Source: a virus. Taken from it: DNA of 64,000 nt. The notes under the pieces were generated by a model. The model searched no databases. It was not told where the DNA came from and saw only the letters and a program-made list of their open reading frames with translations. A program made the translations under genes and the position numbers. Where the stretch lies: IMG/VR virus record IMGVR_UViG_3300046168_000070, positions 129,845 through 193,844 of that record; one strand, written 5' to 3'. Shown piece by piece: positions 1 through 64,000 of this stretch. Numbering within the stretch: position 1 is the first letter of the stretch; every line of letters begins with the position of its first letter.

Positions 1-3000
1 CCACATCCTAAATTTTTAGCTCTGGCTCTAATATAATATCTCGTATTGGGGGATAGCCCAATAACAGGAATAGAGGTGTCGCTTGTCTCTTTAGACCTAA
101 AGTCTGAAATAAAGTTTGAAAAGTTTGAATTAGTTGATATATCTATTTCATATGATATTACCGAAGCTGGTTCGGATAGGGCGATATTAAAACTATTAGC
201 CGTGACATTAGAGGAAGTTAAGGTTGGGGAGCTGGGAAAAGTTAAGACTAATTCTGGATCAGAATATTCTGTTGATCCATATTGATTAAAAGCTTTTATC
301 CTATAATAGTATTTTGTTCCTGGATCTAAGTTGGTAATATTAATTGACAAAGAAGAAGTACGGAAGCTAGTATTGTAAGAACCGACAAAAGAAGAGAAAT
401 TAATATCTTCAGATAAATTAAACTCATATTGTGTAGAATTTGGATCTTTTACCCAAGATGCAGTGAACCCATAATAAGAGCAATTTGATGGAGGATTTAA
501 TCCTTTAAGTGAAGACTTTGACGGAGTAATTTGAGAAACAACATTACTATATGGACTTTTCCCACAATCACCATCAGATGATCTAACTCTAAAATAATAT
601 TCTGTTTTTTCTTGTAAATTGTTTAATGAAATATTATTTGCTGACAACTCAACTCCCGCATAGTTACTTATTAGGGGGCTCATTGTTTCTGATTTTGATA
701 GATCGAATATATATTTAACTCCACCGCCCACAGACCCCCAAGATGCGTTGAATGAATTAGGGGTTGCTGAAGAAGCTGATAAATTAGTTGGTGTTGCAGG
801 CGCCGTACAATCAGATCCAGTTTCTGAATTTTGAGATGCGCCGCAATCGTTAACAGCTCTAATTCTATAGATATAGTTTTGCCCAGCCGTTAATCCTGTC
901 ACCTTTAGAGAATTCTCTTCAACCGATTTTGAATTATAGCCTGTCAAATTGGGGTTAAAATTATTTGATTGTAGCGATACATCAACTTCATAACTTTCTG
1001 CTCCATCAGTATTATTCCATTTTAAAAGTATTGAGTCCTGTTCTGTAGAGGGCGATTCGATAATTAGTGGAGCAGGAGGTATGGTTACTTTAAATTTATC
1101 AAAAGAATAGTCTCCTTGCCCTGTAGGATTAATTGCCCTAACTCTGTACCAATATTTTTTTCCAGCTAGCAAATTTGTTACGTCATAACTATTAATTGAA
1201 GAGGTTTTCGTTAAACTGTATACTGGAAAACCATTTGCATCAACCGCGCTAGTATATTGTATCTCATATTCAGAAGCTCCAGTTATATTAGGCCAGGATA
1301 AAGTAAATCCATAGAAATCGCATTGAGTTGCTGATATATTGGTTACTTGTTTTGGTATGAGGGTTACTGATTCTGGGGAAGTTCCTGAAGTTTCTCCGCA
1401 GTCATTATCTACATGTAAAACTACGGAGTATGTTTCGCCTTGCTCTAAACCAGTAATTTCCATTGAGGTATAATGAGTTTTCTTCCTATCATATCTGATG
1501 AGCGGAGCAGAAGACCCATGTTTGAAAACTGAAACCATATAACCATTATTCAGTCTTGACGGATCCCAGTTCAGCATGAATTCAGTTTCTAAAATATTTG
1601 AGAATCTAATATTTGTGGGCTGGGGTGATCTAGTTTGGTTTTTAAATATTTCAGAATTGAAACTTGTTCCAGAATTATTAACAGACCTTACTCTAGAATA
1701 GAAAACTTTACCTGCATCTAGCTCTTGAATTAAATAGTTATTTGTAGTAACAAGATACGAATCTAAAACTAGACTGGCAAAATTAGGATCGTTAGATAAA
1801 TCTAATAAATAATGATTAGCTCCTTTTGAAGCTGTCCAATTCAACTTAAACCCAAAACTAGGAGAATCTTGACAGTTCGAAAAGCTAGTAATTTCTGGAT
1901 TGGCAGGAATAGTTATAGTCTCAACAACGTTAGACCATTGCGAATATTCTCCATATTCATTTTTAGATCTTATTCTATAATAATAAACAGTACCTGGCTC
2001 AAGAGCGCATAACTCATATGAATATGTAATTTGCAGATTACCGTCTCCCTGGAAGCGCATTTTATCTAAAACTTTATTATTATTATTGAAATAAGGATCT
2101 TCTTTAGAAACATCAAGTTCGTATTCATGGTCTATAACAAAACCTTTCCAATTTAAGGTAAAGCAGGACTGAGTTTGGCTCGTAGCTAATTTAGCTTGAG
2201 GTCTATACACTTGGATAGTCGGCTCTCGACATTGCCTGTCGGGCTCGGGACCAATTTCTACGTCGTCTAACTCTGCTGAGAGGCTTCCAGAAATTATTGA
2301 TTCATCGAGAAAATTATAATAACCTTGATATGATAAAGAAATCTCTAATTGTTCATTTACTGATGCGCTTATGTTTTCACCTATGAGTCGTGCATTAGGT
2401 ATATTGTAAGAACCAATAACTGATGTGTTGTCAGAGTTTTTAACTAAAATAGAAAGATCTTTTTTATGCGGGCTAGTGTTTTGTATTAAGTAATCAAAAA
2501 CATTTTTAGCTTCATAATCATCAATATGTAATACTATTTCAGCGTTAACCTCGTAAGGAGGTATAGCTTGCACTTCAACAGGCCTATCTTTTCCAACTAC
2601 ATAAATAGGCTCTCTTGGGGTAGAAAGAGTATAAGAAAAACTTTGTACGCGATTAGTTTCTGTACCGAACCCAGAAATATGTATAGATCCTTGATCTGGT
2701 ATTTGAATAATTTCTCCATCTTCCTCGGGGTGCAAAATTGGAGTGGCCGACCTAGGATGGTCTCCAGATAAACCAACCCATCCGTAATCTAACCATTCTA
2801 TGGCGTCTAGCTTTACTGAATCTTGATCCCTGACTACTCCAGTAGTTAATATCCCAGTTTCGACATACTGCTTAACTAACCCAGTTTCGGTATGATGTAA
2901 AGTTGTGTTATAATTTTTAACTTTATTTTTTGCTAATGTGCGAGATCCTCCTCCTATATTTCCGTAAACAGCAATGTCGGCAGAAACTGAAGGTATGGCT

Positions 3001-3314
3001 CCTACAGAACAAGAGACAGAGTAATCCTGTAAATAGCCACTAACAAAATCAAAGCTAGTTCCATTATAATAAATTCCACCGTTGAACCCTAATTCACCAG
3101 TATAATTTAATAACGGATCTCTTGTAATCAAACTTCTCTCTATGGAAAAATTACCTTGAAGAGGTTGAGTAACTAAGCTATCAAAATATCCGTGACCTAA
3201 AACATTAAGGGGCTCTTCATTTATTTGATAGCCGCCATCTATTGCTGTAACGCCAGAGACTTCATAGTTTTCTATAAAAAACTTTTGTTCGTAATTAAAA
3301 TTTGCTCCGTTCAT
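1..3314 (-). CDS. Tail-tube-like domain fused to >=8 fibronectin type III repeats (runs off the window start; absent from the ORF track)
   Basis: Manual translation from ATG at 3314 (overlapping the TMP stop) stays open to base 1. N-terminus MNGANFNYEQKFFI...RVQSFSYTLSTPREPIYVVGK resembles the tube protein motif VQSVSFNIPMSRTPIERLG. It is followed by FN3 F-strand motifs EPGTVYYYRIRSKN, DAGKVFYSRVRSVN, EQGETYSVVLHVDN, LAGKKYWYRVRAIN, TAGQNYIYRIRAVN, QEKTEYYFRVRSS, DPGTKYYYRIKAFN, SPNTRYYIRARAKN. Confidence 0.85.
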   Translation of the reverse strand, partial: MNGANFNYEQKFFIENYEVSGVTAIDGGYQINEEPLNVLGHGYFDSLVTQPLQGNFSIERSLITRDPLLNYTGELGFNGGIYYNGTSFDFVSGYLQDYSVSCSVGAIPSVSADIAVYGNIGGGSRTLAKNKVKNYNTTLHHTETGLVKQYVETGILTTGVVRDQDSVKLDAIEWLDYGWVGLSGDHPRSATPILHPEEDGEIIQIPDQGSIHISGFGTETNRVQSFSYTLSTPREPIYVVGKDRPVEVQAIPPYEVNAEIVLHIDDYEAKNVFDYLIQNTSPHKKDLSILVKNSDNTSVIGSYNIPNARLIGENISASVNEQLEISLSYQGYYNFLDESIISGSLSAELDDVEIGPEPDRQCREPTIQVYRPQAKLATSQTQSCFTLNWKGFVIDHEYELDVSKEDPYFNNNNKVLDKMRFQGDGNLQITYSYELCALEPGTVYYYRIRSKNEYGEYSQWSNVVETITIPANPEITSFSNCQDSPSFGFKLNWTASKGANHYLLDLSNDPNFASLVLDSYLVTTNNYLIQELDAGKVFYSRVRSVNNSGTSFNSEIFKNQTRSPQPTNIRFSNILETEFMLNWDPSRLNNGYMVSVFKHGSSAPLIRYDRKKTHYTSMEITGLEQGETYSVVLHVDNDCGETSGTSPESVTLIPKQVTNISATQCDFYGFTLSWPNITGASEYEIQYTSAVDANGFPVYSLTKTSSINSYDVTNLLAGKKYWYRVRAINPTGQGDYSFDKFKVTIPPAPLIIESPSTEQDSILLKWNNTDGAESYEVDVSLQSNNFNPNLTGYNSKSVEENSLKVTGLTAGQNYIYRIRAVNDCGASQNSETGSDCTAPATPTNLSASSATPNSFNASWGSVGGGVKYIFDLSKSETMSPLISNYAGVELSANNISLNNLQEKTEYYFRVRSSDGDCGKSPYSNVVSQITPSKSSLKGLNPPSNCSYYGFTASWVKDPNSTQYEFNLSEDINFSSFVGSYNTSFRTSSLSINITNLDPGTKYYYRIKAFNQYGSTEYSDPELVLTFPSSPTLTSSNVTANSFNIALSEPASVISYEIDISTNSNFSNFISDFRSKETSDTSIPVIGLSPNTRYYIRARAKNLGC

Positions 3315-6300
3315 TACTTCATTTTACTTGGATTTGGTAATACGCCGCCTAATCTCTGTTGATCTGTTAATATTTTAATAACTGACTCTTCAATTTGTTT
3401 TGCGATGTCATTGGCTTTTTGATTAACGCTAGAATTAACGCCGTTAGCACTTCCCATGTCGCTTGATCCTCCGCCTTCATAAGAAGATTGCGAGCCGCCT
3501 TTTGAGTCTACAGTTACATTGATGTTTATGTCTCCTACGCCTCCGCCTGATCCTCCGCTAGAGGTTGAAAAGCCTCCGCTTCCTCCAGAAGGTTGAGATT
3601 GTAAAGCTAATAATATTTGAGAAAGTAAATCATTTTGTATGCTAGCTTGATCTACAAAATTAGAATTATTTGAAACATTAGATACATTAGATGAACTACG
3701 TACAGAATTAGAATTAGAGCTAGAAGAATTATTTATTTCAGTAGATTGAGATGTTTGACTTTTATCTATTACATTTTGTACGCTATTTGATATCTCTTGA
3801 GAAATAGTGGTATTTTGATTTTTAATTTCTTCTAAAATAGATTGTAATATAGTGGATTGATCTGTGCCTGCTTCGCCTGCTTCTCCAGTTGTTATATTGT
3901 TTGTTGTTTTTGATTCTATCGTTTCTTTTAAGGTTTGAGTTTCACTGCGTGTTGATTCTGCGGTTTCCCCTTGTATTATTAATGTATCTAAAATTTGCTG
4001 TAAAAGTTCAGACTGAGAATCCATGTTACTGCCTGCGGGCATTGATACATTTTTACCCACAACTCCACCTCTATTTAAACGTTGAGCATTGATACTATTA
4101 AAGAAAGATAAGCCGTGTTTTTTGACAGCATCTTTATTTATTACGAATTCCCCTCCAGTTAATAAAGAAGGGACTTTCCCTTTTTGAGCGGAGTGACCCA
4201 CTTTCCCTCCTAACGCGAAATTTTCAGTTAATCGTCGCTGGACATTATTAACTACTCCAGTAGACCCAGATATTGTTTTAGTTTCTGCTAAGCCAGCTGC
4301 GTTACTGGATAGAGGAGCCATGTTTTGCCCCATCATTGCTGTACCCGCCGAAGTGTTCCATGAAGTGTTTTGTAAAGAAAGAATGTCTGCCACTGATCCA
4401 CCACCAATATTTTGAGAAAGATTTGGATTCTTAAAGCCTCCAAAGAAACCAGATTGCTGAGAAGCCATGCCTAGAGAATTAACTTGAAAACCAGAGCCTG
4501 CGAATCGAGCATTAGCTGCATTACCCCCTCTGGAAAATAAGTTTTTAGTGAAACTGCTAGAGCCTCTTGTCGAGCTTCCTGGATTAGCTCCTCCAGTAAA
4601 TGATACGTAAGCTTGAGGATTACTAATTCCGTTCATTGCAAAGCGAGAACTGGCCTTGGCCATATTTGGCATTCCTCCTTTCATGTAAAGATCTCCAGAA
4701 GAAATATTCATATCCTTCATTACTTGCGGGGCGTGTTGTTTGAAAGTTTCTGGCCTTAAGGGCCCTGTTGGAACACCTGCTTCAGCCCTAACCCCTTGTT
4801 CTAGACCCATTGTGTTTGATGCTTTTGCTACTTGAGTACTTTGTATTGCGCTCGTTAATTGTGACACTCCAAAACTAATTGCTGCCCCTATTAAAGCCTG
4901 TTTGATGGCATTTTTAATTGCTTTCTTGCGTTGCTCTCTATATTTTCTTAACGCTTCAACATTTCTATCATAGGCGCCTACAGCATCTAAAGCTTGCTGT
5001 TTTGCAGTCATTACTTCATCCGCAACAGGTCCGCTAATTAAGCCTAACCCTGATAGCCTAGCACTCTCGTCCTCTAACTGAATATTAACACCCCCTCCTG
5101 AGCTGGAAGGCATTGCTTGGCCGTAATCATCTACTGCTCCTGTTGATTGAATTACATCTCTTGCTCCAGAAGTTCCAGCTTGAGTTGCGAAACTCATAAG
5201 ATTGTCTCTACCTGTAATTGCTCCCGCTTCCATCGTGCCCGCCTGACCAAATGAAGAAATCAAAAACCCGCCTTCTCCTGTTTGCTCTTCTAATTCTCGA
5301 CTTGGGTCTGCAGGTCCAATCATACCTCCTTGATTTCTTTGCTTAACTGTACCTGAATTGATGGATGTTAAAAAATCTTTTCCATATTTATTCACTGCAG
5401 ATTTACGAATTACATATTCCCCGCTGTTTAACATCGCAGGAACGTCATCTTTTGTTCCACTGCCTCCGTAAACTTCTCCTCCATCACTCCTTCTAACTAC
5501 TCCACCTTTTGAGAAAGGACTGAATCCTCCTGTCATCGACCCGATTCCTGTATTCACTAAGCCTAAGATTTGATTTGAAAGTTTTTGTTGAATAGCTTGG
5601 TTTAATGTATCAAGAAAACCCAGAGCAACATCTTGGAGGGCGTCATCCCATGATTTAATTCCTGCGCCAGCTTCAGTTAAAGCTTTAGCCATATTGCTCG
5701 AGAATGTTCTAGGCAAGTCTTCACCTAGGGTTCTGTAAAATTCTAACTCGCTATTCTGAACGGTATTTGAGTTACTGGCTACACCTGCGAGAAAGACATC
5801 TCTATTACTCATTGGGCTCATTCCTTGTTGAGCCATTCCTTGCCTCATGGCCATTTGTTGAGCGGGGCTCGAAACATTATATTGACGCTGCAAGTCTAAA
5901 GAGGCTCGTGCCGCACCCGATATATCGCCAGATTCTTTGAGTTTCCTAATTGAATAAGAAGCTTTCTCTGTTTCGTCTGCCATTTTTCTAAGAGGGTCAA
6001 ACTGAGCCTTAATTTGCTCTGAATGAGCAGCAAGGTCCTTGGCGTCTTCATCAAAACCAGCAGAAGTTTTTCTTACATTATTATCTAATTGAGCAAAACT
6101 ATTTAATATAGTATTTGAGGCTTCGCTAATTTTAGAGAAAGAACCGTCTTGAGATAAAGCTTTAATTTGATCTTCTATTTTCGCACCTTGAAGATCTTTT
6201 CTTTTTCCTAGAGCTTCTTGGAAGCCAGCATCTTTTGTTATAACTTTCAGCATCTCATTTTTCATAGACTCGTTAAATTTAGTGGGGTCTTTTACGTTTG

Positions 6301-9300
6301 AGAACTGAGACTGAGCATCGTTAAATATTTTATTTAAATTAAAGTTTTTAACTTTATCTTGAGATTCCTGAAGAGTATTGGTGGGGCCAGGGCTAAGTAA
6401 TCCTTTGTTTCTATTTATTAATCCAATTTTATTTTGTAACTCCGCCGTTTCTTTAGTTAATGATGATAATTCACTTTCGAGAGCTTTATTACTTTTTTCA
6501 ATTTCATCTGCCGTTTTTAAACTTCCTTGATTTTTTGAAATTGATTTTTGCTGGTTATTCCAATCTGCGAACGCTAAGTTTAAATCTCCTGGTTGAGAGA
6601 AGTTTTTTTGGTTTTGTGATATAGCGCTCATTAATGGATTTTGTTGGGCAAATCTATTACCTCCAAGACCAAAAGCTTTAATAAAATCAACTTGCGGAAT
6701 TTGTCTTTGGGCCACTTCATCTTTCACTAGAGGAACTGAGGCATTTGCTTTTAGTTGCTCTTGAATGCTTGAAATTCTTGCCTGTCTTTCTTCAAGCTCT
6801 TTCGATAAACTAGAACCTCCGCTTTTTAACTTTTCTTGCTCTGCCGCTGCAGCAAATACATCAGCATTAGCTTGTTCTACCAACGTCGCCCTTAATTCGT
6901 CTATGGCTATTATTAATTTATCATTTGAATTAATTAATGCATCCTGCACAGATGTATCTTTAAATAACTGAGCTCCTTGAATTTGAGTTTCCTTGATTGA
7001 TTCTGCACTAAATTTTTCTCTTCTTTTTGCGAGTAATTTACTCTCTGTTTCAATATCAAAAAGTTCTTGAGCTCCGTCTCCTGTTTTTGTGAAAGGCTGA
7101 TACTTTCTTTCTCTTTCAATTGCTCTTATTTCAGAATCAAACCCGAGACCTTCGTCTATTTGAATAGATCTTAGAGAGCGAATTTTTTCATCAACTGCTA
7201 GATTTAATTGCTGTCTCGAGTTAGCTTCTTTTTCTTGCAATTCTTGAATACGCATTTGAGTTGTGATCTGCTTATTCTCAATGCTCAATTTTGCGTTAAT
7301 TAAAGATTCGCTTTCTTTATATCCATCAAGAACTGTTTTTATGGACTCGGATAATTGCCTACCTTGAGCCAATGTGCCAGGTTTAATGCCCAAGGCCTCT
7401 TCGAGCTTTTCTGGAGAATCTAAAAGTGTTTTAATTGTTTCTGCACTAGCGTTTTGTATTTTTTCTGAAAATGCGGATAAACCAGTAGGGGTCACTCCCT
7501 CACTTTTGAGCTGATTTAAAACGTCACCTAATAGTTTTTGCCTAGTTTCTTCAAGGCTTTCGCTTTTTTCTAGCTCTGCATTTACCCCTGCTTGAGCTTT
7601 GAGCATGTTCTCTTCCATTGCCAGCCTGTCTGACACAGAAGAATTCATTGTCATATACTTTAGCTTGAGTTCATCGAGCTCGTTTTTTATTTTTAAATCC
7701 CCTTTTAGGAATTCAAATGCTATTTTGCTTTTAACTGCAGCTTGCCTTATATTATCCTTGAGCGAAGAAAAATCTCTTGCCGCATTCTTCATTTCTTTAG
7801 CGACTTTTGCACTACCTTCTAGGACATCTTTGAGGTTCTTACCTGATTCCTGAACGGCTTTAAGGAAAGAGTCCCAGCCACCTTCGTCTATAATATTATC
7901 TATTTCGTCAGCTATTAAGTTAAAATTAACTTCATCTTTTTGTTTATCAAAACCTAGGATTTTAGCAACGTTTTCGCCTGACCTTTTTTCCCCTTCCGCA
8001 GCGCTTTTAAAGATAGGGCGCCCTCCCAAGCTTCTGCCTGTCATGTATCTATCTTTCTTTAAGTTGCTTAAGCTTCCAATTTGATCTTCAGTTAAACCAA
8101 ACTGGCCAAAAGAGCTAGCTAGTTTTGATCTTTCTCTCTCTCCCACGCCTTTAGATTTACCAATAAATGGATTGGCATCGTCAGCAGCTTCTCTGAAAAG
8201 TCCTAAGTTCTCTAATAATTGCGCTGAGCCTACTTGCTTTTGTGTAATTTGGGCAAAATTTTCGCGAACAGCTGCTCTTTCTTGCTCGTTGTTTGCACCT
8301 AGATATGCTTGAGCTAAAGTTTGACCCTTTTGATTTTTTAGATTAGGGTTACTTTTATTTAATGTCTCGCTTATTTTTTTAGCTAATTCAGACTCGGATA
8401 AGCCTGATGATTTGAGCTGATCTAGCGCTCCAAAAGTATTATTTAATTCAGTTTGAATTGAGGAGGCTTCTTGAACTACCCCAGCGAGCTCTTCCATACT
8501 TAATTCTGTATTACCCAGAGCACTTACCAAGCCTCCAGCCGCTCCAAGAGCTCCTCCGACAGCAGCTCCAACCGCAGTTCCAATAACAGGTACAGCGCTA
8601 CCTATTGCACCTCCTAGCATTGCTCCTGAAGAAAGACCTGTAGTTATACTACCTGCAGCGCCGCTAGCAAATCTTTGACCCTTACTCATTTTGACTCTAT
8701 CTCCGCCGAAAGCAGAAGTAAGACCTTGATCTATTATTCCTCCAGCAATAGGTAATCCAAAGCTTGCGCCGAATCCGCCAGAAAATCTACCGAAACTCCT
8801 GAGAGCTTTTGCGCCTTTCGATTTACTATCCCTAAGCCCTCTAAGCCTGCTACCGATGACCCCTTCTTCTCCAAGCCCTAATTTACCTGATTTATTTACG
8901 AGTTTTTCTTGATCAGATTTTTTTCTAGCTGCGTTAATTTGCTTTATACCTTCTGCAGTTTCTTGCTTTTCAAAACCCAACTGCCTTAGTGCTTCTTTAG
9001 TTTGTCCTTCACTGGCTCCTTTTTCTTTAAGTCGAAGTAGTAAGGTTTCTTTGTTTAAACCAGTTTGGTTAAGTGCGTGAGTATTATATGTTTTTACAAA
9101 TGACTGCATGTCAGAGTTTAACTTGACTCCAGTTTTACTCATTTCCTTCATTGCTCCTCCCAATACTTTTAAGTCGCGAAATACACTTGAATCAAAACCA
9201 GGCAGTTTTCTACTACGAGCAGCAAAATTTGGAACATCTTGCATGCCTCTTGGTTCGTCTCTAGTATTTGTGACTGCGAGTCCCATTGGATTGCTGGAAC

Positions 9301-12163
9301 TTTTTAATTTATTGCTTTGATTGATTCTAATTTTAGATACAGGTAGACCAGCGGCTTGTTCTCTTTGTATTGCTTCTATTAATGGATGATCTTTCGCAAA
9401 GCTTGGGATAAATCCTGAGGCAGCTGTCTGGCCTATTTGAGCTAAATATTTTTGCCTATTATCATTAAAGATTTTTTTAGCCATACTGTCAAATGTTGAT
9501 TTATTTGCAGAAGCTTTAAAATCCATTCTATTTATCCCAGAGCTTCCGATACCAAAAAGTTTTCGAACTTTATCGAGTGTTCCAGGAGATTTGCTTGTAT
9601 TGCTGATATTTACATCAAAATCTCCCTTACCTCTTTCTGCAGACATAGCGCTATCTATCCCGTATGCTTGAGCTACCGCAGCTTCGAAAGCGGCCCCAAC
9701 GGCAGCTCCCACAGCCCCTTTGCCTCCAGGAGTTGATTCGAGTTTTTTCTTTATAGTTGACGAGTTTACCCCTCGAGTCCCTTTGGGTTTAATTGCATTT
9801 GAGAATTGAGCGGATGATTTAAAAATGTTTTGAGAAACGCTACTTTCTAAATTATCTTCTTGTGGATTAGTAGCTTGATCACTAGAGGGGCTTTGCGGGC
9901 CAGCAACCAATAAATTAGACATGCTGTAAGGATAGGTTTTGCTTCCAGATTTAAAAGTGCCTACGCTTGGCTGGGCAATTCCTGGAGTTCTGTTGATTTG
10001 AGGTACGAGTACCGCATACCCAGAGCCACTAATATCCATGCGCTGACTTTTTCTTTGGGCTCTTTTTTCGTCTGCAGCTTTAGCTCTTTGGGCAGATAAG
10101 CCTCCGCCTTGAGCTTGCCGAAGCAATTCCCTCTGTTCGTCTACTCCTATACTCGATCCAGCAAAACCGCTCCACGATGGCGGAGGTATTTTAACTGAGC
10201 CACCTTCTCTGATATGCCTCAAGGATTCATCTAAACTGTTAAATCTGCTGATTTTTTTTGCCGCGAAATTAGGAACAAAACCTCTACTTGCATACGGATC
10301 AAACCCATATATGTCTAATGTTTTTTGGCGATGACTTTTTCCAGCCTCAGAGGCTGAAGGTGGATTTATAAAGGGATCTTGAAAGCCAGGAACTTTTTTG
10401 ACTTTTTCAGCTGTATTATATATAACTGTTTGTCCGCTAGGCATCTCCATGCTTTTAACTTTGCCTGGGGCGTATCCCCCTGCTATGGCCCCATTTCTTT
10501 CTCTTTGTTTCGCGTTAAAATTTGGTATGTATCCAGAAGCGCTTCTACGAGCAGCTCTTTCGGGAATTATAAGATTTTCATTAGCTCCTATATTGACAGC
10601 TGTTCTAGCAAGATGTTGAGCTAATTTGACTTGCTCTCTCTGCGCTGCTGTTTGCTTAACGATTAAGTCTAAAATGACTTGTTCTTGCTGTCGCTTTGTC
10701 TGCCCTTGACCGATTAGAGACCCTACGACTTCGTGATTACTGCGTAATAAATTTAAAATGCTTTCTTGTACCGCTTTTTGTTTCTGAGCCTCAGAGGTCA
10801 TGCCCATGAAGTTTCTTATACTGGTGGAGGCAAATTTTGCTACATCAACAAATAATTTACCAACAAGACCTAGAATCAAGACTGCTCCTGGCCCAGATAT
10901 TACATTACCTATTCCTTTAAGAAAACCATTTGCAAAATTGCTGCCTATAGAGTCTCCATCTAAAACATTAGAAATTCCATCAGCTAACCCGTTTACCGCT
11001 TTTAAAATCTTTTCAATGCCTGGGCCTACTGTAATTGATCCAATCTGATCTGCTAGTTGCTGTAGGCTTAATCCTGTTTTTGTAAGTAAAGCATCTAATG
11101 TTTTATTTAATTGCTCATTCTTTTTTACAGCTTCATCTGTCGCTGATGCTGATATTTGAATTGCTCTGGCTGTAATACTATTTTCCTTACCCAAGTCCCG
11201 CATTGCTGCTTTTAACGTATTGATCTGAAACATTCCACCAACTAATTGTGCAATATTAGATTGTTGTGACTGCGATAAAGTATCGTATGTCTTAGCTAAG
11301 TTTTCAAGAATTTTAATCGCTGGAATTACATTGCCCTGCATATCCTTGACTGCAACCCCAAGCATTTCTAGCTGTTCAATAGTTTGAGGTCTCTGTATTC
11401 TAGTAAAAATTGTTTTAAATGAGTTACCGATAACAGCTCCACCTCTAGCAGTAATTTGTTGAGCTGCTGTGATAGCGCCTATTAATTGATCAATATTCAT
11501 TCCCGCATCCTGAGCAACTGCTGATGCTCTAGATAAGCCGTCGATTAAATCTTCTGAACTAACAGCAAAAGCCATATCGACTGCAGCCAGTTTATTCATT
11601 ATATTTGCAGTAGATAATCCAGCGTCTCCAAATGCATTGATTGCAGCAGTAAGACCTTTAACTGAATCTGCTGCTTTCATCCCTGTTAACCTTGTGAGTA
11701 TAAGGGCATCATTAGTCCTTTTTAATGTTTGCTCCATTGTTAAACCTTGACGGGCAAATTCTGTTGCGGCTGAAGCTACAGAGTCAAAGCTTTGAGCTGT
11801 ATTCTTTGCTATTTTAAATAAGCTATTACCAAATTGGTCTAAATTTTTAGCGCTAGTACCCATGACAACATTGATATCAGCTAGAGCTTTCTCTACTTTT
11901 ATTGTTTGTACAACTAATTGAGAAAAAGCATTTTTAACTGATTCGATAACAGCTACTGAGGCGCCGAATGCTACAACACGAGCATTGGAGGCTTCAATCG
12001 ACTTAGTGAATTCATCCGCCGCCCCTGTAATTCTTCCTAACGGTTGAGTGAAAGAGCGATCATCAACATTTATCTTCAAAGGCTTTCTGTTGAACTGGTC
12101 CATAGCCTTTTGTATGGAGCGTTCTAAGCCTACTTGTTCTACTGGAAGTTTGAAAGTACTCAT
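3314..12163 (-). CDS. Tail tape measure protein (TP901-family N-terminal domain), 2949 aa
   Basis: Ala/Gly-rich N-terminal TMP signature (EKALADINVVMG...FARQGL...ALILTRLTGM), long coiled-coil middle, C-terminal GG...DDVPAMLNSGEYVIRKSAV and VPSLLTGGEFVINKDAV motifs typical of TMPs; located next to tail genes. Confidence 0.92.
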   Translation of the reverse strand: MSTFKLPVEQVGLERSIQKAMDQFNRKPLKINVDDRSFTQPLGRITGAADEFTKSIEASNARVVAFGASVAVIESVKNAFSQLVVQTIKVEKALADINVVMGTSAKNLDQFGNSLFKIAKNTAQSFDSVASAATEFARQGLTMEQTLKRTNDALILTRLTGMKAADSVKGLTAAINAFGDAGLSTANIMNKLAAVDMAFAVSSEDLIDGLSRASAVAQDAGMNIDQLIGAITAAQQITARGGAVIGNSFKTIFTRIQRPQTIEQLEMLGVAVKDMQGNVIPAIKILENLAKTYDTLSQSQQSNIAQLVGGMFQINTLKAAMRDLGKENSITARAIQISASATDEAVKKNEQLNKTLDALLTKTGLSLQQLADQIGSITVGPGIEKILKAVNGLADGISNVLDGDSIGSNFANGFLKGIGNVISGPGAVLILGLVGKLFVDVAKFASTSIRNFMGMTSEAQKQKAVQESILNLLRSNHEVVGSLIGQGQTKRQQEQVILDLIVKQTAAQREQVKLAQHLARTAVNIGANENLIIPERAARRSASGYIPNFNAKQRERNGAIAGGYAPGKVKSMEMPSGQTVIYNTAEKVKKVPGFQDPFINPPSASEAGKSHRQKTLDIYGFDPYASRGFVPNFAAKKISRFNSLDESLRHIREGGSVKIPPPSWSGFAGSSIGVDEQRELLRQAQGGGLSAQRAKAADEKRAQRKSQRMDISGSGYAVLVPQINRTPGIAQPSVGTFKSGSKTYPYSMSNLLVAGPQSPSSDQATNPQEDNLESSVSQNIFKSSAQFSNAIKPKGTRGVNSSTIKKKLESTPGGKGAVGAAVGAAFEAAVAQAYGIDSAMSAERGKGDFDVNISNTSKSPGTLDKVRKLFGIGSSGINRMDFKASANKSTFDSMAKKIFNDNRQKYLAQIGQTAASGFIPSFAKDHPLIEAIQREQAAGLPVSKIRINQSNKLKSSSNPMGLAVTNTRDEPRGMQDVPNFAARSRKLPGFDSSVFRDLKVLGGAMKEMSKTGVKLNSDMQSFVKTYNTHALNQTGLNKETLLLRLKEKGASEGQTKEALRQLGFEKQETAEGIKQINAARKKSDQEKLVNKSGKLGLGEEGVIGSRLRGLRDSKSKGAKALRSFGRFSGGFGASFGLPIAGGIIDQGLTSAFGGDRVKMSKGQRFASGAAGSITTGLSSGAMLGGAIGSAVPVIGTAVGAAVGGALGAAGGLVSALGNTELSMEELAGVVQEASSIQTELNNTFGALDQLKSSGLSESELAKKISETLNKSNPNLKNQKGQTLAQAYLGANNEQERAAVRENFAQITQKQVGSAQLLENLGLFREAADDANPFIGKSKGVGERERSKLASSFGQFGLTEDQIGSLSNLKKDRYMTGRSLGGRPIFKSAAEGEKRSGENVAKILGFDKQKDEVNFNLIADEIDNIIDEGGWDSFLKAVQESGKNLKDVLEGSAKVAKEMKNAARDFSSLKDNIRQAAVKSKIAFEFLKGDLKIKNELDELKLKYMTMNSSVSDRLAMEENMLKAQAGVNAELEKSESLEETRQKLLGDVLNQLKSEGVTPTGLSAFSEKIQNASAETIKTLLDSPEKLEEALGIKPGTLAQGRQLSESIKTVLDGYKESESLINAKLSIENKQITTQMRIQELQEKEANSRQQLNLAVDEKIRSLRSIQIDEGLGFDSEIRAIERERKYQPFTKTGDGAQELFDIETESKLLAKRREKFSAESIKETQIQGAQLFKDTSVQDALINSNDKLIIAIDELRATLVEQANADVFAAAAEQEKLKSGGSSLSKELEERQARISSIQEQLKANASVPLVKDEVAQRQIPQVDFIKAFGLGGNRFAQQNPLMSAISQNQKNFSQPGDLNLAFADWNNQQKSISKNQGSLKTADEIEKSNKALESELSSLTKETAELQNKIGLINRNKGLLSPGPTNTLQESQDKVKNFNLNKIFNDAQSQFSNVKDPTKFNESMKNEMLKVITKDAGFQEALGKRKDLQGAKIEDQIKALSQDGSFSKISEASNTILNSFAQLDNNVRKTSAGFDEDAKDLAAHSEQIKAQFDPLRKMADETEKASYSIRKLKESGDISGAARASLDLQRQYNVSSPAQQMAMRQGMAQQGMSPMSNRDVFLAGVASNSNTVQNSELEFYRTLGEDLPRTFSSNMAKALTEAGAGIKSWDDALQDVALGFLDTLNQAIQQKLSNQILGLVNTGIGSMTGGFSPFSKGGVVRRSDGGEVYGGSGTKDDVPAMLNSGEYVIRKSAVNKYGKDFLTSINSGTVKQRNQGGMIGPADPSRELEEQTGEGGFLISSFGQAGTMEAGAITGRDNLMSFATQAGTSGARDVIQSTGAVDDYGQAMPSSSGGGVNIQLEDESARLSGLGLISGPVADEVMTAKQQALDAVGAYDRNVEALRKYREQRKKAIKNAIKQALIGAAISFGVSQLTSAIQSTQVAKASNTMGLEQGVRAEAGVPTGPLRPETFKQHAPQVMKDMNISSGDLYMKGGMPNMAKASSRFAMNGISNPQAYVSFTGGANPGSSTRGSSSFTKNLFSRGGNAANARFAGSGFQVNSLGMASQQSGFFGGFKNPNLSQNIGGGSVADILSLQNTSWNTSAGTAMMGQNMAPLSSNAAGLAETKTISGSTGVVNNVQRRLTENFALGGKVGHSAQKGKVPSLLTGGEFVINKDAVKKHGLSFFNSINAQRLNRGGVVGKNVSMPAGSNMDSQSELLQQILDTLIIQGETAESTRSETQTLKETIESKTTNNITTGEAGEAGTDQSTILQSILEEIKNQNTTISQEISNSVQNVIDKSQTSQSTEINNSSSSNSNSVRSSSNVSNVSNNSNFVDQASIQNDLLSQILLALQSQPSGGSGGFSTSSGGSGGGVGDININVTVDSKGGSQSSYEGGGSSDMGSANGVNSSVNQKANDIAKQIEESVIKILTDQQRLGGVLPNPSKMK

Positions 12164-12176
12164 TGTTCATGAGTAT

Positions 12177-12182
12177 TTACAC
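12177..12182 (-). promoter_or_regulatory. GTGTAA motif upstream of the TMP
   Basis: 13 nt before ATG 12163. Confidence 0.6.
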
Positions 12183-12187
12183 TAATA

Positions 12188-13195
12188 TTATTGTTTTGGA
12201 TTAGCTCCCATTAAGGCTATTAGATCATTCATATCTAAAGATCCACCCTTTTTCTTCGCTTCTTCATATAATGATACTTCTTTAGGGCCATTTTCTTTAT
12301 CAACCCCCATGTATTCATAGTCTTCTTTGTTCGCTCCAAATACTGTGGTAGCACCTCTTTTATCTTCGTCTTTAGTTAATGTTTCCTTATTTTTATCAGA
12401 AGAATTTGCAAAATCTAATAAAGCTAAAGGATCTTTTTTAATATGTTCTGGTATTTTTTCGTGCTTCTCTAAAATAGATTTAAATATTCTACTATAAACT
12501 ATTAGTCTGATTTGATGTTGCGTTAAAAAACAAACAGGCTTTCCATAAAATTGAGTAGAGTCTTCGCAAAACGGCATATAAGGAAAGAAAAATTCTTCTA
12601 AACAAATTTTTTGTATATTATATTCTGATATTTCATTATGCCATTTATTATGTAAATTAATAATTTCAGTAAGCTCTGACCTAGCGATAGCATCATATTC
12701 CTCTCTGGTAAAAAGATTGTCTTCCAGTGTTTTATCTTTATAAAAACATTGTAAAATGTAATAATCATTGACCCTTTCTTTAGCATACCTTTCTGCGGTT
12801 CTTCCTAGTAATTCTTCTTTTTCGTTTTTCTTTTCGTTTAACTGATTCTGGACCTCCATGATCCTTCTATTTTGTTCGTCTATCTGAGACTTGAGTCCTA
12901 TATTCTTTTTATTAGAAACCAGGCTATCTAGATATTTTTCTTTATCTTTAATAAAAAACTCATCATCTTCAGTCCAGTCTCCGCCTTCTATTAGAAGATT
13001 CAAATTTTCTTCTTCAGAAGGAACACCTCTGGACTTTGCTTCTGATAAGTATTCATCATGAACGTCCTCAAGATCTACTTGATCATGGGAGTTTATGTGC
13101 TTTATGTATACTTGTTGGCGCTGAAATTTATCTTGAGAATAGCCTCTGACTATATCTCTAAATATTTTTCGTAAAATATTTGAGTCATCAGCCAC
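12188..13195 (-). CDS. Probable tail assembly chaperone (pre-TMP protein)
   Basis: 335-aa charged helical ORF immediately upstream of the TMP; assignment by synteny only. Confidence 0.5.
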   Translation of the reverse strand: MADDSNILRKIFRDIVRGYSQDKFQRQQVYIKHINSHDQVDLEDVHDEYLSEAKSRGVPSEEENLNLLIEGGDWTEDDEFFIKDKEKYLDSLVSNKKNIGLKSQIDEQNRRIMEVQNQLNEKKNEKEELLGRTAERYAKERVNDYYILQCFYKDKTLEDNLFTREEYDAIARSELTEIINLHNKWHNEISEYNIQKICLEEFFFPYMPFCEDSTQFYGKPVCFLTQHQIRLIVYSRIFKSILEKHEKIPEHIKKDPLALLDFANSSDKNKETLTKDEDKRGATTVFGANKEDYEYMGVDKENGPKEVSLYEEAKKKGGSLDMNDLIALMGANPKQ

Positions 13196-13203
13196 CGCAT
13201 TGT

Positions 13204-14112
13204 CTATTTAGTTTTTTTGGTTGGCTTTCTCGAGCTTGGTCTAGAGGTTTTTTTCGTTGCGGGCTTAGGCTTGCTAGCAGGAACCTTTTCGGCAATTTGT
13301 TCAACTTTTAATTCTTCTTCTTTTTTTGGATTTAATTCTTGATCCACTTCCTCTACATCTTCATTTAGATTGTCAAACTCTTCTTTGTCTGTGCTACTAC
13401 TGAAGAACCAGTAGCTAATAAAAGTTGTGAGTTTATTTTTTATGTTGTTAAAAATATCAGATTTGCCTTGCTCGTCAAAAAGGTAATATTGCTCTAACTT
13501 ATCGTCGGCTGTAACACCTTCAAATAAAGGGACAAGCTCACTGTCTTCAGCTTCTTCTTCTTTAAAATAAGTTAAATTTACAACATACCACATAATAGCT
13601 TTATTTTGAGCTTTTGTATCTGCGGTATGGTTGAAAAGAGCTGAGTAGGCTGTCTCAAGATTAACAATACTTGTTCTCGTTTCAGTTAAATCTATTAATA
13701 GCTGTCGAATGACATTAAGATCTTCGGCGCTCTTTTTTTCTTTGCTTTGATATCTTTGGTATTCTGTCTGTAGTTCGCCTACTCTGGCGTAGTGTTTATT
13801 AAGTTCTAGAGCGTCATCCTCAGTCATCATACCTCCTAAGTCTGAGTATTTTTTAGAAAGCATAGCTTTAGTAAGAATTCCTTTTTTAATACAGCGACTC
13901 ATTTCGATACTGTACTCCATGTCAGCCTCTTCCATTTGCCTACGGTTCGGTTGCTTAATGACAATCCTGTACCTCGTTGGCACTTCAATAGTTTTAGATA
14001 CAGTTACTTTTTCAGGGTCGCCCGTTTCTTGATTAAACTCTGTTTTAGTTTCAGATATTTCTTTTGTTTGACTTACTTCTGTACTGAAGCTATAGATTTC
14101 TTTATTACTCAT
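13204..14112 (-). CDS. Probable tail assembly chaperone
   Basis: 302-aa acidic helical ORF with Lys/Pro-rich tail, two genes upstream of the TMP; synteny only. Confidence 0.5.
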   Translation of the reverse strand: MSNKEIYSFSTEVSQTKEISETKTEFNQETGDPEKVTVSKTIEVPTRYRIVIKQPNRRQMEEADMEYSIEMSRCIKKGILTKAMLSKKYSDLGGMMTEDDALELNKHYARVGELQTEYQRYQSKEKKSAEDLNVIRQLLIDLTETRTSIVNLETAYSALFNHTADTKAQNKAIMWYVVNLTYFKEEEAEDSELVPLFEGVTADDKLEQYYLFDEQGKSDIFNNIKNKLTTFISYWFFSSSTDKEEFDNLNEDVEEVDQELNPKKEEELKVEQIAEKVPASKPKPATKKTSRPSSRKPTKKTK

Positions 14113-14120
14113 AATATATT

Positions 14121-14411
14121 TTATTTTTTAAACTCAAAAATTAAATCAATTTTTTCAAATTCAGAATTATTTTTCCGAACTGATTCATTCCCCATGTCTA
14201 ATACTTTCTTTCGAATAGATTGTAATTTTTCATAATCGAAGTAATCAGCCATATTAATTAATCCTTCATGTTCTTCAGGTAAGGAATGCTTGAGTTTTAA
14301 AAATATCCTCTGATGTTCAGAGTGTAGATCTTCAACAATATTTAAAAATCTTTTAAACAGATCTTTAGTATGTTTTTCAATATTTTCTTCTATTAATTGT
14401 TTTGGTTCCAT
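14121..14411 (-). CDS. Hypothetical protein
   Basis: 96-aa ORF, tightly packed in the operon, preceded by AAGGAAAGG (SD-like) and a GTGTAA motif. Confidence 0.75.
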   Translation of the reverse strand: MEPKQLIEENIEKHTKDLFKRFLNIVEDLHSEHQRIFLKLKHSLPEEHEGLINMADYFDYEKLQSIRKKVLDMGNESVRKNNSEFEKIDLIFEFKK

Positions 14412-14438
14412 AAGCCTTTCCTTTTACCTTAATTAAAA

Positions 14439-14464
14439 TTACACGATTTTCTTTTAATGTGTAA
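14439..14464. promoter_or_regulatory. Back-to-back GTGTAA motifs (minus 14439-14444, plus 14459-14464)
   Basis: One per strand in the 62-bp divergent intergenic gap; the plus copy is 9 nt before ATG 14474. Confidence 0.65.
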
Positions 14465-14473
14465 TAAAATATA

Positions 14474-14920
14474 ATGGTAGGACTATTCTCAGAATCTGAT
14501 AAAGATGAAATAAGGCAGAGCTTTAAGCTACTTCATGATACATTTGGTAGAGAGGTATTTATATATAAAGATGCTAAAAAAATAATTGTATCTTCTGACT
14601 CTACATTTAATTCTGTTTATGGATTAGCTAATAACGGAACTCAATCAGTTGAATATGAACCTGTTCAGCAGTCAATAAAAGCCAGAATAATATATGGTAA
14701 GCAGCAAAACGAATCAAATTTTCCTGGCACAAGCGTAAACGCAGAGTTATCCGAGGGAGAAGTAAAAATTACTGTAACGAAAGAAGATTATAATAATTTT
14801 GTTAAAGATGCTAAGCGGGCAGAAATCGATGGCGAGAAATTTATTTTTATAAGTGATCCAAGGCCTCAAGGAATGTTTGGGCCTGATTATTATTCATTTA
14901 TGCTAAGGAGAGCTCAATGA
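14474..14920 (+). CDS. Probable head-tail joining (head closure) protein
   Basis: 148 aa, beta-rich, first gene of the neck-to-tube operon; size and position match SPP1 gp16-like proteins. Confidence 0.5.
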   Translation: MVGLFSESDKDEIRQSFKLLHDTFGREVFIYKDAKKIIVSSDSTFNSVYGLANNGTQSVEYEPVQQSIKARIIYGKQQNESNFPGTSVNAELSEGEVKITVTKEDYNNFVKDAKRAEIDGEKFIFISDPRPQGMFGPDYYSFMLRRAQ

Positions 14921-15516
14921 TCAATCAAATATTGGCCAACAAAATAATTGAACAGCAATTAATGAAGCAACCTTCCGCTCTTAAGAGCCTGAGAGTTCAT
15001 GCCTTAAGGGAAGTCGAAACAGAAATAAACATAATCAAAAAAGAAATGTTGTACGAATTTCAAAATCATCCAATCACTAGAGAAATAGAAATGGGGCCAA
15101 ACGGGCAAAATATAAGCGGAACCTTGGGTGGCAAAGGTAATTTATTTACATTTATAGGTTTTGATAAAAATGATAAACCAACCCTTCCAATAAAAGAATA
15201 CTTATTAAAAGTTAGTGTGGCTTATAAAAGAATGGAGAAAGGGCGTTTTATATTTGACATAACATATCCTTCTAAGGAAGAATTATTCTCAATAACTCCA
15301 ATGCCTTGGGCCTCGGGAAGAAGCTGGTTAAAGGGTATAGAGCTAGGCATGTCTGGATTAGGAATGTATTTACATAAATCAGGAGACCCTATCAGAGTTA
15401 GTCGCTCAGGGCAGGCTATACAAGTTAAGGGCAAAATTAGTCCTGGCAAGTTTACAAATACATCATATATTTCTAAAATAATTAATAACTTTACGGCAAA
15501 AATACAAAAATTATGA
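14917..15516 (+). CDS. Probable neck / tail-completion protein
   Basis: 199-aa basic ORF overlapping both neighbours (ATGA), between the head-closure-like and terminator-like genes. Confidence 0.45.
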   Translation: MINQILANKIIEQQLMKQPSALKSLRVHALREVETEINIIKKEMLYEFQNHPITREIEMGPNGQNISGTLGGKGNLFTFIGFDKNDKPTLPIKEYLLKVSVAYKRMEKGRFIFDITYPSKEELFSITPMPWASGRSWLKGIELGMSGLGMYLHKSGDPIRVSRSGQAIQVKGKISPGKFTNTSYISKIINNFTAKIQKL

Positions 15517-16787
15517 AAGTAACATATCAACACGAGGTCACGACAAGCTTTGTCTTATGGTTTGATCATTTTCTTTTATCAAAAGGACAGGCTTTTAAGA
15601 ATCTTACAAGTACATTTTATCCTCAAGTTGATGCAAGACTTCCGAATAACGTAATATATGCGTCTCCGCATAAACAGTGGGTTACTGATGCTAGCATTGC
15701 AGGTGCTACGATACCAAATGGAGTATACAATGATGGAGTCTTTGTGCCTAGAGGAACTAGTGGATTAAAATTGGACTTCGAGAATGGTAGAGCTATACTG
15801 AACTCAGGGTTTTCAAGCTCCGCTAATATAACAGGAACATTTGCTCTTAAGGATTTTAATATATATGTCACTGATCAGAATGAAGAGGATTTAATAATTG
15901 AAAGCAACCATAAGATTAATAGTCGATTTTTTAGAGAAAACGCAGGAATACCTCCATATGACCAAGTGGTTCCAGCTATATTTATATCAAATGATGGCTT
16001 CAAAAATGACCCTTTCGCTTTTGGCGGAGAAGATAAAACTACGACATATTTTAAAGCTGCAGTTATAGCCGAGAATCTTTATACGCTTGACGGCGTCCTT
16101 TCTATCTTTAATGATTCAAATAGGACTATATTTAGCAAGATTGATTTTGAAGACCATCCAATGAATGAGTTTGGCGACTTTAAAAACGGCTCAAAAGTAG
16201 AAATATCTATTCCAAACTTAACTGCGAGCAGGTGGCATGGCGACCATACATACCAATATGGAGGTACTTTTACTATAAAGAGTTACGAAATAAACTCTCA
16301 AACAAAATTCTCGATAATTTATAGCGCTGCTGGAAGTAATGCAAGTTTTAATTTTAATAAAGAAACGAATGAAGTGACGGTATCTTACCCTAGATACGCA
16401 CAAGATAGGACATTCTTTACTTGGACGCCTGGTGGCGGAAATGACTATATTAGTGTCGGCAGCGACCCTTCGCTGAGGGATATTATTAATTTTATTAATA
16501 GCCAGCCAGGGTTTACGGCATCGACTACTGCAACTGAATACAACACTTTTTATGAGATTGCTCCTCCTGGGTTGAGTAGTGGAGAATATTATCCCGTGGA
16601 TGATGTCTCTGATATTCGTACATATAATTACGAAACTTTAGCGGAAAAAACTAAACAAGATTATTTTTTAATAGAATCTGTATCATGCTCTAGAATGTCA
16701 GATAATTTAAGAAAAGTTGTATTGGATAATTTATTTGTAGGTTTTATTGATTTCGAAGTGGCTCAAACTAGATTCCCTAGATTATAA
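15513..16787 (+). CDS. Probable tail terminator-like protein carrying a ~143-aa in-frame inserted domain (about 16194-16622)
   Basis: Directly upstream of the tube gene. Core VVPAIFISN...TTYFKAAVIAEN...GFIDFEVAQTR is terminator-like. The segment EISIPNL...PPGLSSGEY aligns with 62920-63309. Confidence 0.55.
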   Translation: MKVTYQHEVTTSFVLWFDHFLLSKGQAFKNLTSTFYPQVDARLPNNVIYASPHKQWVTDASIAGATIPNGVYNDGVFVPRGTSGLKLDFENGRAILNSGFSSSANITGTFALKDFNIYVTDQNEEDLIIESNHKINSRFFRENAGIPPYDQVVPAIFISNDGFKNDPFAFGGEDKTTTYFKAAVIAENLYTLDGVLSIFNDSNRTIFSKIDFEDHPMNEFGDFKNGSKVEISIPNLTASRWHGDHTYQYGGTFTIKSYEINSQTKFSIIYSAAGSNASFNFNKETNEVTVSYPRYAQDRTFFTWTPGGGNDYISVGSDPSLRDIINFINSQPGFTASTTATEYNTFYEIAPPGLSSGEYYPVDDVSDIRTYNYETLAEKTKQDYFLIESVSCSRMSDNLRKVVLDNLFVGFIDFEVAQTRFPRL

Positions 16788-16912
16788 AAAATTTTAAATT
16801 AATAACTAATTAAATTAAATAAAATTTAAGAATCTTACAGGAAAGATAAATAAAAATTTCCCAAAAAACAAAAAAAAATGTAATCGAGCATATCATCTAA
16901 TATTTTTTTATT

Positions 16913-18100
16913 ATGGCTAGAAACAGAGTTATATACCAAAGTGAAGCGTTATTCGTCAGTCCAAATTCTACGGGCTATCATTTTTCTGGAGAAGATTCAG
17001 CAGGAATTTCGATGGCTACTGGAATCCTTGGAGTAGGAGGAACGCATGTAAGAGATTCGGGCAATATGGTGTCCCAGTTAAGTCGGGTACAGAGTGCGAA
17101 TTATAGTTTTACAATTAATAGGACCGATATCAATGAATTTGGAAGATTGGCGCGTATCGACGCTTTGATTACCGAATCTCCAACGGTATCTTTAGACTTT
17201 ACATATTATCCAATCGATGGAAAGAACGAGGCATTGCTTAAGTTCGAAACCGACGGAACGACTAACTGCATTAAAAACCACCTTAACGACACAGTTGGTT
17301 CAAACTTTTTTATCCAAACAACTGCAGAAGGTACTGATGTTGCTGGTAATACAGAAGCTGATAGCACAAAAACTACAATTGGTTTAGGAAACGGATTCTT
17401 GTCTGATTATACATTTGATGCTTCTGTCGGAAGTATTCCTACGGCCAGTGTTACAATTGAAGGTTTCAACATGAAGGCTGATCAAGGGGTCACAGGTAAT
17501 AATATTCCAGCAGTTACTCTTGAGGATGGAAGTCCTATTGATGAAATTCAGTATAGCTTACCTTCTGGTAGTACTGGAGATCATGGTCTCGCGGCACTTC
17601 GTCCTGGTGACTTAAAACTTCTTTTCCCATCAGACTCAGCTTTGATTACTAATACATCTGGAGAAGGCGGCGGAACTGCGGCTCACGTTCAAAGTGTTAG
17701 CTTTAATATCCCAATGTCAAGAACTCCAATTGAAAGACTAGGTAGTGTATTCCCTTATGTTCGTGTGCCTGATGTGCCATTGAATGCAAGTTTTACAATT
17801 AACGCTTTAGTGGCAGATATTGGAACTGGAAACCTTGCTATTTTAATTGACAACGAAGAAAAGCAAGAACTAACTGTAGAAATGACTAACCCAGCAGATA
17901 ATAGTAAGACTATGTCATTTACTATCAAGGGAGCCTTACTAGACTCAGAGTCATTTAGTTCGGATATTGGAGGCAACAAAACTGTAGACATGACTTTCAC
18001 AACTCAGGTCGGTGGTCCAGAAGATACTGAAAACGGTGTTTTCATCTCAGGTATGTATGATACTAATTATCTCCCTGACTATAGTAACGTCACGCAATAG
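16913..18100 (+). CDS. Major tail tube protein
   Basis: 395-aa acidic, beta-rich protein with two internal repeats (RVQSANYSFTINRTDINEFG; HVQSVSFNIPMSRTPIERLG), followed by a strong terminator; position between neck genes and fibres. Confidence 0.75.
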   Translation: MARNRVIYQSEALFVSPNSTGYHFSGEDSAGISMATGILGVGGTHVRDSGNMVSQLSRVQSANYSFTINRTDINEFGRLARIDALITESPTVSLDFTYYPIDGKNEALLKFETDGTTNCIKNHLNDTVGSNFFIQTTAEGTDVAGNTEADSTKTTIGLGNGFLSDYTFDASVGSIPTASVTIEGFNMKADQGVTGNNIPAVTLEDGSPIDEIQYSLPSGSTGDHGLAALRPGDLKLLFPSDSALITNTSGEGGGTAAHVQSVSFNIPMSRTPIERLGSVFPYVRVPDVPLNASFTINALVADIGTGNLAILIDNEEKQELTVEMTNPADNSKTMSFTIKGALLDSESFSSDIGGNKTVDMTFTTQVGGPEDTENGVFISGMYDTNYLPDYSNVTQ

Positions 18101-18131
18101 CCTTAATTTAGAGATGTAATCTCTTAACTAT

Positions 18132-18159
18132 AAAAACACCCCGAAAGGGGTGTTTTTTT
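18132..18159 (+). terminator. Rho-independent terminator (probably bidirectional)
   Basis: AAAAACACCCC-GAAA-GGGGTGTTTTTTT: 11-bp stem, GNRA loop, T-tract, 31 nt after the tube stop codon. Confidence 0.9.
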
Positions 18160-18162
18160 ATT

Positions 18163-18168
18163 GTGTAA
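18163..18168 (+). promoter_or_regulatory. GTGTAA motif
   Basis: Just after the terminator, 8 nt before GTG 18177. Confidence 0.6.
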
Positions 18169-18176
18169 ATATATGT

Positions 18177-20648
18177 GTGAAAGGTAAAATATCATATGAA
18201 TCAGCTGGAATACTAATAGGTCCGTCGCCAGCCTTTTCTCCGCATACGGGAGAAGATAGCTATTGTATGATGGATCAGGTTAATAGAGTCCAGGATGCTA
18301 ATTTTAGTTTTTCTATAGAAAGACAAGACATAAAGCAAATTAATTCTTTTACGATGGCTGATAGGAAAGTAGTTTCTCAGCCAGAGGTTAATTTAAGTTT
18401 TTCTTATTTATTAACGAATTCATTTAATGAAAGAAAATTTGGATTTCATATTGGAGACGAAGAAAACTATTCCGCAATAAAAAATTTTTATGATAAAACT
18501 GTAGAAGATAGAAATTTATTTTTTTTAATAACAAATCGAGAAGGTAGACATTTAGAGTTTGCCACTAATATACATGAAGAAGCTTATAGAGATGAGCCTT
18601 TTACAGCCTCTATTGGCGCAGCTACTCAAGAGAATGAGATTGATGCTGATGTAAAAATGTATGATTTTAAAGATTATGATATCATTGGATTTGGAAATAG
18701 TTTCCTAACAAATTATTCCGTTTCAGCTGCTATAGGCTCTTATCCTTCAGCTAGCGTTGATTGGTCTTGTTGTAACATGAAGTTCGATAAACAAGATGAA
18801 TCTGAAAATATCACAAGAGGAATATCAAGTTCGCAAACTTTTACAGGTTGCCTTTCTAATATAGTTAAGCAAGGAGGGCAGGAGATGGCGGGCCCTGAAT
18901 CACTAGGCCAAGAAGTTATCATTTATAATAATGCAGTTAATGATGGAAGTCAAACATATTTTTTTGATAAAGAAGATAGCGCTTTAGTTTTAATACATCC
19001 AGATTGCGTAAGAAAAAGAGGTAAATGTAATAATTTAATAGATCCAGAAAAGTTCTCATTCGAATATGATGTTTCTTTGCCTGTTTCTCTAAATAGGGAT
19101 CAGTTTGATAGATCTGAAAAAGAAAGGCATTTTAGGGTGGAGGTAGATCTGGATATAGGAGTATTTGATGAAGAGGGCGCTTTTATTCAAGATGCAGATT
19201 TCACTTTATCTGATGTAGAGGTTTTTTTAGTGAAAGAAAATGAGTCAGGAAAAATTAAGAAATTAATACATGAATATGGGCAAGGTTATGGATACAAAAA
19301 ATTTAGGGTTAGAAACGTAGAAAATCAAATAAAAATCTTTTGGGATGATCATGACGCTGGTCATCTTGACTTGAGTGCGTTTATGGATAGTGATGTAAAA
19401 GCTACTTGGTCTTTGCATATATCTTCTTTTGCTGGCGGAAGATTAAATGAATTTAATGTTTCAGCTGTGGTTCCAATATATCATGATATACCAGCCATCA
19501 ATAGACAAACTGGCGATATTGCGAATAGGCCGAAATACAATATTATAGCTAATGATTTTATTTATCCAGAACATATAAACGCGCTATTGCCAGGAGATGT
19601 CGTTTTAGAGTTGGAAAATCCTAATGTAGGTGGTACTAAATTATTAAATGATGATAATAGTGTTAATATTCAGTCTTTCCAGATGGAGATACCTCTTGCT
19701 AGGGAAAATTTATTTAAATTAGGATCTAGATATGTTTGCGATAGAAAATTATTATTTCCACAATTACCAACTATCTCTATAACATTAATTGTTGATAAAT
19801 TACTACAAGGAGAGTTGCATCAAATATTTAATAGAGACAAAAAATATAATTTTAATATTAAATTAAAGAAAAATTTTGAAAAAGCTAATGCTTTGCCAGG
19901 TAGTCCACACTATATTGAAAATGAAAAAATATACGAGTCAGATTATTCAAAAACTTTAATTGAGGGTAATTGTGACAATTCAAATAAAGCTGGAGATTGG
20001 GTGGGGACAGAAGTTACTCAAGGTAGATATTATAAAAATTTACGGCATGAAGGTGGTTGGATCTATTATTCAGAAGATGACTCTCAGAGAAGAATTTCAG
20101 TTAACTATATGGGTACAGTTTTTAAAATAGTGAATCCAGAAGATCAGATTGCCCCTTTTCTCTTAGTGACAACGAAAGATATCCCTGCAAACTATAAGAT
20201 GAGAATTTTAGAGAGTGGCGAATATGCACAAACTGTATCTAAGGAAGATGGTATTTACAAAAGGAAAAGCGGTAAATATATAGGATCAATTAAAGATGAA
20301 GCTGCTGATAAAAATGCATGCGAAGATCGAAAAGTTTATTTAGGGGTAGATCGATATGAAGACCCAAGGTATTTTGGGAATGAAAATGAAGAATCCGTTA
20401 GGGAAGATTTTATAATATACAAAATAAGGGGAGCTAAATTAGTCTCTCAAGATTATACTTTAGGTTTGTCTGATATGATGGAGTGTAATTTGAGTTTTGA
20501 TTTCGAAATATCACCTGAATATGGATTTCATATACAAGGAGCGGGAGAACCTATATCTCAAGAGCATAACTTTTTAATATTTCAAGAAGATCAACCTTTT
20601 ATGATTACTATGGAAGATTCCGACTTGCCTATTTCTTTAAGGAGCTAA
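18177..20648 (+). CDS. Second tail-tube paralogue with two large inserted domains (one P-domain-like)
   Basis: Aligns with 16913-18100 (RVQDANFSFSIERQDIKQIN; GFGNSFLTNYSVSAAIGSYPSASV; IQSFQMEIPLARENLFKLG). The track start at 18150 lies inside the terminator, so the in-frame GTG at 18177, 8 nt after GTGTAA, is more likely. Confidence 0.75.
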   Translation: MKGKISYESAGILIGPSPAFSPHTGEDSYCMMDQVNRVQDANFSFSIERQDIKQINSFTMADRKVVSQPEVNLSFSYLLTNSFNERKFGFHIGDEENYSAIKNFYDKTVEDRNLFFLITNREGRHLEFATNIHEEAYRDEPFTASIGAATQENEIDADVKMYDFKDYDIIGFGNSFLTNYSVSAAIGSYPSASVDWSCCNMKFDKQDESENITRGISSSQTFTGCLSNIVKQGGQEMAGPESLGQEVIIYNNAVNDGSQTYFFDKEDSALVLIHPDCVRKRGKCNNLIDPEKFSFEYDVSLPVSLNRDQFDRSEKERHFRVEVDLDIGVFDEEGAFIQDADFTLSDVEVFLVKENESGKIKKLIHEYGQGYGYKKFRVRNVENQIKIFWDDHDAGHLDLSAFMDSDVKATWSLHISSFAGGRLNEFNVSAVVPIYHDIPAINRQTGDIANRPKYNIIANDFIYPEHINALLPGDVVLELENPNVGGTKLLNDDNSVNIQSFQMEIPLARENLFKLGSRYVCDRKLLFPQLPTISITLIVDKLLQGELHQIFNRDKKYNFNIKLKKNFEKANALPGSPHYIENEKIYESDYSKTLIEGNCDNSNKAGDWVGTEVTQGRYYKNLRHEGGWIYYSEDDSQRRISVNYMGTVFKIVNPEDQIAPFLLVTTKDIPANYKMRILESGEYAQTVSKEDGIYKRKSGKYIGSIKDEAADKNACEDRKVYLGVDRYEDPRYFGNENEESVREDFIIYKIRGAKLVSQDYTLGLSDMMECNLSFDFEISPEYGFHIQGAGEPISQEHNFLIFQEDQPFMITMEDSDLPISLRS

Positions 20649-20652
20649 AATA

Positions 20653-20658
20653 GTGTAA
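20653..20658 (+). promoter_or_regulatory. GTGTAA motif
   Basis: 9 nt before ATG 20668. Confidence 0.6.
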
Positions 20659-20667
20659 TTTTAAAAA

Positions 20668-23600
20668 ATGGCAGGAAATAGAAAAATATCTCAACTATCA
20701 ACATATTCTGGGTATGTTGCGCCTAAAGATTTATTTATAACTGCTACCCAGAGTACTCCTGTAAGGAATAAGCAAATATCATTTTATGATGGTGGCCCAG
20801 ATGGTCATAATTTAATATCTAGTATTCAGAAAGCAGGTAATTTTGTATCTACAACTGGAGTTGAGCAAATACATGGAGATAAATATTTTAGGAATAATAT
20901 AGATGTAAGAAGAAATGTAATAATTCATGGAGAAGATGATCCAGGAGAACATTCTGAAGATGCTTTATATGTATATGGTAATATAATTAATTCTGGAATA
21001 GATGTTTTAACATATGAGTCTAGTGATAATTTATGTATTGATATTCCAGTTGGAAATGTATCTCAGATTAATTCTAGAGGAGTTAGTAATTCATTTAATG
21101 TAGATGGTCACTTAGGAGTATATCCTGCTCGAGTTGATGATCAAAGCATATTTAACTATTACCCTATAGAAAAAGTACAAGTATTTTTTGAAATAGCTGA
21201 ATATAAAAACGATGATTTTATAAGAGTTTGGTCAGGAGTTAACCCTGTTACATTTGATACTGATCCTATTCATTATCAAACTAAAACTCCTGGATTAATA
21301 GATTCTACCGATGGTGCCGTAGGCTATCCACAACAAGAAATAGATTTTAAAGAAAAAAGTAATGTTGACGGATTATTTATAAAAATAACTTCTCCTGAAG
21401 GTACTGAATCTGAAGTTTATAATCATTTTCAAGGGTTAGATTACCAAAGAGATCATGCAGTGTTTAAAGATGAACAGGGAGTTGGAACTTGGAAGTTAAC
21501 TTTGATAGATGAGTGTGGAGATGTTATTGATGGCCAACTTAAAAAATGGTGGATAAAAATACATAGACGACTTGGCATTACTGAATTAGGGCATAACAAT
21601 GACACGACAGGTATTGATGCAATAAATATTGGTCAAAGCAACTCAAACTATGCTGAGTCGGGATCTATATATGGAAGAGAAAATATTAATTCGGGTTATA
21701 ACGCTTTTGTTGTTGGAGACTCAAATAAGCATACGGCTTTGGCTAGAATCTCAGACACATTTGGAAGAGGGAATCATATTGATACAACTGGTGCAAGTAC
21801 TTTTGGTAGTGGCAATTTTGTGACAGGAGAGTACTCTTCTACTGTAGGTTACGGCAACGACATTACTATTTCTGGAGTAAGAGCTCATACGATTGGTATA
21901 GAAAACGTAGCCAACGCAGAAGATTCTGTGATGGTTGGTAGCGGTAATGAGAATAACGCTGCTGACAGCATGACGGTAGGTTACGGAAACTTGAACGAGG
22001 ATGATGCTGATGGTTCACATGTATTTGGTAGAATAAACACTTCGGATTCATTTAGAGCAACTACGGTTGGTAGTGGTAACTTTGTAAGCGGAGACTATGC
22101 GTCAACTGTAGGTTATGGCAATGATGTAACCACGGCTGGAGTAAGAGCTCATACGATTGGTATGGAAAACGTAGCCAACGCAGAAGATTCTGTAATGGTT
22201 GGTAGCGGTAACGAAAACAACGCTGCTGACAGCATGACGGTAGGTTACGGAAACTTGAACGAGGATGATGCTGATGGTTCACATGTATTTGGTAGAATAA
22301 ACACCTCCGATTCATTTAGAGCAACTACGGTTGGTAGTGGTAACTTTGTAAGCGGGGACTATGCGTCAACTGTAGGTTATGGCAATGATGTAACCACGGC
22401 TGGAGTAAGAGCTCATACGATTGGTATGGAAAACGTAGCCAACGCAGAAGATTCTGTGATGGTTGGTAGCGGTAATGAGAATAACGCTGCTGACAGCATG
22501 ACGGTAGGTTACGGAAACTTGAACGAAGATGATGCTGATGGTTCACATGTATTTGGTAGAATAAATACCTCCGATTCATTTAGAGCAACTACGGTTGGTA
22601 GTGGTAACTTTGTAAGCGGGGACTATGCGTCAACTGTAGGTTATGGCAATGATGTAACCACGGCTGGAGTAAGAGCTCATACGATTGGTATGGAAAACGT
22701 AGCCAACGCAGAAGATTCTGTGATGGTTGGTAGCGGTAACGAAAACAACGCTGCTGACAGCATGACGGTAGGTTACGGAAACTTGAACGAGGATGACGCT
22801 GATGGTTCACATGTATTTGGCAGAATAAACACCTCCGATTCATTTAGAGCAACTACGGTTGGTAGCGGTAACTTTGTAAGCGGAGACTATGCGTCAACTG
22901 TAGGTTATGGCAATGATGTAACCACGGCTGGAGTAAGAGCTCATACGATTGGTATGGAAAACGTAGCCAACGCAGAAGATTCTGTGATGGTTGGTAGCGG
23001 TAACGAAAACAACGCTGCCGATAGCATGACCGTAGGCTACGGAAACTTAAATAAATCTGACGCAGACGGCTCTCATGTATTCGGAAGAAAAAATACTTCC
23101 GACTCTTTTAGAGCAACTACGGTTGGAAGTGGTAATATAAATAGCGGCGATTATTCAATGATTGCTGGGTATGGAAATAAAAATAATTCTGATGATTCAA
23201 TTATTGTCGGTTATGGAAATTTTGTAGATCTAGATGGAGATACATCTAATGTTTTTGGAAGATCTAATGAGATTTATTCTCCTTTTTCAACTGCTGTCGG
23301 CATAGATAATATCATAAGCGGGGAAAGCGGCGCGGCTTATGGCAACTTAAATACTGTAACAGAAAAGGGAGATAACACTTTAATATTTGGTATCGGGAAC
23401 ACTGGTAATGCAGAAGATTGTGTTATTCTCGGTAAGGAAAATGTGATTAATTCTGCAAATTCTGTTATTGGTGGATATAGGAATTATACTGATTCTACAG
23501 CTGCCGACATAACTATATTTGGTAGAAAAAATAAAGTTGAGTCAGCTACTTCCGTAAGAACAATGGGTAGCGGTAATAGGGCTTTGGCTGATTTATCTAG

Positions 23601-26600
23601 TACTTTTGGTAACGCTAATTTGGCGGATACTAAAGCTACATTTGGGAATATTTTTGGAAACTTTAATACAGGCGACGCAATTGCTGCAGGCATATTTGGT
23701 AGTGGCAATAGAAACTACGCGAACCATTCTTATATTTTTGGTAATGATAATTTAAATACTAGTACCGCTTTTAAGTCAAATACAATAGGTGAAGACAATA
23801 TTAATAACGGCGATAGATCTATTGTCTTAGGTAGTGGGAATATTAATAGCGGAACTTTTAGTGCGATTTTTGGGTATGGCAACGATAGCACAATATTAGC
23901 TGAAAGATCTCATGTATTTGGTATCGAGAACATAAGTAATGCAGAAGATTCTGTGATGGTTGGTAGCGGTAATGAGAATAACGCTGTCGATAGCATGACC
24001 GTAGGTTATGGAAATTTAAACGAAGACGAAGCTGATGGTTCACATGTATTTGGTAGAATAAACACCTCCGATTCATTTAGAGCAACTACGGTTGGTAGTG
24101 GTAACTTTGTAAGTGGCAACTATGCGTCAACTGTAGGTTATGGTAATGATGTAACCACGTCTGGCGTCAGAGCTCATACGATTGGTATGGAAAACGTAGC
24201 CAACGCAGAAGATTCTGTGATGGTTGGTAGCGGTAATGAGAATAACGCTGCTGACAGCATGACGGTAGGTTACGGAAACTTGAACGAAGATGATGCTGAT
24301 GGTTCACATGTATTTGGTAGAATAAACACCTCCGATTCATTTAGAGCAACTACGGTTGGTAGTGGTAACTTTGTAAGTGGCAACTATGCGTCAACTGTAG
24401 GTTATGGCAATGATGTAACCACGGCTGGAGTAAGAGCTCATACGATTGGTATGGAAAACGTAGCCAACGCAGAAGATTCTGTGATGGTTGGTAGCGGTAA
24501 TGAGAATAACGCTGCTGACAGCATGACGGTAGGTTACGGAAACTTGAACGAGGATGATGCTGATGGTTCACATGTATTTGGTAGAATAAATACCTCCGAT
24601 TCATTTAGAGCAACTACGGTTGGTAGTGGTAACTTTGTAAGCGGCAACTATGCGTCAACTGTAGGTTATGGCAATGATGTAACCACGGCTGGAGTAAGAG
24701 CTCATACGATTGGTATGGAAAACGTAGCCAACGCAGAAGATTCTGTGATGGTTGGTAGCGGTAACGAAAACAACGCTGCTGACAGCATGACGGTAGGTTA
24801 CGGAAACTTGAACGAGGATGATGCTGATGGTTCACATGTATTTGGTAGAATAAACACCTCCGATTCATTTAGAGCAACTACGGTTGGTAGTGGTAATTTT
24901 GTAAGTGGCAACTATGCGTCAACTGTAGGTTATGGCAATGATGTAACCACGGCTGGAGTAAGAGCTCATACGATTGGTATGGAAAACGTAGCCAACGCAG
25001 AAGATTCTGTGATGGTTGGTAGCGGTAATGAGAATAACGCTGCTGACAGCATGACGGTAGGTTACGGAAACTTGAACGAGGATGATGCTGATGGTTCACA
25101 TGTATTTGGTAGAATAAATACCTCCGATTCATTTAGAGCAACTACGGTTGGTAGTGGTAACTTTGTAAGCGGCAACTATGCGTCAACTGTAGGTTATGGC
25201 AATGATGTAACCACGGCTGGAGTAAGAGCTCATACGATTGGTATGGAAAACGTAGCCAACGCAGAAGATTCTGTGATGGTTGGTAGCGGTAATGAGAATA
25301 ACGCTGCCGATAGCATGACCGTAGGTTACGGAAACTTGAACGAGGATGATGCTGATGGTTCACATGTATTTGGTAGAATAAACACCTCCGATTCATTTAG
25401 AGCAACTACGGTTGGTAGTGGTAATTTTGTAAGTGGCAACTATGCGTCAACTGTAGGTTATGGCAATGATGTAACCACGGCTGGAGTAAGAGCTCATACG
25501 ATTGGTATGGAAAACGTAGCCAACGCAGAAGATTCTGTGATGGTTGGTAGCGGTAATGAGAATAACGCTGCTGACAGCATGACGGTAGGTTACGGAAACT
25601 TGAACGAGGATGATGCTGATGGTTCACATGTATTTGGTAGAATAAATACCTCCGATTCATTTAGAGCAACTACGGTTGGTAGTGGTAATTTTGTAAGTGG
25701 CAACTATGCGTCAACTGTAGGTTATGGCAATGATGTAACCACGGCTGGAGTAAGAGCTCATACGATTGGTATGGAAAACGTAGCCAACGCAGAAGATTCT
25801 GTGATGGTTGGTAGCGGTAACGAAAACAACGCTGCTGACAGCATGACGGTAGGTTACGGAAACTTGAACGAGGATGATGCTGATGGTTCACATGTATTTG
25901 GTAGAATAAACACCTCCGATTCATTTAGAGCAACTACGGTTGGTAGTGGTAACTTTGTAAGTGGCAACTATGCGTCAACTGTAGGTTATGGCAATGATGT
26001 AACCACGGCTGGAGTAAGAGCTCATACGATTGGTATGGAAAACGTAGCCAACGCAGAAGATTCTGTGATGGTTGGTAGCGGTAATGAGAATAACGCTGCT
26101 GACAGCATGACGGTAGGTTACGGAAACTTGAACGAGGATGATGCTGATGGTTCACATGTATTTGGTAGAATAAATACCTCCGATTCATTTAGAGCAACTA
26201 CGGTTGGTAGTGGTAACTTTGTAAGCGGCAACTATGCGTCAACTGTAGGTTATGGCAATGATGTAACCACGGCTGGAGTAAGAGCTCATACGATTGGTAT
26301 GGAAAACGTAGCCAACGCAGAAGATTCTGTGATGGTTGGTAGCGGTAATAAAAATAACGAAGGAGACTCTTTTATAGCTGGTTATGGCAACGAAAATCAT
26401 GCGCTAAATAGCATGACCGTAGGATACGGAAACTTAAATAAGGACGGCGCTGATGGCTCACACGTATTTGGTAGAAATAATACTTCTGATTCTTTTAGGG
26501 CTACAACTGTGGGTAGTGGTAATTTTATAACAGGCGATTATGCTTCTACGATTGGTTATAGAAATCATGTTACTTTGTTAGGAGAAAGAGCTCATACCTT

Positions 26601-28935
26601 TGGTATGGAAAATATTGCTAACGCTAAGGATTCAATATTAATAGGTAGTGGAAACTTAAACGAAGGCGAAGATTCTTTAACTGTAGGTTATGGTAACATA
26701 AACGAAGGGGTACACTCTCATATTTTCGGCAGAGACAATAGAACAAGCGGAAATAGATCTTTAACTTTTGGTATAAACAATTATGTAGGAGCAGAAACAG
26801 CTACTATTATAGGTGATGCTAATGATGTTGAAGGCAAGGATTCGAGAACTTTTGGTCTAGGTAATACATCTACTGAGTTTGGAATAAGAAGTCATATTGT
26901 TGGAAATGATAATATATCTAACTCTAAAGATTCTTTTATACTTGGTAGTGGTAATGAAAATAATTCTATTGATTCAGTTTTAATTGGTTACGATAATCAA
27001 AATTTATTAGATCCATATGTTGATGGTAGAGAATCTTTTATAGTAGGTTATTCAAATGAAAATTGGTCTAAAAAGCATACTATTATTGGTTTCCAAAATA
27101 CTGGAAGTGGAGATAATTCTTTTACAGTGGGGAGAGATAATATTAGTGACTTTTTTGGAACAGACGGTTATATTGTAGGTATAGAAAATGAAAATAATGG
27201 TGATAAGACTCACATTATAGGAAATAGAAATTATAATTGTCAATCTGAAAATGCAGCTATTTTTGGGCACGATAATATGGTAAGAGCTTGCTGTGATAAT
27301 AGGCAGGATAGTTTCCCTCAAGCTCATTGGTCTCATGTTTTTGGTAGAGCTAATTATGTATTCTCTTTTAAATCAAATGTTTTTGGTAGTGAAAATATAG
27401 CAAGTGGTCAATATTCTCATATAGGAGGCTTTGGTAATTTTAGTTTTACCGAAGCTTATAGGCCTCATATTTTTGGAATTAATAATACTGGTTGGGATGG
27501 CGATTCTATCATGATACTTGGTAGTGGTAATGAAGTCAGTGGAGATCATTCATTTACTGCTGGGTATGGAAACTCAAACACGCAGAGCGGGAGTAGGTCG
27601 TATATACTAGGTATGGAAAATGTAGCCAACGCAGAAGATTCTGTGATGGTTGGTAGCGGTAACGAAAACAACGCTGCCGATAGCATGACCGTAGGTTACG
27701 GAAACTTAAACGAGGATGATGCTGATGGTTCACATGTATTTGGTAGAATAAACACCTCCGATTCATTTAGAGCAACTACGGTTGGTAGTGGTAATTTTGT
27801 GAGTGGAGATTATGCTAATACATTGGGTTACGGAAATAAAGTAACTGATAGTGGCGACAGGTCTTATACTTTAGGGATGGAGAATTTTAATAATGCAGAG
27901 AATGCATTTATTATAGGTAGTGGGAATACAAACCATAAAAAAGATACAACTACAGTAGGATACGGAAATTTAAATGAAGGTAGCTTGTCGATGATTTTTG
28001 GTTATGAGAATCATATACAAGAAGATGTTGAGAGAGCTTCTATTTTTGGTAGAGGTATTACTTTAGGCATAAATGACGCTTTTCAGTTTGGACCTAATGA
28101 AAGCGGTAAAATAACAATTTTAGAGAATGGTCATATAGGGATCGGGGCCACAGGAGAAATCCCCTTTGAAGACCCTCAAGAATTACTACATTTGTATGAT
28201 GGTAACGTTTTATTTGAGTCTAAGGATAGTGGTGGCGAAGTTAGGTTTTATAATAACTTGGAAGAGCCTGAGTTTCATAATCCATCTCAAGATGATATTA
28301 GATTTGTTGTGTCAGGAGCAAATCAAAGAATACAAGGTGATTTAATTTTATCTACAGGCATTGGCGATAAAGGGCAAACATTGCATGGTAGAATATTCCA
28401 AGAGGCATCTCATTATGAAAAAATAACTGGAATGAATTGGGGGAGAGCACCTTTTGGACCAACTGATACTTGCGACTATGATCAGCTTGTATTTCATCCT
28501 AATAAATTAGACACTATTATAGGTACAGATGGTAGCATTAATCAACACAAAGTTGGAGTACATGCTGCTGAAGATTTTTGCAATACCCTAAATAACCCTG
28601 ATAGTATGATGCCTGAGCCAGGTCGCAGAATTTTATACGCACCTCGACCTGGAGACCCTCACGGCGTCTTATATAATGTTGAGCCTACTGGCGCAATTTT
28701 TGCTAGATATACAATATATGATGTGCCAGAAATGGATATATTTAGTGCAGTATTACCTTCTGCCGAACTAAGTAGTGGAGCTGCCTATACAGTAAAAAAT
28801 GTAGGCAAAGGGAAGACTAACGTATTTGTAACTGGTGAAGATAAATTAGATATACTTTTTACAGGATTTATGATTGAGGCTAGATTTGAAAGTCATACAT
28901 TTATTAGCGATGGAAACGGCTGGTTTATAGTTTAA
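20668..28935 (+). CDS. Giant tail fibre / adhesin (2755 aa): P-domain-like insert plus long YadA-head-like (xxGxxN) beta-roll repeats
   Basis: LFIKITSPEGT...VFKDEQGVGTWKLTLIDE..G.LKKWWIKI matches the proprotein-convertase P-domain pattern. About 2100 aa of 14-16-aa G..N repeats follow, then HIGIGATGE...PQELLHL, a fibre-type motif. Confidence 0.8.
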   Translation: MAGNRKISQLSTYSGYVAPKDLFITATQSTPVRNKQISFYDGGPDGHNLISSIQKAGNFVSTTGVEQIHGDKYFRNNIDVRRNVIIHGEDDPGEHSEDALYVYGNIINSGIDVLTYESSDNLCIDIPVGNVSQINSRGVSNSFNVDGHLGVYPARVDDQSIFNYYPIEKVQVFFEIAEYKNDDFIRVWSGVNPVTFDTDPIHYQTKTPGLIDSTDGAVGYPQQEIDFKEKSNVDGLFIKITSPEGTESEVYNHFQGLDYQRDHAVFKDEQGVGTWKLTLIDECGDVIDGQLKKWWIKIHRRLGITELGHNNDTTGIDAINIGQSNSNYAESGSIYGRENINSGYNAFVVGDSNKHTALARISDTFGRGNHIDTTGASTFGSGNFVTGEYSSTVGYGNDITISGVRAHTIGIENVANAEDSVMVGSGNENNAADSMTVGYGNLNEDDADGSHVFGRINTSDSFRATTVGSGNFVSGDYASTVGYGNDVTTAGVRAHTIGMENVANAEDSVMVGSGNENNAADSMTVGYGNLNEDDADGSHVFGRINTSDSFRATTVGSGNFVSGDYASTVGYGNDVTTAGVRAHTIGMENVANAEDSVMVGSGNENNAADSMTVGYGNLNEDDADGSHVFGRINTSDSFRATTVGSGNFVSGDYASTVGYGNDVTTAGVRAHTIGMENVANAEDSVMVGSGNENNAADSMTVGYGNLNEDDADGSHVFGRINTSDSFRATTVGSGNFVSGDYASTVGYGNDVTTAGVRAHTIGMENVANAEDSVMVGSGNENNAADSMTVGYGNLNKSDADGSHVFGRKNTSDSFRATTVGSGNINSGDYSMIAGYGNKNNSDDSIIVGYGNFVDLDGDTSNVFGRSNEIYSPFSTAVGIDNIISGESGAAYGNLNTVTEKGDNTLIFGIGNTGNAEDCVILGKENVINSANSVIGGYRNYTDSTAADITIFGRKNKVESATSVRTMGSGNRALADLSSTFGNANLADTKATFGNIFGNFNTGDAIAAGIFGSGNRNYANHSYIFGNDNLNTSTAFKSNTIGEDNINNGDRSIVLGSGNINSGTFSAIFGYGNDSTILAERSHVFGIENISNAEDSVMVGSGNENNAVDSMTVGYGNLNEDEADGSHVFGRINTSDSFRATTVGSGNFVSGNYASTVGYGNDVTTSGVRAHTIGMENVANAEDSVMVGSGNENNAADSMTVGYGNLNEDDADGSHVFGRINTSDSFRATTVGSGNFVSGNYASTVGYGNDVTTAGVRAHTIGMENVANAEDSVMVGSGNENNAADSMTVGYGNLNEDDADGSHVFGRINTSDSFRATTVGSGNFVSGNYASTVGYGNDVTTAGVRAHTIGMENVANAEDSVMVGSGNENNAADSMTVGYGNLNEDDADGSHVFGRINTSDSFRATTVGSGNFVSGNYASTVGYGNDVTTAGVRAHTIGMENVANAEDSVMVGSGNENNAADSMTVGYGNLNEDDADGSHVFGRINTSDSFRATTVGSGNFVSGNYASTVGYGNDVTTAGVRAHTIGMENVANAEDSVMVGSGNENNAADSMTVGYGNLNEDDADGSHVFGRINTSDSFRATTVGSGNFVSGNYASTVGYGNDVTTAGVRAHTIGMENVANAEDSVMVGSGNENNAADSMTVGYGNLNEDDADGSHVFGRINTSDSFRATTVGSGNFVSGNYASTVGYGNDVTTAGVRAHTIGMENVANAEDSVMVGSGNENNAADSMTVGYGNLNEDDADGSHVFGRINTSDSFRATTVGSGNFVSGNYASTVGYGNDVTTAGVRAHTIGMENVANAEDSVMVGSGNENNAADSMTVGYGNLNEDDADGSHVFGRINTSDSFRATTVGSGNFVSGNYASTVGYGNDVTTAGVRAHTIGMENVANAEDSVMVGSGNKNNEGDSFIAGYGNENHALNSMTVGYGNLNKDGADGSHVFGRNNTSDSFRATTVGSGNFITGDYASTIGYRNHVTLLGERAHTFGMENIANAKDSILIGSGNLNEGEDSLTVGYGNINEGVHSHIFGRDNRTSGNRSLTFGINNYVGAETATIIGDANDVEGKDSRTFGLGNTSTEFGIRSHIVGNDNISNSKDSFILGSGNENNSIDSVLIGYDNQNLLDPYVDGRESFIVGYSNENWSKKHTIIGFQNTGSGDNSFTVGRDNISDFFGTDGYIVGIENENNGDKTHIIGNRNYNCQSENAAIFGHDNMVRACCDNRQDSFPQAHWSHVFGRANYVFSFKSNVFGSENIASGQYSHIGGFGNFSFTEAYRPHIFGINNTGWDGDSIMILGSGNEVSGDHSFTAGYGNSNTQSGSRSYILGMENVANAEDSVMVGSGNENNAADSMTVGYGNLNEDDADGSHVFGRINTSDSFRATTVGSGNFVSGDYANTLGYGNKVTDSGDRSYTLGMENFNNAENAFIIGSGNTNHKKDTTTVGYGNLNEGSLSMIFGYENHIQEDVERASIFGRGITLGINDAFQFGPNESGKITILENGHIGIGATGEIPFEDPQELLHLYDGNVLFESKDSGGEVRFYNNLEEPEFHNPSQDDIRFVVSGANQRIQGDLILSTGIGDKGQTLHGRIFQEASHYEKITGMNWGRAPFGPTDTCDYDQLVFHPNKLDTIIGTDGSINQHKVGVHAAEDFCNTLNNPDSMMPEPGRRILYAPRPGDPHGVLYNVEPTGAIFARYTIYDVPEMDIFSAVLPSAELSSGAAYTVKNVGKGKTNVFVTGEDKLDILFTGFMIEARFESHTFISDGNGWFIV
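21916..22971 (+). repeat. 264-bp (88-aa) tandem repeat, block 1, 4 full copies plus diverged flanks
   Basis: Unit AEDSVMVGSGNENN...HTIGMENVAN starts at 21916, 22180, 22444, 22708 (partial at 22972). Confidence 0.95.
23941..26316 (+). repeat. 264-bp tandem repeat, block 2, 9 full copies
   Basis: Units start at 23941 and every 264 bp to 26053; a diverged tenth starts at 26317. Confidence 0.95.
27631..27830 (+). repeat. Isolated partial copy of the 264-bp unit (block 3)
   Basis: gcagaagattctgtgatggttggtagcggtaacgaaaacaac... near-identical to blocks 1 and 2. Confidence 0.9.
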
Positions 28936-28940
28936 ATGAA

Positions 28941-31900
28941 ATGGCTAAGAAGAATAATGTAAGACATAAGCCTGAGTTAGCTCAACAAAAAAACATAGAC
29001 AGGCACGTTGGGGAAGGCATTTCTTCAAAAGATTTTATTGTATTAAATGATGGTAAGATTGGAATAAATTTACCAGAGAATATTATCGGAGAATTAGGGA
29101 GTATAGATCCGAGAGTAGAATTAGATGTTGTAGGCGGAGCTAGATTTACTAGTGATTTAGAAGTTAGTGGTTATGGGATTTTTGGGGGGGATATAGATGG
29201 TGGAGGCCATATTAAGGTTAGAGACGAAATAACTGGAGGTGGGTATTTAAAAATCGGAGGCGATATAGATGGAGGAGGCCATCTTAGAGTAAAAGACGAA
29301 ATTACTGGCGGAGGTTACCTAAGGATCGGGGGCGATATAGACGGGGGCGGACACCTTAAAGTAAAGAATGAAATTACTGGGGGAGGCTACTTGAAGGTCG
29401 GGGGCGATATAGATGGAGGCGGACATCTTAAAGTAAAGGATGAAATTACTGGCGGAGGCTACTTGAAGGTCGGAGGTGATATAGACGGAGGCGGACATCT
29501 TAAAGTAAAGGATGAAATTACTGGCGGAGGCTACTTGAAGGTCGGGGGTGATATAGATGGAGGCGGACATCTTAAAGTAAAAGATGAAATTACTGGCGGA
29601 GGCTACTTGAAGGTCGGAGGCGATGCAAATATTTATGGAGACGCCTGGCTTCACAATGACTTAACTTTAGGTAATGATTTCTTAGTTAGTGGAGACTCGA
29701 GTTTTTTAGATACCGTTACAGTCGGGGATCCTTTTGAGCAGGATATAGCAACTTTTGCTGGTTCAGAAATTACATTAGGATCACAAAACTCTGGAGTATT
29801 AGCAGAGTTTGATGATGGGATTAAATTTTATGAAAGACCAACCGTAAGCGGAACTGGAGTTCTTCTAATTGGCGAAATTGATTCTAAGATATTTTCTAAA
29901 ATCAAAGTAGACGGGAATGGCGAAATAACGGGAGATTTATCAGTTGGAGGAAATCTTTATGTTTCGGGAGATACGTTCGTTCAGTCTGTTACAGATGTTT
30001 CCGTGACTGGCGATATTAGTGGTTATTCGATTGAGGGCGTTAGTGGTATATTTGAGACTGGAATTTTTCAGAGTGGATATTTTCAAAATTTATTAATTTA
30101 TAAATATTTAGATGTATTAAGTGGAATAACATCAAGCGGCTACCAAGTTTTAACTGAAGCAGATACAGGTATATATGATACTTTTTATTTAAATTCAAAT
30201 CCTAGTAATTTTATCAGCGAAGCTGAAGCGGTAGCTAGGTTTACGCCAACTGAGCCAGATCCATTTTGCTTTTTTTATGACGCAGAAAACCATAGAGGGA
30301 ATATATTAAAAACTTATTACCCGACAGAAGTCTCTAATAGGCCAGAAACTATATTATCTGGAATTTCTGTTTCGACCGCAAGAGATATTACTTTGAAGCT
30401 TAGATTTCATGGGCCTGATTATGCTTATGTTGGCTCTGGGTTTATAGATAGTAGTCAAATTCCAGTAAATAGGATAGAAGAGTATGGCACAGGAACTAGA
30501 GCTTTCAATGGATCATATAGATCTAATTTTAATGGAGAAACCACAATAACAGGCGAAGCTAATGGGAGGCAGGCTGTTATTACTATACACGAATTTGGAG
30601 AACCTCGAAATCCTACTGGACTTTACATTGATTTATATTCAAACTCCATACCTAAGCCTGGAGAAAACCAAGGAACTACAGCCTTAAAAAGTGGAGATAA
30701 AATTAATGTATTTGCTGAATTTGATCATAAAGAAATTGGAGCTATAACAATTTTACAGTCTGGAATTTCTCAATACGAGCAAAAATATTACAATAAAGAA
30801 TATTACCCATACGAATACGAAAATTATTTTAATTTTACAAATGATGGAGGTATTACATATTTATTTCAAAAAGAAATTACTGTTTCAAATGAAGTTGGGG
30901 ATCAAGGTTTTGCTGTTAAAATAGAAAATCCTCCTGGGGATGAATCTAATCCAGTTACATCAATAGATATAGGACTGTCTAGCGGCGTTAGACTTTTAAA
31001 TCAAGATTACCCTTCTGTTTTAGCTGGCATAGCCACTAACAGTGGTTATTATAGCGCTGGAAATGGATTGCATAATGTAGTAGCTTTGCATTATGATTTT
31101 CTAAATAATACTGGGAGTGATTTTATTATTACGGGAGAAATATTAAATTGGGATAGTACTACCGACTCAGTAACATATACCAAAGGAATTGATGGGTCTA
31201 GGGATAGATATAATTTATATGATAATATAACTTTAAACTCTAATTCAGTTGACTTTTCTTTAGCTGAAGAAGTTTTATCTAGTACAGGCAGGTTTGGAAC
31301 TAAAGCTGTTCAATATTCCACAGGGTTCCATAGTGAAGAAATACTTAGAATTTCTGGAGCAAAGGAATCAAATGGCGCTACTAATTTTTTAGATCTTATT
31401 ATACCTATAGAAAATGGACCTCAAGTCTCTGGCGCTTGGCTTGATAGCGTAGCTTCTGATTCTGTGCAACCAAATATAATCGGAACAACAGAAATTAAGG
31501 GTACTGATACAATTAGTGGATTTGCATATGTCTCTACGAAGGGTATTTTAGATTTATCTGCATCAAGTAATCCTGAGGATTTTAAATATCATGTACAGTT
31601 TAAATTAGAAGATTACGGAATCACTGAAGGTTCCGATTGGTTTTATCCTAATACGGTCGAACATTATTGCGATATAACTAAAGCTGGATCTACAGGCGAA
31701 ATGGTCTTATTTGGTTTTGATATAGATGTTACAGAATTGACTAGTAGAGATACCCAAAAAACATTTAAAATTTCATCAAGAATACATACTAGCGGAAATG
31801 AAACAAACGCTGGAAGTTTATTTCAAGCAGATACGATCCAGGGAGTAAATAATTATATAAGTGGACAATATGAACCGCTTGAGTCAAATAACTCGGAAGT

Positions 31901-32942
31901 ATATAAAGCTGGGTACGGATCAGGTATAGATTGCGATCCTTTCCCTGGTAAATTAAATCAAGCTCCACCAGAAGTCAATAATTCAGATTATCCAGAATTT
32001 TCAATATCTTTAATTGATTACCCAATAAGTCAAAGTGGATTAAAGGGAACTGAAACTGGTACTATATTTCATACAGCATCAAATTATGACAGTATCATAT
32101 ATTCTAATACAGGATTTGCAACAGGACAAATTGAATTTAATAATATAGAAGTATTTGAGCCAGCTAAATCAGTGCAGCGAACGGGCGGAGGTTATAACGT
32201 TGATCAAAATAATTTTATTATCACAGGTATAAAAACATCTAATGGAATGGTTAGGTCTATAGCTGACGTTGTTAATATAGCTGATACTGCACCAACGTAT
32301 AAAGTTTGTGATTTACCAACAGGCTTAAGTTCAATCTATGGAACTCCAAAAGATTACCATTTTTTTATTCAATCAGATCAAATCATGGTAAATGAAGTTG
32401 ATTTAGCTGTAGACCCAACCCAAATTAATGCTCCTAATTTAACAAAAAGTATAGCTAATCAATTTCCGACAGAAATACCAAATAATTTCATTATTTCAGT
32501 TTTAGATGAAAATACTAGAGGTGAATTTAATTTTGAGTTTACTGGATCAGGAATTGGGGGACAGGTTTCAACAACTTTAATTAACCCAGAGTATATTATT
32601 AGCGGTTTTGAGAGTAGAGAAATATATGCACTGCCCCAAAGCTTGTCTGCAGGCTTGGCTGAGATTTCAGGAGTTAACGTTTTTGATCCTTCTGGTGTTA
32701 TTTTAGAAAATACGTCGAAAGGTGGAACCGCTCCTAGTGGCGGCACTTTTTTTGAGTATCAGTATTATGCAGATGGAATTCAGATGGGGCCTGGGACTGA
32801 TATAGTTGATAAATTTACAACTACAAACTCACAAGGTTTAACAACAGGATTTGGAGCCACTCACATTTTTAATTTAGATAAATTAAATAGAGCTGCAAAT
32901 GCCGCGCTACCAGGAGCGAAATTTTTAATTAGAGAGGAATAA
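28941..32942 (+). CDS. Large virion structural / fibre-associated protein (1333 aa)
   Basis: KIGINLPE...LDVVGG fibre motif, 24-aa Gly-rich repeats, GDLSVGGNLYVSG modules shared with the next gene, long beta-rich C-terminal region. Confidence 0.7.
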   Translation: MAKKNNVRHKPELAQQKNIDRHVGEGISSKDFIVLNDGKIGINLPENIIGELGSIDPRVELDVVGGARFTSDLEVSGYGIFGGDIDGGGHIKVRDEITGGGYLKIGGDIDGGGHLRVKDEITGGGYLRIGGDIDGGGHLKVKNEITGGGYLKVGGDIDGGGHLKVKDEITGGGYLKVGGDIDGGGHLKVKDEITGGGYLKVGGDIDGGGHLKVKDEITGGGYLKVGGDANIYGDAWLHNDLTLGNDFLVSGDSSFLDTVTVGDPFEQDIATFAGSEITLGSQNSGVLAEFDDGIKFYERPTVSGTGVLLIGEIDSKIFSKIKVDGNGEITGDLSVGGNLYVSGDTFVQSVTDVSVTGDISGYSIEGVSGIFETGIFQSGYFQNLLIYKYLDVLSGITSSGYQVLTEADTGIYDTFYLNSNPSNFISEAEAVARFTPTEPDPFCFFYDAENHRGNILKTYYPTEVSNRPETILSGISVSTARDITLKLRFHGPDYAYVGSGFIDSSQIPVNRIEEYGTGTRAFNGSYRSNFNGETTITGEANGRQAVITIHEFGEPRNPTGLYIDLYSNSIPKPGENQGTTALKSGDKINVFAEFDHKEIGAITILQSGISQYEQKYYNKEYYPYEYENYFNFTNDGGITYLFQKEITVSNEVGDQGFAVKIENPPGDESNPVTSIDIGLSSGVRLLNQDYPSVLAGIATNSGYYSAGNGLHNVVALHYDFLNNTGSDFIITGEILNWDSTTDSVTYTKGIDGSRDRYNLYDNITLNSNSVDFSLAEEVLSSTGRFGTKAVQYSTGFHSEEILRISGAKESNGATNFLDLIIPIENGPQVSGAWLDSVASDSVQPNIIGTTEIKGTDTISGFAYVSTKGILDLSASSNPEDFKYHVQFKLEDYGITEGSDWFYPNTVEHYCDITKAGSTGEMVLFGFDIDVTELTSRDTQKTFKISSRIHTSGNETNAGSLFQADTIQGVNNYISGQYEPLESNNSEVYKAGYGSGIDCDPFPGKLNQAPPEVNNSDYPEFSISLIDYPISQSGLKGTETGTIFHTASNYDSIIYSNTGFATGQIEFNNIEVFEPAKSVQRTGGGYNVDQNNFIITGIKTSNGMVRSIADVVNIADTAPTYKVCDLPTGLSSIYGTPKDYHFFIQSDQIMVNEVDLAVDPTQINAPNLTKSIANQFPTEIPNNFIISVLDENTRGEFNFEFTGSGIGGQVSTTLINPEYIISGFESREIYALPQSLSAGLAEISGVNVFDPSGVILENTSKGGTAPSGGTFFEYQYYADGIQMGPGTDIVDKFTTTNSQGLTTGFGATHIFNLDKLNRAANAALPGAKFLIREE
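29184..29615 (+). repeat. 72-bp (24-aa) tandem repeat, 6 copies
   Basis: GGDIDGGGHLKVKDEITGGGYLKV x6. Confidence 0.95.
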
Positions 32943-32943
32943 A

Positions 32944-35445
32944 ATGAGTAATTCTTTTGAAGATTTTGTAAATAATAATTTAGGCATAAGAATGCCTTTA
33001 ATTGAGGATAATGGACATCCTCACAGTAGCTCTAAGGCTGCGGGAATATTAGGTTCTAAGTATTTAGATTTAAACAATAACTATCTATACGAAAAAACAG
33101 GAGAAGATAATTCTAGTGACTGGGTTAAAATCGCTTCTTTAGGAGAGCGCAGAGATGTAGCAAGAGGCCCTAATTTTTCAATACAATTTAATAGTGGCGA
33201 TGTATTAGCTGGTAATCAATATCTAACTTTTTTAAATAATGAATTAAGTGGCGTCAGTGGGTTTTTCGACGAGCTTAAAGTTGAGACAATTATAGCGGAT
33301 AGTATGGAGGTTACTGGAGATTTAGCTGTAGGCGGAGATTTTTATGCATCAGGTGAAGCTTTCTTTGGAGAAGAAAAACCGAGTCTTAATAGGGCTGTTT
33401 TTTCTATTCAACCCAGTAGCCTTAGGGGGCATAATGATGCTGGGCAGGTTCGCGGAGGCCCGCAATCGAGTCAAGCTAATGGAAATATAACAATAGACAT
33501 AACTAGCACTAGTCCTTATTTCGGGAAATACAGTAGCTTAAGAATGGATTTTAAGAAGAATGGGGGTTCTTACAGTTTTTCTACAAGCGGGAACGTCTTA
33601 ACAATCAATGTTCCGATGCTAACAGGCAAGGGGCTGTCTAATGCCCGCTGGTATCCAAACGTTGGAACAGTTAGAGATTGGTTGAATACTCAAGTTGGCG
33701 TTTCCGCAGTTCTTAGTTCTGGTGTAGATCCAAACAAATCTGGGATACAGGCTGATGGACCAGGTTACATATACCCTGAGAGAGCTATAACAAAAAGTAT
33801 ACAAAGCTTAGGATTCCATTATGATTTAGTATATTCTGGAGAACAACTGAGTGGTGCCAGTGGATTTTTTGATGACTTTAAAGTAAGTGGAGATTTAGCT
33901 GTAGGTGGAAACCTTTATGTTTCAGGTGAGACTTTTATTCAGTCAGTCACAGATGTTTCGGTAACTGGGGATATTAGCGGGTATAGACTTGAGGGAACTA
34001 GTGGAGTATTTGATATAACAACTGGAGCCAGCGGTATCTTTGATTTAACAAGCGGAAGTAGTGGAGACTTTGATAATCTTTTTGTCTCTGGGGTTTCAGA
34101 AATAACATCAGGGCAGTTTTCTAAACAACTTACAATCAGCGGAATGACTGTGTTGACTGGGATTGATGACATTAGAACGAAAGCTGGAGGTCCAGATTAC
34201 GCGATACAATATGGAAGTGGTACTGGTTTTTATGGAAGTTCGAATTTAATATATTCTGGAGAACAGTTGAGTGGCGCTAGTGGATTTTTTGATGACTTTA
34301 AGGTTACTGGAGATCTGGCTGTAGGTGGAAACCTTTATGTTTCAGGTGAGACTTTTATTCAGTCAGTCACAGATGTTTCGGTAACTGGAGATATTAGCGG
34401 GTATAGACTTGAGGGAACTAGTGGAGTATTTGATATAACAACTGGAGTCAGCGGTATCTTTGATTTAACAAGCGGAAGTAGTGGAGACTTTGATAATCTT
34501 TTTGTCTCTGGGGTTTCAGAAATAACATCAGGGCAGTTTTCTGAACAACTTACAATCAGCGGCATGACCGTGTTGACTGGAGTTGAAACAGGGCATTTTA
34601 TCACTACTGGAGAAACTGGGATCTTTGTGACTACAGGTCAAACAGGAGATTTCGTTACTACTGGGTTGACGGGAGATTTTGTTACTACTGGGTTGACGGG
34701 AGATTTCGTAACTACTGGAGAAACTGGGATCTTTGTCACTACAGGTCAAACAGGAGATTTCGTTACTACTGGGTTGACGGGAGATTTCGTTACTACTGGG
34801 TTGACGGGAGATTTCGTAACTACTGGAGAAACTGGGATCTTTGTCACTACAGGTCAAACAGGAGATTTCGTTACTACTGGGTTGACGGGAGATTTCGTAA
34901 CTACTGGAGAAACTGGGATCTTTGTCACTACAGGTCAAACAGGAGATTTCGTTACTACTGGGTTGACGGGGGATTTCGTAACTACTGGAGAAACTGGAAT
35001 CTTTGTCACTACAGGTCAAACAGGAGATTTCGTTACTACTGGGTTGACGGGAGATTTCGTAACTACTGGAGAAACTGGAATCTTTGTCACTACAGGTCAA
35101 ACAGGAGATTTCGTTACTACTGGGTTGACGGGAGATTTCGTAACTACTGGAGAAACAGGGAGCTTTATTAATACAGGCACCGTTGTAGAATATATTGCTG
35201 AATTAAAAGGTTCAAACTCTTACTCTGAATTAGAGTATAATGCTAGTGGAGATGTAACAGGTTTGTTCACTTGGCCTAATGATAGTCAAGATTATTTAGT
35301 AAAAACAAAAAAGTTAACATATAATCAATCTGGATTATTGACTGGTGTAATACTAACTGAAGGTTTATTAGATGTGAAATTAATTACTGAATTAACATAT
35401 GATTCGAGCGGGAATCTAGAAAGCATAAAAAAGGATTACGCATGA
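32944..35445 (+). CDS. Virion structural / fibre protein with an inserted domain (33391-33780), a 420-bp duplication and a 9-aa repeat stalk
   Basis: Gly/Ser/Thr-rich fibre modules; repeats visible in both DNA and protein. Confidence 0.7.
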   Translation: MSNSFEDFVNNNLGIRMPLIEDNGHPHSSSKAAGILGSKYLDLNNNYLYEKTGEDNSSDWVKIASLGERRDVARGPNFSIQFNSGDVLAGNQYLTFLNNELSGVSGFFDELKVETIIADSMEVTGDLAVGGDFYASGEAFFGEEKPSLNRAVFSIQPSSLRGHNDAGQVRGGPQSSQANGNITIDITSTSPYFGKYSSLRMDFKKNGGSYSFSTSGNVLTINVPMLTGKGLSNARWYPNVGTVRDWLNTQVGVSAVLSSGVDPNKSGIQADGPGYIYPERAITKSIQSLGFHYDLVYSGEQLSGASGFFDDFKVSGDLAVGGNLYVSGETFIQSVTDVSVTGDISGYRLEGTSGVFDITTGASGIFDLTSGSSGDFDNLFVSGVSEITSGQFSKQLTISGMTVLTGIDDIRTKAGGPDYAIQYGSGTGFYGSSNLIYSGEQLSGASGFFDDFKVTGDLAVGGNLYVSGETFIQSVTDVSVTGDISGYRLEGTSGVFDITTGVSGIFDLTSGSSGDFDNLFVSGVSEITSGQFSEQLTISGMTVLTGVETGHFITTGETGIFVTTGQTGDFVTTGLTGDFVTTGLTGDFVTTGETGIFVTTGQTGDFVTTGLTGDFVTTGLTGDFVTTGETGIFVTTGQTGDFVTTGLTGDFVTTGETGIFVTTGQTGDFVTTGLTGDFVTTGETGIFVTTGQTGDFVTTGLTGDFVTTGETGIFVTTGQTGDFVTTGLTGDFVTTGETGSFINTGTVVEYIAELKGSNSYSELEYNASGDVTGLFTWPNDSQDYLVKTKKLTYNQSGLLTGVILTEGLLDVKLITELTYDSSGNLESIKKDYA
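33826..34581 (+). repeat. Direct duplication of ~335 bp at 420-bp offset
   Basis: 33826-34161 nearly identical to 34246-34581 (YSGEQLSGASGFFDDFKV...LTISGMTVLTG). Confidence 0.9.
34591..35157 (+). repeat. 27-bp (9-aa) tandem repeat, 21 units, with higher-order pattern
   Basis: Units GDFVTTGLT, GDFVTTGET, GIFVTTGQT. Confidence 0.95.
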
Positions 35446-37736
35446 GTTTTTCTGAAGAAAGTAACAAGATTACGCAAACAGGGACTGACACCGATCTTAC
35501 TGGGTTAAATGCAGTGACAGGAGTAACTACTACAACTCGTGGAAATCACACTACTTATACAATTGCTTCCACTCATTTCCTAGAGGTTCAAGGAACTCTT
35601 AGCATTGATCCTGCCTATGAGACCTTGCAATTGATGAAGCAAGCAATCAATGCAAATAGTGGACATCCACTCACAGTAACAGGCACACTGAATCTAGGTG
35701 TGAAAACTTCTGCCAATGGAAAAGATAAATACTCAGTCGGAGTGGGTATTGATTTACCAAATGAGAATTTGACTGGTCAGATGTATCGTTTCTTTGGAAT
35801 TTCGTTTGGTAGCAATTCTACATTCTTGTGGAATGGTGGAATAATTCGTACTACTGCAACTTTGCGAACTGCAAATGGGGCAACTGTCACAGTCAATAGT
35901 GGGATCTTTTACAACCTTGCAGTCCAAGGATTATCTAACACAAACACATCTCAGTTCAGAATCGAGTCCTCTAATTCTACGAATGATGCTAAAATAAACA
36001 TTTACGATTTAACTTTTGATGGTGAAACTTTGGAGTCTAGGATTTTCACCAAGAGTGGATGGAATGTTGGAATCTTTAAATTTAAAAAAGGTGGATTTCA
36101 GAGTTATAATTCGCCATTTCCACCACTGACTTTTGATAACTTTGATACTAGTCCAAACTTGCATGGCTTTGACATTATCAATGTTACGAGGACACAAGCA
36201 GATGGAGAAACAATTACGATTAAAGGGTTCTCTGACAGACTAAGAGTCGAGCTTGATACTGGCAGAGATAATTTCATGTATCTCAAATGCGTCAGACCTA
36301 TAAGTTTAGTAGTCGAAGATTTAAATGGTAACCCATTAACCTATTCGTATTACGCTAAAGATTTAGATAGTAGCAACAGAGCATTGGGGCCAAAAAAACA
36401 AGATGATAGATCTGATAAGATTTACAATGGAGTCAACCAGACTAGCAATCTAGATGAAGATGTTTTGGTCGAGGTAATTAATTACATTAATAGGACCATC
36501 ACCACTGATTCTCGCACCAACTCAAATTCAGAAATTCCATTCTCTATTATTGCATACAACCAAACTATCACTGGATTTGCAGAGGATTTAGTTGGACTCG
36601 ACACTTTGCAAAGCACAGTTAAAATGACACCAGATCTGGTAGTATCCGAAGCAACAAAATCAGTTGTGGATGCGTATTCTTCAATAGACACACCGCAAAA
36701 ATTTTACGACATAGCAAAATCTTATCTCGTTGATAATTATGCAGGTGAAGCATCACCATTAGTATCAAGAAGTGGAAATACTATAAATGCTGGTTCATAT
36801 AATGTAGTAATTGATAATTCATCTATGAACGCTTTTTCTTTGAGTGGAAACACTATTACAATCAAGTCACCTTCTTTTACTGGAAATATTATAACATTAG
36901 GTATCGTTACCCTTATTGGTTCTATTAGTTACGTCGGGACAATTACTGATGTAAATGGAGTCAGGTCATTTGGTGCTTATGAGGTTAATAATTTAATTAG
37001 CGGAAGTAGGGTTCAGGTATATAATACAACTACAGGCACCGAAATTTATAATCAAATAGTTAATTCGACAAGTTTTTCAGAAGGTTTTGATACCTCAATC
37101 ATGAATGATGGAGATGACCTTAGGATAAGAGTTGTTTATCAAAATGGAGCTACAGCAAAAGAGCCTCAAGAACTCTTGGCTACTTGTAGATATCCATCAT
37201 GGGGGGTAACCGCAAATCAAGAAGACGCAACTCAATACAATAATTATTCAGTAGACGGCTCTATAGTTTCTGAGTTTTTATTAGATTTAAAATTTTGTAG
37301 TTTATTTAAAGAATCAGGAGGAACAATTGATAGTGAAGGCGGAAGCTTTCTAGAGCTAGAGACCTGCCCAACAAATGCTATTATAGAGGTTGATATATCT
37401 GATGCGGATAATGCAACAAACATTCAAAGAGTAGGTTCTTGGTATTATGCTGAGCTAATGACTGGAGATGGTATAGCTTATTTATTCGGAGCTATAGATT
37501 GGATCGAGGCAAATCAAATTGCAATTGACCAGTCTAAAGTAGATTTAAAAATAGATAACATAAAACAAGTTCCTTTAATTCTAAAAGGGGGTAGATTATA
37601 TAGATTAGATGGGCAGACTATTATTGCTGATAATAGTAATTCGATTCAGGTAGATTATGATCCTGTCTATATAACCAATGCTCCTTTAATAGAAAAGATT
37701 GATAAAAACACAAAATTAATACCAGCTCTTCTTTAA
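35442..37736 (+). CDS. Tail-associated structural protein (764 aa)
   Basis: Thr/Asn/Gly-rich beta protein in the fibre cluster, overlapping the upstream stop (ATGA). Confidence 0.65.
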   Translation: MSFSEESNKITQTGTDTDLTGLNAVTGVTTTTRGNHTTYTIASTHFLEVQGTLSIDPAYETLQLMKQAINANSGHPLTVTGTLNLGVKTSANGKDKYSVGVGIDLPNENLTGQMYRFFGISFGSNSTFLWNGGIIRTTATLRTANGATVTVNSGIFYNLAVQGLSNTNTSQFRIESSNSTNDAKINIYDLTFDGETLESRIFTKSGWNVGIFKFKKGGFQSYNSPFPPLTFDNFDTSPNLHGFDIINVTRTQADGETITIKGFSDRLRVELDTGRDNFMYLKCVRPISLVVEDLNGNPLTYSYYAKDLDSSNRALGPKKQDDRSDKIYNGVNQTSNLDEDVLVEVINYINRTITTDSRTNSNSEIPFSIIAYNQTITGFAEDLVGLDTLQSTVKMTPDLVVSEATKSVVDAYSSIDTPQKFYDIAKSYLVDNYAGEASPLVSRSGNTINAGSYNVVIDNSSMNAFSLSGNTITIKSPSFTGNIITLGIVTLIGSISYVGTITDVNGVRSFGAYEVNNLISGSRVQVYNTTTGTEIYNQIVNSTSFSEGFDTSIMNDGDDLRIRVVYQNGATAKEPQELLATCRYPSWGVTANQEDATQYNNYSVDGSIVSEFLLDLKFCSLFKESGGTIDSEGGSFLELETCPTNAIIEVDISDADNATNIQRVGSWYYAELMTGDGIAYLFGAIDWIEANQIAIDQSKVDLKIDNIKQVPLILKGGRLYRLDGQTIIADNSNSIQVDYDPVYITNAPLIEKIDKNTKLIPALL

Positions 37737-37738
37737 TT

Positions 37739-38294
37739 GTGTCACTAAGTTTTAAAAAAAAATATTTCAATAAATTAAGGTATAAATCTAAATATATTCA
37801 TTTAGAATACGAAGAATCATTAGAAATATATAAAAAAGCCAAATTTGAATTTTTAAAATCAGTATCTGAATATGCTGATAAAAATAAAAAAAATAATCCA
37901 TTCTTGATCGATTGTCCAAAAGCAAGACGAGGGTAAGGTTAAGGTAAATAAAGATGGAAAAAAAGTTTATAGAGAAATAGTTAATAAGACACATCCAGAC
38001 AAATTGATAAATTCGACAGAGAGTGAGCGCGAAAACCTTAAGGAATTATATAATGAGGCCTCTATAGCTAAAAATAAAAATGATTTAGACTCTTTATTTC
38101 GTATTGCATCTAAATTAAATATTGAAAATGAGGATATAACAATTGACTCTATAAATAGAATAGAAGAGCTAATAAAAGAAAAGGAAGACTATGTAGAAAA
38201 AATACATAAAGATGTAGCCTGGATATGGTATTACGCCAATAAAAAAGAAAGGGATATAATATTGGAGAATATTTTTTCAAAAATGTGTAACTAA
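37739..38294 (+). pseudogene. J-domain (DnaJ-like) protein split by a +1 frameshift at about 37908-37936
   Basis: The frame of ORF 38004 is open from 37908 and reads KKVYREIVNKTHPDKLINSTESERENLKELYNEA (HPD motif). ORF 37739-37936 supplies a plausible N-terminus in another frame. Confidence 0.7.
38285..38290 (+). promoter_or_regulatory. GTGTAA motif
   Basis: 12 nt before ATG 38303. Confidence 0.55.
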
Positions 38295-38302
38295 TAATAG
38301 CT

Positions 38303-39328
38303 ATGAGTTACATTCCAGAATATCACGAGAATTATTATAATGTAGAAGGTACTGCATATAATCAAGGAAAAATAGGTATCGGTACATTTAAACCTATAGA
38401 ATTACTCCATGTTAGTGGTGGAAATATACGTGTTGACGGTACGGGTTATATTGATGGAGACTTGAACGTAACTGGTAATTTAAATGTTTACGGAGAATCA
38501 ACCATTGGTTATACTGAGACTGTGGCAGCTGAGGATAAGAATATTGAATTAAATGTTAAGACTGGCGCTATTGGATCTAATTCTCATGCGGGAGCACTAA
38601 CTGATGATGTAGGCGCTCATGAAGGAGGATTAACAATCAAGAGTACGGATGGGGATCATACGTGGAATTGGCTTAATGACAATACGGGAGAAATTGTAAA
38701 AGCTTGGTCTTCTAATGAAAATATAATAGCTACGGGAGATAATAAAATATTTTTTAGAGATACTGGGTTATTTATACATAGCCCTTCAGATGGATTACTT
38801 AGGCTGCATTCTGATAGAGATGTAGATGTTGTAGGCGACTTAAGAGCCCATAATAATGTACACGTAGGAGAAAATTTGTATGTAAGTGGAAGCGGTTACA
38901 TAAAAGATAATTTTTATATTTCTGGAAGCGGTTACGTCGAGAATAATCTTTATGTATCTGGAAATAGTTACGTAGAAAATAATTTTTATCTAACTGGATC
39001 TGGATTTATAGAAGATGATTTATATATTTCAGGAAGCGGATTTATAGAAGACGAACTACATGTTACTGGAAAAGGATTTTTTAATAATAGAATTGATATT
39101 AGCGGAAACTTAAATTTCACTGGAGAATTATCAGATCCTAATGATCCTGACTATATATTAAGCGGATTGAGATTTAATGATGTGCCTTGGCGACAAGCTA
39201 TATGGGTGGATGCTCCAGCTACTCCATTATCGCAAGGAACTTCTGGAGAGATTGCTAACGATGATGATTATTTTTACGTTTGCGTTGGTGAAAATAATTG
39301 GAAAAGGTCTGCCTTAACAACTTGGTAA
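38303..39328 (+). CDS. Tail fibre-like protein
   Basis: KIGIGTFKPIELLHVSGG motif, EDKNIELN module, 12-aa LYVSGSGYI repeats, C-terminal PLSQGTSGEIANDDDYFYVCVGENNWKRSALTTW. Confidence 0.75.
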   Translation: MSYIPEYHENYYNVEGTAYNQGKIGIGTFKPIELLHVSGGNIRVDGTGYIDGDLNVTGNLNVYGESTIGYTETVAAEDKNIELNVKTGAIGSNSHAGALTDDVGAHEGGLTIKSTDGDHTWNWLNDNTGEIVKAWSSNENIIATGDNKIFFRDTGLFIHSPSDGLLRLHSDRDVDVVGDLRAHNNVHVGENLYVSGSGYIKDNFYISGSGYVENNLYVSGNSYVENNFYLTGSGFIEDDLYISGSGFIEDELHVTGKGFFNNRIDISGNLNFTGELSDPNDPDYILSGLRFNDVPWRQAIWVDAPATPLSQGTSGEIANDDDYFYVCVGENNWKRSALTTW

Positions 39329-39337
39329 GAAAAAGAG

Positions 39338-42300
39338 ATGAGTATCCAAAGGGCAATATTCATCAAGCTATCTGGGGCCGAGCCTTATGAAGGTGGAGAC
39401 TGGAATGAATACCATGAATCGCCTGTATTTATAGACACCAGTAAAACTGGTATAATTATTAGAGATGATTTCAATGTCAGTGGAGATGCATATTTTGATG
39501 CAGGATCATATTTTAGCGGGCATTTATATCAGCATGAAGATTATAATTCTTACCTATCTGGCAAGCTTTATGTAAACAAAACTGGTTACGTTTCGGGGGA
39601 CTTGAATGTATTAAGAAACTTAGATGTTTCTGGAGGCTTGGATGTATTGGGTGAGGTTTCTATTACTGGAGCTACTAGAATTGAGAATGATTTAAACGTA
39701 AGTGGTGATCTTGATATCACTGGGGATTCTTATTTACAGAGCAATTTATATTTAAATAAAACAGGCTACATCACTGGCGACTTAAATATATTAGAAAAAC
39801 TTCATGTATCTGGCGAGGGTAATTTTTATTCTGCCCCTAAGGTACATGATGATTTTTACGTAAGCGGAGACTCTATTTTATCGGGCAGTAAATACATTAG
39901 CGGACAATTAAATGTTTTAAATAAGGCTCATATATCTGGAGATTTAGTTGTAGAACAAACTGGGTATATTGAAAAAGATTTGTTCGTTGGAGGAGATTTA
40001 TTTGTTTCTGGTGAGAGAACTATCGTTAATACTTCTGAATTAGTTATAGAAGATAAGAATATACAGTTAGCCTGGTCTTCGGGGGATATAGGCAAATTTT
40101 CAAGAACTCAGTTAGATGGAGCAGGCATAACTATAGTTGCTACTGGAATTGATGGGGCGACTGAAGATATTTTATTCACTTATAATGAAGATTATGATGC
40201 TTTAGATAGTAATATAAATGTATTCATAGACAAAGATTTATTTGTAGAAAAAACAGGTCATCTAAATAATTTAATATCTTCTGGATATGCCTTATTTAAA
40301 GAAAATCTAAGGTTAGAGCAAACTGGTTATTTTGAAAATGATGTTTTTCTATCAACTGGTTATGCTAAAGATATTGTTGTTTCTGGTACAGGTCATAATC
40401 AAGAGTTAATTGTTAGCGGCAATTCTACATTTAGAGATGATGTATTTCTGGAGACAACAGGGTATGTCAGTGGAGATTTAGAGGTCACGGGAGATATTAG
40501 AGTGACTGGAGATGTTTATATTAGTGGTAATTTAGAGTTCAATCATGTGACTGTACCAGGTAATTTTTATGTAAAAGATAAATTATATACAGAAGGTGGA
40601 GTAGTCTCTTCGGGAGATTTTATATTATCTAAAACTGGTTATGTTACTGGAGATTTTAATGTTCAAGACATACTAAGAGTTTCTGGTTCTGGTGACATAC
40701 AAGAGCTTTTTGTAAATACAGGAAAAATTAATGACTTAGAGGTTTCTGGCGATGTTGATTTACAAGACATTGTAAAGATACACAGAACTGGATACGTAGG
40801 CGAATTACTAGAAGTTAGTGGAGCTTCTATACTTAAAGATAATTTGTATGTAGAAAAAACTGGATACATTGATGGAGATATTGATATTTCTGGAACAGGT
40901 TATATTACTGGGGATTTAAATGTAACGGGTGATGTAAGAATCACAGGCGATGTAACTGTGGGGGGTACGTTTATTCCGCTTACTCACCAAAGTGTTCCTG
41001 GTGATTTTTATGTTGGTGATAAATTTTATGCTAAAAATGCTATCACCTCATCTGGCTACTTACTCTCTGAAGGTCAAATAACGGGGCAGCAAGGTTTAGT
41101 TGTCAGTGGATATAGTTATCTTTCAAATGTTGATTTAACTGGTGATTTAAATATTAGTGGAAGCGTAGATGTAACTGGAGATATAAGCTCCTCTGGAGAT
41201 ATAAAACATGTCGGTAATCTAGAATTATTAGGCGATGTAAATATTAGCGGAAATATAGAAGAAACTGGGAATACTAATAAAACTGGAATAACTAACCATA
41301 AGGGAGATTTTAATTTAGATGGAAATCTGGATATTACAGGAGATCTTTTTGTAAATGGAGATATATATAATACTGGAAATAATTTTATATTAGACACTAC
41401 AACATTAAGAGTTTACGATAAAAATATTGAATTAGCTACTGGTAGTGGTTATATAGGATTAAGGAGAAATGAGTTAGAAGGCGCAGGCATTACAATTAAA
41501 GCTTCTGGAGAAAATAATGATATTACATTATTATATAAAAATTCTGATGTAGCATTACATTCTAATGTATCTTTATTGACTTCAGGAAACCTAACATCAA
41601 GTAAAACAGGCTATATAGTAGGCGATCTAAATATAGGTAGAAATTTAGATGTTTCAGGTGATTCAAATTTAGAAAAAGATTTGTTTTTAGATCAAACAGG
41701 TTATATTTTAGGCGACCTTAATGTACTTAAAGACCTCGACATTTCTGGTAATGTAGACATTTCTGGACAGACTACAATTACTGGAAAAACATTTTTACGT
41801 AGTGATACTCAATTAGATCAAACAGGTTATATACTTGGCGATCTTAATATACTCAAAGATCTTGACGTTTCTGGTAATGTAGATATCTCAGGACAAACTA
41901 CGATCACTGGAGCAACTAGGATCGAGGATAAACTTGATGTCAGCGGTACTCTTGATGTCACTGGAAAAACATTTTTACGTAGTGATACTCAATTAGATCA
42001 AACAGGTTATATACTTGGCGATCTCAATATACTCAAAGATCTTGACGTTTCTGGTAATGTAGATATCTCAGGACAAACTACGATCACTGGAGCAACTAGG
42101 ATCGAGGATAAACTTGATGTCAGCGGTACTCTTGATGTCACTGGAAAAACATTTTTACGTAGTGATACTCAATTAGATCAAACAGGTTATATACTTGGCG
42201 ATCTCAATATACTCAAAGATCTTGACGTTTCTGGTAATGTAGATATCTCAGGACAAACTACGATCACTGGAGCAACTAGGATCGAGGATAAACTTGATGT

Positions 42301-43513
42301 CAGCGGTACTCTTGATGTCACTGGAAAAACATTTTTACGTAGTGATACTCAATTAGATCAAACAGGTTATATACTTGGCGATCTCAATATACTCAAAGAT
42401 CTTGACGTTTCTGGTAATGTAGATATCTCAGGACAAACTACGATCACTGGAGCAACTAGGATCGAGGATAAACTTGATGTCAGCGGTACTCTTGATGTCA
42501 CTGGAGAAACATTTTTACGTAGTGATACTCAATTAGATCAAACAGGTTATATACTTGGCGATCTCAATATACTCAAAGATCTTGACGTTTCTGGTAATGT
42601 AGATATCTCAGGACAAACTACGATCACTGGAGCAACTAGGATCGAGGATAAACTTGATGTCAGCGGTACTCTTGATGTCACTGGAAAAACATTTTTACGT
42701 AGTGATACTCAATTAGATCAAACAGGTTATATACTTGGCGATCTTAATATACTCAAAGATCTTGACGTTTCTGGTAATGTAGATATCTCAGGACAAACTA
42801 CGATCACTGGAGCAACTAGGATCGAGGATAAACTTGATGTCAGCGGTACTCTTGATGTCACTGGAAAAACATTTTTACGTAGTGATACTCAATTAGATCA
42901 AACAGGTTATATACTTGGCGATCTCAATATACTCAAAGATCTTGACGTTTCTGGTAATGTAGATATCTCAGGACAAACTACGATCACTGGAGCAACTAGA
43001 ATCGAGGATAAACTTGATGTTAGCGGTACTCTTGATGTCACTGGAGAAACATTTTTACAAAGCGATCTCTACGTTGGTCAAACTGGCTATATAACTGGAG
43101 ACTTAAATGTCAGTGGCGCTGGTAGATATGGAGATGATGTCTTACTGGAAAATAGTCAAAGCGGGCTCGCTATAGCAGCAATAAACGGAGTCGGCACAGG
43201 TATAAGGATTAATGATTGGATTATTGAGCACGATATCATACAGCCAGATACTGTTAATAAATCATTTAGCGAATTATTGGTAAATGGTCCAAACGCTAGT
43301 GATATTATATCAATGAATGCAAGCGTATATAGAAATGCAGATAGTATAGCGTATTCTGTTTACTCTGTAGCTAATCCTTCTCAGTCTCCTGATGGCCCAG
43401 GATACAATTTTGAGATATCTTATAGTGGTACAACTGTTAAAGTAGTGGATCTAGACGATGCTTTAGAAATATCTGATAAAGTTTATGTAGATATAAAATA
43501 TAAAGTTATTTAG
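39338..43513 (+). CDS. Long tail fibre shaft protein (1391 aa) with 60-aa tandem repeats
   Basis: Continuous 6/12-aa GDL.VSG beta repeats, two EDKNI(Q/E)LA modules, 180-bp repeats. Confidence 0.75.
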   Translation: MSIQRAIFIKLSGAEPYEGGDWNEYHESPVFIDTSKTGIIIRDDFNVSGDAYFDAGSYFSGHLYQHEDYNSYLSGKLYVNKTGYVSGDLNVLRNLDVSGGLDVLGEVSITGATRIENDLNVSGDLDITGDSYLQSNLYLNKTGYITGDLNILEKLHVSGEGNFYSAPKVHDDFYVSGDSILSGSKYISGQLNVLNKAHISGDLVVEQTGYIEKDLFVGGDLFVSGERTIVNTSELVIEDKNIQLAWSSGDIGKFSRTQLDGAGITIVATGIDGATEDILFTYNEDYDALDSNINVFIDKDLFVEKTGHLNNLISSGYALFKENLRLEQTGYFENDVFLSTGYAKDIVVSGTGHNQELIVSGNSTFRDDVFLETTGYVSGDLEVTGDIRVTGDVYISGNLEFNHVTVPGNFYVKDKLYTEGGVVSSGDFILSKTGYVTGDFNVQDILRVSGSGDIQELFVNTGKINDLEVSGDVDLQDIVKIHRTGYVGELLEVSGASILKDNLYVEKTGYIDGDIDISGTGYITGDLNVTGDVRITGDVTVGGTFIPLTHQSVPGDFYVGDKFYAKNAITSSGYLLSEGQITGQQGLVVSGYSYLSNVDLTGDLNISGSVDVTGDISSSGDIKHVGNLELLGDVNISGNIEETGNTNKTGITNHKGDFNLDGNLDITGDLFVNGDIYNTGNNFILDTTTLRVYDKNIELATGSGYIGLRRNELEGAGITIKASGENNDITLLYKNSDVALHSNVSLLTSGNLTSSKTGYIVGDLNIGRNLDVSGDSNLEKDLFLDQTGYILGDLNVLKDLDISGNVDISGQTTITGKTFLRSDTQLDQTGYILGDLNILKDLDVSGNVDISGQTTITGATRIEDKLDVSGTLDVTGKTFLRSDTQLDQTGYILGDLNILKDLDVSGNVDISGQTTITGATRIEDKLDVSGTLDVTGKTFLRSDTQLDQTGYILGDLNILKDLDVSGNVDISGQTTITGATRIEDKLDVSGTLDVTGKTFLRSDTQLDQTGYILGDLNILKDLDVSGNVDISGQTTITGATRIEDKLDVSGTLDVTGETFLRSDTQLDQTGYILGDLNILKDLDVSGNVDISGQTTITGATRIEDKLDVSGTLDVTGKTFLRSDTQLDQTGYILGDLNILKDLDVSGNVDISGQTTITGATRIEDKLDVSGTLDVTGKTFLRSDTQLDQTGYILGDLNILKDLDVSGNVDISGQTTITGATRIEDKLDVSGTLDVTGETFLQSDLYVGQTGYITGDLNVSGAGRYGDDVLLENSQSGLAIAAINGVGTGIRINDWIIEHDIIQPDTVNKSFSELLVNGPNASDIISMNASVYRNADSIAYSVYSVANPSQSPDGPGYNFEISYSGTTVKVVDLDDALEISDKVYVDIKYKVI
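41780..43039 (+). repeat. 180-bp (60-aa) near-perfect tandem repeat, 7 copies
   Basis: TGKTFLRSDTQLDQTGYILGDLNILKDLDVSGNVDISGQTTITGATRIEDKLDVSGTLDV every 180 bp from 41780. Confidence 0.95.
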
Positions 43514-43887
43514 AAATCAATTTTAAAGTTTTTAGTATCTATTGTTTTTTTATCTAAGTGATGTTTTGTGCCGTTTCGTTTTTTTGCATAATCCTTGAAG
43601 TATTTCTGCTTAACTGGATCAACTCCTCCGTTTTGATCTGCTCTTTTTGCTGAAAGTTCTGCACTAGCATCCATCATATCTCCGATAGTGCCTTTTTTGT
43701 TTTTTGTTTTATTTACAAAATCATTATTGTCCCAAGGGTTTATGGGTGCCTCAGTATTTAAGTTCGGAGAGTGGTATACTCGCTGCCATTTAACGCCGTC
43801 AATTTCTAACATTTTTTCTTCGTCCATATGAAAAAAGGCTTCTTTGTACTTTTCTTTTTTAGGGTGCTTGAATAAGTAAATGGGCAT
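43510..43887 (-). CDS. Hypothetical protein, FmdB-like N-terminus lacking the zinc-ribbon cysteines
   Basis: MPIYLFKHP start resembles MPxYxYxC of FmdB-type proteins, but no Cys is present. Confidence 0.5.
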   Translation of the reverse strand: MPIYLFKHPKKEKYKEAFFHMDEEKMLEIDGVKWQRVYHSPNLNTEAPINPWDNNDFVNKTKNKKGTIGDMMDASAELSAKRADQNGGVDPVKQKYFKDYAKKRNGTKHHLDKKTIDTKNFKIDF

Positions 43888-44963
43888 TACATTATAGAAT
43901 TAAGTAAAATGTCAACTGTATTTGAGTATGTAAATTTATTCGCTGTATCTAAGCCCTTTTCATTTTTTTGTTTAGCAAGCGACTCAGCCTTCTCGAAAGC
44001 TTCATTTATAGCATCCTGTTCAAAAAGATTTATTGAGCCTTGATTATATGGGGCTCCTTTGTTAAAGAATTGCCCATCATGAGCGAGAGCTTTATTGGAC
44101 GGCTCGACAATAATTGCGTTTTCTGAGTTAGCCCAATCCTTGTGACTAGTGTGATTTAAAACTAAACTCCACTTTCCTAGACATGTAGAATTAAACGCAG
44201 GAAGATTCCATCCTTCTGCTCCACTCATCCCTGATAAATCTACATCAATTGCATTGAGGAAATCATTAACTTCTGAATTAGTTTTTAATCTAGGTAAAAA
44301 AGAAATGTTTGAAAAAGTTTTCCCGCCAAAAAGAATATTCAATCTTTGATTAAGTTCGCCCTTCTTGAAGAATGGATTTTCGATTACACAAGTTAGTCTG
44401 AATTTATTATTATCTCCATATTTATCTGCCCAAGCTTTCAATATTAAATCGTGATTTTTTCTTTTTTCATATTTACCCATTAATCCAAAATGAATTATAT
44501 CATCAGATAGATATTGTTTATCTGTTACGCAAAAGTCTTCATCGAAGCCCATTGGGCAAAAAGATATGTTTTTACATGAATCTTTAAAACAATCAACAGC
44601 GTGAGAAGAACTAAAAAACACATGGTCTTGAAAATTTACCAAGGTTTTTTCTTGCTCTGTAGGCTCATCTGTTTCATAAAAAGTTAATAAATTTTGATTT
44701 TTGGAGATTCTGTTTTCAGAGCCGTTAATATGCCAAAGTGATAATGTAGGTAAATCTTTATCTAGCTTTGAGTATCTATTATTAATGGACTCCTGCACCC
44801 AATTTTTAAGTTCCTCCTCCATTTTATCGAAAGCAGAGATATCTACATTACCATGCGGGAATATTTTAGTATCAATATTTTTTTTATGCAATTGCCTTAT
44901 TATATTGTAGGCTACATTTCCAAATGAAAGTGAATTAATTGGGCATTTTAAAATTAAACTCAT
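43887..44963 (-). CDS. Glycosyltransferase (GT-B fold, GT4-like)
   Basis: KYEKRKNHDLILKAW and SGAEGWNLPAFNSTCLGK (E-G-x-x-L-P nucleotide-sugar-binding motif). Confidence 0.8.
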   Translation of the reverse strand: MSLILKCPINSLSFGNVAYNIIRQLHKKNIDTKIFPHGNVDISAFDKMEEELKNWVQESINNRYSKLDKDLPTLSLWHINGSENRISKNQNLLTFYETDEPTEQEKTLVNFQDHVFFSSSHAVDCFKDSCKNISFCPMGFDEDFCVTDKQYLSDDIIHFGLMGKYEKRKNHDLILKAWADKYGDNNKFRLTCVIENPFFKKGELNQRLNILFGGKTFSNISFLPRLKTNSEVNDFLNAIDVDLSGMSGAEGWNLPAFNSTCLGKWSLVLNHTSHKDWANSENAIIVEPSNKALAHDGQFFNKGAPYNQGSINLFEQDAINEAFEKAESLAKQKNEKGLDTANKFTYSNTVDILLNSIM

Positions 44964-44991
44964 ATTTATTATAAACTATCTATTACATTAT

Positions 44992-45339
44992 TCAATAGCT
45001 TTTTTTATGTAAATGACCTTTTGCTAACATAATTTCATTTATGCTATTATTTTTATTTTTATCTGTATAGAGAATTCCAAGGACTCTGCCAAATTTACCA
45101 CAGCCAAAAGATTCTAGGTAAATTTCATTATTCAATGAAATGATATTTTTTAAAAAATCTTTAGATTTTAAACCTAGCTCTTTTTCTTCTTTATTCCTAG
45201 TTCTTGTTTCTGGTGCATTCACTCCAAAAAAGCGAATTCTTTTTTCTACGAAAGTATTAAATCCTAGGTCTATTACCGCATCTACAGTGTCTCCGTCAAG
45301 AACTTTAATTATTGATTTTATTTTATAGTAATACATCAA
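44992..45339 (-). CDS. Thermonuclease (SNase-like) family nuclease
   Basis: KVLDGDTV, RIRFFGVNAPE, GKFGRVLG catalytic motifs. Confidence 0.88.
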   Translation of the reverse strand: MMYYYKIKSIIKVLDGDTVDAVIDLGFNTFVEKRIRFFGVNAPETRTRNKEEKELGLKSKDFLKNIISLNNEIYLESFGCGKFGRVLGILYTDKNKNNSINEIMLAKGHLHKKSY

Positions 45340-45749
45340 AAAGGTATATCTTCCATTTGAGCATAATCTTCTGCGTCATCTTCAATAAATACTGATTCAT
45401 CTTTAGGTTTTTCTACTTTTAATGTACTAGGTTTAGCTTGTGTATTGTCAGCTAATTCGTATTTAAGTAATTTTATATAATCTACTAAGCAGTATAATCT
45501 TGAGCGAGTTTGATTATCTTTAGTTTTCCAAGAGTTGTATCTCATTTTACCATCAATTAATACAGGCTTACCTTTCTTGAGTTGAGGAAAGCAGTATTCC
45601 GCTTTCTTGCCCCAAACTTCAGCATCTATATATGTAACGGTATCCATTTCGTTAACCGCAAGAGTAAAATTTACTACTAACATATCATTTTTAACTTTCT
45701 TAGCTACGGCATCTTTTGTCAAATTACCCATTCCTGTATATCTATTCAT
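45336..45749 (-). CDS. ssb: Single-stranded DNA-binding protein
   Basis: GNLTKD...LKKGKPVLIDGKMR..SW OB-fold motifs and acidic C-terminal tail EDIPF. Confidence 0.9.
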   Translation of the reverse strand: MNRYTGMGNLTKDAVAKKVKNDMLVVNFTLAVNEMDTVTYIDAEVWGKKAEYCFPQLKKGKPVLIDGKMRYNSWKTKDNQTRSRLYCLVDYIKLLKYELADNTQAKPSTLKVEKPKDESVFIEDDAEDYAQMEDIPF

Positions 45750-46338
45750 TTACTTTTACTATTCTCCTTAATTCTTTAATTGTTTTTTTATGAAGGTTAA
45801 TGCAACCTTGTATTGACATTCCTATTTCTTTATGTATCAATCGCCATGGTTTTATTTTATTATCTTTATAGGAAAAGTATCTTAGATCAAAAATTTTCTT
45901 AACTCTTTGATCTTTATGATTTTCTAAGTATTCATTAATTCTTTTAAATAACTCCTTGCTATCAGATTTAATTATATTTGACACATGCTCTTCTTCGCTC
46001 AAGAATGAAATCCAATCTAATTTCATTTCTTCACAATTTACTTCAGGTTTCTTTTTGTTTTTGTTGTATGTGTTTAAGCATAAATATTTAGCTTGATTAC
46101 CTAAGTGTGTTACAAATTTTACGTTTTTTGAGAAATCGAAACTCTTAATAGCTTTATAAATTTGATAGTTTTTTTCCGAAAGTAAATCATCCCTGTTTGA
46201 GTATTCACTATTCTCTGGTACGTAATGCTTAACCATTTCTATAAAGATTCCAGAGTGCTTATCTATTATTTTAGATAGGTTTGATTCTACGTTTTTCTCT
46301 TCTTGTATTTCTTTAATAACTGAATCTTCTTCAATCAT
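45742..46338 (-). CDS. Phage-encoded sigma-70-family sigma factor
   Basis: Region-2-like IKSFDFSKNVKFVTHL and region-4-like KIFDLRY...WRLIHKEIGMSIQGCINLHKKTIKEL. Confidence 0.78.
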   Translation of the reverse strand: MIEEDSVIKEIQEEKNVESNLSKIIDKHSGIFIEMVKHYVPENSEYSNRDDLLSEKNYQIYKAIKSFDFSKNVKFVTHLGNQAKYLCLNTYNKNKKKPEVNCEEMKLDWISFLSEEEHVSNIIKSDSKELFKRINEYLENHKDQRVKKIFDLRYFSYKDNKIKPWRLIHKEIGMSIQGCINLHKKTIKELRRIVKVNE

Positions 46339-46862
46339 AATCCTGTACTACCAAAACCCCCCATGTTTCTTTCTGTTTTTTTCTTATTATCATTCATACC
46401 TTCAATTTTTATTAAATTATGTTTCGAGAATATTACTTGCCCTATCTTGTCGCCCTTTTGGTATATTTTTTCTTCGTTTATACTTGTTAAACTAACTAAA
46501 ACACCATCATCATTTTTTATTGTATGAATGTCTTCTGGTTGATATATGTATTTAAATCTTAATTTAATTGAGTCTCTATAACCAGAGTCTATTACTCCAA
46601 CACTATTACATAATAATAGATTATACCTACTGACACTAGACCTAGGGAATACATTGGCGTAGAACTCATACTCTCCCCATGCATCTTGAAAGTCAAATTC
46701 TACTGCAGTATCATATTCTATATAAGATATGCTTTTATATAGATTTGCCATCCATAGGTCTCCTGTTATTTTAGGTTGGCTCGCTGCGATTATATCATAT
46801 CCAGCATCTCCATGATTTTGGGGAGCTACAATATTGTGAGAATTGTTGATTTTAAGATTCAT
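46335..46862 (-). CDS. dut: Trimeric dUTPase
   Basis: GDAGYDI, PRSS, GVIDSGYR, GDKIGQ, RNMGGFGSTG motifs 1-5. Confidence 0.95.
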   Translation of the reverse strand: MNLKINNSHNIVAPQNHGDAGYDIIAASQPKITGDLWMANLYKSISYIEYDTAVEFDFQDAWGEYEFYANVFPRSSVSRYNLLLCNSVGVIDSGYRDSIKLRFKYIYQPEDIHTIKNDDGVLVSLTSINEEKIYQKGDKIGQVIFSKHNLIKIEGMNDNKKKTERNMGGFGSTGL

Positions 46863-47169
46863 TTTGAATTTGATTTATGATTTGGTCAAGATCCTTAGAT
46901 AGATCATGAAGACCTGCGTTTGATAAAATTTTAGGAGAATAACAAAATGAACATATATCCATATTTTGATCACTTTTTGAAAATTCTGATAAATTTGTAA
47001 CCATAATTGTTGGAGATATTTTCATGTCCAAATCTTTATTATATATTTCAGTTACAGCTTTAGTTGCAGCCTCCACTTCACTTTCTGACTTAACTACAGA
47101 CTCCCAGTTTGCCGAACTTACTAAATATAGTTTTTTGCGTTTTTCTTTTTCTGAATTTCTAAATGTCAT
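46852..47169 (-). CDS. Hypothetical protein (start revised to ATG 47169)
   Basis: The track start at 47199 lies in a -35 box; ATG 47169 follows the -10 box. Confidence 0.6.
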   Translation of the reverse strand: MTFRNSEKEKRKKLYLVSSANWESVVKSESEVEAATKAVTEIYNKDLDMKISPTIMVTNLSEFSKSDQNMDICSFCYSPKILSNAGLHDLSKDLDQIINQIQNES

Positions 47170-47175
47170 GATTAA

Positions 47176-47204
47176 ATCATATACGAAAATTAACTCCAAG
47201 TCAA
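47176..47204 (-). promoter_or_regulatory. Sigma70-type promoter for the leftward dut-sigma-ssb-GT operon
   Basis: TTGACT (47204-47199), 17-nt spacer, TATGAT (47181-47176). Confidence 0.75.
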
Positions 47205-47360
47205 TACTAAATAATTTTATATATATTGGTTATTCGAAGTTATGCAATACAATATATTATTTATATTATATACTACGGTATAGATTATATATAGTCATTA
47301 TAAAAAATCAAGAAAAAAAATAAATTTGAAAAAATAATAAAGAATTACAAAATATATTGT

Positions 47361-48263
47361 ATGAACTACAAAAGATTATCCTCGCAGAATCACCCAATAG
47401 ACATTTCATTTCAAACAGTTAAAACAGTATATTCGAGCAATAATACTCCTAAAATAGAAATTTTAAAAATCAAAGATAATGGTTTATGCTTGACAATGGA
47501 AGACGATATTCAATTCTTGGAATCTCAGCATGAAACTTACCACGAAGTTTTTGCTCACACACCTTGCAGGTATTCGGAAAAGATCGAAGACATACTAATT
47601 CTTGGAGGTGGAGATGGAGGGGTCGCTACAGAAATATTAAAATACCCATCAGTTCAAACGATTACCATTGTAGACTTATCGAAAGATGTGGTCGATTTAT
47701 GCTTGAAATATTTTCCTGAAATTTCAAATGGCTTACTAGATTCCAGAACGGAAATAATTTACGATAATGCTTGTTCATGGATTAAGGATCAAAAAAAACA
47801 ATATGACTTAATTTATATAGATACGACGGATTTTAACTTTAAGCACGAAAATGAAAATACAATACTAGATCCGTCTTGTGCTGAGTCAAAGAAGATGAAC
47901 TTAAGAGATTCCAATAATGTATTCAGCTGTATTAAAAACTTAAAAGAGAACGGTGTATTGACATTCAATCATGATTTCTGTGGTCTGGATGCTCACTCAA
48001 TTTATGTAAAAGAAAACTTCCTCAGGCAAAAGTTTAAAGACACGTTACCATTTACCTCAAATATACCATACTTCCCAGGGAACCAATACTGCTTCATAAT
48101 GTGCAGTTTAAAAGAACTCAAAAAATTCAACCAATTAGATTTTTCAATAAACGACATAGATACAAGGATTTATAATCGAAATTCGCATCTAGCATCTCTT
48201 TTCATTAGTAAAGAGTACGAAGATTTATTCCCTGGCTTACAGATGAATATAGAAAAATGTTAA
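47361..48263 (+). CDS. speE: Spermidine synthase (polyamine aminopropyltransferase)
   Basis: YHEVFAH, ILILGGGDGGVATEILKYP, TIVDL, YDLIYIDTTD motifs. Confidence 0.88.
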   Translation: MNYKRLSSQNHPIDISFQTVKTVYSSNNTPKIEILKIKDNGLCLTMEDDIQFLESQHETYHEVFAHTPCRYSEKIEDILILGGGDGGVATEILKYPSVQTITIVDLSKDVVDLCLKYFPEISNGLLDSRTEIIYDNACSWIKDQKKQYDLIYIDTTDFNFKHENENTILDPSCAESKKMNLRDSNNVFSCIKNLKENGVLTFNHDFCGLDAHSIYVKENFLRQKFKDTLPFTSNIPYFPGNQYCFIMCSLKELKKFNQLDFSINDIDTRIYNRNSHLASLFISKEYEDLFPGLQMNIEKC

Positions 48264-48282
48264 CAACTTCTTAACTTATTTA

Positions 48283-48311
48283 TTGACTTAAGCAGAATTA
48301 GCTGTTAGAAT
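48283..48311 (+). promoter_or_regulatory. Sigma70-type promoter (extended -10) upstream of nrdA
   Basis: TTGACT, 17-nt spacer, TGn-TAGAAT. Confidence 0.75.
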
Positions 48312-48346
48312 TATTTCTAATTTGAAAAGAAAAATCGAAAACAATC

Positions 48347-48352
48347 GTGTAA
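48347..48352 (+). promoter_or_regulatory. GTGTAA motif
   Basis: 10 nt before the nrdA ATG. Confidence 0.55.
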
Positions 48353-48362
48353 AATAATATTC

Positions 48363-50813
48363 ATGGAAATAAAGGTTAAGAAAAGAAACGGAAGACTTGA
48401 AAATTTTGAAGTAGAAAAAATTAATGCAAGCGCAGAGAGAGCATGTAAAGATATATCAGATGTATCTCCTAGCGAAATCATACTAGATGCACAATTGCAA
48501 TTATATGATAAAATTACAACAAAAGAGATAGATCAAGCTTTAATTCTATCCGCTAGAGAGAAGATAGAGAAAGAGCCTAATTACTCATTCGCAGCCGCAC
48601 AACTACTATTAAACAATGTGTACAAAGAAGTCTTCAAAGAGGGCGTGGATTCAGACACCTTTAAACTCCAATACAGGAAAAACTTTATACAAAATATTAA
48701 AAAATTAGTCAAGCTTGATAGGTTGGATAAAAGATTGTTAGATTTTGACTTAATCAAACTATCAGAAGCTATTAAAATAAGTAGAGATAAAAAATTCAAA
48801 TACTTAGGGATTCAAATACTGACCGACAGATATTTCATTAGAGAGGATAAGAAAATAATGGAAGCTCCTCAAAGTTTTTGGATGAGAGTTTCAATGGGTC
48901 TAGCTATAAATGAACAAGATAAAAACGAAAAAGCTATTGAGTTCTATAATTTAATCAGCAGCATGCTGTATACCCCCTCAACCCCAACTTTATTCAACAG
49001 TGGCACAACTCACTCCCAACTTAGCTCTTGTTATCTTAATACTTTTGATGACAGTATTGACGGTATTTTTGACGGCGCTTGGCAAGAAGCTCGTAAGTCA
49101 AAATACGCTGGTGGTCTTGGTCTTGATGTTACCCCTTTTCGTTCTACAGGCTCTCATATTCAGGGAACTAACGGTATCTCTAGTGGGCTTGTGCCTTGGC
49201 TTAAAATATATAACGATCTTCTAGTCGCTGTCAACCAAGGAGGCAAGAGGCCAGGTGCAGGATGTGCTTACCTAGAGCCTTGGCACCTAGACTTCGAAGA
49301 TTTTCTAAATTTAAGAAGGAATACTGGAGATGATAGATTGCGTTGCCATGATATGAATACAGCATCCTGGGTTCCTGATGAATTTATGCGTAGAGTCCAA
49401 AATGAAAAATCTTGGTACTTTTTTGACCCCAGAGACACAGTCGATGAAGAAGGTAAAACTTTACACGATCACTTTGGCCGAGGCTTCGATGATCGCTATA
49501 ATAAACTATGCAAACAAGCGGATGAAGGCTTGATTAAAAATTATAGAGTTATCCCCGCAAAAGAATTATGGAAAAAAATGCTTAAAGTTTTATTTGAAAC
49601 ATCTCATCCATGGAATACATTTAAAGACCCATGCAACATTCGGTATACAAATCAGCATGAAGGAGCAGTAAGAAGTTCTAACTTATGTACTGAAATTACC
49701 TTGCACACCAAATCCTCGAAATACAAAAGTGGGCAAAAAACTGAAGTCGGTGAAACTGCAGTTTGTAATTTAGGCTCAGTTAATTTAACCAACCACTTAA
49801 TTGAGAAAACAAACCACGGTTCTTCAAGTTACACAATTGATTACAAAAAGCTGGAATCGACTATTCATACCGCGATTAGAATTTTAGATAATGTAATTGA
49901 TATAAACTTTTATCCCACTAAAGAAGCAGAGAACTCTAATCTCAGACATCGGCCAATCGGATTAGGCATGATGGGATTACATGATATACTCCACGCCCTT
50001 AACATTCAAATTGACAGTGATGAAGCTGTTAAATTTAACGATAAATTATTCGAGTTCTACTCCTGCCATGCTATTTATGCTAGCTCAAAATTAGCAAAAG
50101 AAAAAGGTTCCTATAAAACTTATGAAGGTTCATTATGGAGTCAAAATATTCTGCCGATAGATTCTTTTAATAATTTAATGGAATACAGGAAGAGTAGCAA
50201 AAAGGGCTCTGAAACAATTAAGGATTGGGAAAAAGTTAGGAAGCATATCGCTGAATTTGGAATGAGAAATTCAAACGTTATGGCTATAGCTCCAACAGCA
50301 ACAATTGGTTATATTAATGGAATTGAGCAAAGTATCGAACCTAATTTTTCAGTACTCTTTGTTTATGAAAATAAAAGTGGAAACTTTTATATAACTAATC
50401 CTCATTTTGTTAAAGACATGAAGGATAGAGATCTCTGGTCTCCAGAAATATCTACGTTAGTTAAAAATGTAGATGGCGATCTTTCCTTATTAAACGGATC
50501 AATTCCCGAAGATCTAAAAGATAAATACAAAACCGCCTTCGATAGAGATATGATTAAATTAATCGACTGTAATTCTGTTCGTCAAAAATGGATAGATCAA
50601 GCAGTAAGCTTTAATTTATACAATAAAACTACATCCCTTAAGTATTTAAATGATATATATATGGCTTCTTGGGAAGCTGGACTTAAAACAACATATTACT
50701 TAAGAAATAGGGCCGCAAGTAAAGTTGAAAAATCAACAGAGGAATCGAAAGAAGCATCAGCATGTAGTATTGAAGCAATGAAAAATGGTGAAGCTTGTGA
50801 AAGCTGCCAATAA
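48363..50813 (+). CDS. nrdA: Class Ia ribonucleotide reductase alpha subunit with N-terminal ATP cone
   Basis: VKKRNG ATP cone, TPTLFNSGT, SSCY, SSNLCTEI, MAIAPTAT, KTTYYLR, C-terminal CESCQ. Confidence 0.97.
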   Translation: MEIKVKKRNGRLENFEVEKINASAERACKDISDVSPSEIILDAQLQLYDKITTKEIDQALILSAREKIEKEPNYSFAAAQLLLNNVYKEVFKEGVDSDTFKLQYRKNFIQNIKKLVKLDRLDKRLLDFDLIKLSEAIKISRDKKFKYLGIQILTDRYFIREDKKIMEAPQSFWMRVSMGLAINEQDKNEKAIEFYNLISSMLYTPSTPTLFNSGTTHSQLSSCYLNTFDDSIDGIFDGAWQEARKSKYAGGLGLDVTPFRSTGSHIQGTNGISSGLVPWLKIYNDLLVAVNQGGKRPGAGCAYLEPWHLDFEDFLNLRRNTGDDRLRCHDMNTASWVPDEFMRRVQNEKSWYFFDPRDTVDEEGKTLHDHFGRGFDDRYNKLCKQADEGLIKNYRVIPAKELWKKMLKVLFETSHPWNTFKDPCNIRYTNQHEGAVRSSNLCTEITLHTKSSKYKSGQKTEVGETAVCNLGSVNLTNHLIEKTNHGSSSYTIDYKKLESTIHTAIRILDNVIDINFYPTKEAENSNLRHRPIGLGMMGLHDILHALNIQIDSDEAVKFNDKLFEFYSCHAIYASSKLAKEKGSYKTYEGSLWSQNILPIDSFNNLMEYRKSSKKGSETIKDWEKVRKHIAEFGMRNSNVMAIAPTATIGYINGIEQSIEPNFSVLFVYENKSGNFYITNPHFVKDMKDRDLWSPEISTLVKNVDGDLSLLNGSIPEDLKDKYKTAFDRDMIKLIDCNSVRQKWIDQAVSFNLYNKTTSLKYLNDIYMASWEAGLKTTYYLRNRAASKVEKSTEESKEASACSIEAMKNGEACESCQ

Positions 50814-51226
50814 TGATTCGTCGCAAAGCTGCAGGAGTTGGCATAACTCACAATGGAAATGTTCTTTTAGCTAAAAGAATAAAGTACTATGAAGGGCAAA
50901 AAGTTTCTTTCGGTGGTTATTGGTCTATATTTAGTGGCAGCATAGAAGGCTCAGAGAAGCCAAGTGAGTGTGCTGCCAGAGAATTATGGGAAGAGGCTCA
51001 GATTAAGGTTCGCGCAAAAGATTTAAATTTTGTTAATACAATTAAAAGAAAAAATTTAGACTTAGATGTTTTCTTTATTGAATCTAATGATATGATTTTT
51101 CCCACATTAAACGAAGAACATACGGAGTTTGGGTGGTTTGTCATCGAAGACTTAAAGAGCTTCCCCTATAAATTAGATAAAGAAATGCTTTATTCAATTA
51201 ATTATTGGCATAGTAAATGCAAATAG
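50813..51226 (+). CDS. NUDIX hydrolase
   Basis: GSIEGSEKPSECAARELWEEAQI Nudix box. Confidence 0.88.
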   Translation: MIRRKAAGVGITHNGNVLLAKRIKYYEGQKVSFGGYWSIFSGSIEGSEKPSECAARELWEEAQIKVRAKDLNFVNTIKRKNLDLDVFFIESNDMIFPTLNEEHTEFGWFVIEDLKSFPYKLDKEMLYSINYWHSKCK

Positions 51227-51296
51227 TATATTAGGTTGCTCAATTAAGAGGGCCTCGAGTGCCAAAAGGTCTCGAATAATAAAAGGAATAAAAAAT

Positions 51297-51773
51297 ATGT
51301 CACAGTTAAATAAAGGAATGGGTAGCTCCTTAACGAACCCGATAACTAGAGAAGAAATATTCAGTCCGATAGAGTCTTTCTTGGATTCTTTCTTTAATGA
51401 TTCGCTTTCAGCTCTATCAACTTCGTCAGGTATTTCTGTATACGATAAATACAGTTACCCTAAAGTTGATATTATACAGAATGAAAAAGATATGTTAATC
51501 GAAGCAGAAATCCCTGGGTTATCTAAAGAAGATGTATCGGTTGAGTTAGAGAAGAATATCCTAACGATATCAGGCGTATCCAGAAAAGATAAGTCCTCAG
51601 ATAAATCAAACTACATACGTAGAGAGATAAAACGTTCTTCTTTTAAAAGATCATTCACAATATCCGACTCTTTAAATAAAGAAAAAATTAAAGCTGATTT
51701 TAAAGATGGAATATTAAATATTACTATACCTAAAAATAAACCAGATTCTGTAAAAAAATTAAAAATATTATAA
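51297..51773 (+). CDS. Small heat-shock protein (Hsp20)
   Basis: YPKVDI...EAEIPGLSKEDV...SFKRSF...IKADFKDGILNITIPK alpha-crystallin domain. Confidence 0.95.
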   Translation: MSQLNKGMGSSLTNPITREEIFSPIESFLDSFFNDSLSALSTSSGISVYDKYSYPKVDIIQNEKDMLIEAEIPGLSKEDVSVELEKNILTISGVSRKDKSSDKSNYIRREIKRSSFKRSFTISDSLNKEKIKADFKDGILNITIPKNKPDSVKKLKIL

Positions 51774-51780
51774 ATTTAAA

Positions 51781-51809
51781 TTGACTTTTTATTACCTTCA
51801 TGTTACTCT
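51781..51809 (+). promoter_or_regulatory. Sigma70-type promoter (extended -10)
   Basis: TTGACT (51781-51786), 17-nt spacer, TGn-TACTCT (51804-51809); ATG at 51816. Confidence 0.65.
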
Positions 51810-51815
51810 TATAAT

Positions 51816-52931
51816 ATGAAGTTAATTAATATATTATTATTTTTTCTTACAGCTCAGCTAGTATTTAGCTTCGCTCCTGAATCATTAAATGGGTCTAAAT
51901 TTCAAGTTAAAGGTGCTTATACCTTTATGCATATTTTACATCCAGATTATTATGATGTAATGACAGAAGGTGTAGATTTTGAATACTCAGTAAAATTTGA
52001 TGATAAAAAATTATCCCTAATAATACCAAATTCATTAACTTATACATATGATTATAATTATGAAAAACAAAGTAATACGTCCGCCTCCATTACCATTCAC
52101 ACCACTTATGACACACTAATTGAAGGGGTATTTGCCTTTAGCAGTAAAACAGAAGGCTCTTTTTCTTATACAGAATTTTTTATATCAAGAGAAGTCGCGG
52201 CTAGTTCTGACTCTCAGTTTACTTTTTCGCAACCATTAGACACAAACAACCCCAATAACTGGTATCTCTTAGGAAATTACTGGCATCAACCTTCATCCAA
52301 TAAGTATGTACATAAAAATACATTTTTAAATGGAGATGGATATGTAGAGCCAAATGAAAGAAAAATAATAAATGACACTACTGTCCCCGCAGATCATTTA
52401 AGATGGTATAAGTTTGCCAATAAATACTACTGGCAACAAGCAAATGATATATACCTAACAATAGAGGATTACACTCAAGGTAACTTTGATAATGTATTTA
52501 AAATGTCTCATGAAGAAGTGAATGCCATTTTAAATAAAGATAGCTCTTGGTATAAATTTGGGAACGAATATTATAATCCAAAATTAAATGTAAGAGTATA
52601 TCAAAATGAAGTTGATTCTTCTGATTATGCAGACTCTATTAAGACATACTTCAGTAATGAAATACGATCACCATACTACGGGTATAAGTCGCAAAACAAA
52701 AATCAAGAAGTAATTGCTGACCCAAAGTATACTCCAGTAGAAAAAAAACTAGGATTTTTCTTGAGCGACGGATGGATTTATTCCCCTAAGCATGGTTGGA
52801 TTTTTACTAATTCTCAAATTTACCCATACTTTTGGTTAAATAAGACTCAATCATGGTATTGCTATAAGACTGGAGAAGGATCTTCAATGGTTTACGACTA
52901 CAAACTGAATAATTGGATTCTAGATTTTTAA
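51816..52931 (+). CDS. Secreted protein with signal peptide and aromatic-rich C-terminal motif
   Basis: MKLINILLFFLTAQLVFS signal peptide; C-terminal GWIYSPKHGWIFTNSQIYPYFW...SWY. Confidence 0.75.
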   Translation: MKLINILLFFLTAQLVFSFAPESLNGSKFQVKGAYTFMHILHPDYYDVMTEGVDFEYSVKFDDKKLSLIIPNSLTYTYDYNYEKQSNTSASITIHTTYDTLIEGVFAFSSKTEGSFSYTEFFISREVAASSDSQFTFSQPLDTNNPNNWYLLGNYWHQPSSNKYVHKNTFLNGDGYVEPNERKIINDTTVPADHLRWYKFANKYYWQQANDIYLTIEDYTQGNFDNVFKMSHEEVNAILNKDSSWYKFGNEYYNPKLNVRVYQNEVDSSDYADSIKTYFSNEIRSPYYGYKSQNKNQEVIADPKYTPVEKKLGFFLSDGWIYSPKHGWIFTNSQIYPYFWLNKTQSWYCYKTGEGSSMVYDYKLNNWILDF

Positions 52932-52935
52932 GTGT

Positions 52936-52960
52936 ATAATTAACCACCGAGGTTAATTAT
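52936..52960 (+). promoter_or_regulatory. 10-bp hairpin covering the SD of the downstream small ORF
   Basis: ATAATTAACC-ACCGA-GGTTAATTAT; GAGG lies at the loop/3' arm junction; GTGTAT at 52932-52937 overlaps the 5' arm. Confidence 0.65.
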
Positions 52961-52961
52961 T

Positions 52962-53084
52962 GTGAAAGAATGGGGAACACTTATATTTAATTTATCAATT
53001 TTTTTAATATCTTTATTAATTTATTACATTCTTATTATAGGTATTTGTATTTTAGTAAAAGAAATCAACAGTCTCTTCTCATAA
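52962..53084 (+). CDS. 40-aa single-pass membrane peptide (not in the ORF track)
   Basis: GTG start with GAGG SD; VKEWGTLIFNLSIFLISLLIYYILIIGICILVKEINSLFS*; fills the intergenic gap. Confidence 0.6.
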   Translation: MKEWGTLIFNLSIFLISLLIYYILIIGICILVKEINSLFS

Positions 53085-53085
53085 A

Positions 53086-53091
53086 GTGTAA
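53086..53091 (+). promoter_or_regulatory. GTGTAA motif
   Basis: 8 nt before ATG 53100. Confidence 0.6.
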
Positions 53092-53099
53092 TATTCTAT

Positions 53100-54251
53100 A
53101 TGAGTATTGTGAGATTTAGCGACTTACCACAAAAAAATAATCCAGATACAGGGGATTTTATAGTTGGTCACGAAAATACATCTTTTGTTGATGAAAAAAA
53201 ATATTCTATAAAAGATATTTTTTCTTTATACTCTGCCTTAGATCAGGAAGTCTCTGGCAAAAGAATTTTTCACGACATAGAGTATGCAGGAGGATTAACA
53301 ATTGATGATATTTCTGGGATAGATAAACAAGTTTCATCAGTAATTAAAAGAAACCCTATAGAATTTATAGGCAGCCCTGGAGACCACTCCACTCCCAGAG
53401 CATGGATAAACGAGATACACTACGACAATAGATGTATAGATGTCAAGGAGTTCGTTGAAGTTTGTGGTCACACAGGAGTAGATCCAAAAAGGCTTACAAT
53501 TATACATTATAACTCCGATGGATATATGCATCGGTTACCTGATTTTTGCGAAAAAGATGGTTGTCTAGAACCACAACCTTTAACGTATACATTAACAGGG
53601 GACGTATTTTCAAATCAAGTAGGCGATTTTGGTTTCGAAATAGCTCCAATGATCGGCCTATCAAATGACAAGGATTACGGATTTGCATTAGTATATGACT
53701 ATGAACAGTCTGGAGAAAAAGTCATACAACTAATTAGTTACGAAGGTAGTGGGCACCAATTATCATTTGTAGGAAAAGAAGGTCCAGCCTCAGGATTAAG
53801 ATCGCATGATATAATTGTAAATCAAGATCCAGACATGCAAGAAATTTTGTGTGAAGATTTAAGGACACTACAATTATTTGGAACAGGTAACAGATATTCT
53901 GACTTCGAATGGAGATTCCCTACTTTAGATCAAACTGAAACTAGTGGCTACTTAAACCATGACCAAGGATTTAAATTTGTGGATGGCGATGTAGATAAAA
54001 CTCCTTTAGAATCAAGATTAGGAGTAAACACAAAACATCCACTAGATACACTACATGTAAAAGGAGGTATAACTGCAGAAGGTAATTTATTAATTTACGG
54101 TCCAGACTCTGGTCATTATGGAGAGCATAGAAATACAATCGTTCGAATAGAAAATCTTCCATCTGAATTAGACTTTCATGATATACCGCCAAATACTTTA
54201 TACCGAAGCGGGCACCATTTAATGGTAAAACCAACAGACTTAAGAGATTAA
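53100..54251 (+). CDS. Virion-type protein containing a lamin-tail-like domain
   Basis: WINEIHYDN..D..EFVEV.G...YGFALV...VIQLISYEG...GPASG matches lamin-tail domains of bacterial secreted nucleases. Fibre-like termini (VRFSDLP; RLGVNTKHPLDTLHVKGG). Confidence 0.7.
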   Translation: MSIVRFSDLPQKNNPDTGDFIVGHENTSFVDEKKYSIKDIFSLYSALDQEVSGKRIFHDIEYAGGLTIDDISGIDKQVSSVIKRNPIEFIGSPGDHSTPRAWINEIHYDNRCIDVKEFVEVCGHTGVDPKRLTIIHYNSDGYMHRLPDFCEKDGCLEPQPLTYTLTGDVFSNQVGDFGFEIAPMIGLSNDKDYGFALVYDYEQSGEKVIQLISYEGSGHQLSFVGKEGPASGLRSHDIIVNQDPDMQEILCEDLRTLQLFGTGNRYSDFEWRFPTLDQTETSGYLNHDQGFKFVDGDVDKTPLESRLGVNTKHPLDTLHVKGGITAEGNLLIYGPDSGHYGEHRNTIVRIENLPSELDFHDIPPNTLYRSGHHLMVKPTDLRD

Positions 54252-54253
54252 TT

Positions 54254-54688
54254 ATGGGCCCAATATTAAATACTATATTAGGAGCAGGAATTAAACTGGG
54301 AGTCAACCTAATTAATGCGTGGTTAATGCAAAAACAACAAGCTCAGTTATTAATGGCGGCTAGAGACAAATCAATGATAGACGCTTTATTAAAAAATCAA
54401 TCAGAACAAGCTAAAGACCCTTTTGTAAAAATAACCCGAAGAATATTATTCATGAGTATTACTTTTACAATGTGCTTCTTAATGATATATTATGCATTTA
54501 ATCCAGACATATCATATGATGTAATTGTGCCAAAAGGCGAAGGTGCTAGATGGGGAATATTTTCGTGGATATTTGGAGGCAAAGAGTGGGAATTGGTTGA
54601 GATGACAGGAGGCCTACTATTAAGCTCTTTCTTTGATCTTTGTTTTATGGTGGTCGGTTTTTATGCAGTACCTAGTAAAATGAGATGA
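54254..54688 (+). CDS. Holin-like membrane protein
   Basis: 144 aa, N-terminal amphipathic segment plus two hydrophobic helices, basic C-terminus; resembles 3-TM holins. Confidence 0.55.
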   Translation: MGPILNTILGAGIKLGVNLINAWLMQKQQAQLLMAARDKSMIDALLKNQSEQAKDPFVKITRRILFMSITFTMCFLMIYYAFNPDISYDVIVPKGEGARWGIFSWIFGGKEWELVEMTGGLLLSSFFDLCFMVVGFYAVPSKMR

Positions 54689-54993
54689 AGTATTTACTAA
54701 CAATAACTTTACTATTATCATCTTGTTTTTCTGCTAATATAAAAAACAGTAAAAAATACATTCAAGATCAAAATATAGCTATAGATACAATTGATACAAA
54801 TAGAGACGGCAATATATCTATATCAGAAATAAATTCATTTAAATCAAATTCAAATAAAACAGAAACAAAAAAAACGACACCATTTAAAATTTTTATTATC
54901 TTAATAAGTTCAGTACTACTTATATCAACAAGCCCCTATTTACTAAATATAATTCAAAATAAAAATGTCTCTAAGAATAAACAGAAGGAATAA
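54685..54993 (+). CDS. Lipoprotein with EF-hand loop and C-terminal transmembrane helix (unimolecular-spanin-like)
   Basis: Lipobox LSSC at C14, DTNRDGNISISE EF-hand loop, PFKIFIILISSVLLISTSPYLL TM helix. Confidence 0.6.
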   Translation: MKYLLTITLLLSSCFSANIKNSKKYIQDQNIAIDTIDTNRDGNISISEINSFKSNSNKTETKKTTPFKIFIILISSVLLISTSPYLLNIIQNKNVSKNKQKE

Positions 54994-57900
54994 TTTTTTA
55001 GAGATTAAAGAAGGCTCTAATTTAAAAATATTTAAAGCTCTACCTAAATATTTAAAAAGTGAAATACCTGATCATGACTTCCCTTACCACTTAGGTTATT
55101 GCGGCGACACAAACTATGGGCTATACTCAGAACCATCACTTCACCATAATCAAGACACATCCTTTTTAACAAGTTCAGCTGTAAAATTTGACGGCAATGA
55201 GTTCCTGGAAACTAATGAGATTAGCTTAACTAATAAAAATAATTTTTCAATTTCTACCTGGATAAAAACAAGCTCAAATCTCGAAGAAGTTTTAATTACG
55301 GATATGAGTTACCAGAATAGCGGCTCCTTTCAATTAAAATCCAATAATCAAAATAATAGACCAGAATTTTCTGTATTTGATGGTGTTAGCTTTATCTCCG
55401 TTACAGGTCATTCAGGCATAAATGATAATGACTGGCACTTTTTAAACGTAAATTTTTCATGCGATCAGGCTACTAAAAATTCTAGCATAGAAATGTATAT
55501 CGACTCAGAACTTCAAAATTCAAAAAGTATAACGGGGTTTATAGATTTAGAAAACATAACAGCTAGCGGGTCTTTTAGCTCGAGAGAAAATGAGCTATAT
55601 AAACTTTTTGACAAAAATAATTCGACTTATATAGAAATGTCTGGAAGCCAAGAAGAATCTGATTTTTATTTTGCAAACCCAATAACAGGCGGGATAGATA
55701 AAATTAGATACAGAGCTATAAATGATAGCGCTGCTTATGGCGAAGTTAAAGCCTCACTAATACTAAAAGATAAAATAACAGAAGAAGTATCAACGTTTGA
55801 TTTTCAATCTTTTATATCTTCAAATTTTGATAGTAACAAAGGAGTTAGTAACTCAAGTACAATAGCTAAAACGCAAACCCCAGTTCCCAATGCTATACCA
55901 GAATCTGGAATTTCTTATGGTCCAGTTGATTCTATTTTTTCCACGGGATGCCCCACGGATTGCAGTTATTTTGATCTGCGAGGTAAAAAATGGTTTCCAT
56001 TGCAAGAATATGACATAAACTATAATCACGAAAGTTTATACAATAGAGGTTTTTACCCGTTAAGGCCCCAAGACGAAATAGATTACGAAACTGATTCAGC
56101 TGGAAATATTATTGAGCATGAACCTAAATATACTTATGCTAATTTCAACACATGGCAGACAGATACTCCTTTTTTATATGGCAGAGACTGGGACGCTCCT
56201 CAGTTCTTAGATAAAGATATAATAGGCTTTCGTTATAAATATTCTCCAAGCACGACCGAGAATCAAACTTTTGGAATGGACTTTTCTAGAATAATAGAAT
56301 TTGGTCTATACTTAAGAGGCAATGAATACAGCTTACTAGAAACCTTACCATTAAATAGTTTTGAAGGACTTACATCTAATCACAACGAATCTTTTAATCT
56401 TACAATAGGCTCAACCGCCTCAAGCAATAAAACAAATTTTTTCAACGGTAGCGTAGATCAGATACTACTTTTAGATAAAACTTTAACACAAGATGATATA
56501 AATTCTTTTTACTCAGAAAGAGATTCAATTGAGTACAGTGCTCAACTAGCAGATGAATTAAAAGTTATCTCGTGGTACGATTTTTCTAATACCAATATAA
56601 TCGGATGGGACAGGCACAACAAAGTCACAACTCAAGAATTAGTTAGGCTTTACAATTTTAACAATACAAGAAACGACTCAAGTTCTTATTCAGTAAATCC
56701 TGAACTTTTTGGCAGCTTAAACTTTTCCACGGAAACAGTTAACTTTCCAGGGTATGCTGCGTTCTTCAATGGGTCAAGTTACTTATTTGACCCAGGTGGG
56801 AGAGAAATGGATTTTCAATCTAATTTGACAATAGAATGTTTTTTAAATTTTTCAACTATCCCAGAGGACGATCAACAAACTATACTGTCTTCCAAAAACT
56901 TTCAAGTATCAAACACGTCCTTTGAATATTATTTTAAAAATGATAAAATGTATTTTGACATCTATCAATTGGACCAAAAAATAATAACCGTAGAAAGTGA
57001 AACGCTTAACATATCGACTGATAAATATTACCATATAGCAGTATGTAGAAACAGAAATACCATTAATTTATTTTTTAATCAATCTTTATGCGGCACAGCA
57101 GAACTTCCATTTTACGTACCAATTTCTGATCCAGAAAACGGAATTTATATTTTAAATGGTTTTCACGGGTATGTTCAAGATTTAAGAATAATTCAAGACT
57201 CTGCTATATATGAGCCTAATCTATATATAGATGACTTCTATAAAAGGCTCGACAATCAATTTGTCGAAAGGCATAATTTATACACGACCTCTCACTATCC
57301 ATTACAGGAATCAGTTACCATGAGTGATAGTCGGGGAATATATATACCACAAGGGCATTATCTAGAAACAGCGCACGAGCATAAAGCTTTTAATTTTCAT
57401 AAAAATAGCTTCTCCATTTGCCTTTGGTTTCGATTAGAAAACTTGAACAAATCAGGCTTCATATTAGGCTCCTGGAACGACGAGGGAGGCTACAGTCATA
57501 GTTACGCACTAAGGTATGTTAAAAATTTTAGAAATCAAGTTAATACTTTGGTTTTCTTAGCCTCCGAAGATGGCACCAACTTTAGGTCTGTTAAAACCGC
57601 CAAATTAGAAAACAATATAATCTCTCCAGAAAGCTGGTACTTTGTTTCTATAACATATAATGGAAACGACAAATCTCTAAACATGTATTTGTATAGCGAT
57701 TCAGAGTTTATAGACTCAACAAGCATGAAAGTTAATTCATTCTTCACGATTCCAAGAAGAGATGATTTTCAAATAAATGGAGTCAAACATACAGAATCTA
57801 GTAATACTTTTCTTGATCTATCATTAAGTCAATTATTTTTCTCTTATAGGACTTTCTCCTTTATAGATGTTCAGAAATTCTGGAATTCGGGAGTAGGTAT

Positions 57901-60900
57901 AACATACGATGAAAATGATATAAACTTTAATAGAGATTTAATTGCTTGGTTTGATTTTAGCGAAGGCTCTATAAACGATATTAACGGCAACAAACATCTC
58001 TCTTCATCGACGACCTTCTCTATCGTCGAAGGTAGAAAAAAATTAGAATTAATAGATGATGGATCTGAAATATTCTTAGGTAAAATGCCTGGAGGAAGTA
58101 ACTTACTTTTCAATATGTCTGGTAATAGAGCTATATACAAAACCTCAGGAATAAATAGCTTACCAAGCATTGAATTCAATAAAGATAACCTATCTTTTTT
58201 AGACTCCAACTTTGAATTAGATTTCACTAGTAGCTTTACTTTGTATTTTTGCTTTCAAAGCTTAGGAAACAACAATGACTTTGCTCCTATCGTCGATTTT
58301 TCAAATTCTGAGTCTGAAGGATTATCGATACTATGGAAAGATACTCCAGACCAAAATTACCTTGGTGAGTTAAAACTCCTAATTAACGGAGAAGAATTAA
58401 TTCTCAAAGAAGGCAACTTTATAAGAAACACTAACGTGGTTTCTCTTGAATGGAATGTTCATAAAGAAAAATTATTCTTAACAATAAACAACTCAAGGTT
58501 ATCATCTGCTCCAAGAGCTTTAACTAAAACAGGTCTACAAACCAATTTTGCTAAGACTCCACTGTCTTTAGGTAAATTCTATTACGACTTCAACAATGAA
58601 CTAATAACATTTAATGGATTATTATCTGAGTTGATTTTAAATAAAAATTATTCAGATCCTAAAATTTTGGAATATTTTTCATGCAAGTATAACGCAATAC
58701 ATCCTGGGTATCCAGTAGATTATATATATGATGATGATAATCCTTCAATGCTTTTTGATCTTTCAGAATTAAAGCAAACTATAGGCGAAGGCTCTACGTC
58801 TCTCGGCAGACTTAAATGTGATTTACAAAATCCAATTTTTTCAATCGTAGACAGCGAAGATTTCACTATAAATGAAGACGGCTACATTGCATTAACATCT
58901 CCAGCGGACAGAGAAATAGATTCATATACATTTACAATACTGGTTGAAGATGAAGACTCAGATCTAAGCGAAACAATTAGCTTCATAAGTTATGTCCAAA
59001 TAGACAATATTATCGCAATCATTAATGACTCTAATCTCGTTAAATATGTTTCTTCAGAAAATAAATCAGCAGGGAAAAACTTAGGTCGAGTATCAACAAC
59101 CGAACCTGTAGATTGGTCAATTTTTTCAAGCTCAAGCGCCAGCGTTTCTATCGACTCTTTAGGTAATATTGAATTAGCAGAAGACATCCCAGATGGAGAG
59201 ACTACCTTTAGTTTTACGATTTCAGCAACAGACTACCAGGATAACATAACATCAACAACGCATACGGTTGAAATAGTTGATCTAGAAGGACACACAGAGA
59301 TAGAATTCATCCCAACATATAATAACTACCTTGATATTGAGACTATCGTTCTGCCAAACTCTGCATGGATAGAATTTGAGACAGAGGGAGAATCAGATAT
59401 TTTTGAGATTAAAACAAGTTCGCTTTTTAACTCAAATGGGTTACAAGTACTCCAACAGTATAGTACTATAGATAAAAGGGAGGAAACGCACTCTCTTTCA
59501 GATTTTTTCTATGATGAAACTCTAACTTATAAAACCGCACTAAGCCCAACAACCTCGCTAAATCCAGAACATTCTTATATAGACAGCGAGACGCTAAATA
59601 ATAAATCGACAGAAACAAACCCCACCAGTTACGATCAATATTATTCAGGGGTTATTGATCTTTTTAATGAAAGCGACACAACTCCGTCAGCTGCTGATTT
59701 TACAAAACCAACAGAACTCACTACTCATTTACTCAACAATAAATTTACTGCGGATCAGGCCCCAATCTCCACCTATTTTGATTCATCAATAATTGAAAAC
59801 CCTGAACTCTCTGCCTGTAAAAAGGTTGTGGACAATTTAAAATATATTGCAGACGGAAACCCATACTCAGTAGACCCTCCAGATTTTGATATTGGACGTA
59901 ATGCCCATTATAAAATCAGGATAAATACATCCTACAATCAACGTAATAAACCGTGCAAGATTAGGCTTAAAACGGTTGGGCTCACAATAATATCTTCATA
60001 CTCAGCGACGGCTCCTGACATCAAAGTAAAAGCCGACGAAAAATCCTTCTTACAGCATTTATCATTTGGCGGTCCAGGCTTACAAACTAATATAAATAAA
60101 TTAACATTAGACTGCGAAACAGATCAATTAATCAGCTTGCGATACTTTTTACGTGCAGCAAGTTCTTGTAATGAAATTGAAAAAATAAACTTTAATACAA
60201 AAAACGTAATTACTTTATTCGAGGCATTTAGTTACATAAACACTAATAATGAAAGCATAAATAATAGTATTAAAAATTTCTTAAATTCATTATCTTTTGA
60301 AAATTTAATTGTTGCAACAAATTGCTTCCGATCTTCTCGTTTTACAGGATCTAACGATCTGAATCTCTCGTCTTGGAACACTTGGAATTTACAAAAAATT
60401 GATTCAATGTTCGAAAACGCTGAATTCTACGAAGGCGGATTATTATTTTCTTCTCAAGACATCGACTCTATAGATATGCCTAGACATTATGGCTCCTCTA
60501 GTGAATTTGATGACGTAAATCCTGACTCATTCCTGCCGAATGATTCGTACATAACTTATTTTAGCGGGATAATGAATTCAACTTTTTATACAAAAAAAAT
60601 AAGAAGCGCTCGATCTTGTTTTCAAAACATTTTAATATCATCCCAAGACCGATTTTCCACCAACTTAAATCAACAATATAGGATTGAAGAAGTAATTGAT
60701 TATCCTACTAAAAATAAAAACGGCACAGATTATAGAGTAGCATTCATGAGCTCTCAACATGGTAGATTCGTTAGATATATACGAAATTCAATAAATAACG
60801 AGTATCAAGAATTAGGAAATATAGATTGCCTCCTAAATACAGAACTTAATTTAAACTGCTTTGAATTAGACCTGTGTTGCGCATCAAGAAATATGTTTTA

Positions 60901-60991
60901 TAACACTAAGGTTGAAAAGATTAAAATCAAAAATTTAAATTTCACCAGAAAATTTGATTTAAGTTATTTTTTCTACAACTCAGAATTTTAA
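54965..60991 (+). CDS. 5' part of a giant multidomain virion/adhesin protein: LamG domains, discoidin-like insert, cadherin-like domains, DUF285/BspA-like LRRs
   Basis: FSISTWIKT...WHFLNV...FNGSVDQILL (LamG); FTINEDGYIALTSPADRE.DSYTFTILVED (cadherin-like); LSSWNTWNLQKIDSMFENA (DUF285-like). Continues past frameshifts. Confidence 0.75.
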   Translation: MSLRINRRNNFLEIKEGSNLKIFKALPKYLKSEIPDHDFPYHLGYCGDTNYGLYSEPSLHHNQDTSFLTSSAVKFDGNEFLETNEISLTNKNNFSISTWIKTSSNLEEVLITDMSYQNSGSFQLKSNNQNNRPEFSVFDGVSFISVTGHSGINDNDWHFLNVNFSCDQATKNSSIEMYIDSELQNSKSITGFIDLENITASGSFSSRENELYKLFDKNNSTYIEMSGSQEESDFYFANPITGGIDKIRYRAINDSAAYGEVKASLILKDKITEEVSTFDFQSFISSNFDSNKGVSNSSTIAKTQTPVPNAIPESGISYGPVDSIFSTGCPTDCSYFDLRGKKWFPLQEYDINYNHESLYNRGFYPLRPQDEIDYETDSAGNIIEHEPKYTYANFNTWQTDTPFLYGRDWDAPQFLDKDIIGFRYKYSPSTTENQTFGMDFSRIIEFGLYLRGNEYSLLETLPLNSFEGLTSNHNESFNLTIGSTASSNKTNFFNGSVDQILLLDKTLTQDDINSFYSERDSIEYSAQLADELKVISWYDFSNTNIIGWDRHNKVTTQELVRLYNFNNTRNDSSSYSVNPELFGSLNFSTETVNFPGYAAFFNGSSYLFDPGGREMDFQSNLTIECFLNFSTIPEDDQQTILSSKNFQVSNTSFEYYFKNDKMYFDIYQLDQKIITVESETLNISTDKYYHIAVCRNRNTINLFFNQSLCGTAELPFYVPISDPENGIYILNGFHGYVQDLRIIQDSAIYEPNLYIDDFYKRLDNQFVERHNLYTTSHYPLQESVTMSDSRGIYIPQGHYLETAHEHKAFNFHKNSFSICLWFRLENLNKSGFILGSWNDEGGYSHSYALRYVKNFRNQVNTLVFLASEDGTNFRSVKTAKLENNIISPESWYFVSITYNGNDKSLNMYLYSDSEFIDSTSMKVNSFFTIPRRDDFQINGVKHTESSNTFLDLSLSQLFFSYRTFSFIDVQKFWNSGVGITYDENDINFNRDLIAWFDFSEGSINDINGNKHLSSSTTFSIVEGRKKLELIDDGSEIFLGKMPGGSNLLFNMSGNRAIYKTSGINSLPSIEFNKDNLSFLDSNFELDFTSSFTLYFCFQSLGNNNDFAPIVDFSNSESEGLSILWKDTPDQNYLGELKLLINGEELILKEGNFIRNTNVVSLEWNVHKEKLFLTINNSRLSSAPRALTKTGLQTNFAKTPLSLGKFYYDFNNELITFNGLLSELILNKNYSDPKILEYFSCKYNAIHPGYPVDYIYDDDNPSMLFDLSELKQTIGEGSTSLGRLKCDLQNPIFSIVDSEDFTINEDGYIALTSPADREIDSYTFTILVEDEDSDLSETISFISYVQIDNIIAIINDSNLVKYVSSENKSAGKNLGRVSTTEPVDWSIFSSSSASVSIDSLGNIELAEDIPDGETTFSFTISATDYQDNITSTTHTVEIVDLEGHTEIEFIPTYNNYLDIETIVLPNSAWIEFETEGESDIFEIKTSSLFNSNGLQVLQQYSTIDKREETHSLSDFFYDETLTYKTALSPTTSLNPEHSYIDSETLNNKSTETNPTSYDQYYSGVIDLFNESDTTPSAADFTKPTELTTHLLNNKFTADQAPISTYFDSSIIENPELSACKKVVDNLKYIADGNPYSVDPPDFDIGRNAHYKIRINTSYNQRNKPCKIRLKTVGLTIISSYSATAPDIKVKADEKSFLQHLSFGGPGLQTNINKLTLDCETDQLISLRYFLRAASSCNEIEKINFNTKNVITLFEAFSYINTNNESINNSIKNFLNSLSFENLIVATNCFRSSRFTGSNDLNLSSWNTWNLQKIDSMFENAEFYEGGLLFSSQDIDSIDMPRHYGSSSEFDDVNPDSFLPNDSYITYFSGIMNSTFYTKKIRSARSCFQNILISSQDRFSTNLNQQYRIEEVIDYPTKNKNGTDYRVAFMSSQHGRFVRYIRNSINNEYQELGNIDCLLNTELNLNCFELDLCCASRNMFYNTKVEKIKIKNLNFTRKFDLSYFFYNSEF

Positions 60992-61504
60992 GATTTATAG
61001 AACTACCTGACGCTACCCCCGATTAAACCTAGTGAAAGTTTAGCTTATAGCATTACTAATATGTTTGGTAATTGTTATTTTTTAGAAAATTTAGGACTAA
61101 AAACACTAGAAGGAAAGTATGCTCAATTTGAAAACCATAAATCATTCATAGATGGGTTCTCATTTTTCAATCTTGATTATTGCGTAAATGGATCAGCTGC
61201 ATTTAGTAACTGTAAATCAATTACAAACATATCAATACCTCGATTTACTAATATATTAGATTTAAGTAATTTTGCTTATGGATGTCTGGGCGTTTCGAAG
61301 ATTGAAGGTTTCGCCACTCACTCAGAAAATAATCCTAAAATTGTATATTTATCCAAAAAAGCAGACGGAGAGTTTGACGGCATGACTGAATCTGAAGAAG
61401 TTGATTGGCTTATTGAAAATAATCTTCATTTGCAAACTTGCAATACTAAAAACTTACTTAGCTTAAAATACGCCTTTTATAATTGTGGCCAAATTCAAAA
61501 TTAG
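60988..61504 (+). pseudogene. Middle fragments of the same gene (two compensating shifts plus ORF 61061-61504)
   Basis: The reading YNSEF/LRFIELPDATP/IKPSESLAYSITNMFGNC needs -1 at T4 (60986-60989) and +1 at C5 (61016-61020). LRR pattern continues. Confidence 0.7.
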
Positions 61505-64000
61505 TTTTTACAGGTTTATCTACGAATAAAATCAAGGACTTTTCATATACATTTGGCAATTGTGAAAAATTAAGGGAAATTAGAATAGGCTTAGAATACC
61601 ACACCAACAATTATAGAAATGAAATTATAACTACGGATCGATACAACATACAACAGTACTGGGAAAATAAAGCTGAAGTGCCCGCAGAATCTATTAACTT
61701 TGTCGGCTCTTTCGGCTCTAGTAAAGGTAATGTTAAAATAAATGGCAAAGGAGATGTTTATGCAGAGTCGATTGGAGGATCAGAAGTTAAGGTTTTTCAA
61801 TACAATGAATCATTAAATCAATGGGATCAAAAAGGAGAAACAATCAGCCCTCCGTCAAATTCTTATAATAAATTTGGTCATGCTATTGAAATTGATGAAA
61901 GTGGAGATAGAATTATTATATCAGATTTTCCAGAACCTAGCTCAGCAGGCGCAGGTTATGCGCAAATATTCGAATGGAGCGGCGGTTCCTGGGGTCAGTT
62001 AGGCGACACTATAGTATCTGAAGAAAGTTTAAATGATACTTTCGGAGCAGATGTATCGATAAGTAAAGATGGTAATATAGTTGCAATATCCACAGAGGGA
62101 GATCCATTAACTCGAAACGCATCGCACCAAGTCGAATTTCAAGTGCTAACATTCACCAATCAACCAGGCGGATTTTTAACTATATATTTATCCGAGACAT
62201 ATTCTTCATACACAACCTTTGTTATTGAATTTTCTGCGCCCGAAACAGATCCAACAATAACGCAAAATGACACTACCTTAACTTTAAACTTCCCATATAA
62301 TAACTATGGCGTCTACTACCCTTACATAATCGATATAATAAACTGGCTCAACCTTCAGCCAGGCATTAGCGCAGAAGCATCCAGCACCGTAAACTTAAAT
62401 AACTCAGGATTAGAGCAAAGTGAATCAGGGCAGACAGCCTACATTTCGCCCATCACCCTTGCTAAAGGCACAAAAATCTTTTCTCTGGAAGATTCAAACT
62501 GGGTGCAGTTAGGTGAAACTATATCCGCTGGGCAATCAATAAATTTAAATCATAATGGTAGTATTATATCAATAGGAGATCCAGAATATAATACAGATAC
62601 AGCTAATAATGTTGGCAGAGTTGAGGTGTTTGAATTTAATTCAGGAGCTTGGATTAAATTAGGTTCAACAATAGTAGGCCCTGACACTAGTCCTATATTA
62701 ACAAAAACAGTTGCTAATATTGCTACAACTGACGGCGGAGCTTACGCAGATCCAGCGAGAGTCATTGAATTAGACTTAACAGAAGAATATTTAAATGTAG
62801 AAAATTTTTCTTTGAATTTTTATCAAAATGCAAGTGAGGCAGTCTTAAGTAACGGAGGATTAGATTTAGCAATCAATTTAGATTTTTCTGCGGCAGATGT
62901 TAATGAAGACTTTTTCTTTACAATACCTGTTCAAAGAAGAGAGAGCGGCCCACAATGGTGGGGACCAAATTATGTCTATCAGCGTGGAGGTGCCATTACA
63001 GTTTCTGGGGCTGGACTGAACGTAAACACCACTTTCACATTAACATTTACTGCAGCTGGAACCCCAGCAACCTTCGATCATGATATTGACAATAATACAG
63101 TAACCCTAACATACCCAAGGTTTTCATCTAATCAGACTTTTAGAGTCTGGACTACAGGTGGAGGTTCAACGTATTTAAGCATGGGCACAGATCCCTCTGT
63201 GATAAGTTTGGTTAATTTTATAAATAATCAGAGTGGATTTAGCGCGACAACTACAGCAGCGACATCGTTTGAAAACCGATCTCCTCCTGGAACATTGCAA
63301 GGAACATACAATTCTACTTATTCTGGAGAAGGTCAAGGCCCCTATGTTGAACAATTTGTAAATTGGATCAATAATTCAGTTGAAAATATCTCTGCCAGAA
63401 TTACAGTTCCTTATGATAGTGAAACAAACTCAGGTATTGAACTAGATCAGTTTTTAAGACCTCAAGACAGATCTGATATTGTAAAATCTTACACAGATGC
63501 AGACGATAATAGGTTTGGGTACAATGACATAAATTTTAATGGTAACAGGGTTATTGTCGGCGCTACTCATAGCAATACAGAGGTTGGAGAAGACTCTGGC
63601 TTAGTTAAAATTTTTGATTACAACGGCACTGAATGGACTCAAGTAGGCACCACCATAAATGGGCACGAGTCATTAGCTAAAGAAGGTTTAGTTTCTATCA
63701 ACAAGGTCGGAAACATAATAATTACTGGAGGAATAAATAAAAGAAACTTTAGAATTTTTAAAGAAATTAATAGTGAATGGGTCGAGCAACATTCAGAATC
63801 TCACATAATTTCTTCCACAAAAGAAGTTTCGGTAGATATGGATTACTCAGGAGACAACACAATATCAATACAGTCATCTGATGCAGTAGTTCGAACTAGA
63901 AAAGAAAGAGAAATACAAATTTACAATGTTAATGGCTTCTTTGATACTAGAGAATGTAGAGATTTTAGTTCAATGTTCCAAAGTTGCCTGATGTTAAATC
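61498..64000 (+). CDS. 3' part of the giant protein: LRR interrupted by a 7-blade beta-propeller with inserted domains (open to the window end; absent from the track)
   Basis: Frame open 61498-64000: KLVFTGLSTNKIKDFSYTFGNCEKLREI, then blades such as FGADVSISKDGNIVAIS and RVEVFEFNSGAWIKLGSTI, then FFDTRECRDFSSMFQSC. Confidence 0.85.

What the first reader, a model, noticed from the sequence alone, without database searches (positions are those of the whole stretch)
16194..63480. One ~110-140 aa domain family inserted in-frame five times into three unrelated virion proteins, once inside a copy of itself
Seen: the insert in the terminator-like gene (16194-16622: W.GDHTYQYGG...FSIIYSAAGSNASF...NEVTVSYPRY...TWTPGGG..YISVGSDPSL.DIINFINSQPGFTASTT...PPG) aligns end to end with 62920-63309 (WWGPNYVYQRGG...FTLTFTAAGTPATF...NTVTLTYPRF...VWTTGGG..YLSMGTDPSV..LVNFINNQSGFSATTT...PPG). 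A second pair, 33391-33780 and 62128-62454, shares LT(I/L)N.P...YP....WLN.Q.G.SA..SS.V..N.SG...YI.P. A fifth copy (about 62740-63480; ...GPYVEQFVNWINNSVENISA...NSGIE) is split by the 62920-63309 copy. All share F.I.F...LT..P...P...+IN++N.Q.G.SA. Inference: each copy interrupts a host fold at a loop (terminator KNGS|YNY, propeller loops), so this looks like a spreading in-frame domain cassette used to decorate the virion, conceptually like Rickettsia palindromic elements but structural. I cannot name the family.
Basis: partly seen in the sequence, partly recalled or inferred. Interest (0 to 1): 0.8.

Follow-up and report, generated by a model that had tools for sequence, protein, structure and literature searches.

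The report
Swappable surface domain in phage tail proteins
An uncultured 194-kb marine phage and a few close relatives carry a previously undescribed small protein domain. It has been inserted in-frame into loops of several tail proteins and is gained, lost and swapped between related phages, much as Ig-like decoration domains behave in other phages.

Summary
The observation largely holds. Four copies at the stated coordinates are clearly homologous: A1 and A2 share 42% identity, B1 and B2 share 29%, and an A-versus-B profile comparison gives 97% probability (E 4e-11). The fifth, split copy is probable but not proven: both halves align in the right order to one B-type domain, but only weakly, and the structure model failed.

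- **Terminator presence/absence:** 13 proteins (window included) carry an insert at one site and form one clade. More than 100 homologues are empty.
- **Swapping:** A- and B-type inserts are exchanged independently of the flanks (host 97% versus insert 44%; host 84% versus insert 93%).
- **Fibre:** an otherwise identical variant lacks the B1 module.
- **Other sites:** relatives carry copies in the tail sheath and the giant protein's N-part, where the window is empty.

The family has no Pfam or PDB sequence match, and only about six real hits among 1.84 billion representative proteins. Copy borders show no DNA-level mobile-element signature, and the genome has no reverse transcriptase. The fold and the function remain unassigned.

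My reading is a lineage-restricted, promiscuous, recombination-shuffled virion surface domain. That makes it a new variant of a known kind.

The parts
15513..16787 (+). Tail terminator gene (P0001, 424 aa), host of copy A1
16191..16628 (+). Copy A1 (A-type), inserted between FGDFKNG and YNYE of the terminator (P0001 residues about 227-372)
   Evidence: Absent from more than 100 homologues at exactly this position. In the model, strands span 225-316, a helix spans 321-329 and strands span 335-368, with block pLDDT mostly 73-95 and one dip to 61. 42% identical to A2.
32944..35445 (+). Fibre-like protein (P0002, 833 aa), host of copy B1
   Evidence: PHROGs tail-fibre families match at E about 1e-10, and there is a sub-threshold Pfam collagen-repeat signal. 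The N-terminus is conserved in homologues that lack B1.
33391..33780 (+). Copy B1 (B-type)
   Evidence: 29% identical to B2. 57-59% identical to the B-type inserts of terminator homologues P0011-P0015, and groups with them at 94/95 support.
33316..33888 (+). 191-codon module (B1 plus flanking fibre-repeat parts) that is missing from variant P0135
   Evidence: P0135 matches P0002 at every one of its 633 aligned residues but lacks residues 125-315 and 603-611. The first deletion lies between 18-nt direct repeats TGGAGATTTAGCTGTAGG near 33315 and 33888.
61483..63999 (+). FG-GAP (PF14312-type) propeller section of a giant protein (P0003 reading frame, open at the window end)
   Evidence: Homologues carry PF14312. 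The relative P0124 (4915 aa) is colinear with window ORFs 54965-60991 and 61001-61504, this frame, and the genome start.
62128..62454 (+). Copy B2 (B-type), between an 'AIS..' strand and the next 'G.K.F' strand of the propeller repeat
   Evidence: The ortholog copy in P0124 is 61% identical.
62740..62919 (+). Probable N-half of copy C
   Evidence: Gapless alignment to B2 residues 12-58 with empirical p 0.01, and p 0.0015 against P0011. Only 2.8 bits against the HMM. Not confirmed by structure.
62920..63309 (+). Copy A2 (A-type), lying inside probable copy C
   Evidence: 42% identical to A1. 77% identical to the P0124 copy. Moderately confident in the model, with block pLDDT 54-85.
63310..63480 (+). 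Probable C-half of copy C (helix motif YVEQFVNWINNSVENISA plus the NSGIE tail)
   Evidence: 12.8 bits against an HMM built without it, versus a maximum of 9.6 for 1000 shuffles. Aligns to B2 residues 64-96 with p 0.003, and to A2 with p 0.0005.
28941..32942 (+). Tail sheath (1333 aa) with an EMPTY site at residues 1074/1075 (about nt 32163)
   Evidence: PHROG tail sheath family matches at E 9e-23. 26-29% identical to phiKZ-like sheaths. Sheath homologues in G001 (1432-aa ORF) and P0130 carry a B-type copy of 126-158 aa at this site.
54965..60991 (+). N-terminal part of the giant protein, with an EMPTY site at residues 355/356 (about nt 56030)
   Evidence: P0126, which matches the G001 3571-aa ORF, aligns 1-355 and 481 onward to this ORF. 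It carries a 125-aa A-type copy in between.

Best explanation
This is a small, independently folding alpha/beta domain family of about 105-145 aa. It has seven to nine strands, one conserved helix carrying the (F/W)(I/L)N.Q.G.SA motif, and its first and last strands lie at the two ends of the insert. The family is confined to one lineage of uncultured marine myoviruses.

Where it sits: in loops of virion proteins. These are the tail terminator, the tail sheath (in relatives), a fibre-like protein, and several sites of a giant LRR/FG-GAP protein. It very probably projects from the particle surface.

How it spreads (shown): it entered the terminator once, in the ancestor of one small clade. After that, the cassette at that fixed site was repeatedly replaced by divergent A- or B-type copies, through recombination with breakpoints close to the domain borders. 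Related copies also moved between different host proteins; the fibre's B1 is nearest to the B-type terminator inserts. Modules can be lost by recombination between short direct repeats.

How new sites arise (inferred): by rare illegitimate recombination between copies within or between co-infecting genomes. Only in-frame insertions into tolerant surface loops survive. One such insertion probably landed in the variable loop of another copy, giving A2 inside C.

Function (inferred, about 45%): an exposed binding or adhesion module that evolves faster than, and is exchanged independently of, its conserved host proteins. This is analogous to the Ig-like domains of other phages.
For: - Family is real.
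- Host folds and families.
- Presence/absence in the terminator: insert-bearing proteins form one clade (SH-aLRT 95), sister to the empty P0016/P0017 (99), nested among empties. A one-change fit was never reached in 500 shuffles.
- Cassette swapping, given as host identity / insert identity: P0010-P0007 97% / 44%; P0010-P0006 84% / 93%; P0015-P0007 91% / 20%; P0015-P0012 85% / 94%.
- A and B types are interleaved on the host tree, and well-supported (starred) branches force at least two changes.
- In the domain tree, the A and B clades each have 100/100 support, and terminator inserts fall in both. B1 of the fibre groups with the B-type terminator inserts.
- Empty sites and empty alleles.
- A complete 184-kb relative (G003) has no copy, while G001 (203 kb) has three copies at partly different sites.
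- Rarity: only about six genuine hits among 1.84 billion representative proteins.
- The domain is confidently modelled as a compact unit inside the terminator.
- Inserts are far more divergent than their hosts: 35-37% versus 81-87% identity to P0001.
Against: - No structure match establishes the fold. Surface exposure is not shown by any assembly model.
- Function is pure inference. No ligand-binding motif was identified.
- The nested copy rests on weak sequence statistics, and its model failed.
- Some swaps may be ordinary mosaic recombination with one breakpoint in the gene rather than cassette-exact exchange. In P0010-P0006 and P0015-P0012 the C-terminal flank travels with the insert.
- The empty fibre allele P0135 could be an assembly collapse across repeats.
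- Virion location of the giant protein is assumed.
Confidence: 0.72

Rival explanations
1. The domains are docking modules that bind each other or another virion part. Copies on the neck (terminator), sheath, fibre and giant protein would hold fibres or appendages folded against the tail, or bundle them, in the way T4 whiskers retain long tail fibres. They would not bind anything outside the particle. The evolutionary pattern (insertion and swapping) would be the same; only the function differs.
For: The same family appears on parts that lie along one axis of the particle: terminator, sheath, fibre-like protein and giant repeat protein. Within G001, the giant-protein copy groups weakly (81/85) with that genome's own terminator subtype, as co-evolving partners might.
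Against: Different genomes place the domain on different sets of proteins, and a complete relative has none at all, which is hard to reconcile with an obligatory partner pair. Copies within one genome are only 18-42% identical. No interface prediction was possible.
Confidence: 0.18
2. The domain is ancestral and vertically inherited in these proteins, and the pattern reflects repeated deletions rather than insertions and transfers.
For: Deletion does occur: P0135 lacks the B1 module between 18-nt direct repeats. The empty sister terminators P0016/P0017 keep a 14-residue loop that could be a scar.
Against: Insert-bearing terminators are one small clade nested within 284 homologues that are otherwise about 282 aa, so ancestral presence would need many independent precise losses. 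Both deep types, A and B, occupy the same terminator site in near-identical hosts. The profile finds the family almost nowhere else among 1.84 billion representatives.
Confidence: 0.06
3. It is a DNA-level selfish in-frame element, like Rickettsia palindromic elements or a MITE, or it is driven by a dedicated enzyme such as a diversity-generating retroelement.
For: Many in-frame insertions of similar length at unrelated sites. Full copies have slightly higher GC than their host genes (0.39-0.44 versus 0.34-0.39).
Against: Copies share no nucleotide similarity beyond 47 nt at 72% over the conserved helix. Border repeats are no longer than 6 nt inverted or 8 nt direct, except for the fibre's own repeat unit. 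The genome has no reverse transcriptase. Copies within the genome are at most 42% identical, so there has been no recent burst.
Confidence: 0.04

Closest known systems
Ig-like domains (Big_2, I-set, FN3) on tailed-phage structural proteins. Fraser, Maxwell and Davidson 2007 is cited in PMC7602432; Fraser et al. 2006 J Mol Biol is from my own knowledge.
   Same: A small accessory domain found promiscuously on tail fibres, baseplate, tail and head proteins and decoration proteins. It is dispensable for the host fold, patchy among relatives, and thought to mediate weak surface adhesion (PMC7602432).
   Different: No Ig-type Pfam family matches. The model contains a conserved alpha-helix. All copies here are internal loop insertions rather than terminal additions. 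The family is confined to one narrow lineage. At one site, two deep subtypes are swapped.
Outer (insertion) domains of contractile-tail sheath proteins (T4 gp18 domains I-II, phiKZ gp29) and outer domains of flagellar axial proteins (FlgE/FlgK D2, FliD D2-D3)
   Different: The similarity is below any reliable threshold, and there is no sequence relation. The window's own sheath lacks the domain.
Insertion (I) domains of HK97-fold capsid proteins (P22 I-domain, phi29 BIG2)
   Same: An accessory domain inserted in a loop of a conserved virion fold and present only in some lineages (PMC7602432).
   Different: Different host proteins. Those inserts are each fixed in one host protein, with no evidence of movement between several host proteins or of subtype swapping.
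Rickettsia palindromic elements
   Same: Repeated in-frame insertions into unrelated genes at positions the host fold tolerates.
   Different: RPEs are recognisable DNA repeats with palindromic ends that encode no conserved fold. Here there is no DNA-level repeat and there are no end signatures, and the unit is a folded protein domain.

Membership tests
Tail terminator proteins (T4 gp15 / lambda gpU / Mu / T5 p142), for host P0001 | Terminator fold | tested here: met
Tail terminator proteins, for host P0001 | Encoded among tail morphogenesis genes of a contractile-tail phage | tested here: met
   The sheath (28941-32942), fibre-like genes and a giant tail-region ORF lie within 20 kb on the same strand.
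Phage Ig-like domains (Pfam Big_2, I-set, fn3 and relatives) | Sequence match to an Ig-type Pfam model | tested here: not met
   No Ig-type Pfam family at E<=0.1 in any of the three proteins. The only beta-sandwich hint is Neocarzinostat at E 0.05, 14 bits against a 25-bit cut-off.
Phage Ig-like domains | All-beta sandwich fold | tested here: inconclusive
   The model shows 9-11 strands plus a conserved helix at 321-329. Fold searches of the domain gave no reliable match.
Phage Ig-like domains (as a functional class: promiscuous accessory virion domain) | Patchy presence on several classes of virion protein | tested here: met
   Found in terminator, sheath, fibre-like and giant protein, with empty alleles or orthologues for at least four of the sites.
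Sheath outer/insertion domains (Phage_sheath_1, Gp18_domIII_N) | Fold or sequence similarity to known sheath outer domains | tested here: inconclusive
In-frame selfish DNA repeats (Rickettsia palindromic elements / MITE-like) | Nucleotide-level repeat family with palindromic or inverted ends, or target-site duplication | tested here: not met
   blastn between copies gives at best 72% over 47 nt. Terminal inverted repeats are at most 6 nt. Direct repeats across the borders are 6-8 nt, except for the fibre's own repeat unit.
Diversity-generating retroelement target domains | Reverse transcriptase in the genome | tested here: not met
   No PF00078 match in the 193,844-bp genome; the positive controls matched.

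The most novel reading that the evidence does not exclude
The domain is the payload of a directed process rather than of rare accidents. This would be a loop-seeking, self-nesting coding cassette that phages of this lineage actively copy between virion genes, for example through short peptide or DNA 'fences' recognised by a phage recombination function. Subtype swapping at fixed sites would then serve as a programmed way to vary several surfaces of the particle at once. That would be a new class of in-frame mobile protein module and a natural toolkit for loop display on phage tails.
Probability: 0.08. Interest if true: 0.85.

Novelty: new variant of a known kind. Interest (0 to 1): 0.55.

Why it matters
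This is a clean natural example of how phage particles acquire new surface features. One small domain is caught at several stages:

- a single gain in a core neck protein that is otherwise length-invariant across hundreds of homologues;
- cassette-exact swaps between near-identical hosts;
- transfer between fibre, terminator, sheath and a giant adhesin-like protein;
- loss between short repeats;
- probably self-nesting.

It identifies loops in the tail terminator, the sheath and an FG-GAP propeller that tolerate a folded insert of about 140 aa. That is directly useful for engineering display sites on contractile tails. The domain family itself is undescribed and extremely narrow in distribution, so its ligand, if it has one, may point to what these abundant uncultured ocean phages attach to.

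Tried and rejected
- **Sequence family searches:** Pfam and PHROGs scans of the three host proteins, and a PDB sequence-profile search, gave no match to the domain.
- **Cultured phages:** tblastn of the terminator and of the neighbouring 395-aa protein against cultured phage records found nothing.
- **Fold searches, whole terminator model:** Foldseek PDB and BFVD searches were dominated by the host fold or by low-TM EF-G alignments, and said nothing about the insert.
- **ESM Atlas:** feature scores were 0.75-0.78, below the level that shuffled sequences reach a third of the time.
- **The search for related loci:** the domain alignment had no stretch conserved enough to search with. Single-segment scans of IMG/VR returned only one near-identical 28-kb contig.
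- **The look-up of encoding contigs:** I therefore could not fetch the genomes that encode the B-type terminators to ask whether their fibres also carry B1.
- **hhalign of copy C:** only the helix half was detected against the A/B alignment (probability 16%).
- **Propeller alignment:** MAFFT alignment of the propeller region with bacterial FG-GAP proteins forced B2 onto blades, and was not usable to fix the insertion point.
- **Rejected ideas:** the extra nested pair at the genome start was rejected as a separate copy because it is the contig's end overlap. DGR and RPE-like mechanisms were also rejected.
Full report
**Setting**

The window is the last 64 kb of a 193,844-bp IMG/VR virus record rated 100% complete. 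The first 843 nt of the contig repeat its last 844 nt at 99.9% identity, so the record closes on itself. An apparent extra pair of copies at the genome start is therefore the same A2/C copy seen twice.

The region encodes tail genes of a contractile-tail phage with no close cultured relative. A 1333-aa protein matches a PHROG tail-sheath family at E 9e-23, and its C-terminal third is 26-29% identical to phiKZ-like sheaths. The terminator and a neighbouring protein have no tblastn match in 50,697 phage records. Homologues come largely from marine metagenomes, including Tara samples.

**The observation**

| Pair | Identity | Length | E-value |
|---|---|---|---|
| A1 vs A2 | 42% | 119 aa | 2e-37 |
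| B1 vs B2 | 29% | 107 aa | 1e-10 |
| A1 or A2 vs B2 | 28-31% | 97-103 aa | 1e-5 to 1e-6 |

These are BLASTP values in a tiny database. I then enlarged each type with copies from relatives and compared an A-only profile with a B-only profile. hhalign gave 97.2% probability and E 3.8e-11 over 86 columns, and each HMM finds members of the other type. A and B are one family with two deep clades, each supported 100/100 in the domain tree. Invariant positions in a six-copy alignment are Q21, G24, T27, P66, P92, Q104, G106, A109 and G126. A six-frame HMM scan of the whole genome finds no other copy.

**The fifth, split copy**

- An HMM that excludes this copy scores the C-half (63310-63480) at 12.8 bits, against a maximum of 9.6 for 1000 shuffles. 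The N-half (62740-62919) scores only 2.8 bits.
- With shuffle controls, the N-half aligns without gaps to B2 residues 12-58 (p 0.01; p 0.0015 against a B-type terminator insert).
- The C-half aligns to B2 residues 64-96 (p 0.003; p 0.0005 against A2).
- The two halves are therefore colinear and complementary. A2 sits exactly where the family varies in length: the loop before the helix, where the longer A-type copies (A1, A2, P0005, P0007/P0008) carry an extra hairpin.
- The AF2 model of this region failed outside A2, with mean pLDDT 45.

I rate self-nesting at about 70%. It is not shown.

**The hosts**

- *P0002.* This is fibre-like. PHROG tail-fibre families match at about 1e-10, it carries collagen-like TGxTGxFVT repeats, and its N-terminus is shared with many phage proteins.
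- *P0003.* This is not a separate gene product. A relative's single 4915-aa protein, P0124, is colinear with window ORFs 54965-60991 and 61001-61504, with the P0003 frame, and with two ORFs at the genome start. The P0003 section is an FG-GAP (PF14312) propeller region similar to Bacteroidota surface proteins. Both insert positions fall between an 'AIG-like' strand and the next 'G.V.VF-like' strand of the repeat. I read that from the sequence; the MAFFT alignment was not usable for this.

**Presence and absence**

*Terminator.* Of 284 homologues, twelve of 416-429 aa carry an insert at the same site (FGDxKxG | YNY). The rest of the 120 listed are mostly about 282 aa with nothing there, including two at 69% host identity. 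On a tree of the host part alone, the 13 insert-bearing proteins (window included) form one clade (SH-aLRT 95). That clade is sister to the two nearest empties (99) and is nested among empties. A single gain explains this best. In IMG/VR, only two of the 80 related loci kept (of 303 confirmed) carry the domain within 10 kb.

*Fibre.* P0135 is identical to P0002 at all 633 aligned residues but lacks residues 125-315, which hold B1 and adjoining repeat parts. The deletion lies between 18-nt direct repeats. P0136 and more distant homologues also lack B1.

*Other sites, seen in relatives.*
- The 203-kb relative G001 has three copies: in its terminator, in a 1432-aa ORF and in a 3571-aa ORF.
- The 1432-aa ORF and the metagenomic protein P0130 are sheath homologues. 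Both carry a B-type copy of 126-158 aa at window sheath residues 1074/1075, where the window is empty.
- The 3571-aa ORF, which matches P0126, carries a 125-aa A-type copy exactly between window residues 355 and 356 of ORF 54965-60991. The window is empty there too.
- A complete 184-kb relative, G003, has no copy at all.

The family therefore occupies at least six sites in four or five proteins, and each genome has a different set.

**Swapping at the terminator site**

Five terminator homologues (P0011-P0015) carry a B-type insert where the window and seven others carry an A-type. On the host tree the two types are interleaved, and starred (well-supported) branches force at least two changes. 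Host and insert identities are decoupled:

| Pair | Host identity | Insert identity |
|---|---|---|
| P0010 vs P0007 | 97% (both flanks 96-97%) | 44% |
| P0010 vs P0006 | 84% | 93% |
| P0015 vs P0007 | 91% | 20% |
| P0015 vs P0012 | 85% | 94% |
| P0012 vs P0013 | 99% | 73% |

In some pairs the C-terminal 53 residues travel with the insert. Some exchanges are therefore ordinary mosaic recombination with one breakpoint near the insert's start. Others are cassette-exact.

Relative to P0001, inserts are 35-37% identical where hosts are 81-87% identical. The fibre's B1 is 57-59% identical to the B-type terminator inserts and groups with them at 94/95 support. That is much closer than its 28% to B2 in its own genome. 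A closely related copy therefore sits in different host proteins in different phages.

**How it spreads**

- Copies in the window share no nucleotide similarity beyond 47 nt at 72% over the helix motif.
- Inverted repeats at the borders are no longer than 6 nt.
- Direct repeats across the borders are 6-8 nt, except for the fibre's own repeat unit.
- The genome has no reverse transcriptase.

This rules against an RPE/MITE-like DNA element and against a diversity-generating retroelement. The pattern fits rare illegitimate recombination that creates new in-frame loop insertions. Homologous recombination among co-circulating phages then exchanges alleles, and occasional deletion between short repeats removes them.

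An earlier report from this scan, on the tape-measure gene of the same genome (e1-5773902, not tested here), also describes modules gained, lost and exchanged between relatives. That fits a generally modular tail region.

**What the domain is**

There is no Pfam match at E<=0.1, no PHROG match to the domain and no PDB sequence match at E<=10. A six-copy profile searched against 1.84 billion representative proteins found ten hits. Four are additive low-complexity repeat artefacts. The six genuine hits all belong to this phage group: P0124, P0015, P0125, P0126, P0128 and P0130.

**Function**

Function is inferred. The evidence is location on tail parts, insertion into conserved cores, dispensability, much faster divergence than the hosts, and exchange of subtypes. 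Together these fit best with an exposed binding or adhesion module, like the Ig-like domains found on about a quarter of tailed phages in five classes of virion protein (PMC7602432). A docking role between virion parts is the main functional rival.

**Verdict**

- The interpretation of a spreading, in-frame decoration cassette is supported, and extended by new sites, empty alleles and subtype swaps.
- The RPE analogy holds only as a metaphor.
- The kind of phenomenon, promiscuous accessory domains on phage structural proteins, is known.
- What is new is the family itself, its exclusive use of internal loops (including the tail terminator and sheath core), the A/B hot-swapping at one site, and the probable self-nesting.

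Noticed in passing
window 60980-61020, 61490-61505; genome C1:380-450 and about 3520-3545: A relative encodes one continuous 4915-aa protein (P0124) where this assembly has five ORFs. The breaks sit at short homopolymer runs. One is a local double frame shift that creates TAA and TAG at 60989 and 60998. Another is an A5 run at 61496-61500, where one extra A would fuse the frames. The two copies of the contig's end overlap themselves differ by one base. Assembly indel errors are likely, though real frameshifts or slippage cannot be excluded.
   Followed up: partly
window 63157-64000 and genome C1:1-843: The contig's first 843 nt equal its last 844 nt (99.9%). The record is circularly closed or terminally redundant, although IMG/VR classes it as linear.
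   Followed up: yes
window 34500-35200 (P0002 residues about 520-750): There is a long tandem array of 9-residue TG(E/Q/L)TG(I/D)FVT units in the fibre-like protein. Variants P0134 and P0135 differ from the window only by whole-unit deletions, so the repeat number is polymorphic or collapses in assembly.
   Followed up: partly
window 28941-32942 and 38303-39328: The 1333-aa sheath has a roughly 1000-aa N-terminal expansion. It shares PHROG modules (phrog_5070, phrog_7964) with the fibre-like protein and with a 341-aa protein. The sheath homologue P0130 shares 33-43% identical stretches with the fibre repeats. A second set of modules is therefore shared between sheath and fibres.
   Followed up: no
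terminator homologues P0098 (343 aa) and P0104 (466 aa), not in the window: Some terminator homologues that lack the loop insert instead carry proline-rich repeat extensions and an extra domain at the C-terminus. This is a different route to decorating the same protein.
   Followed up: no
terminator homologues P0016/P0017, at the site equivalent to window 16191: The nearest empty terminators have a 14-residue loop (SGDYNGGKDATYNY) where the 282-aa forms have 4 residues. This could be either a precursor loop or a deletion scar of the cassette.
   Followed up: no
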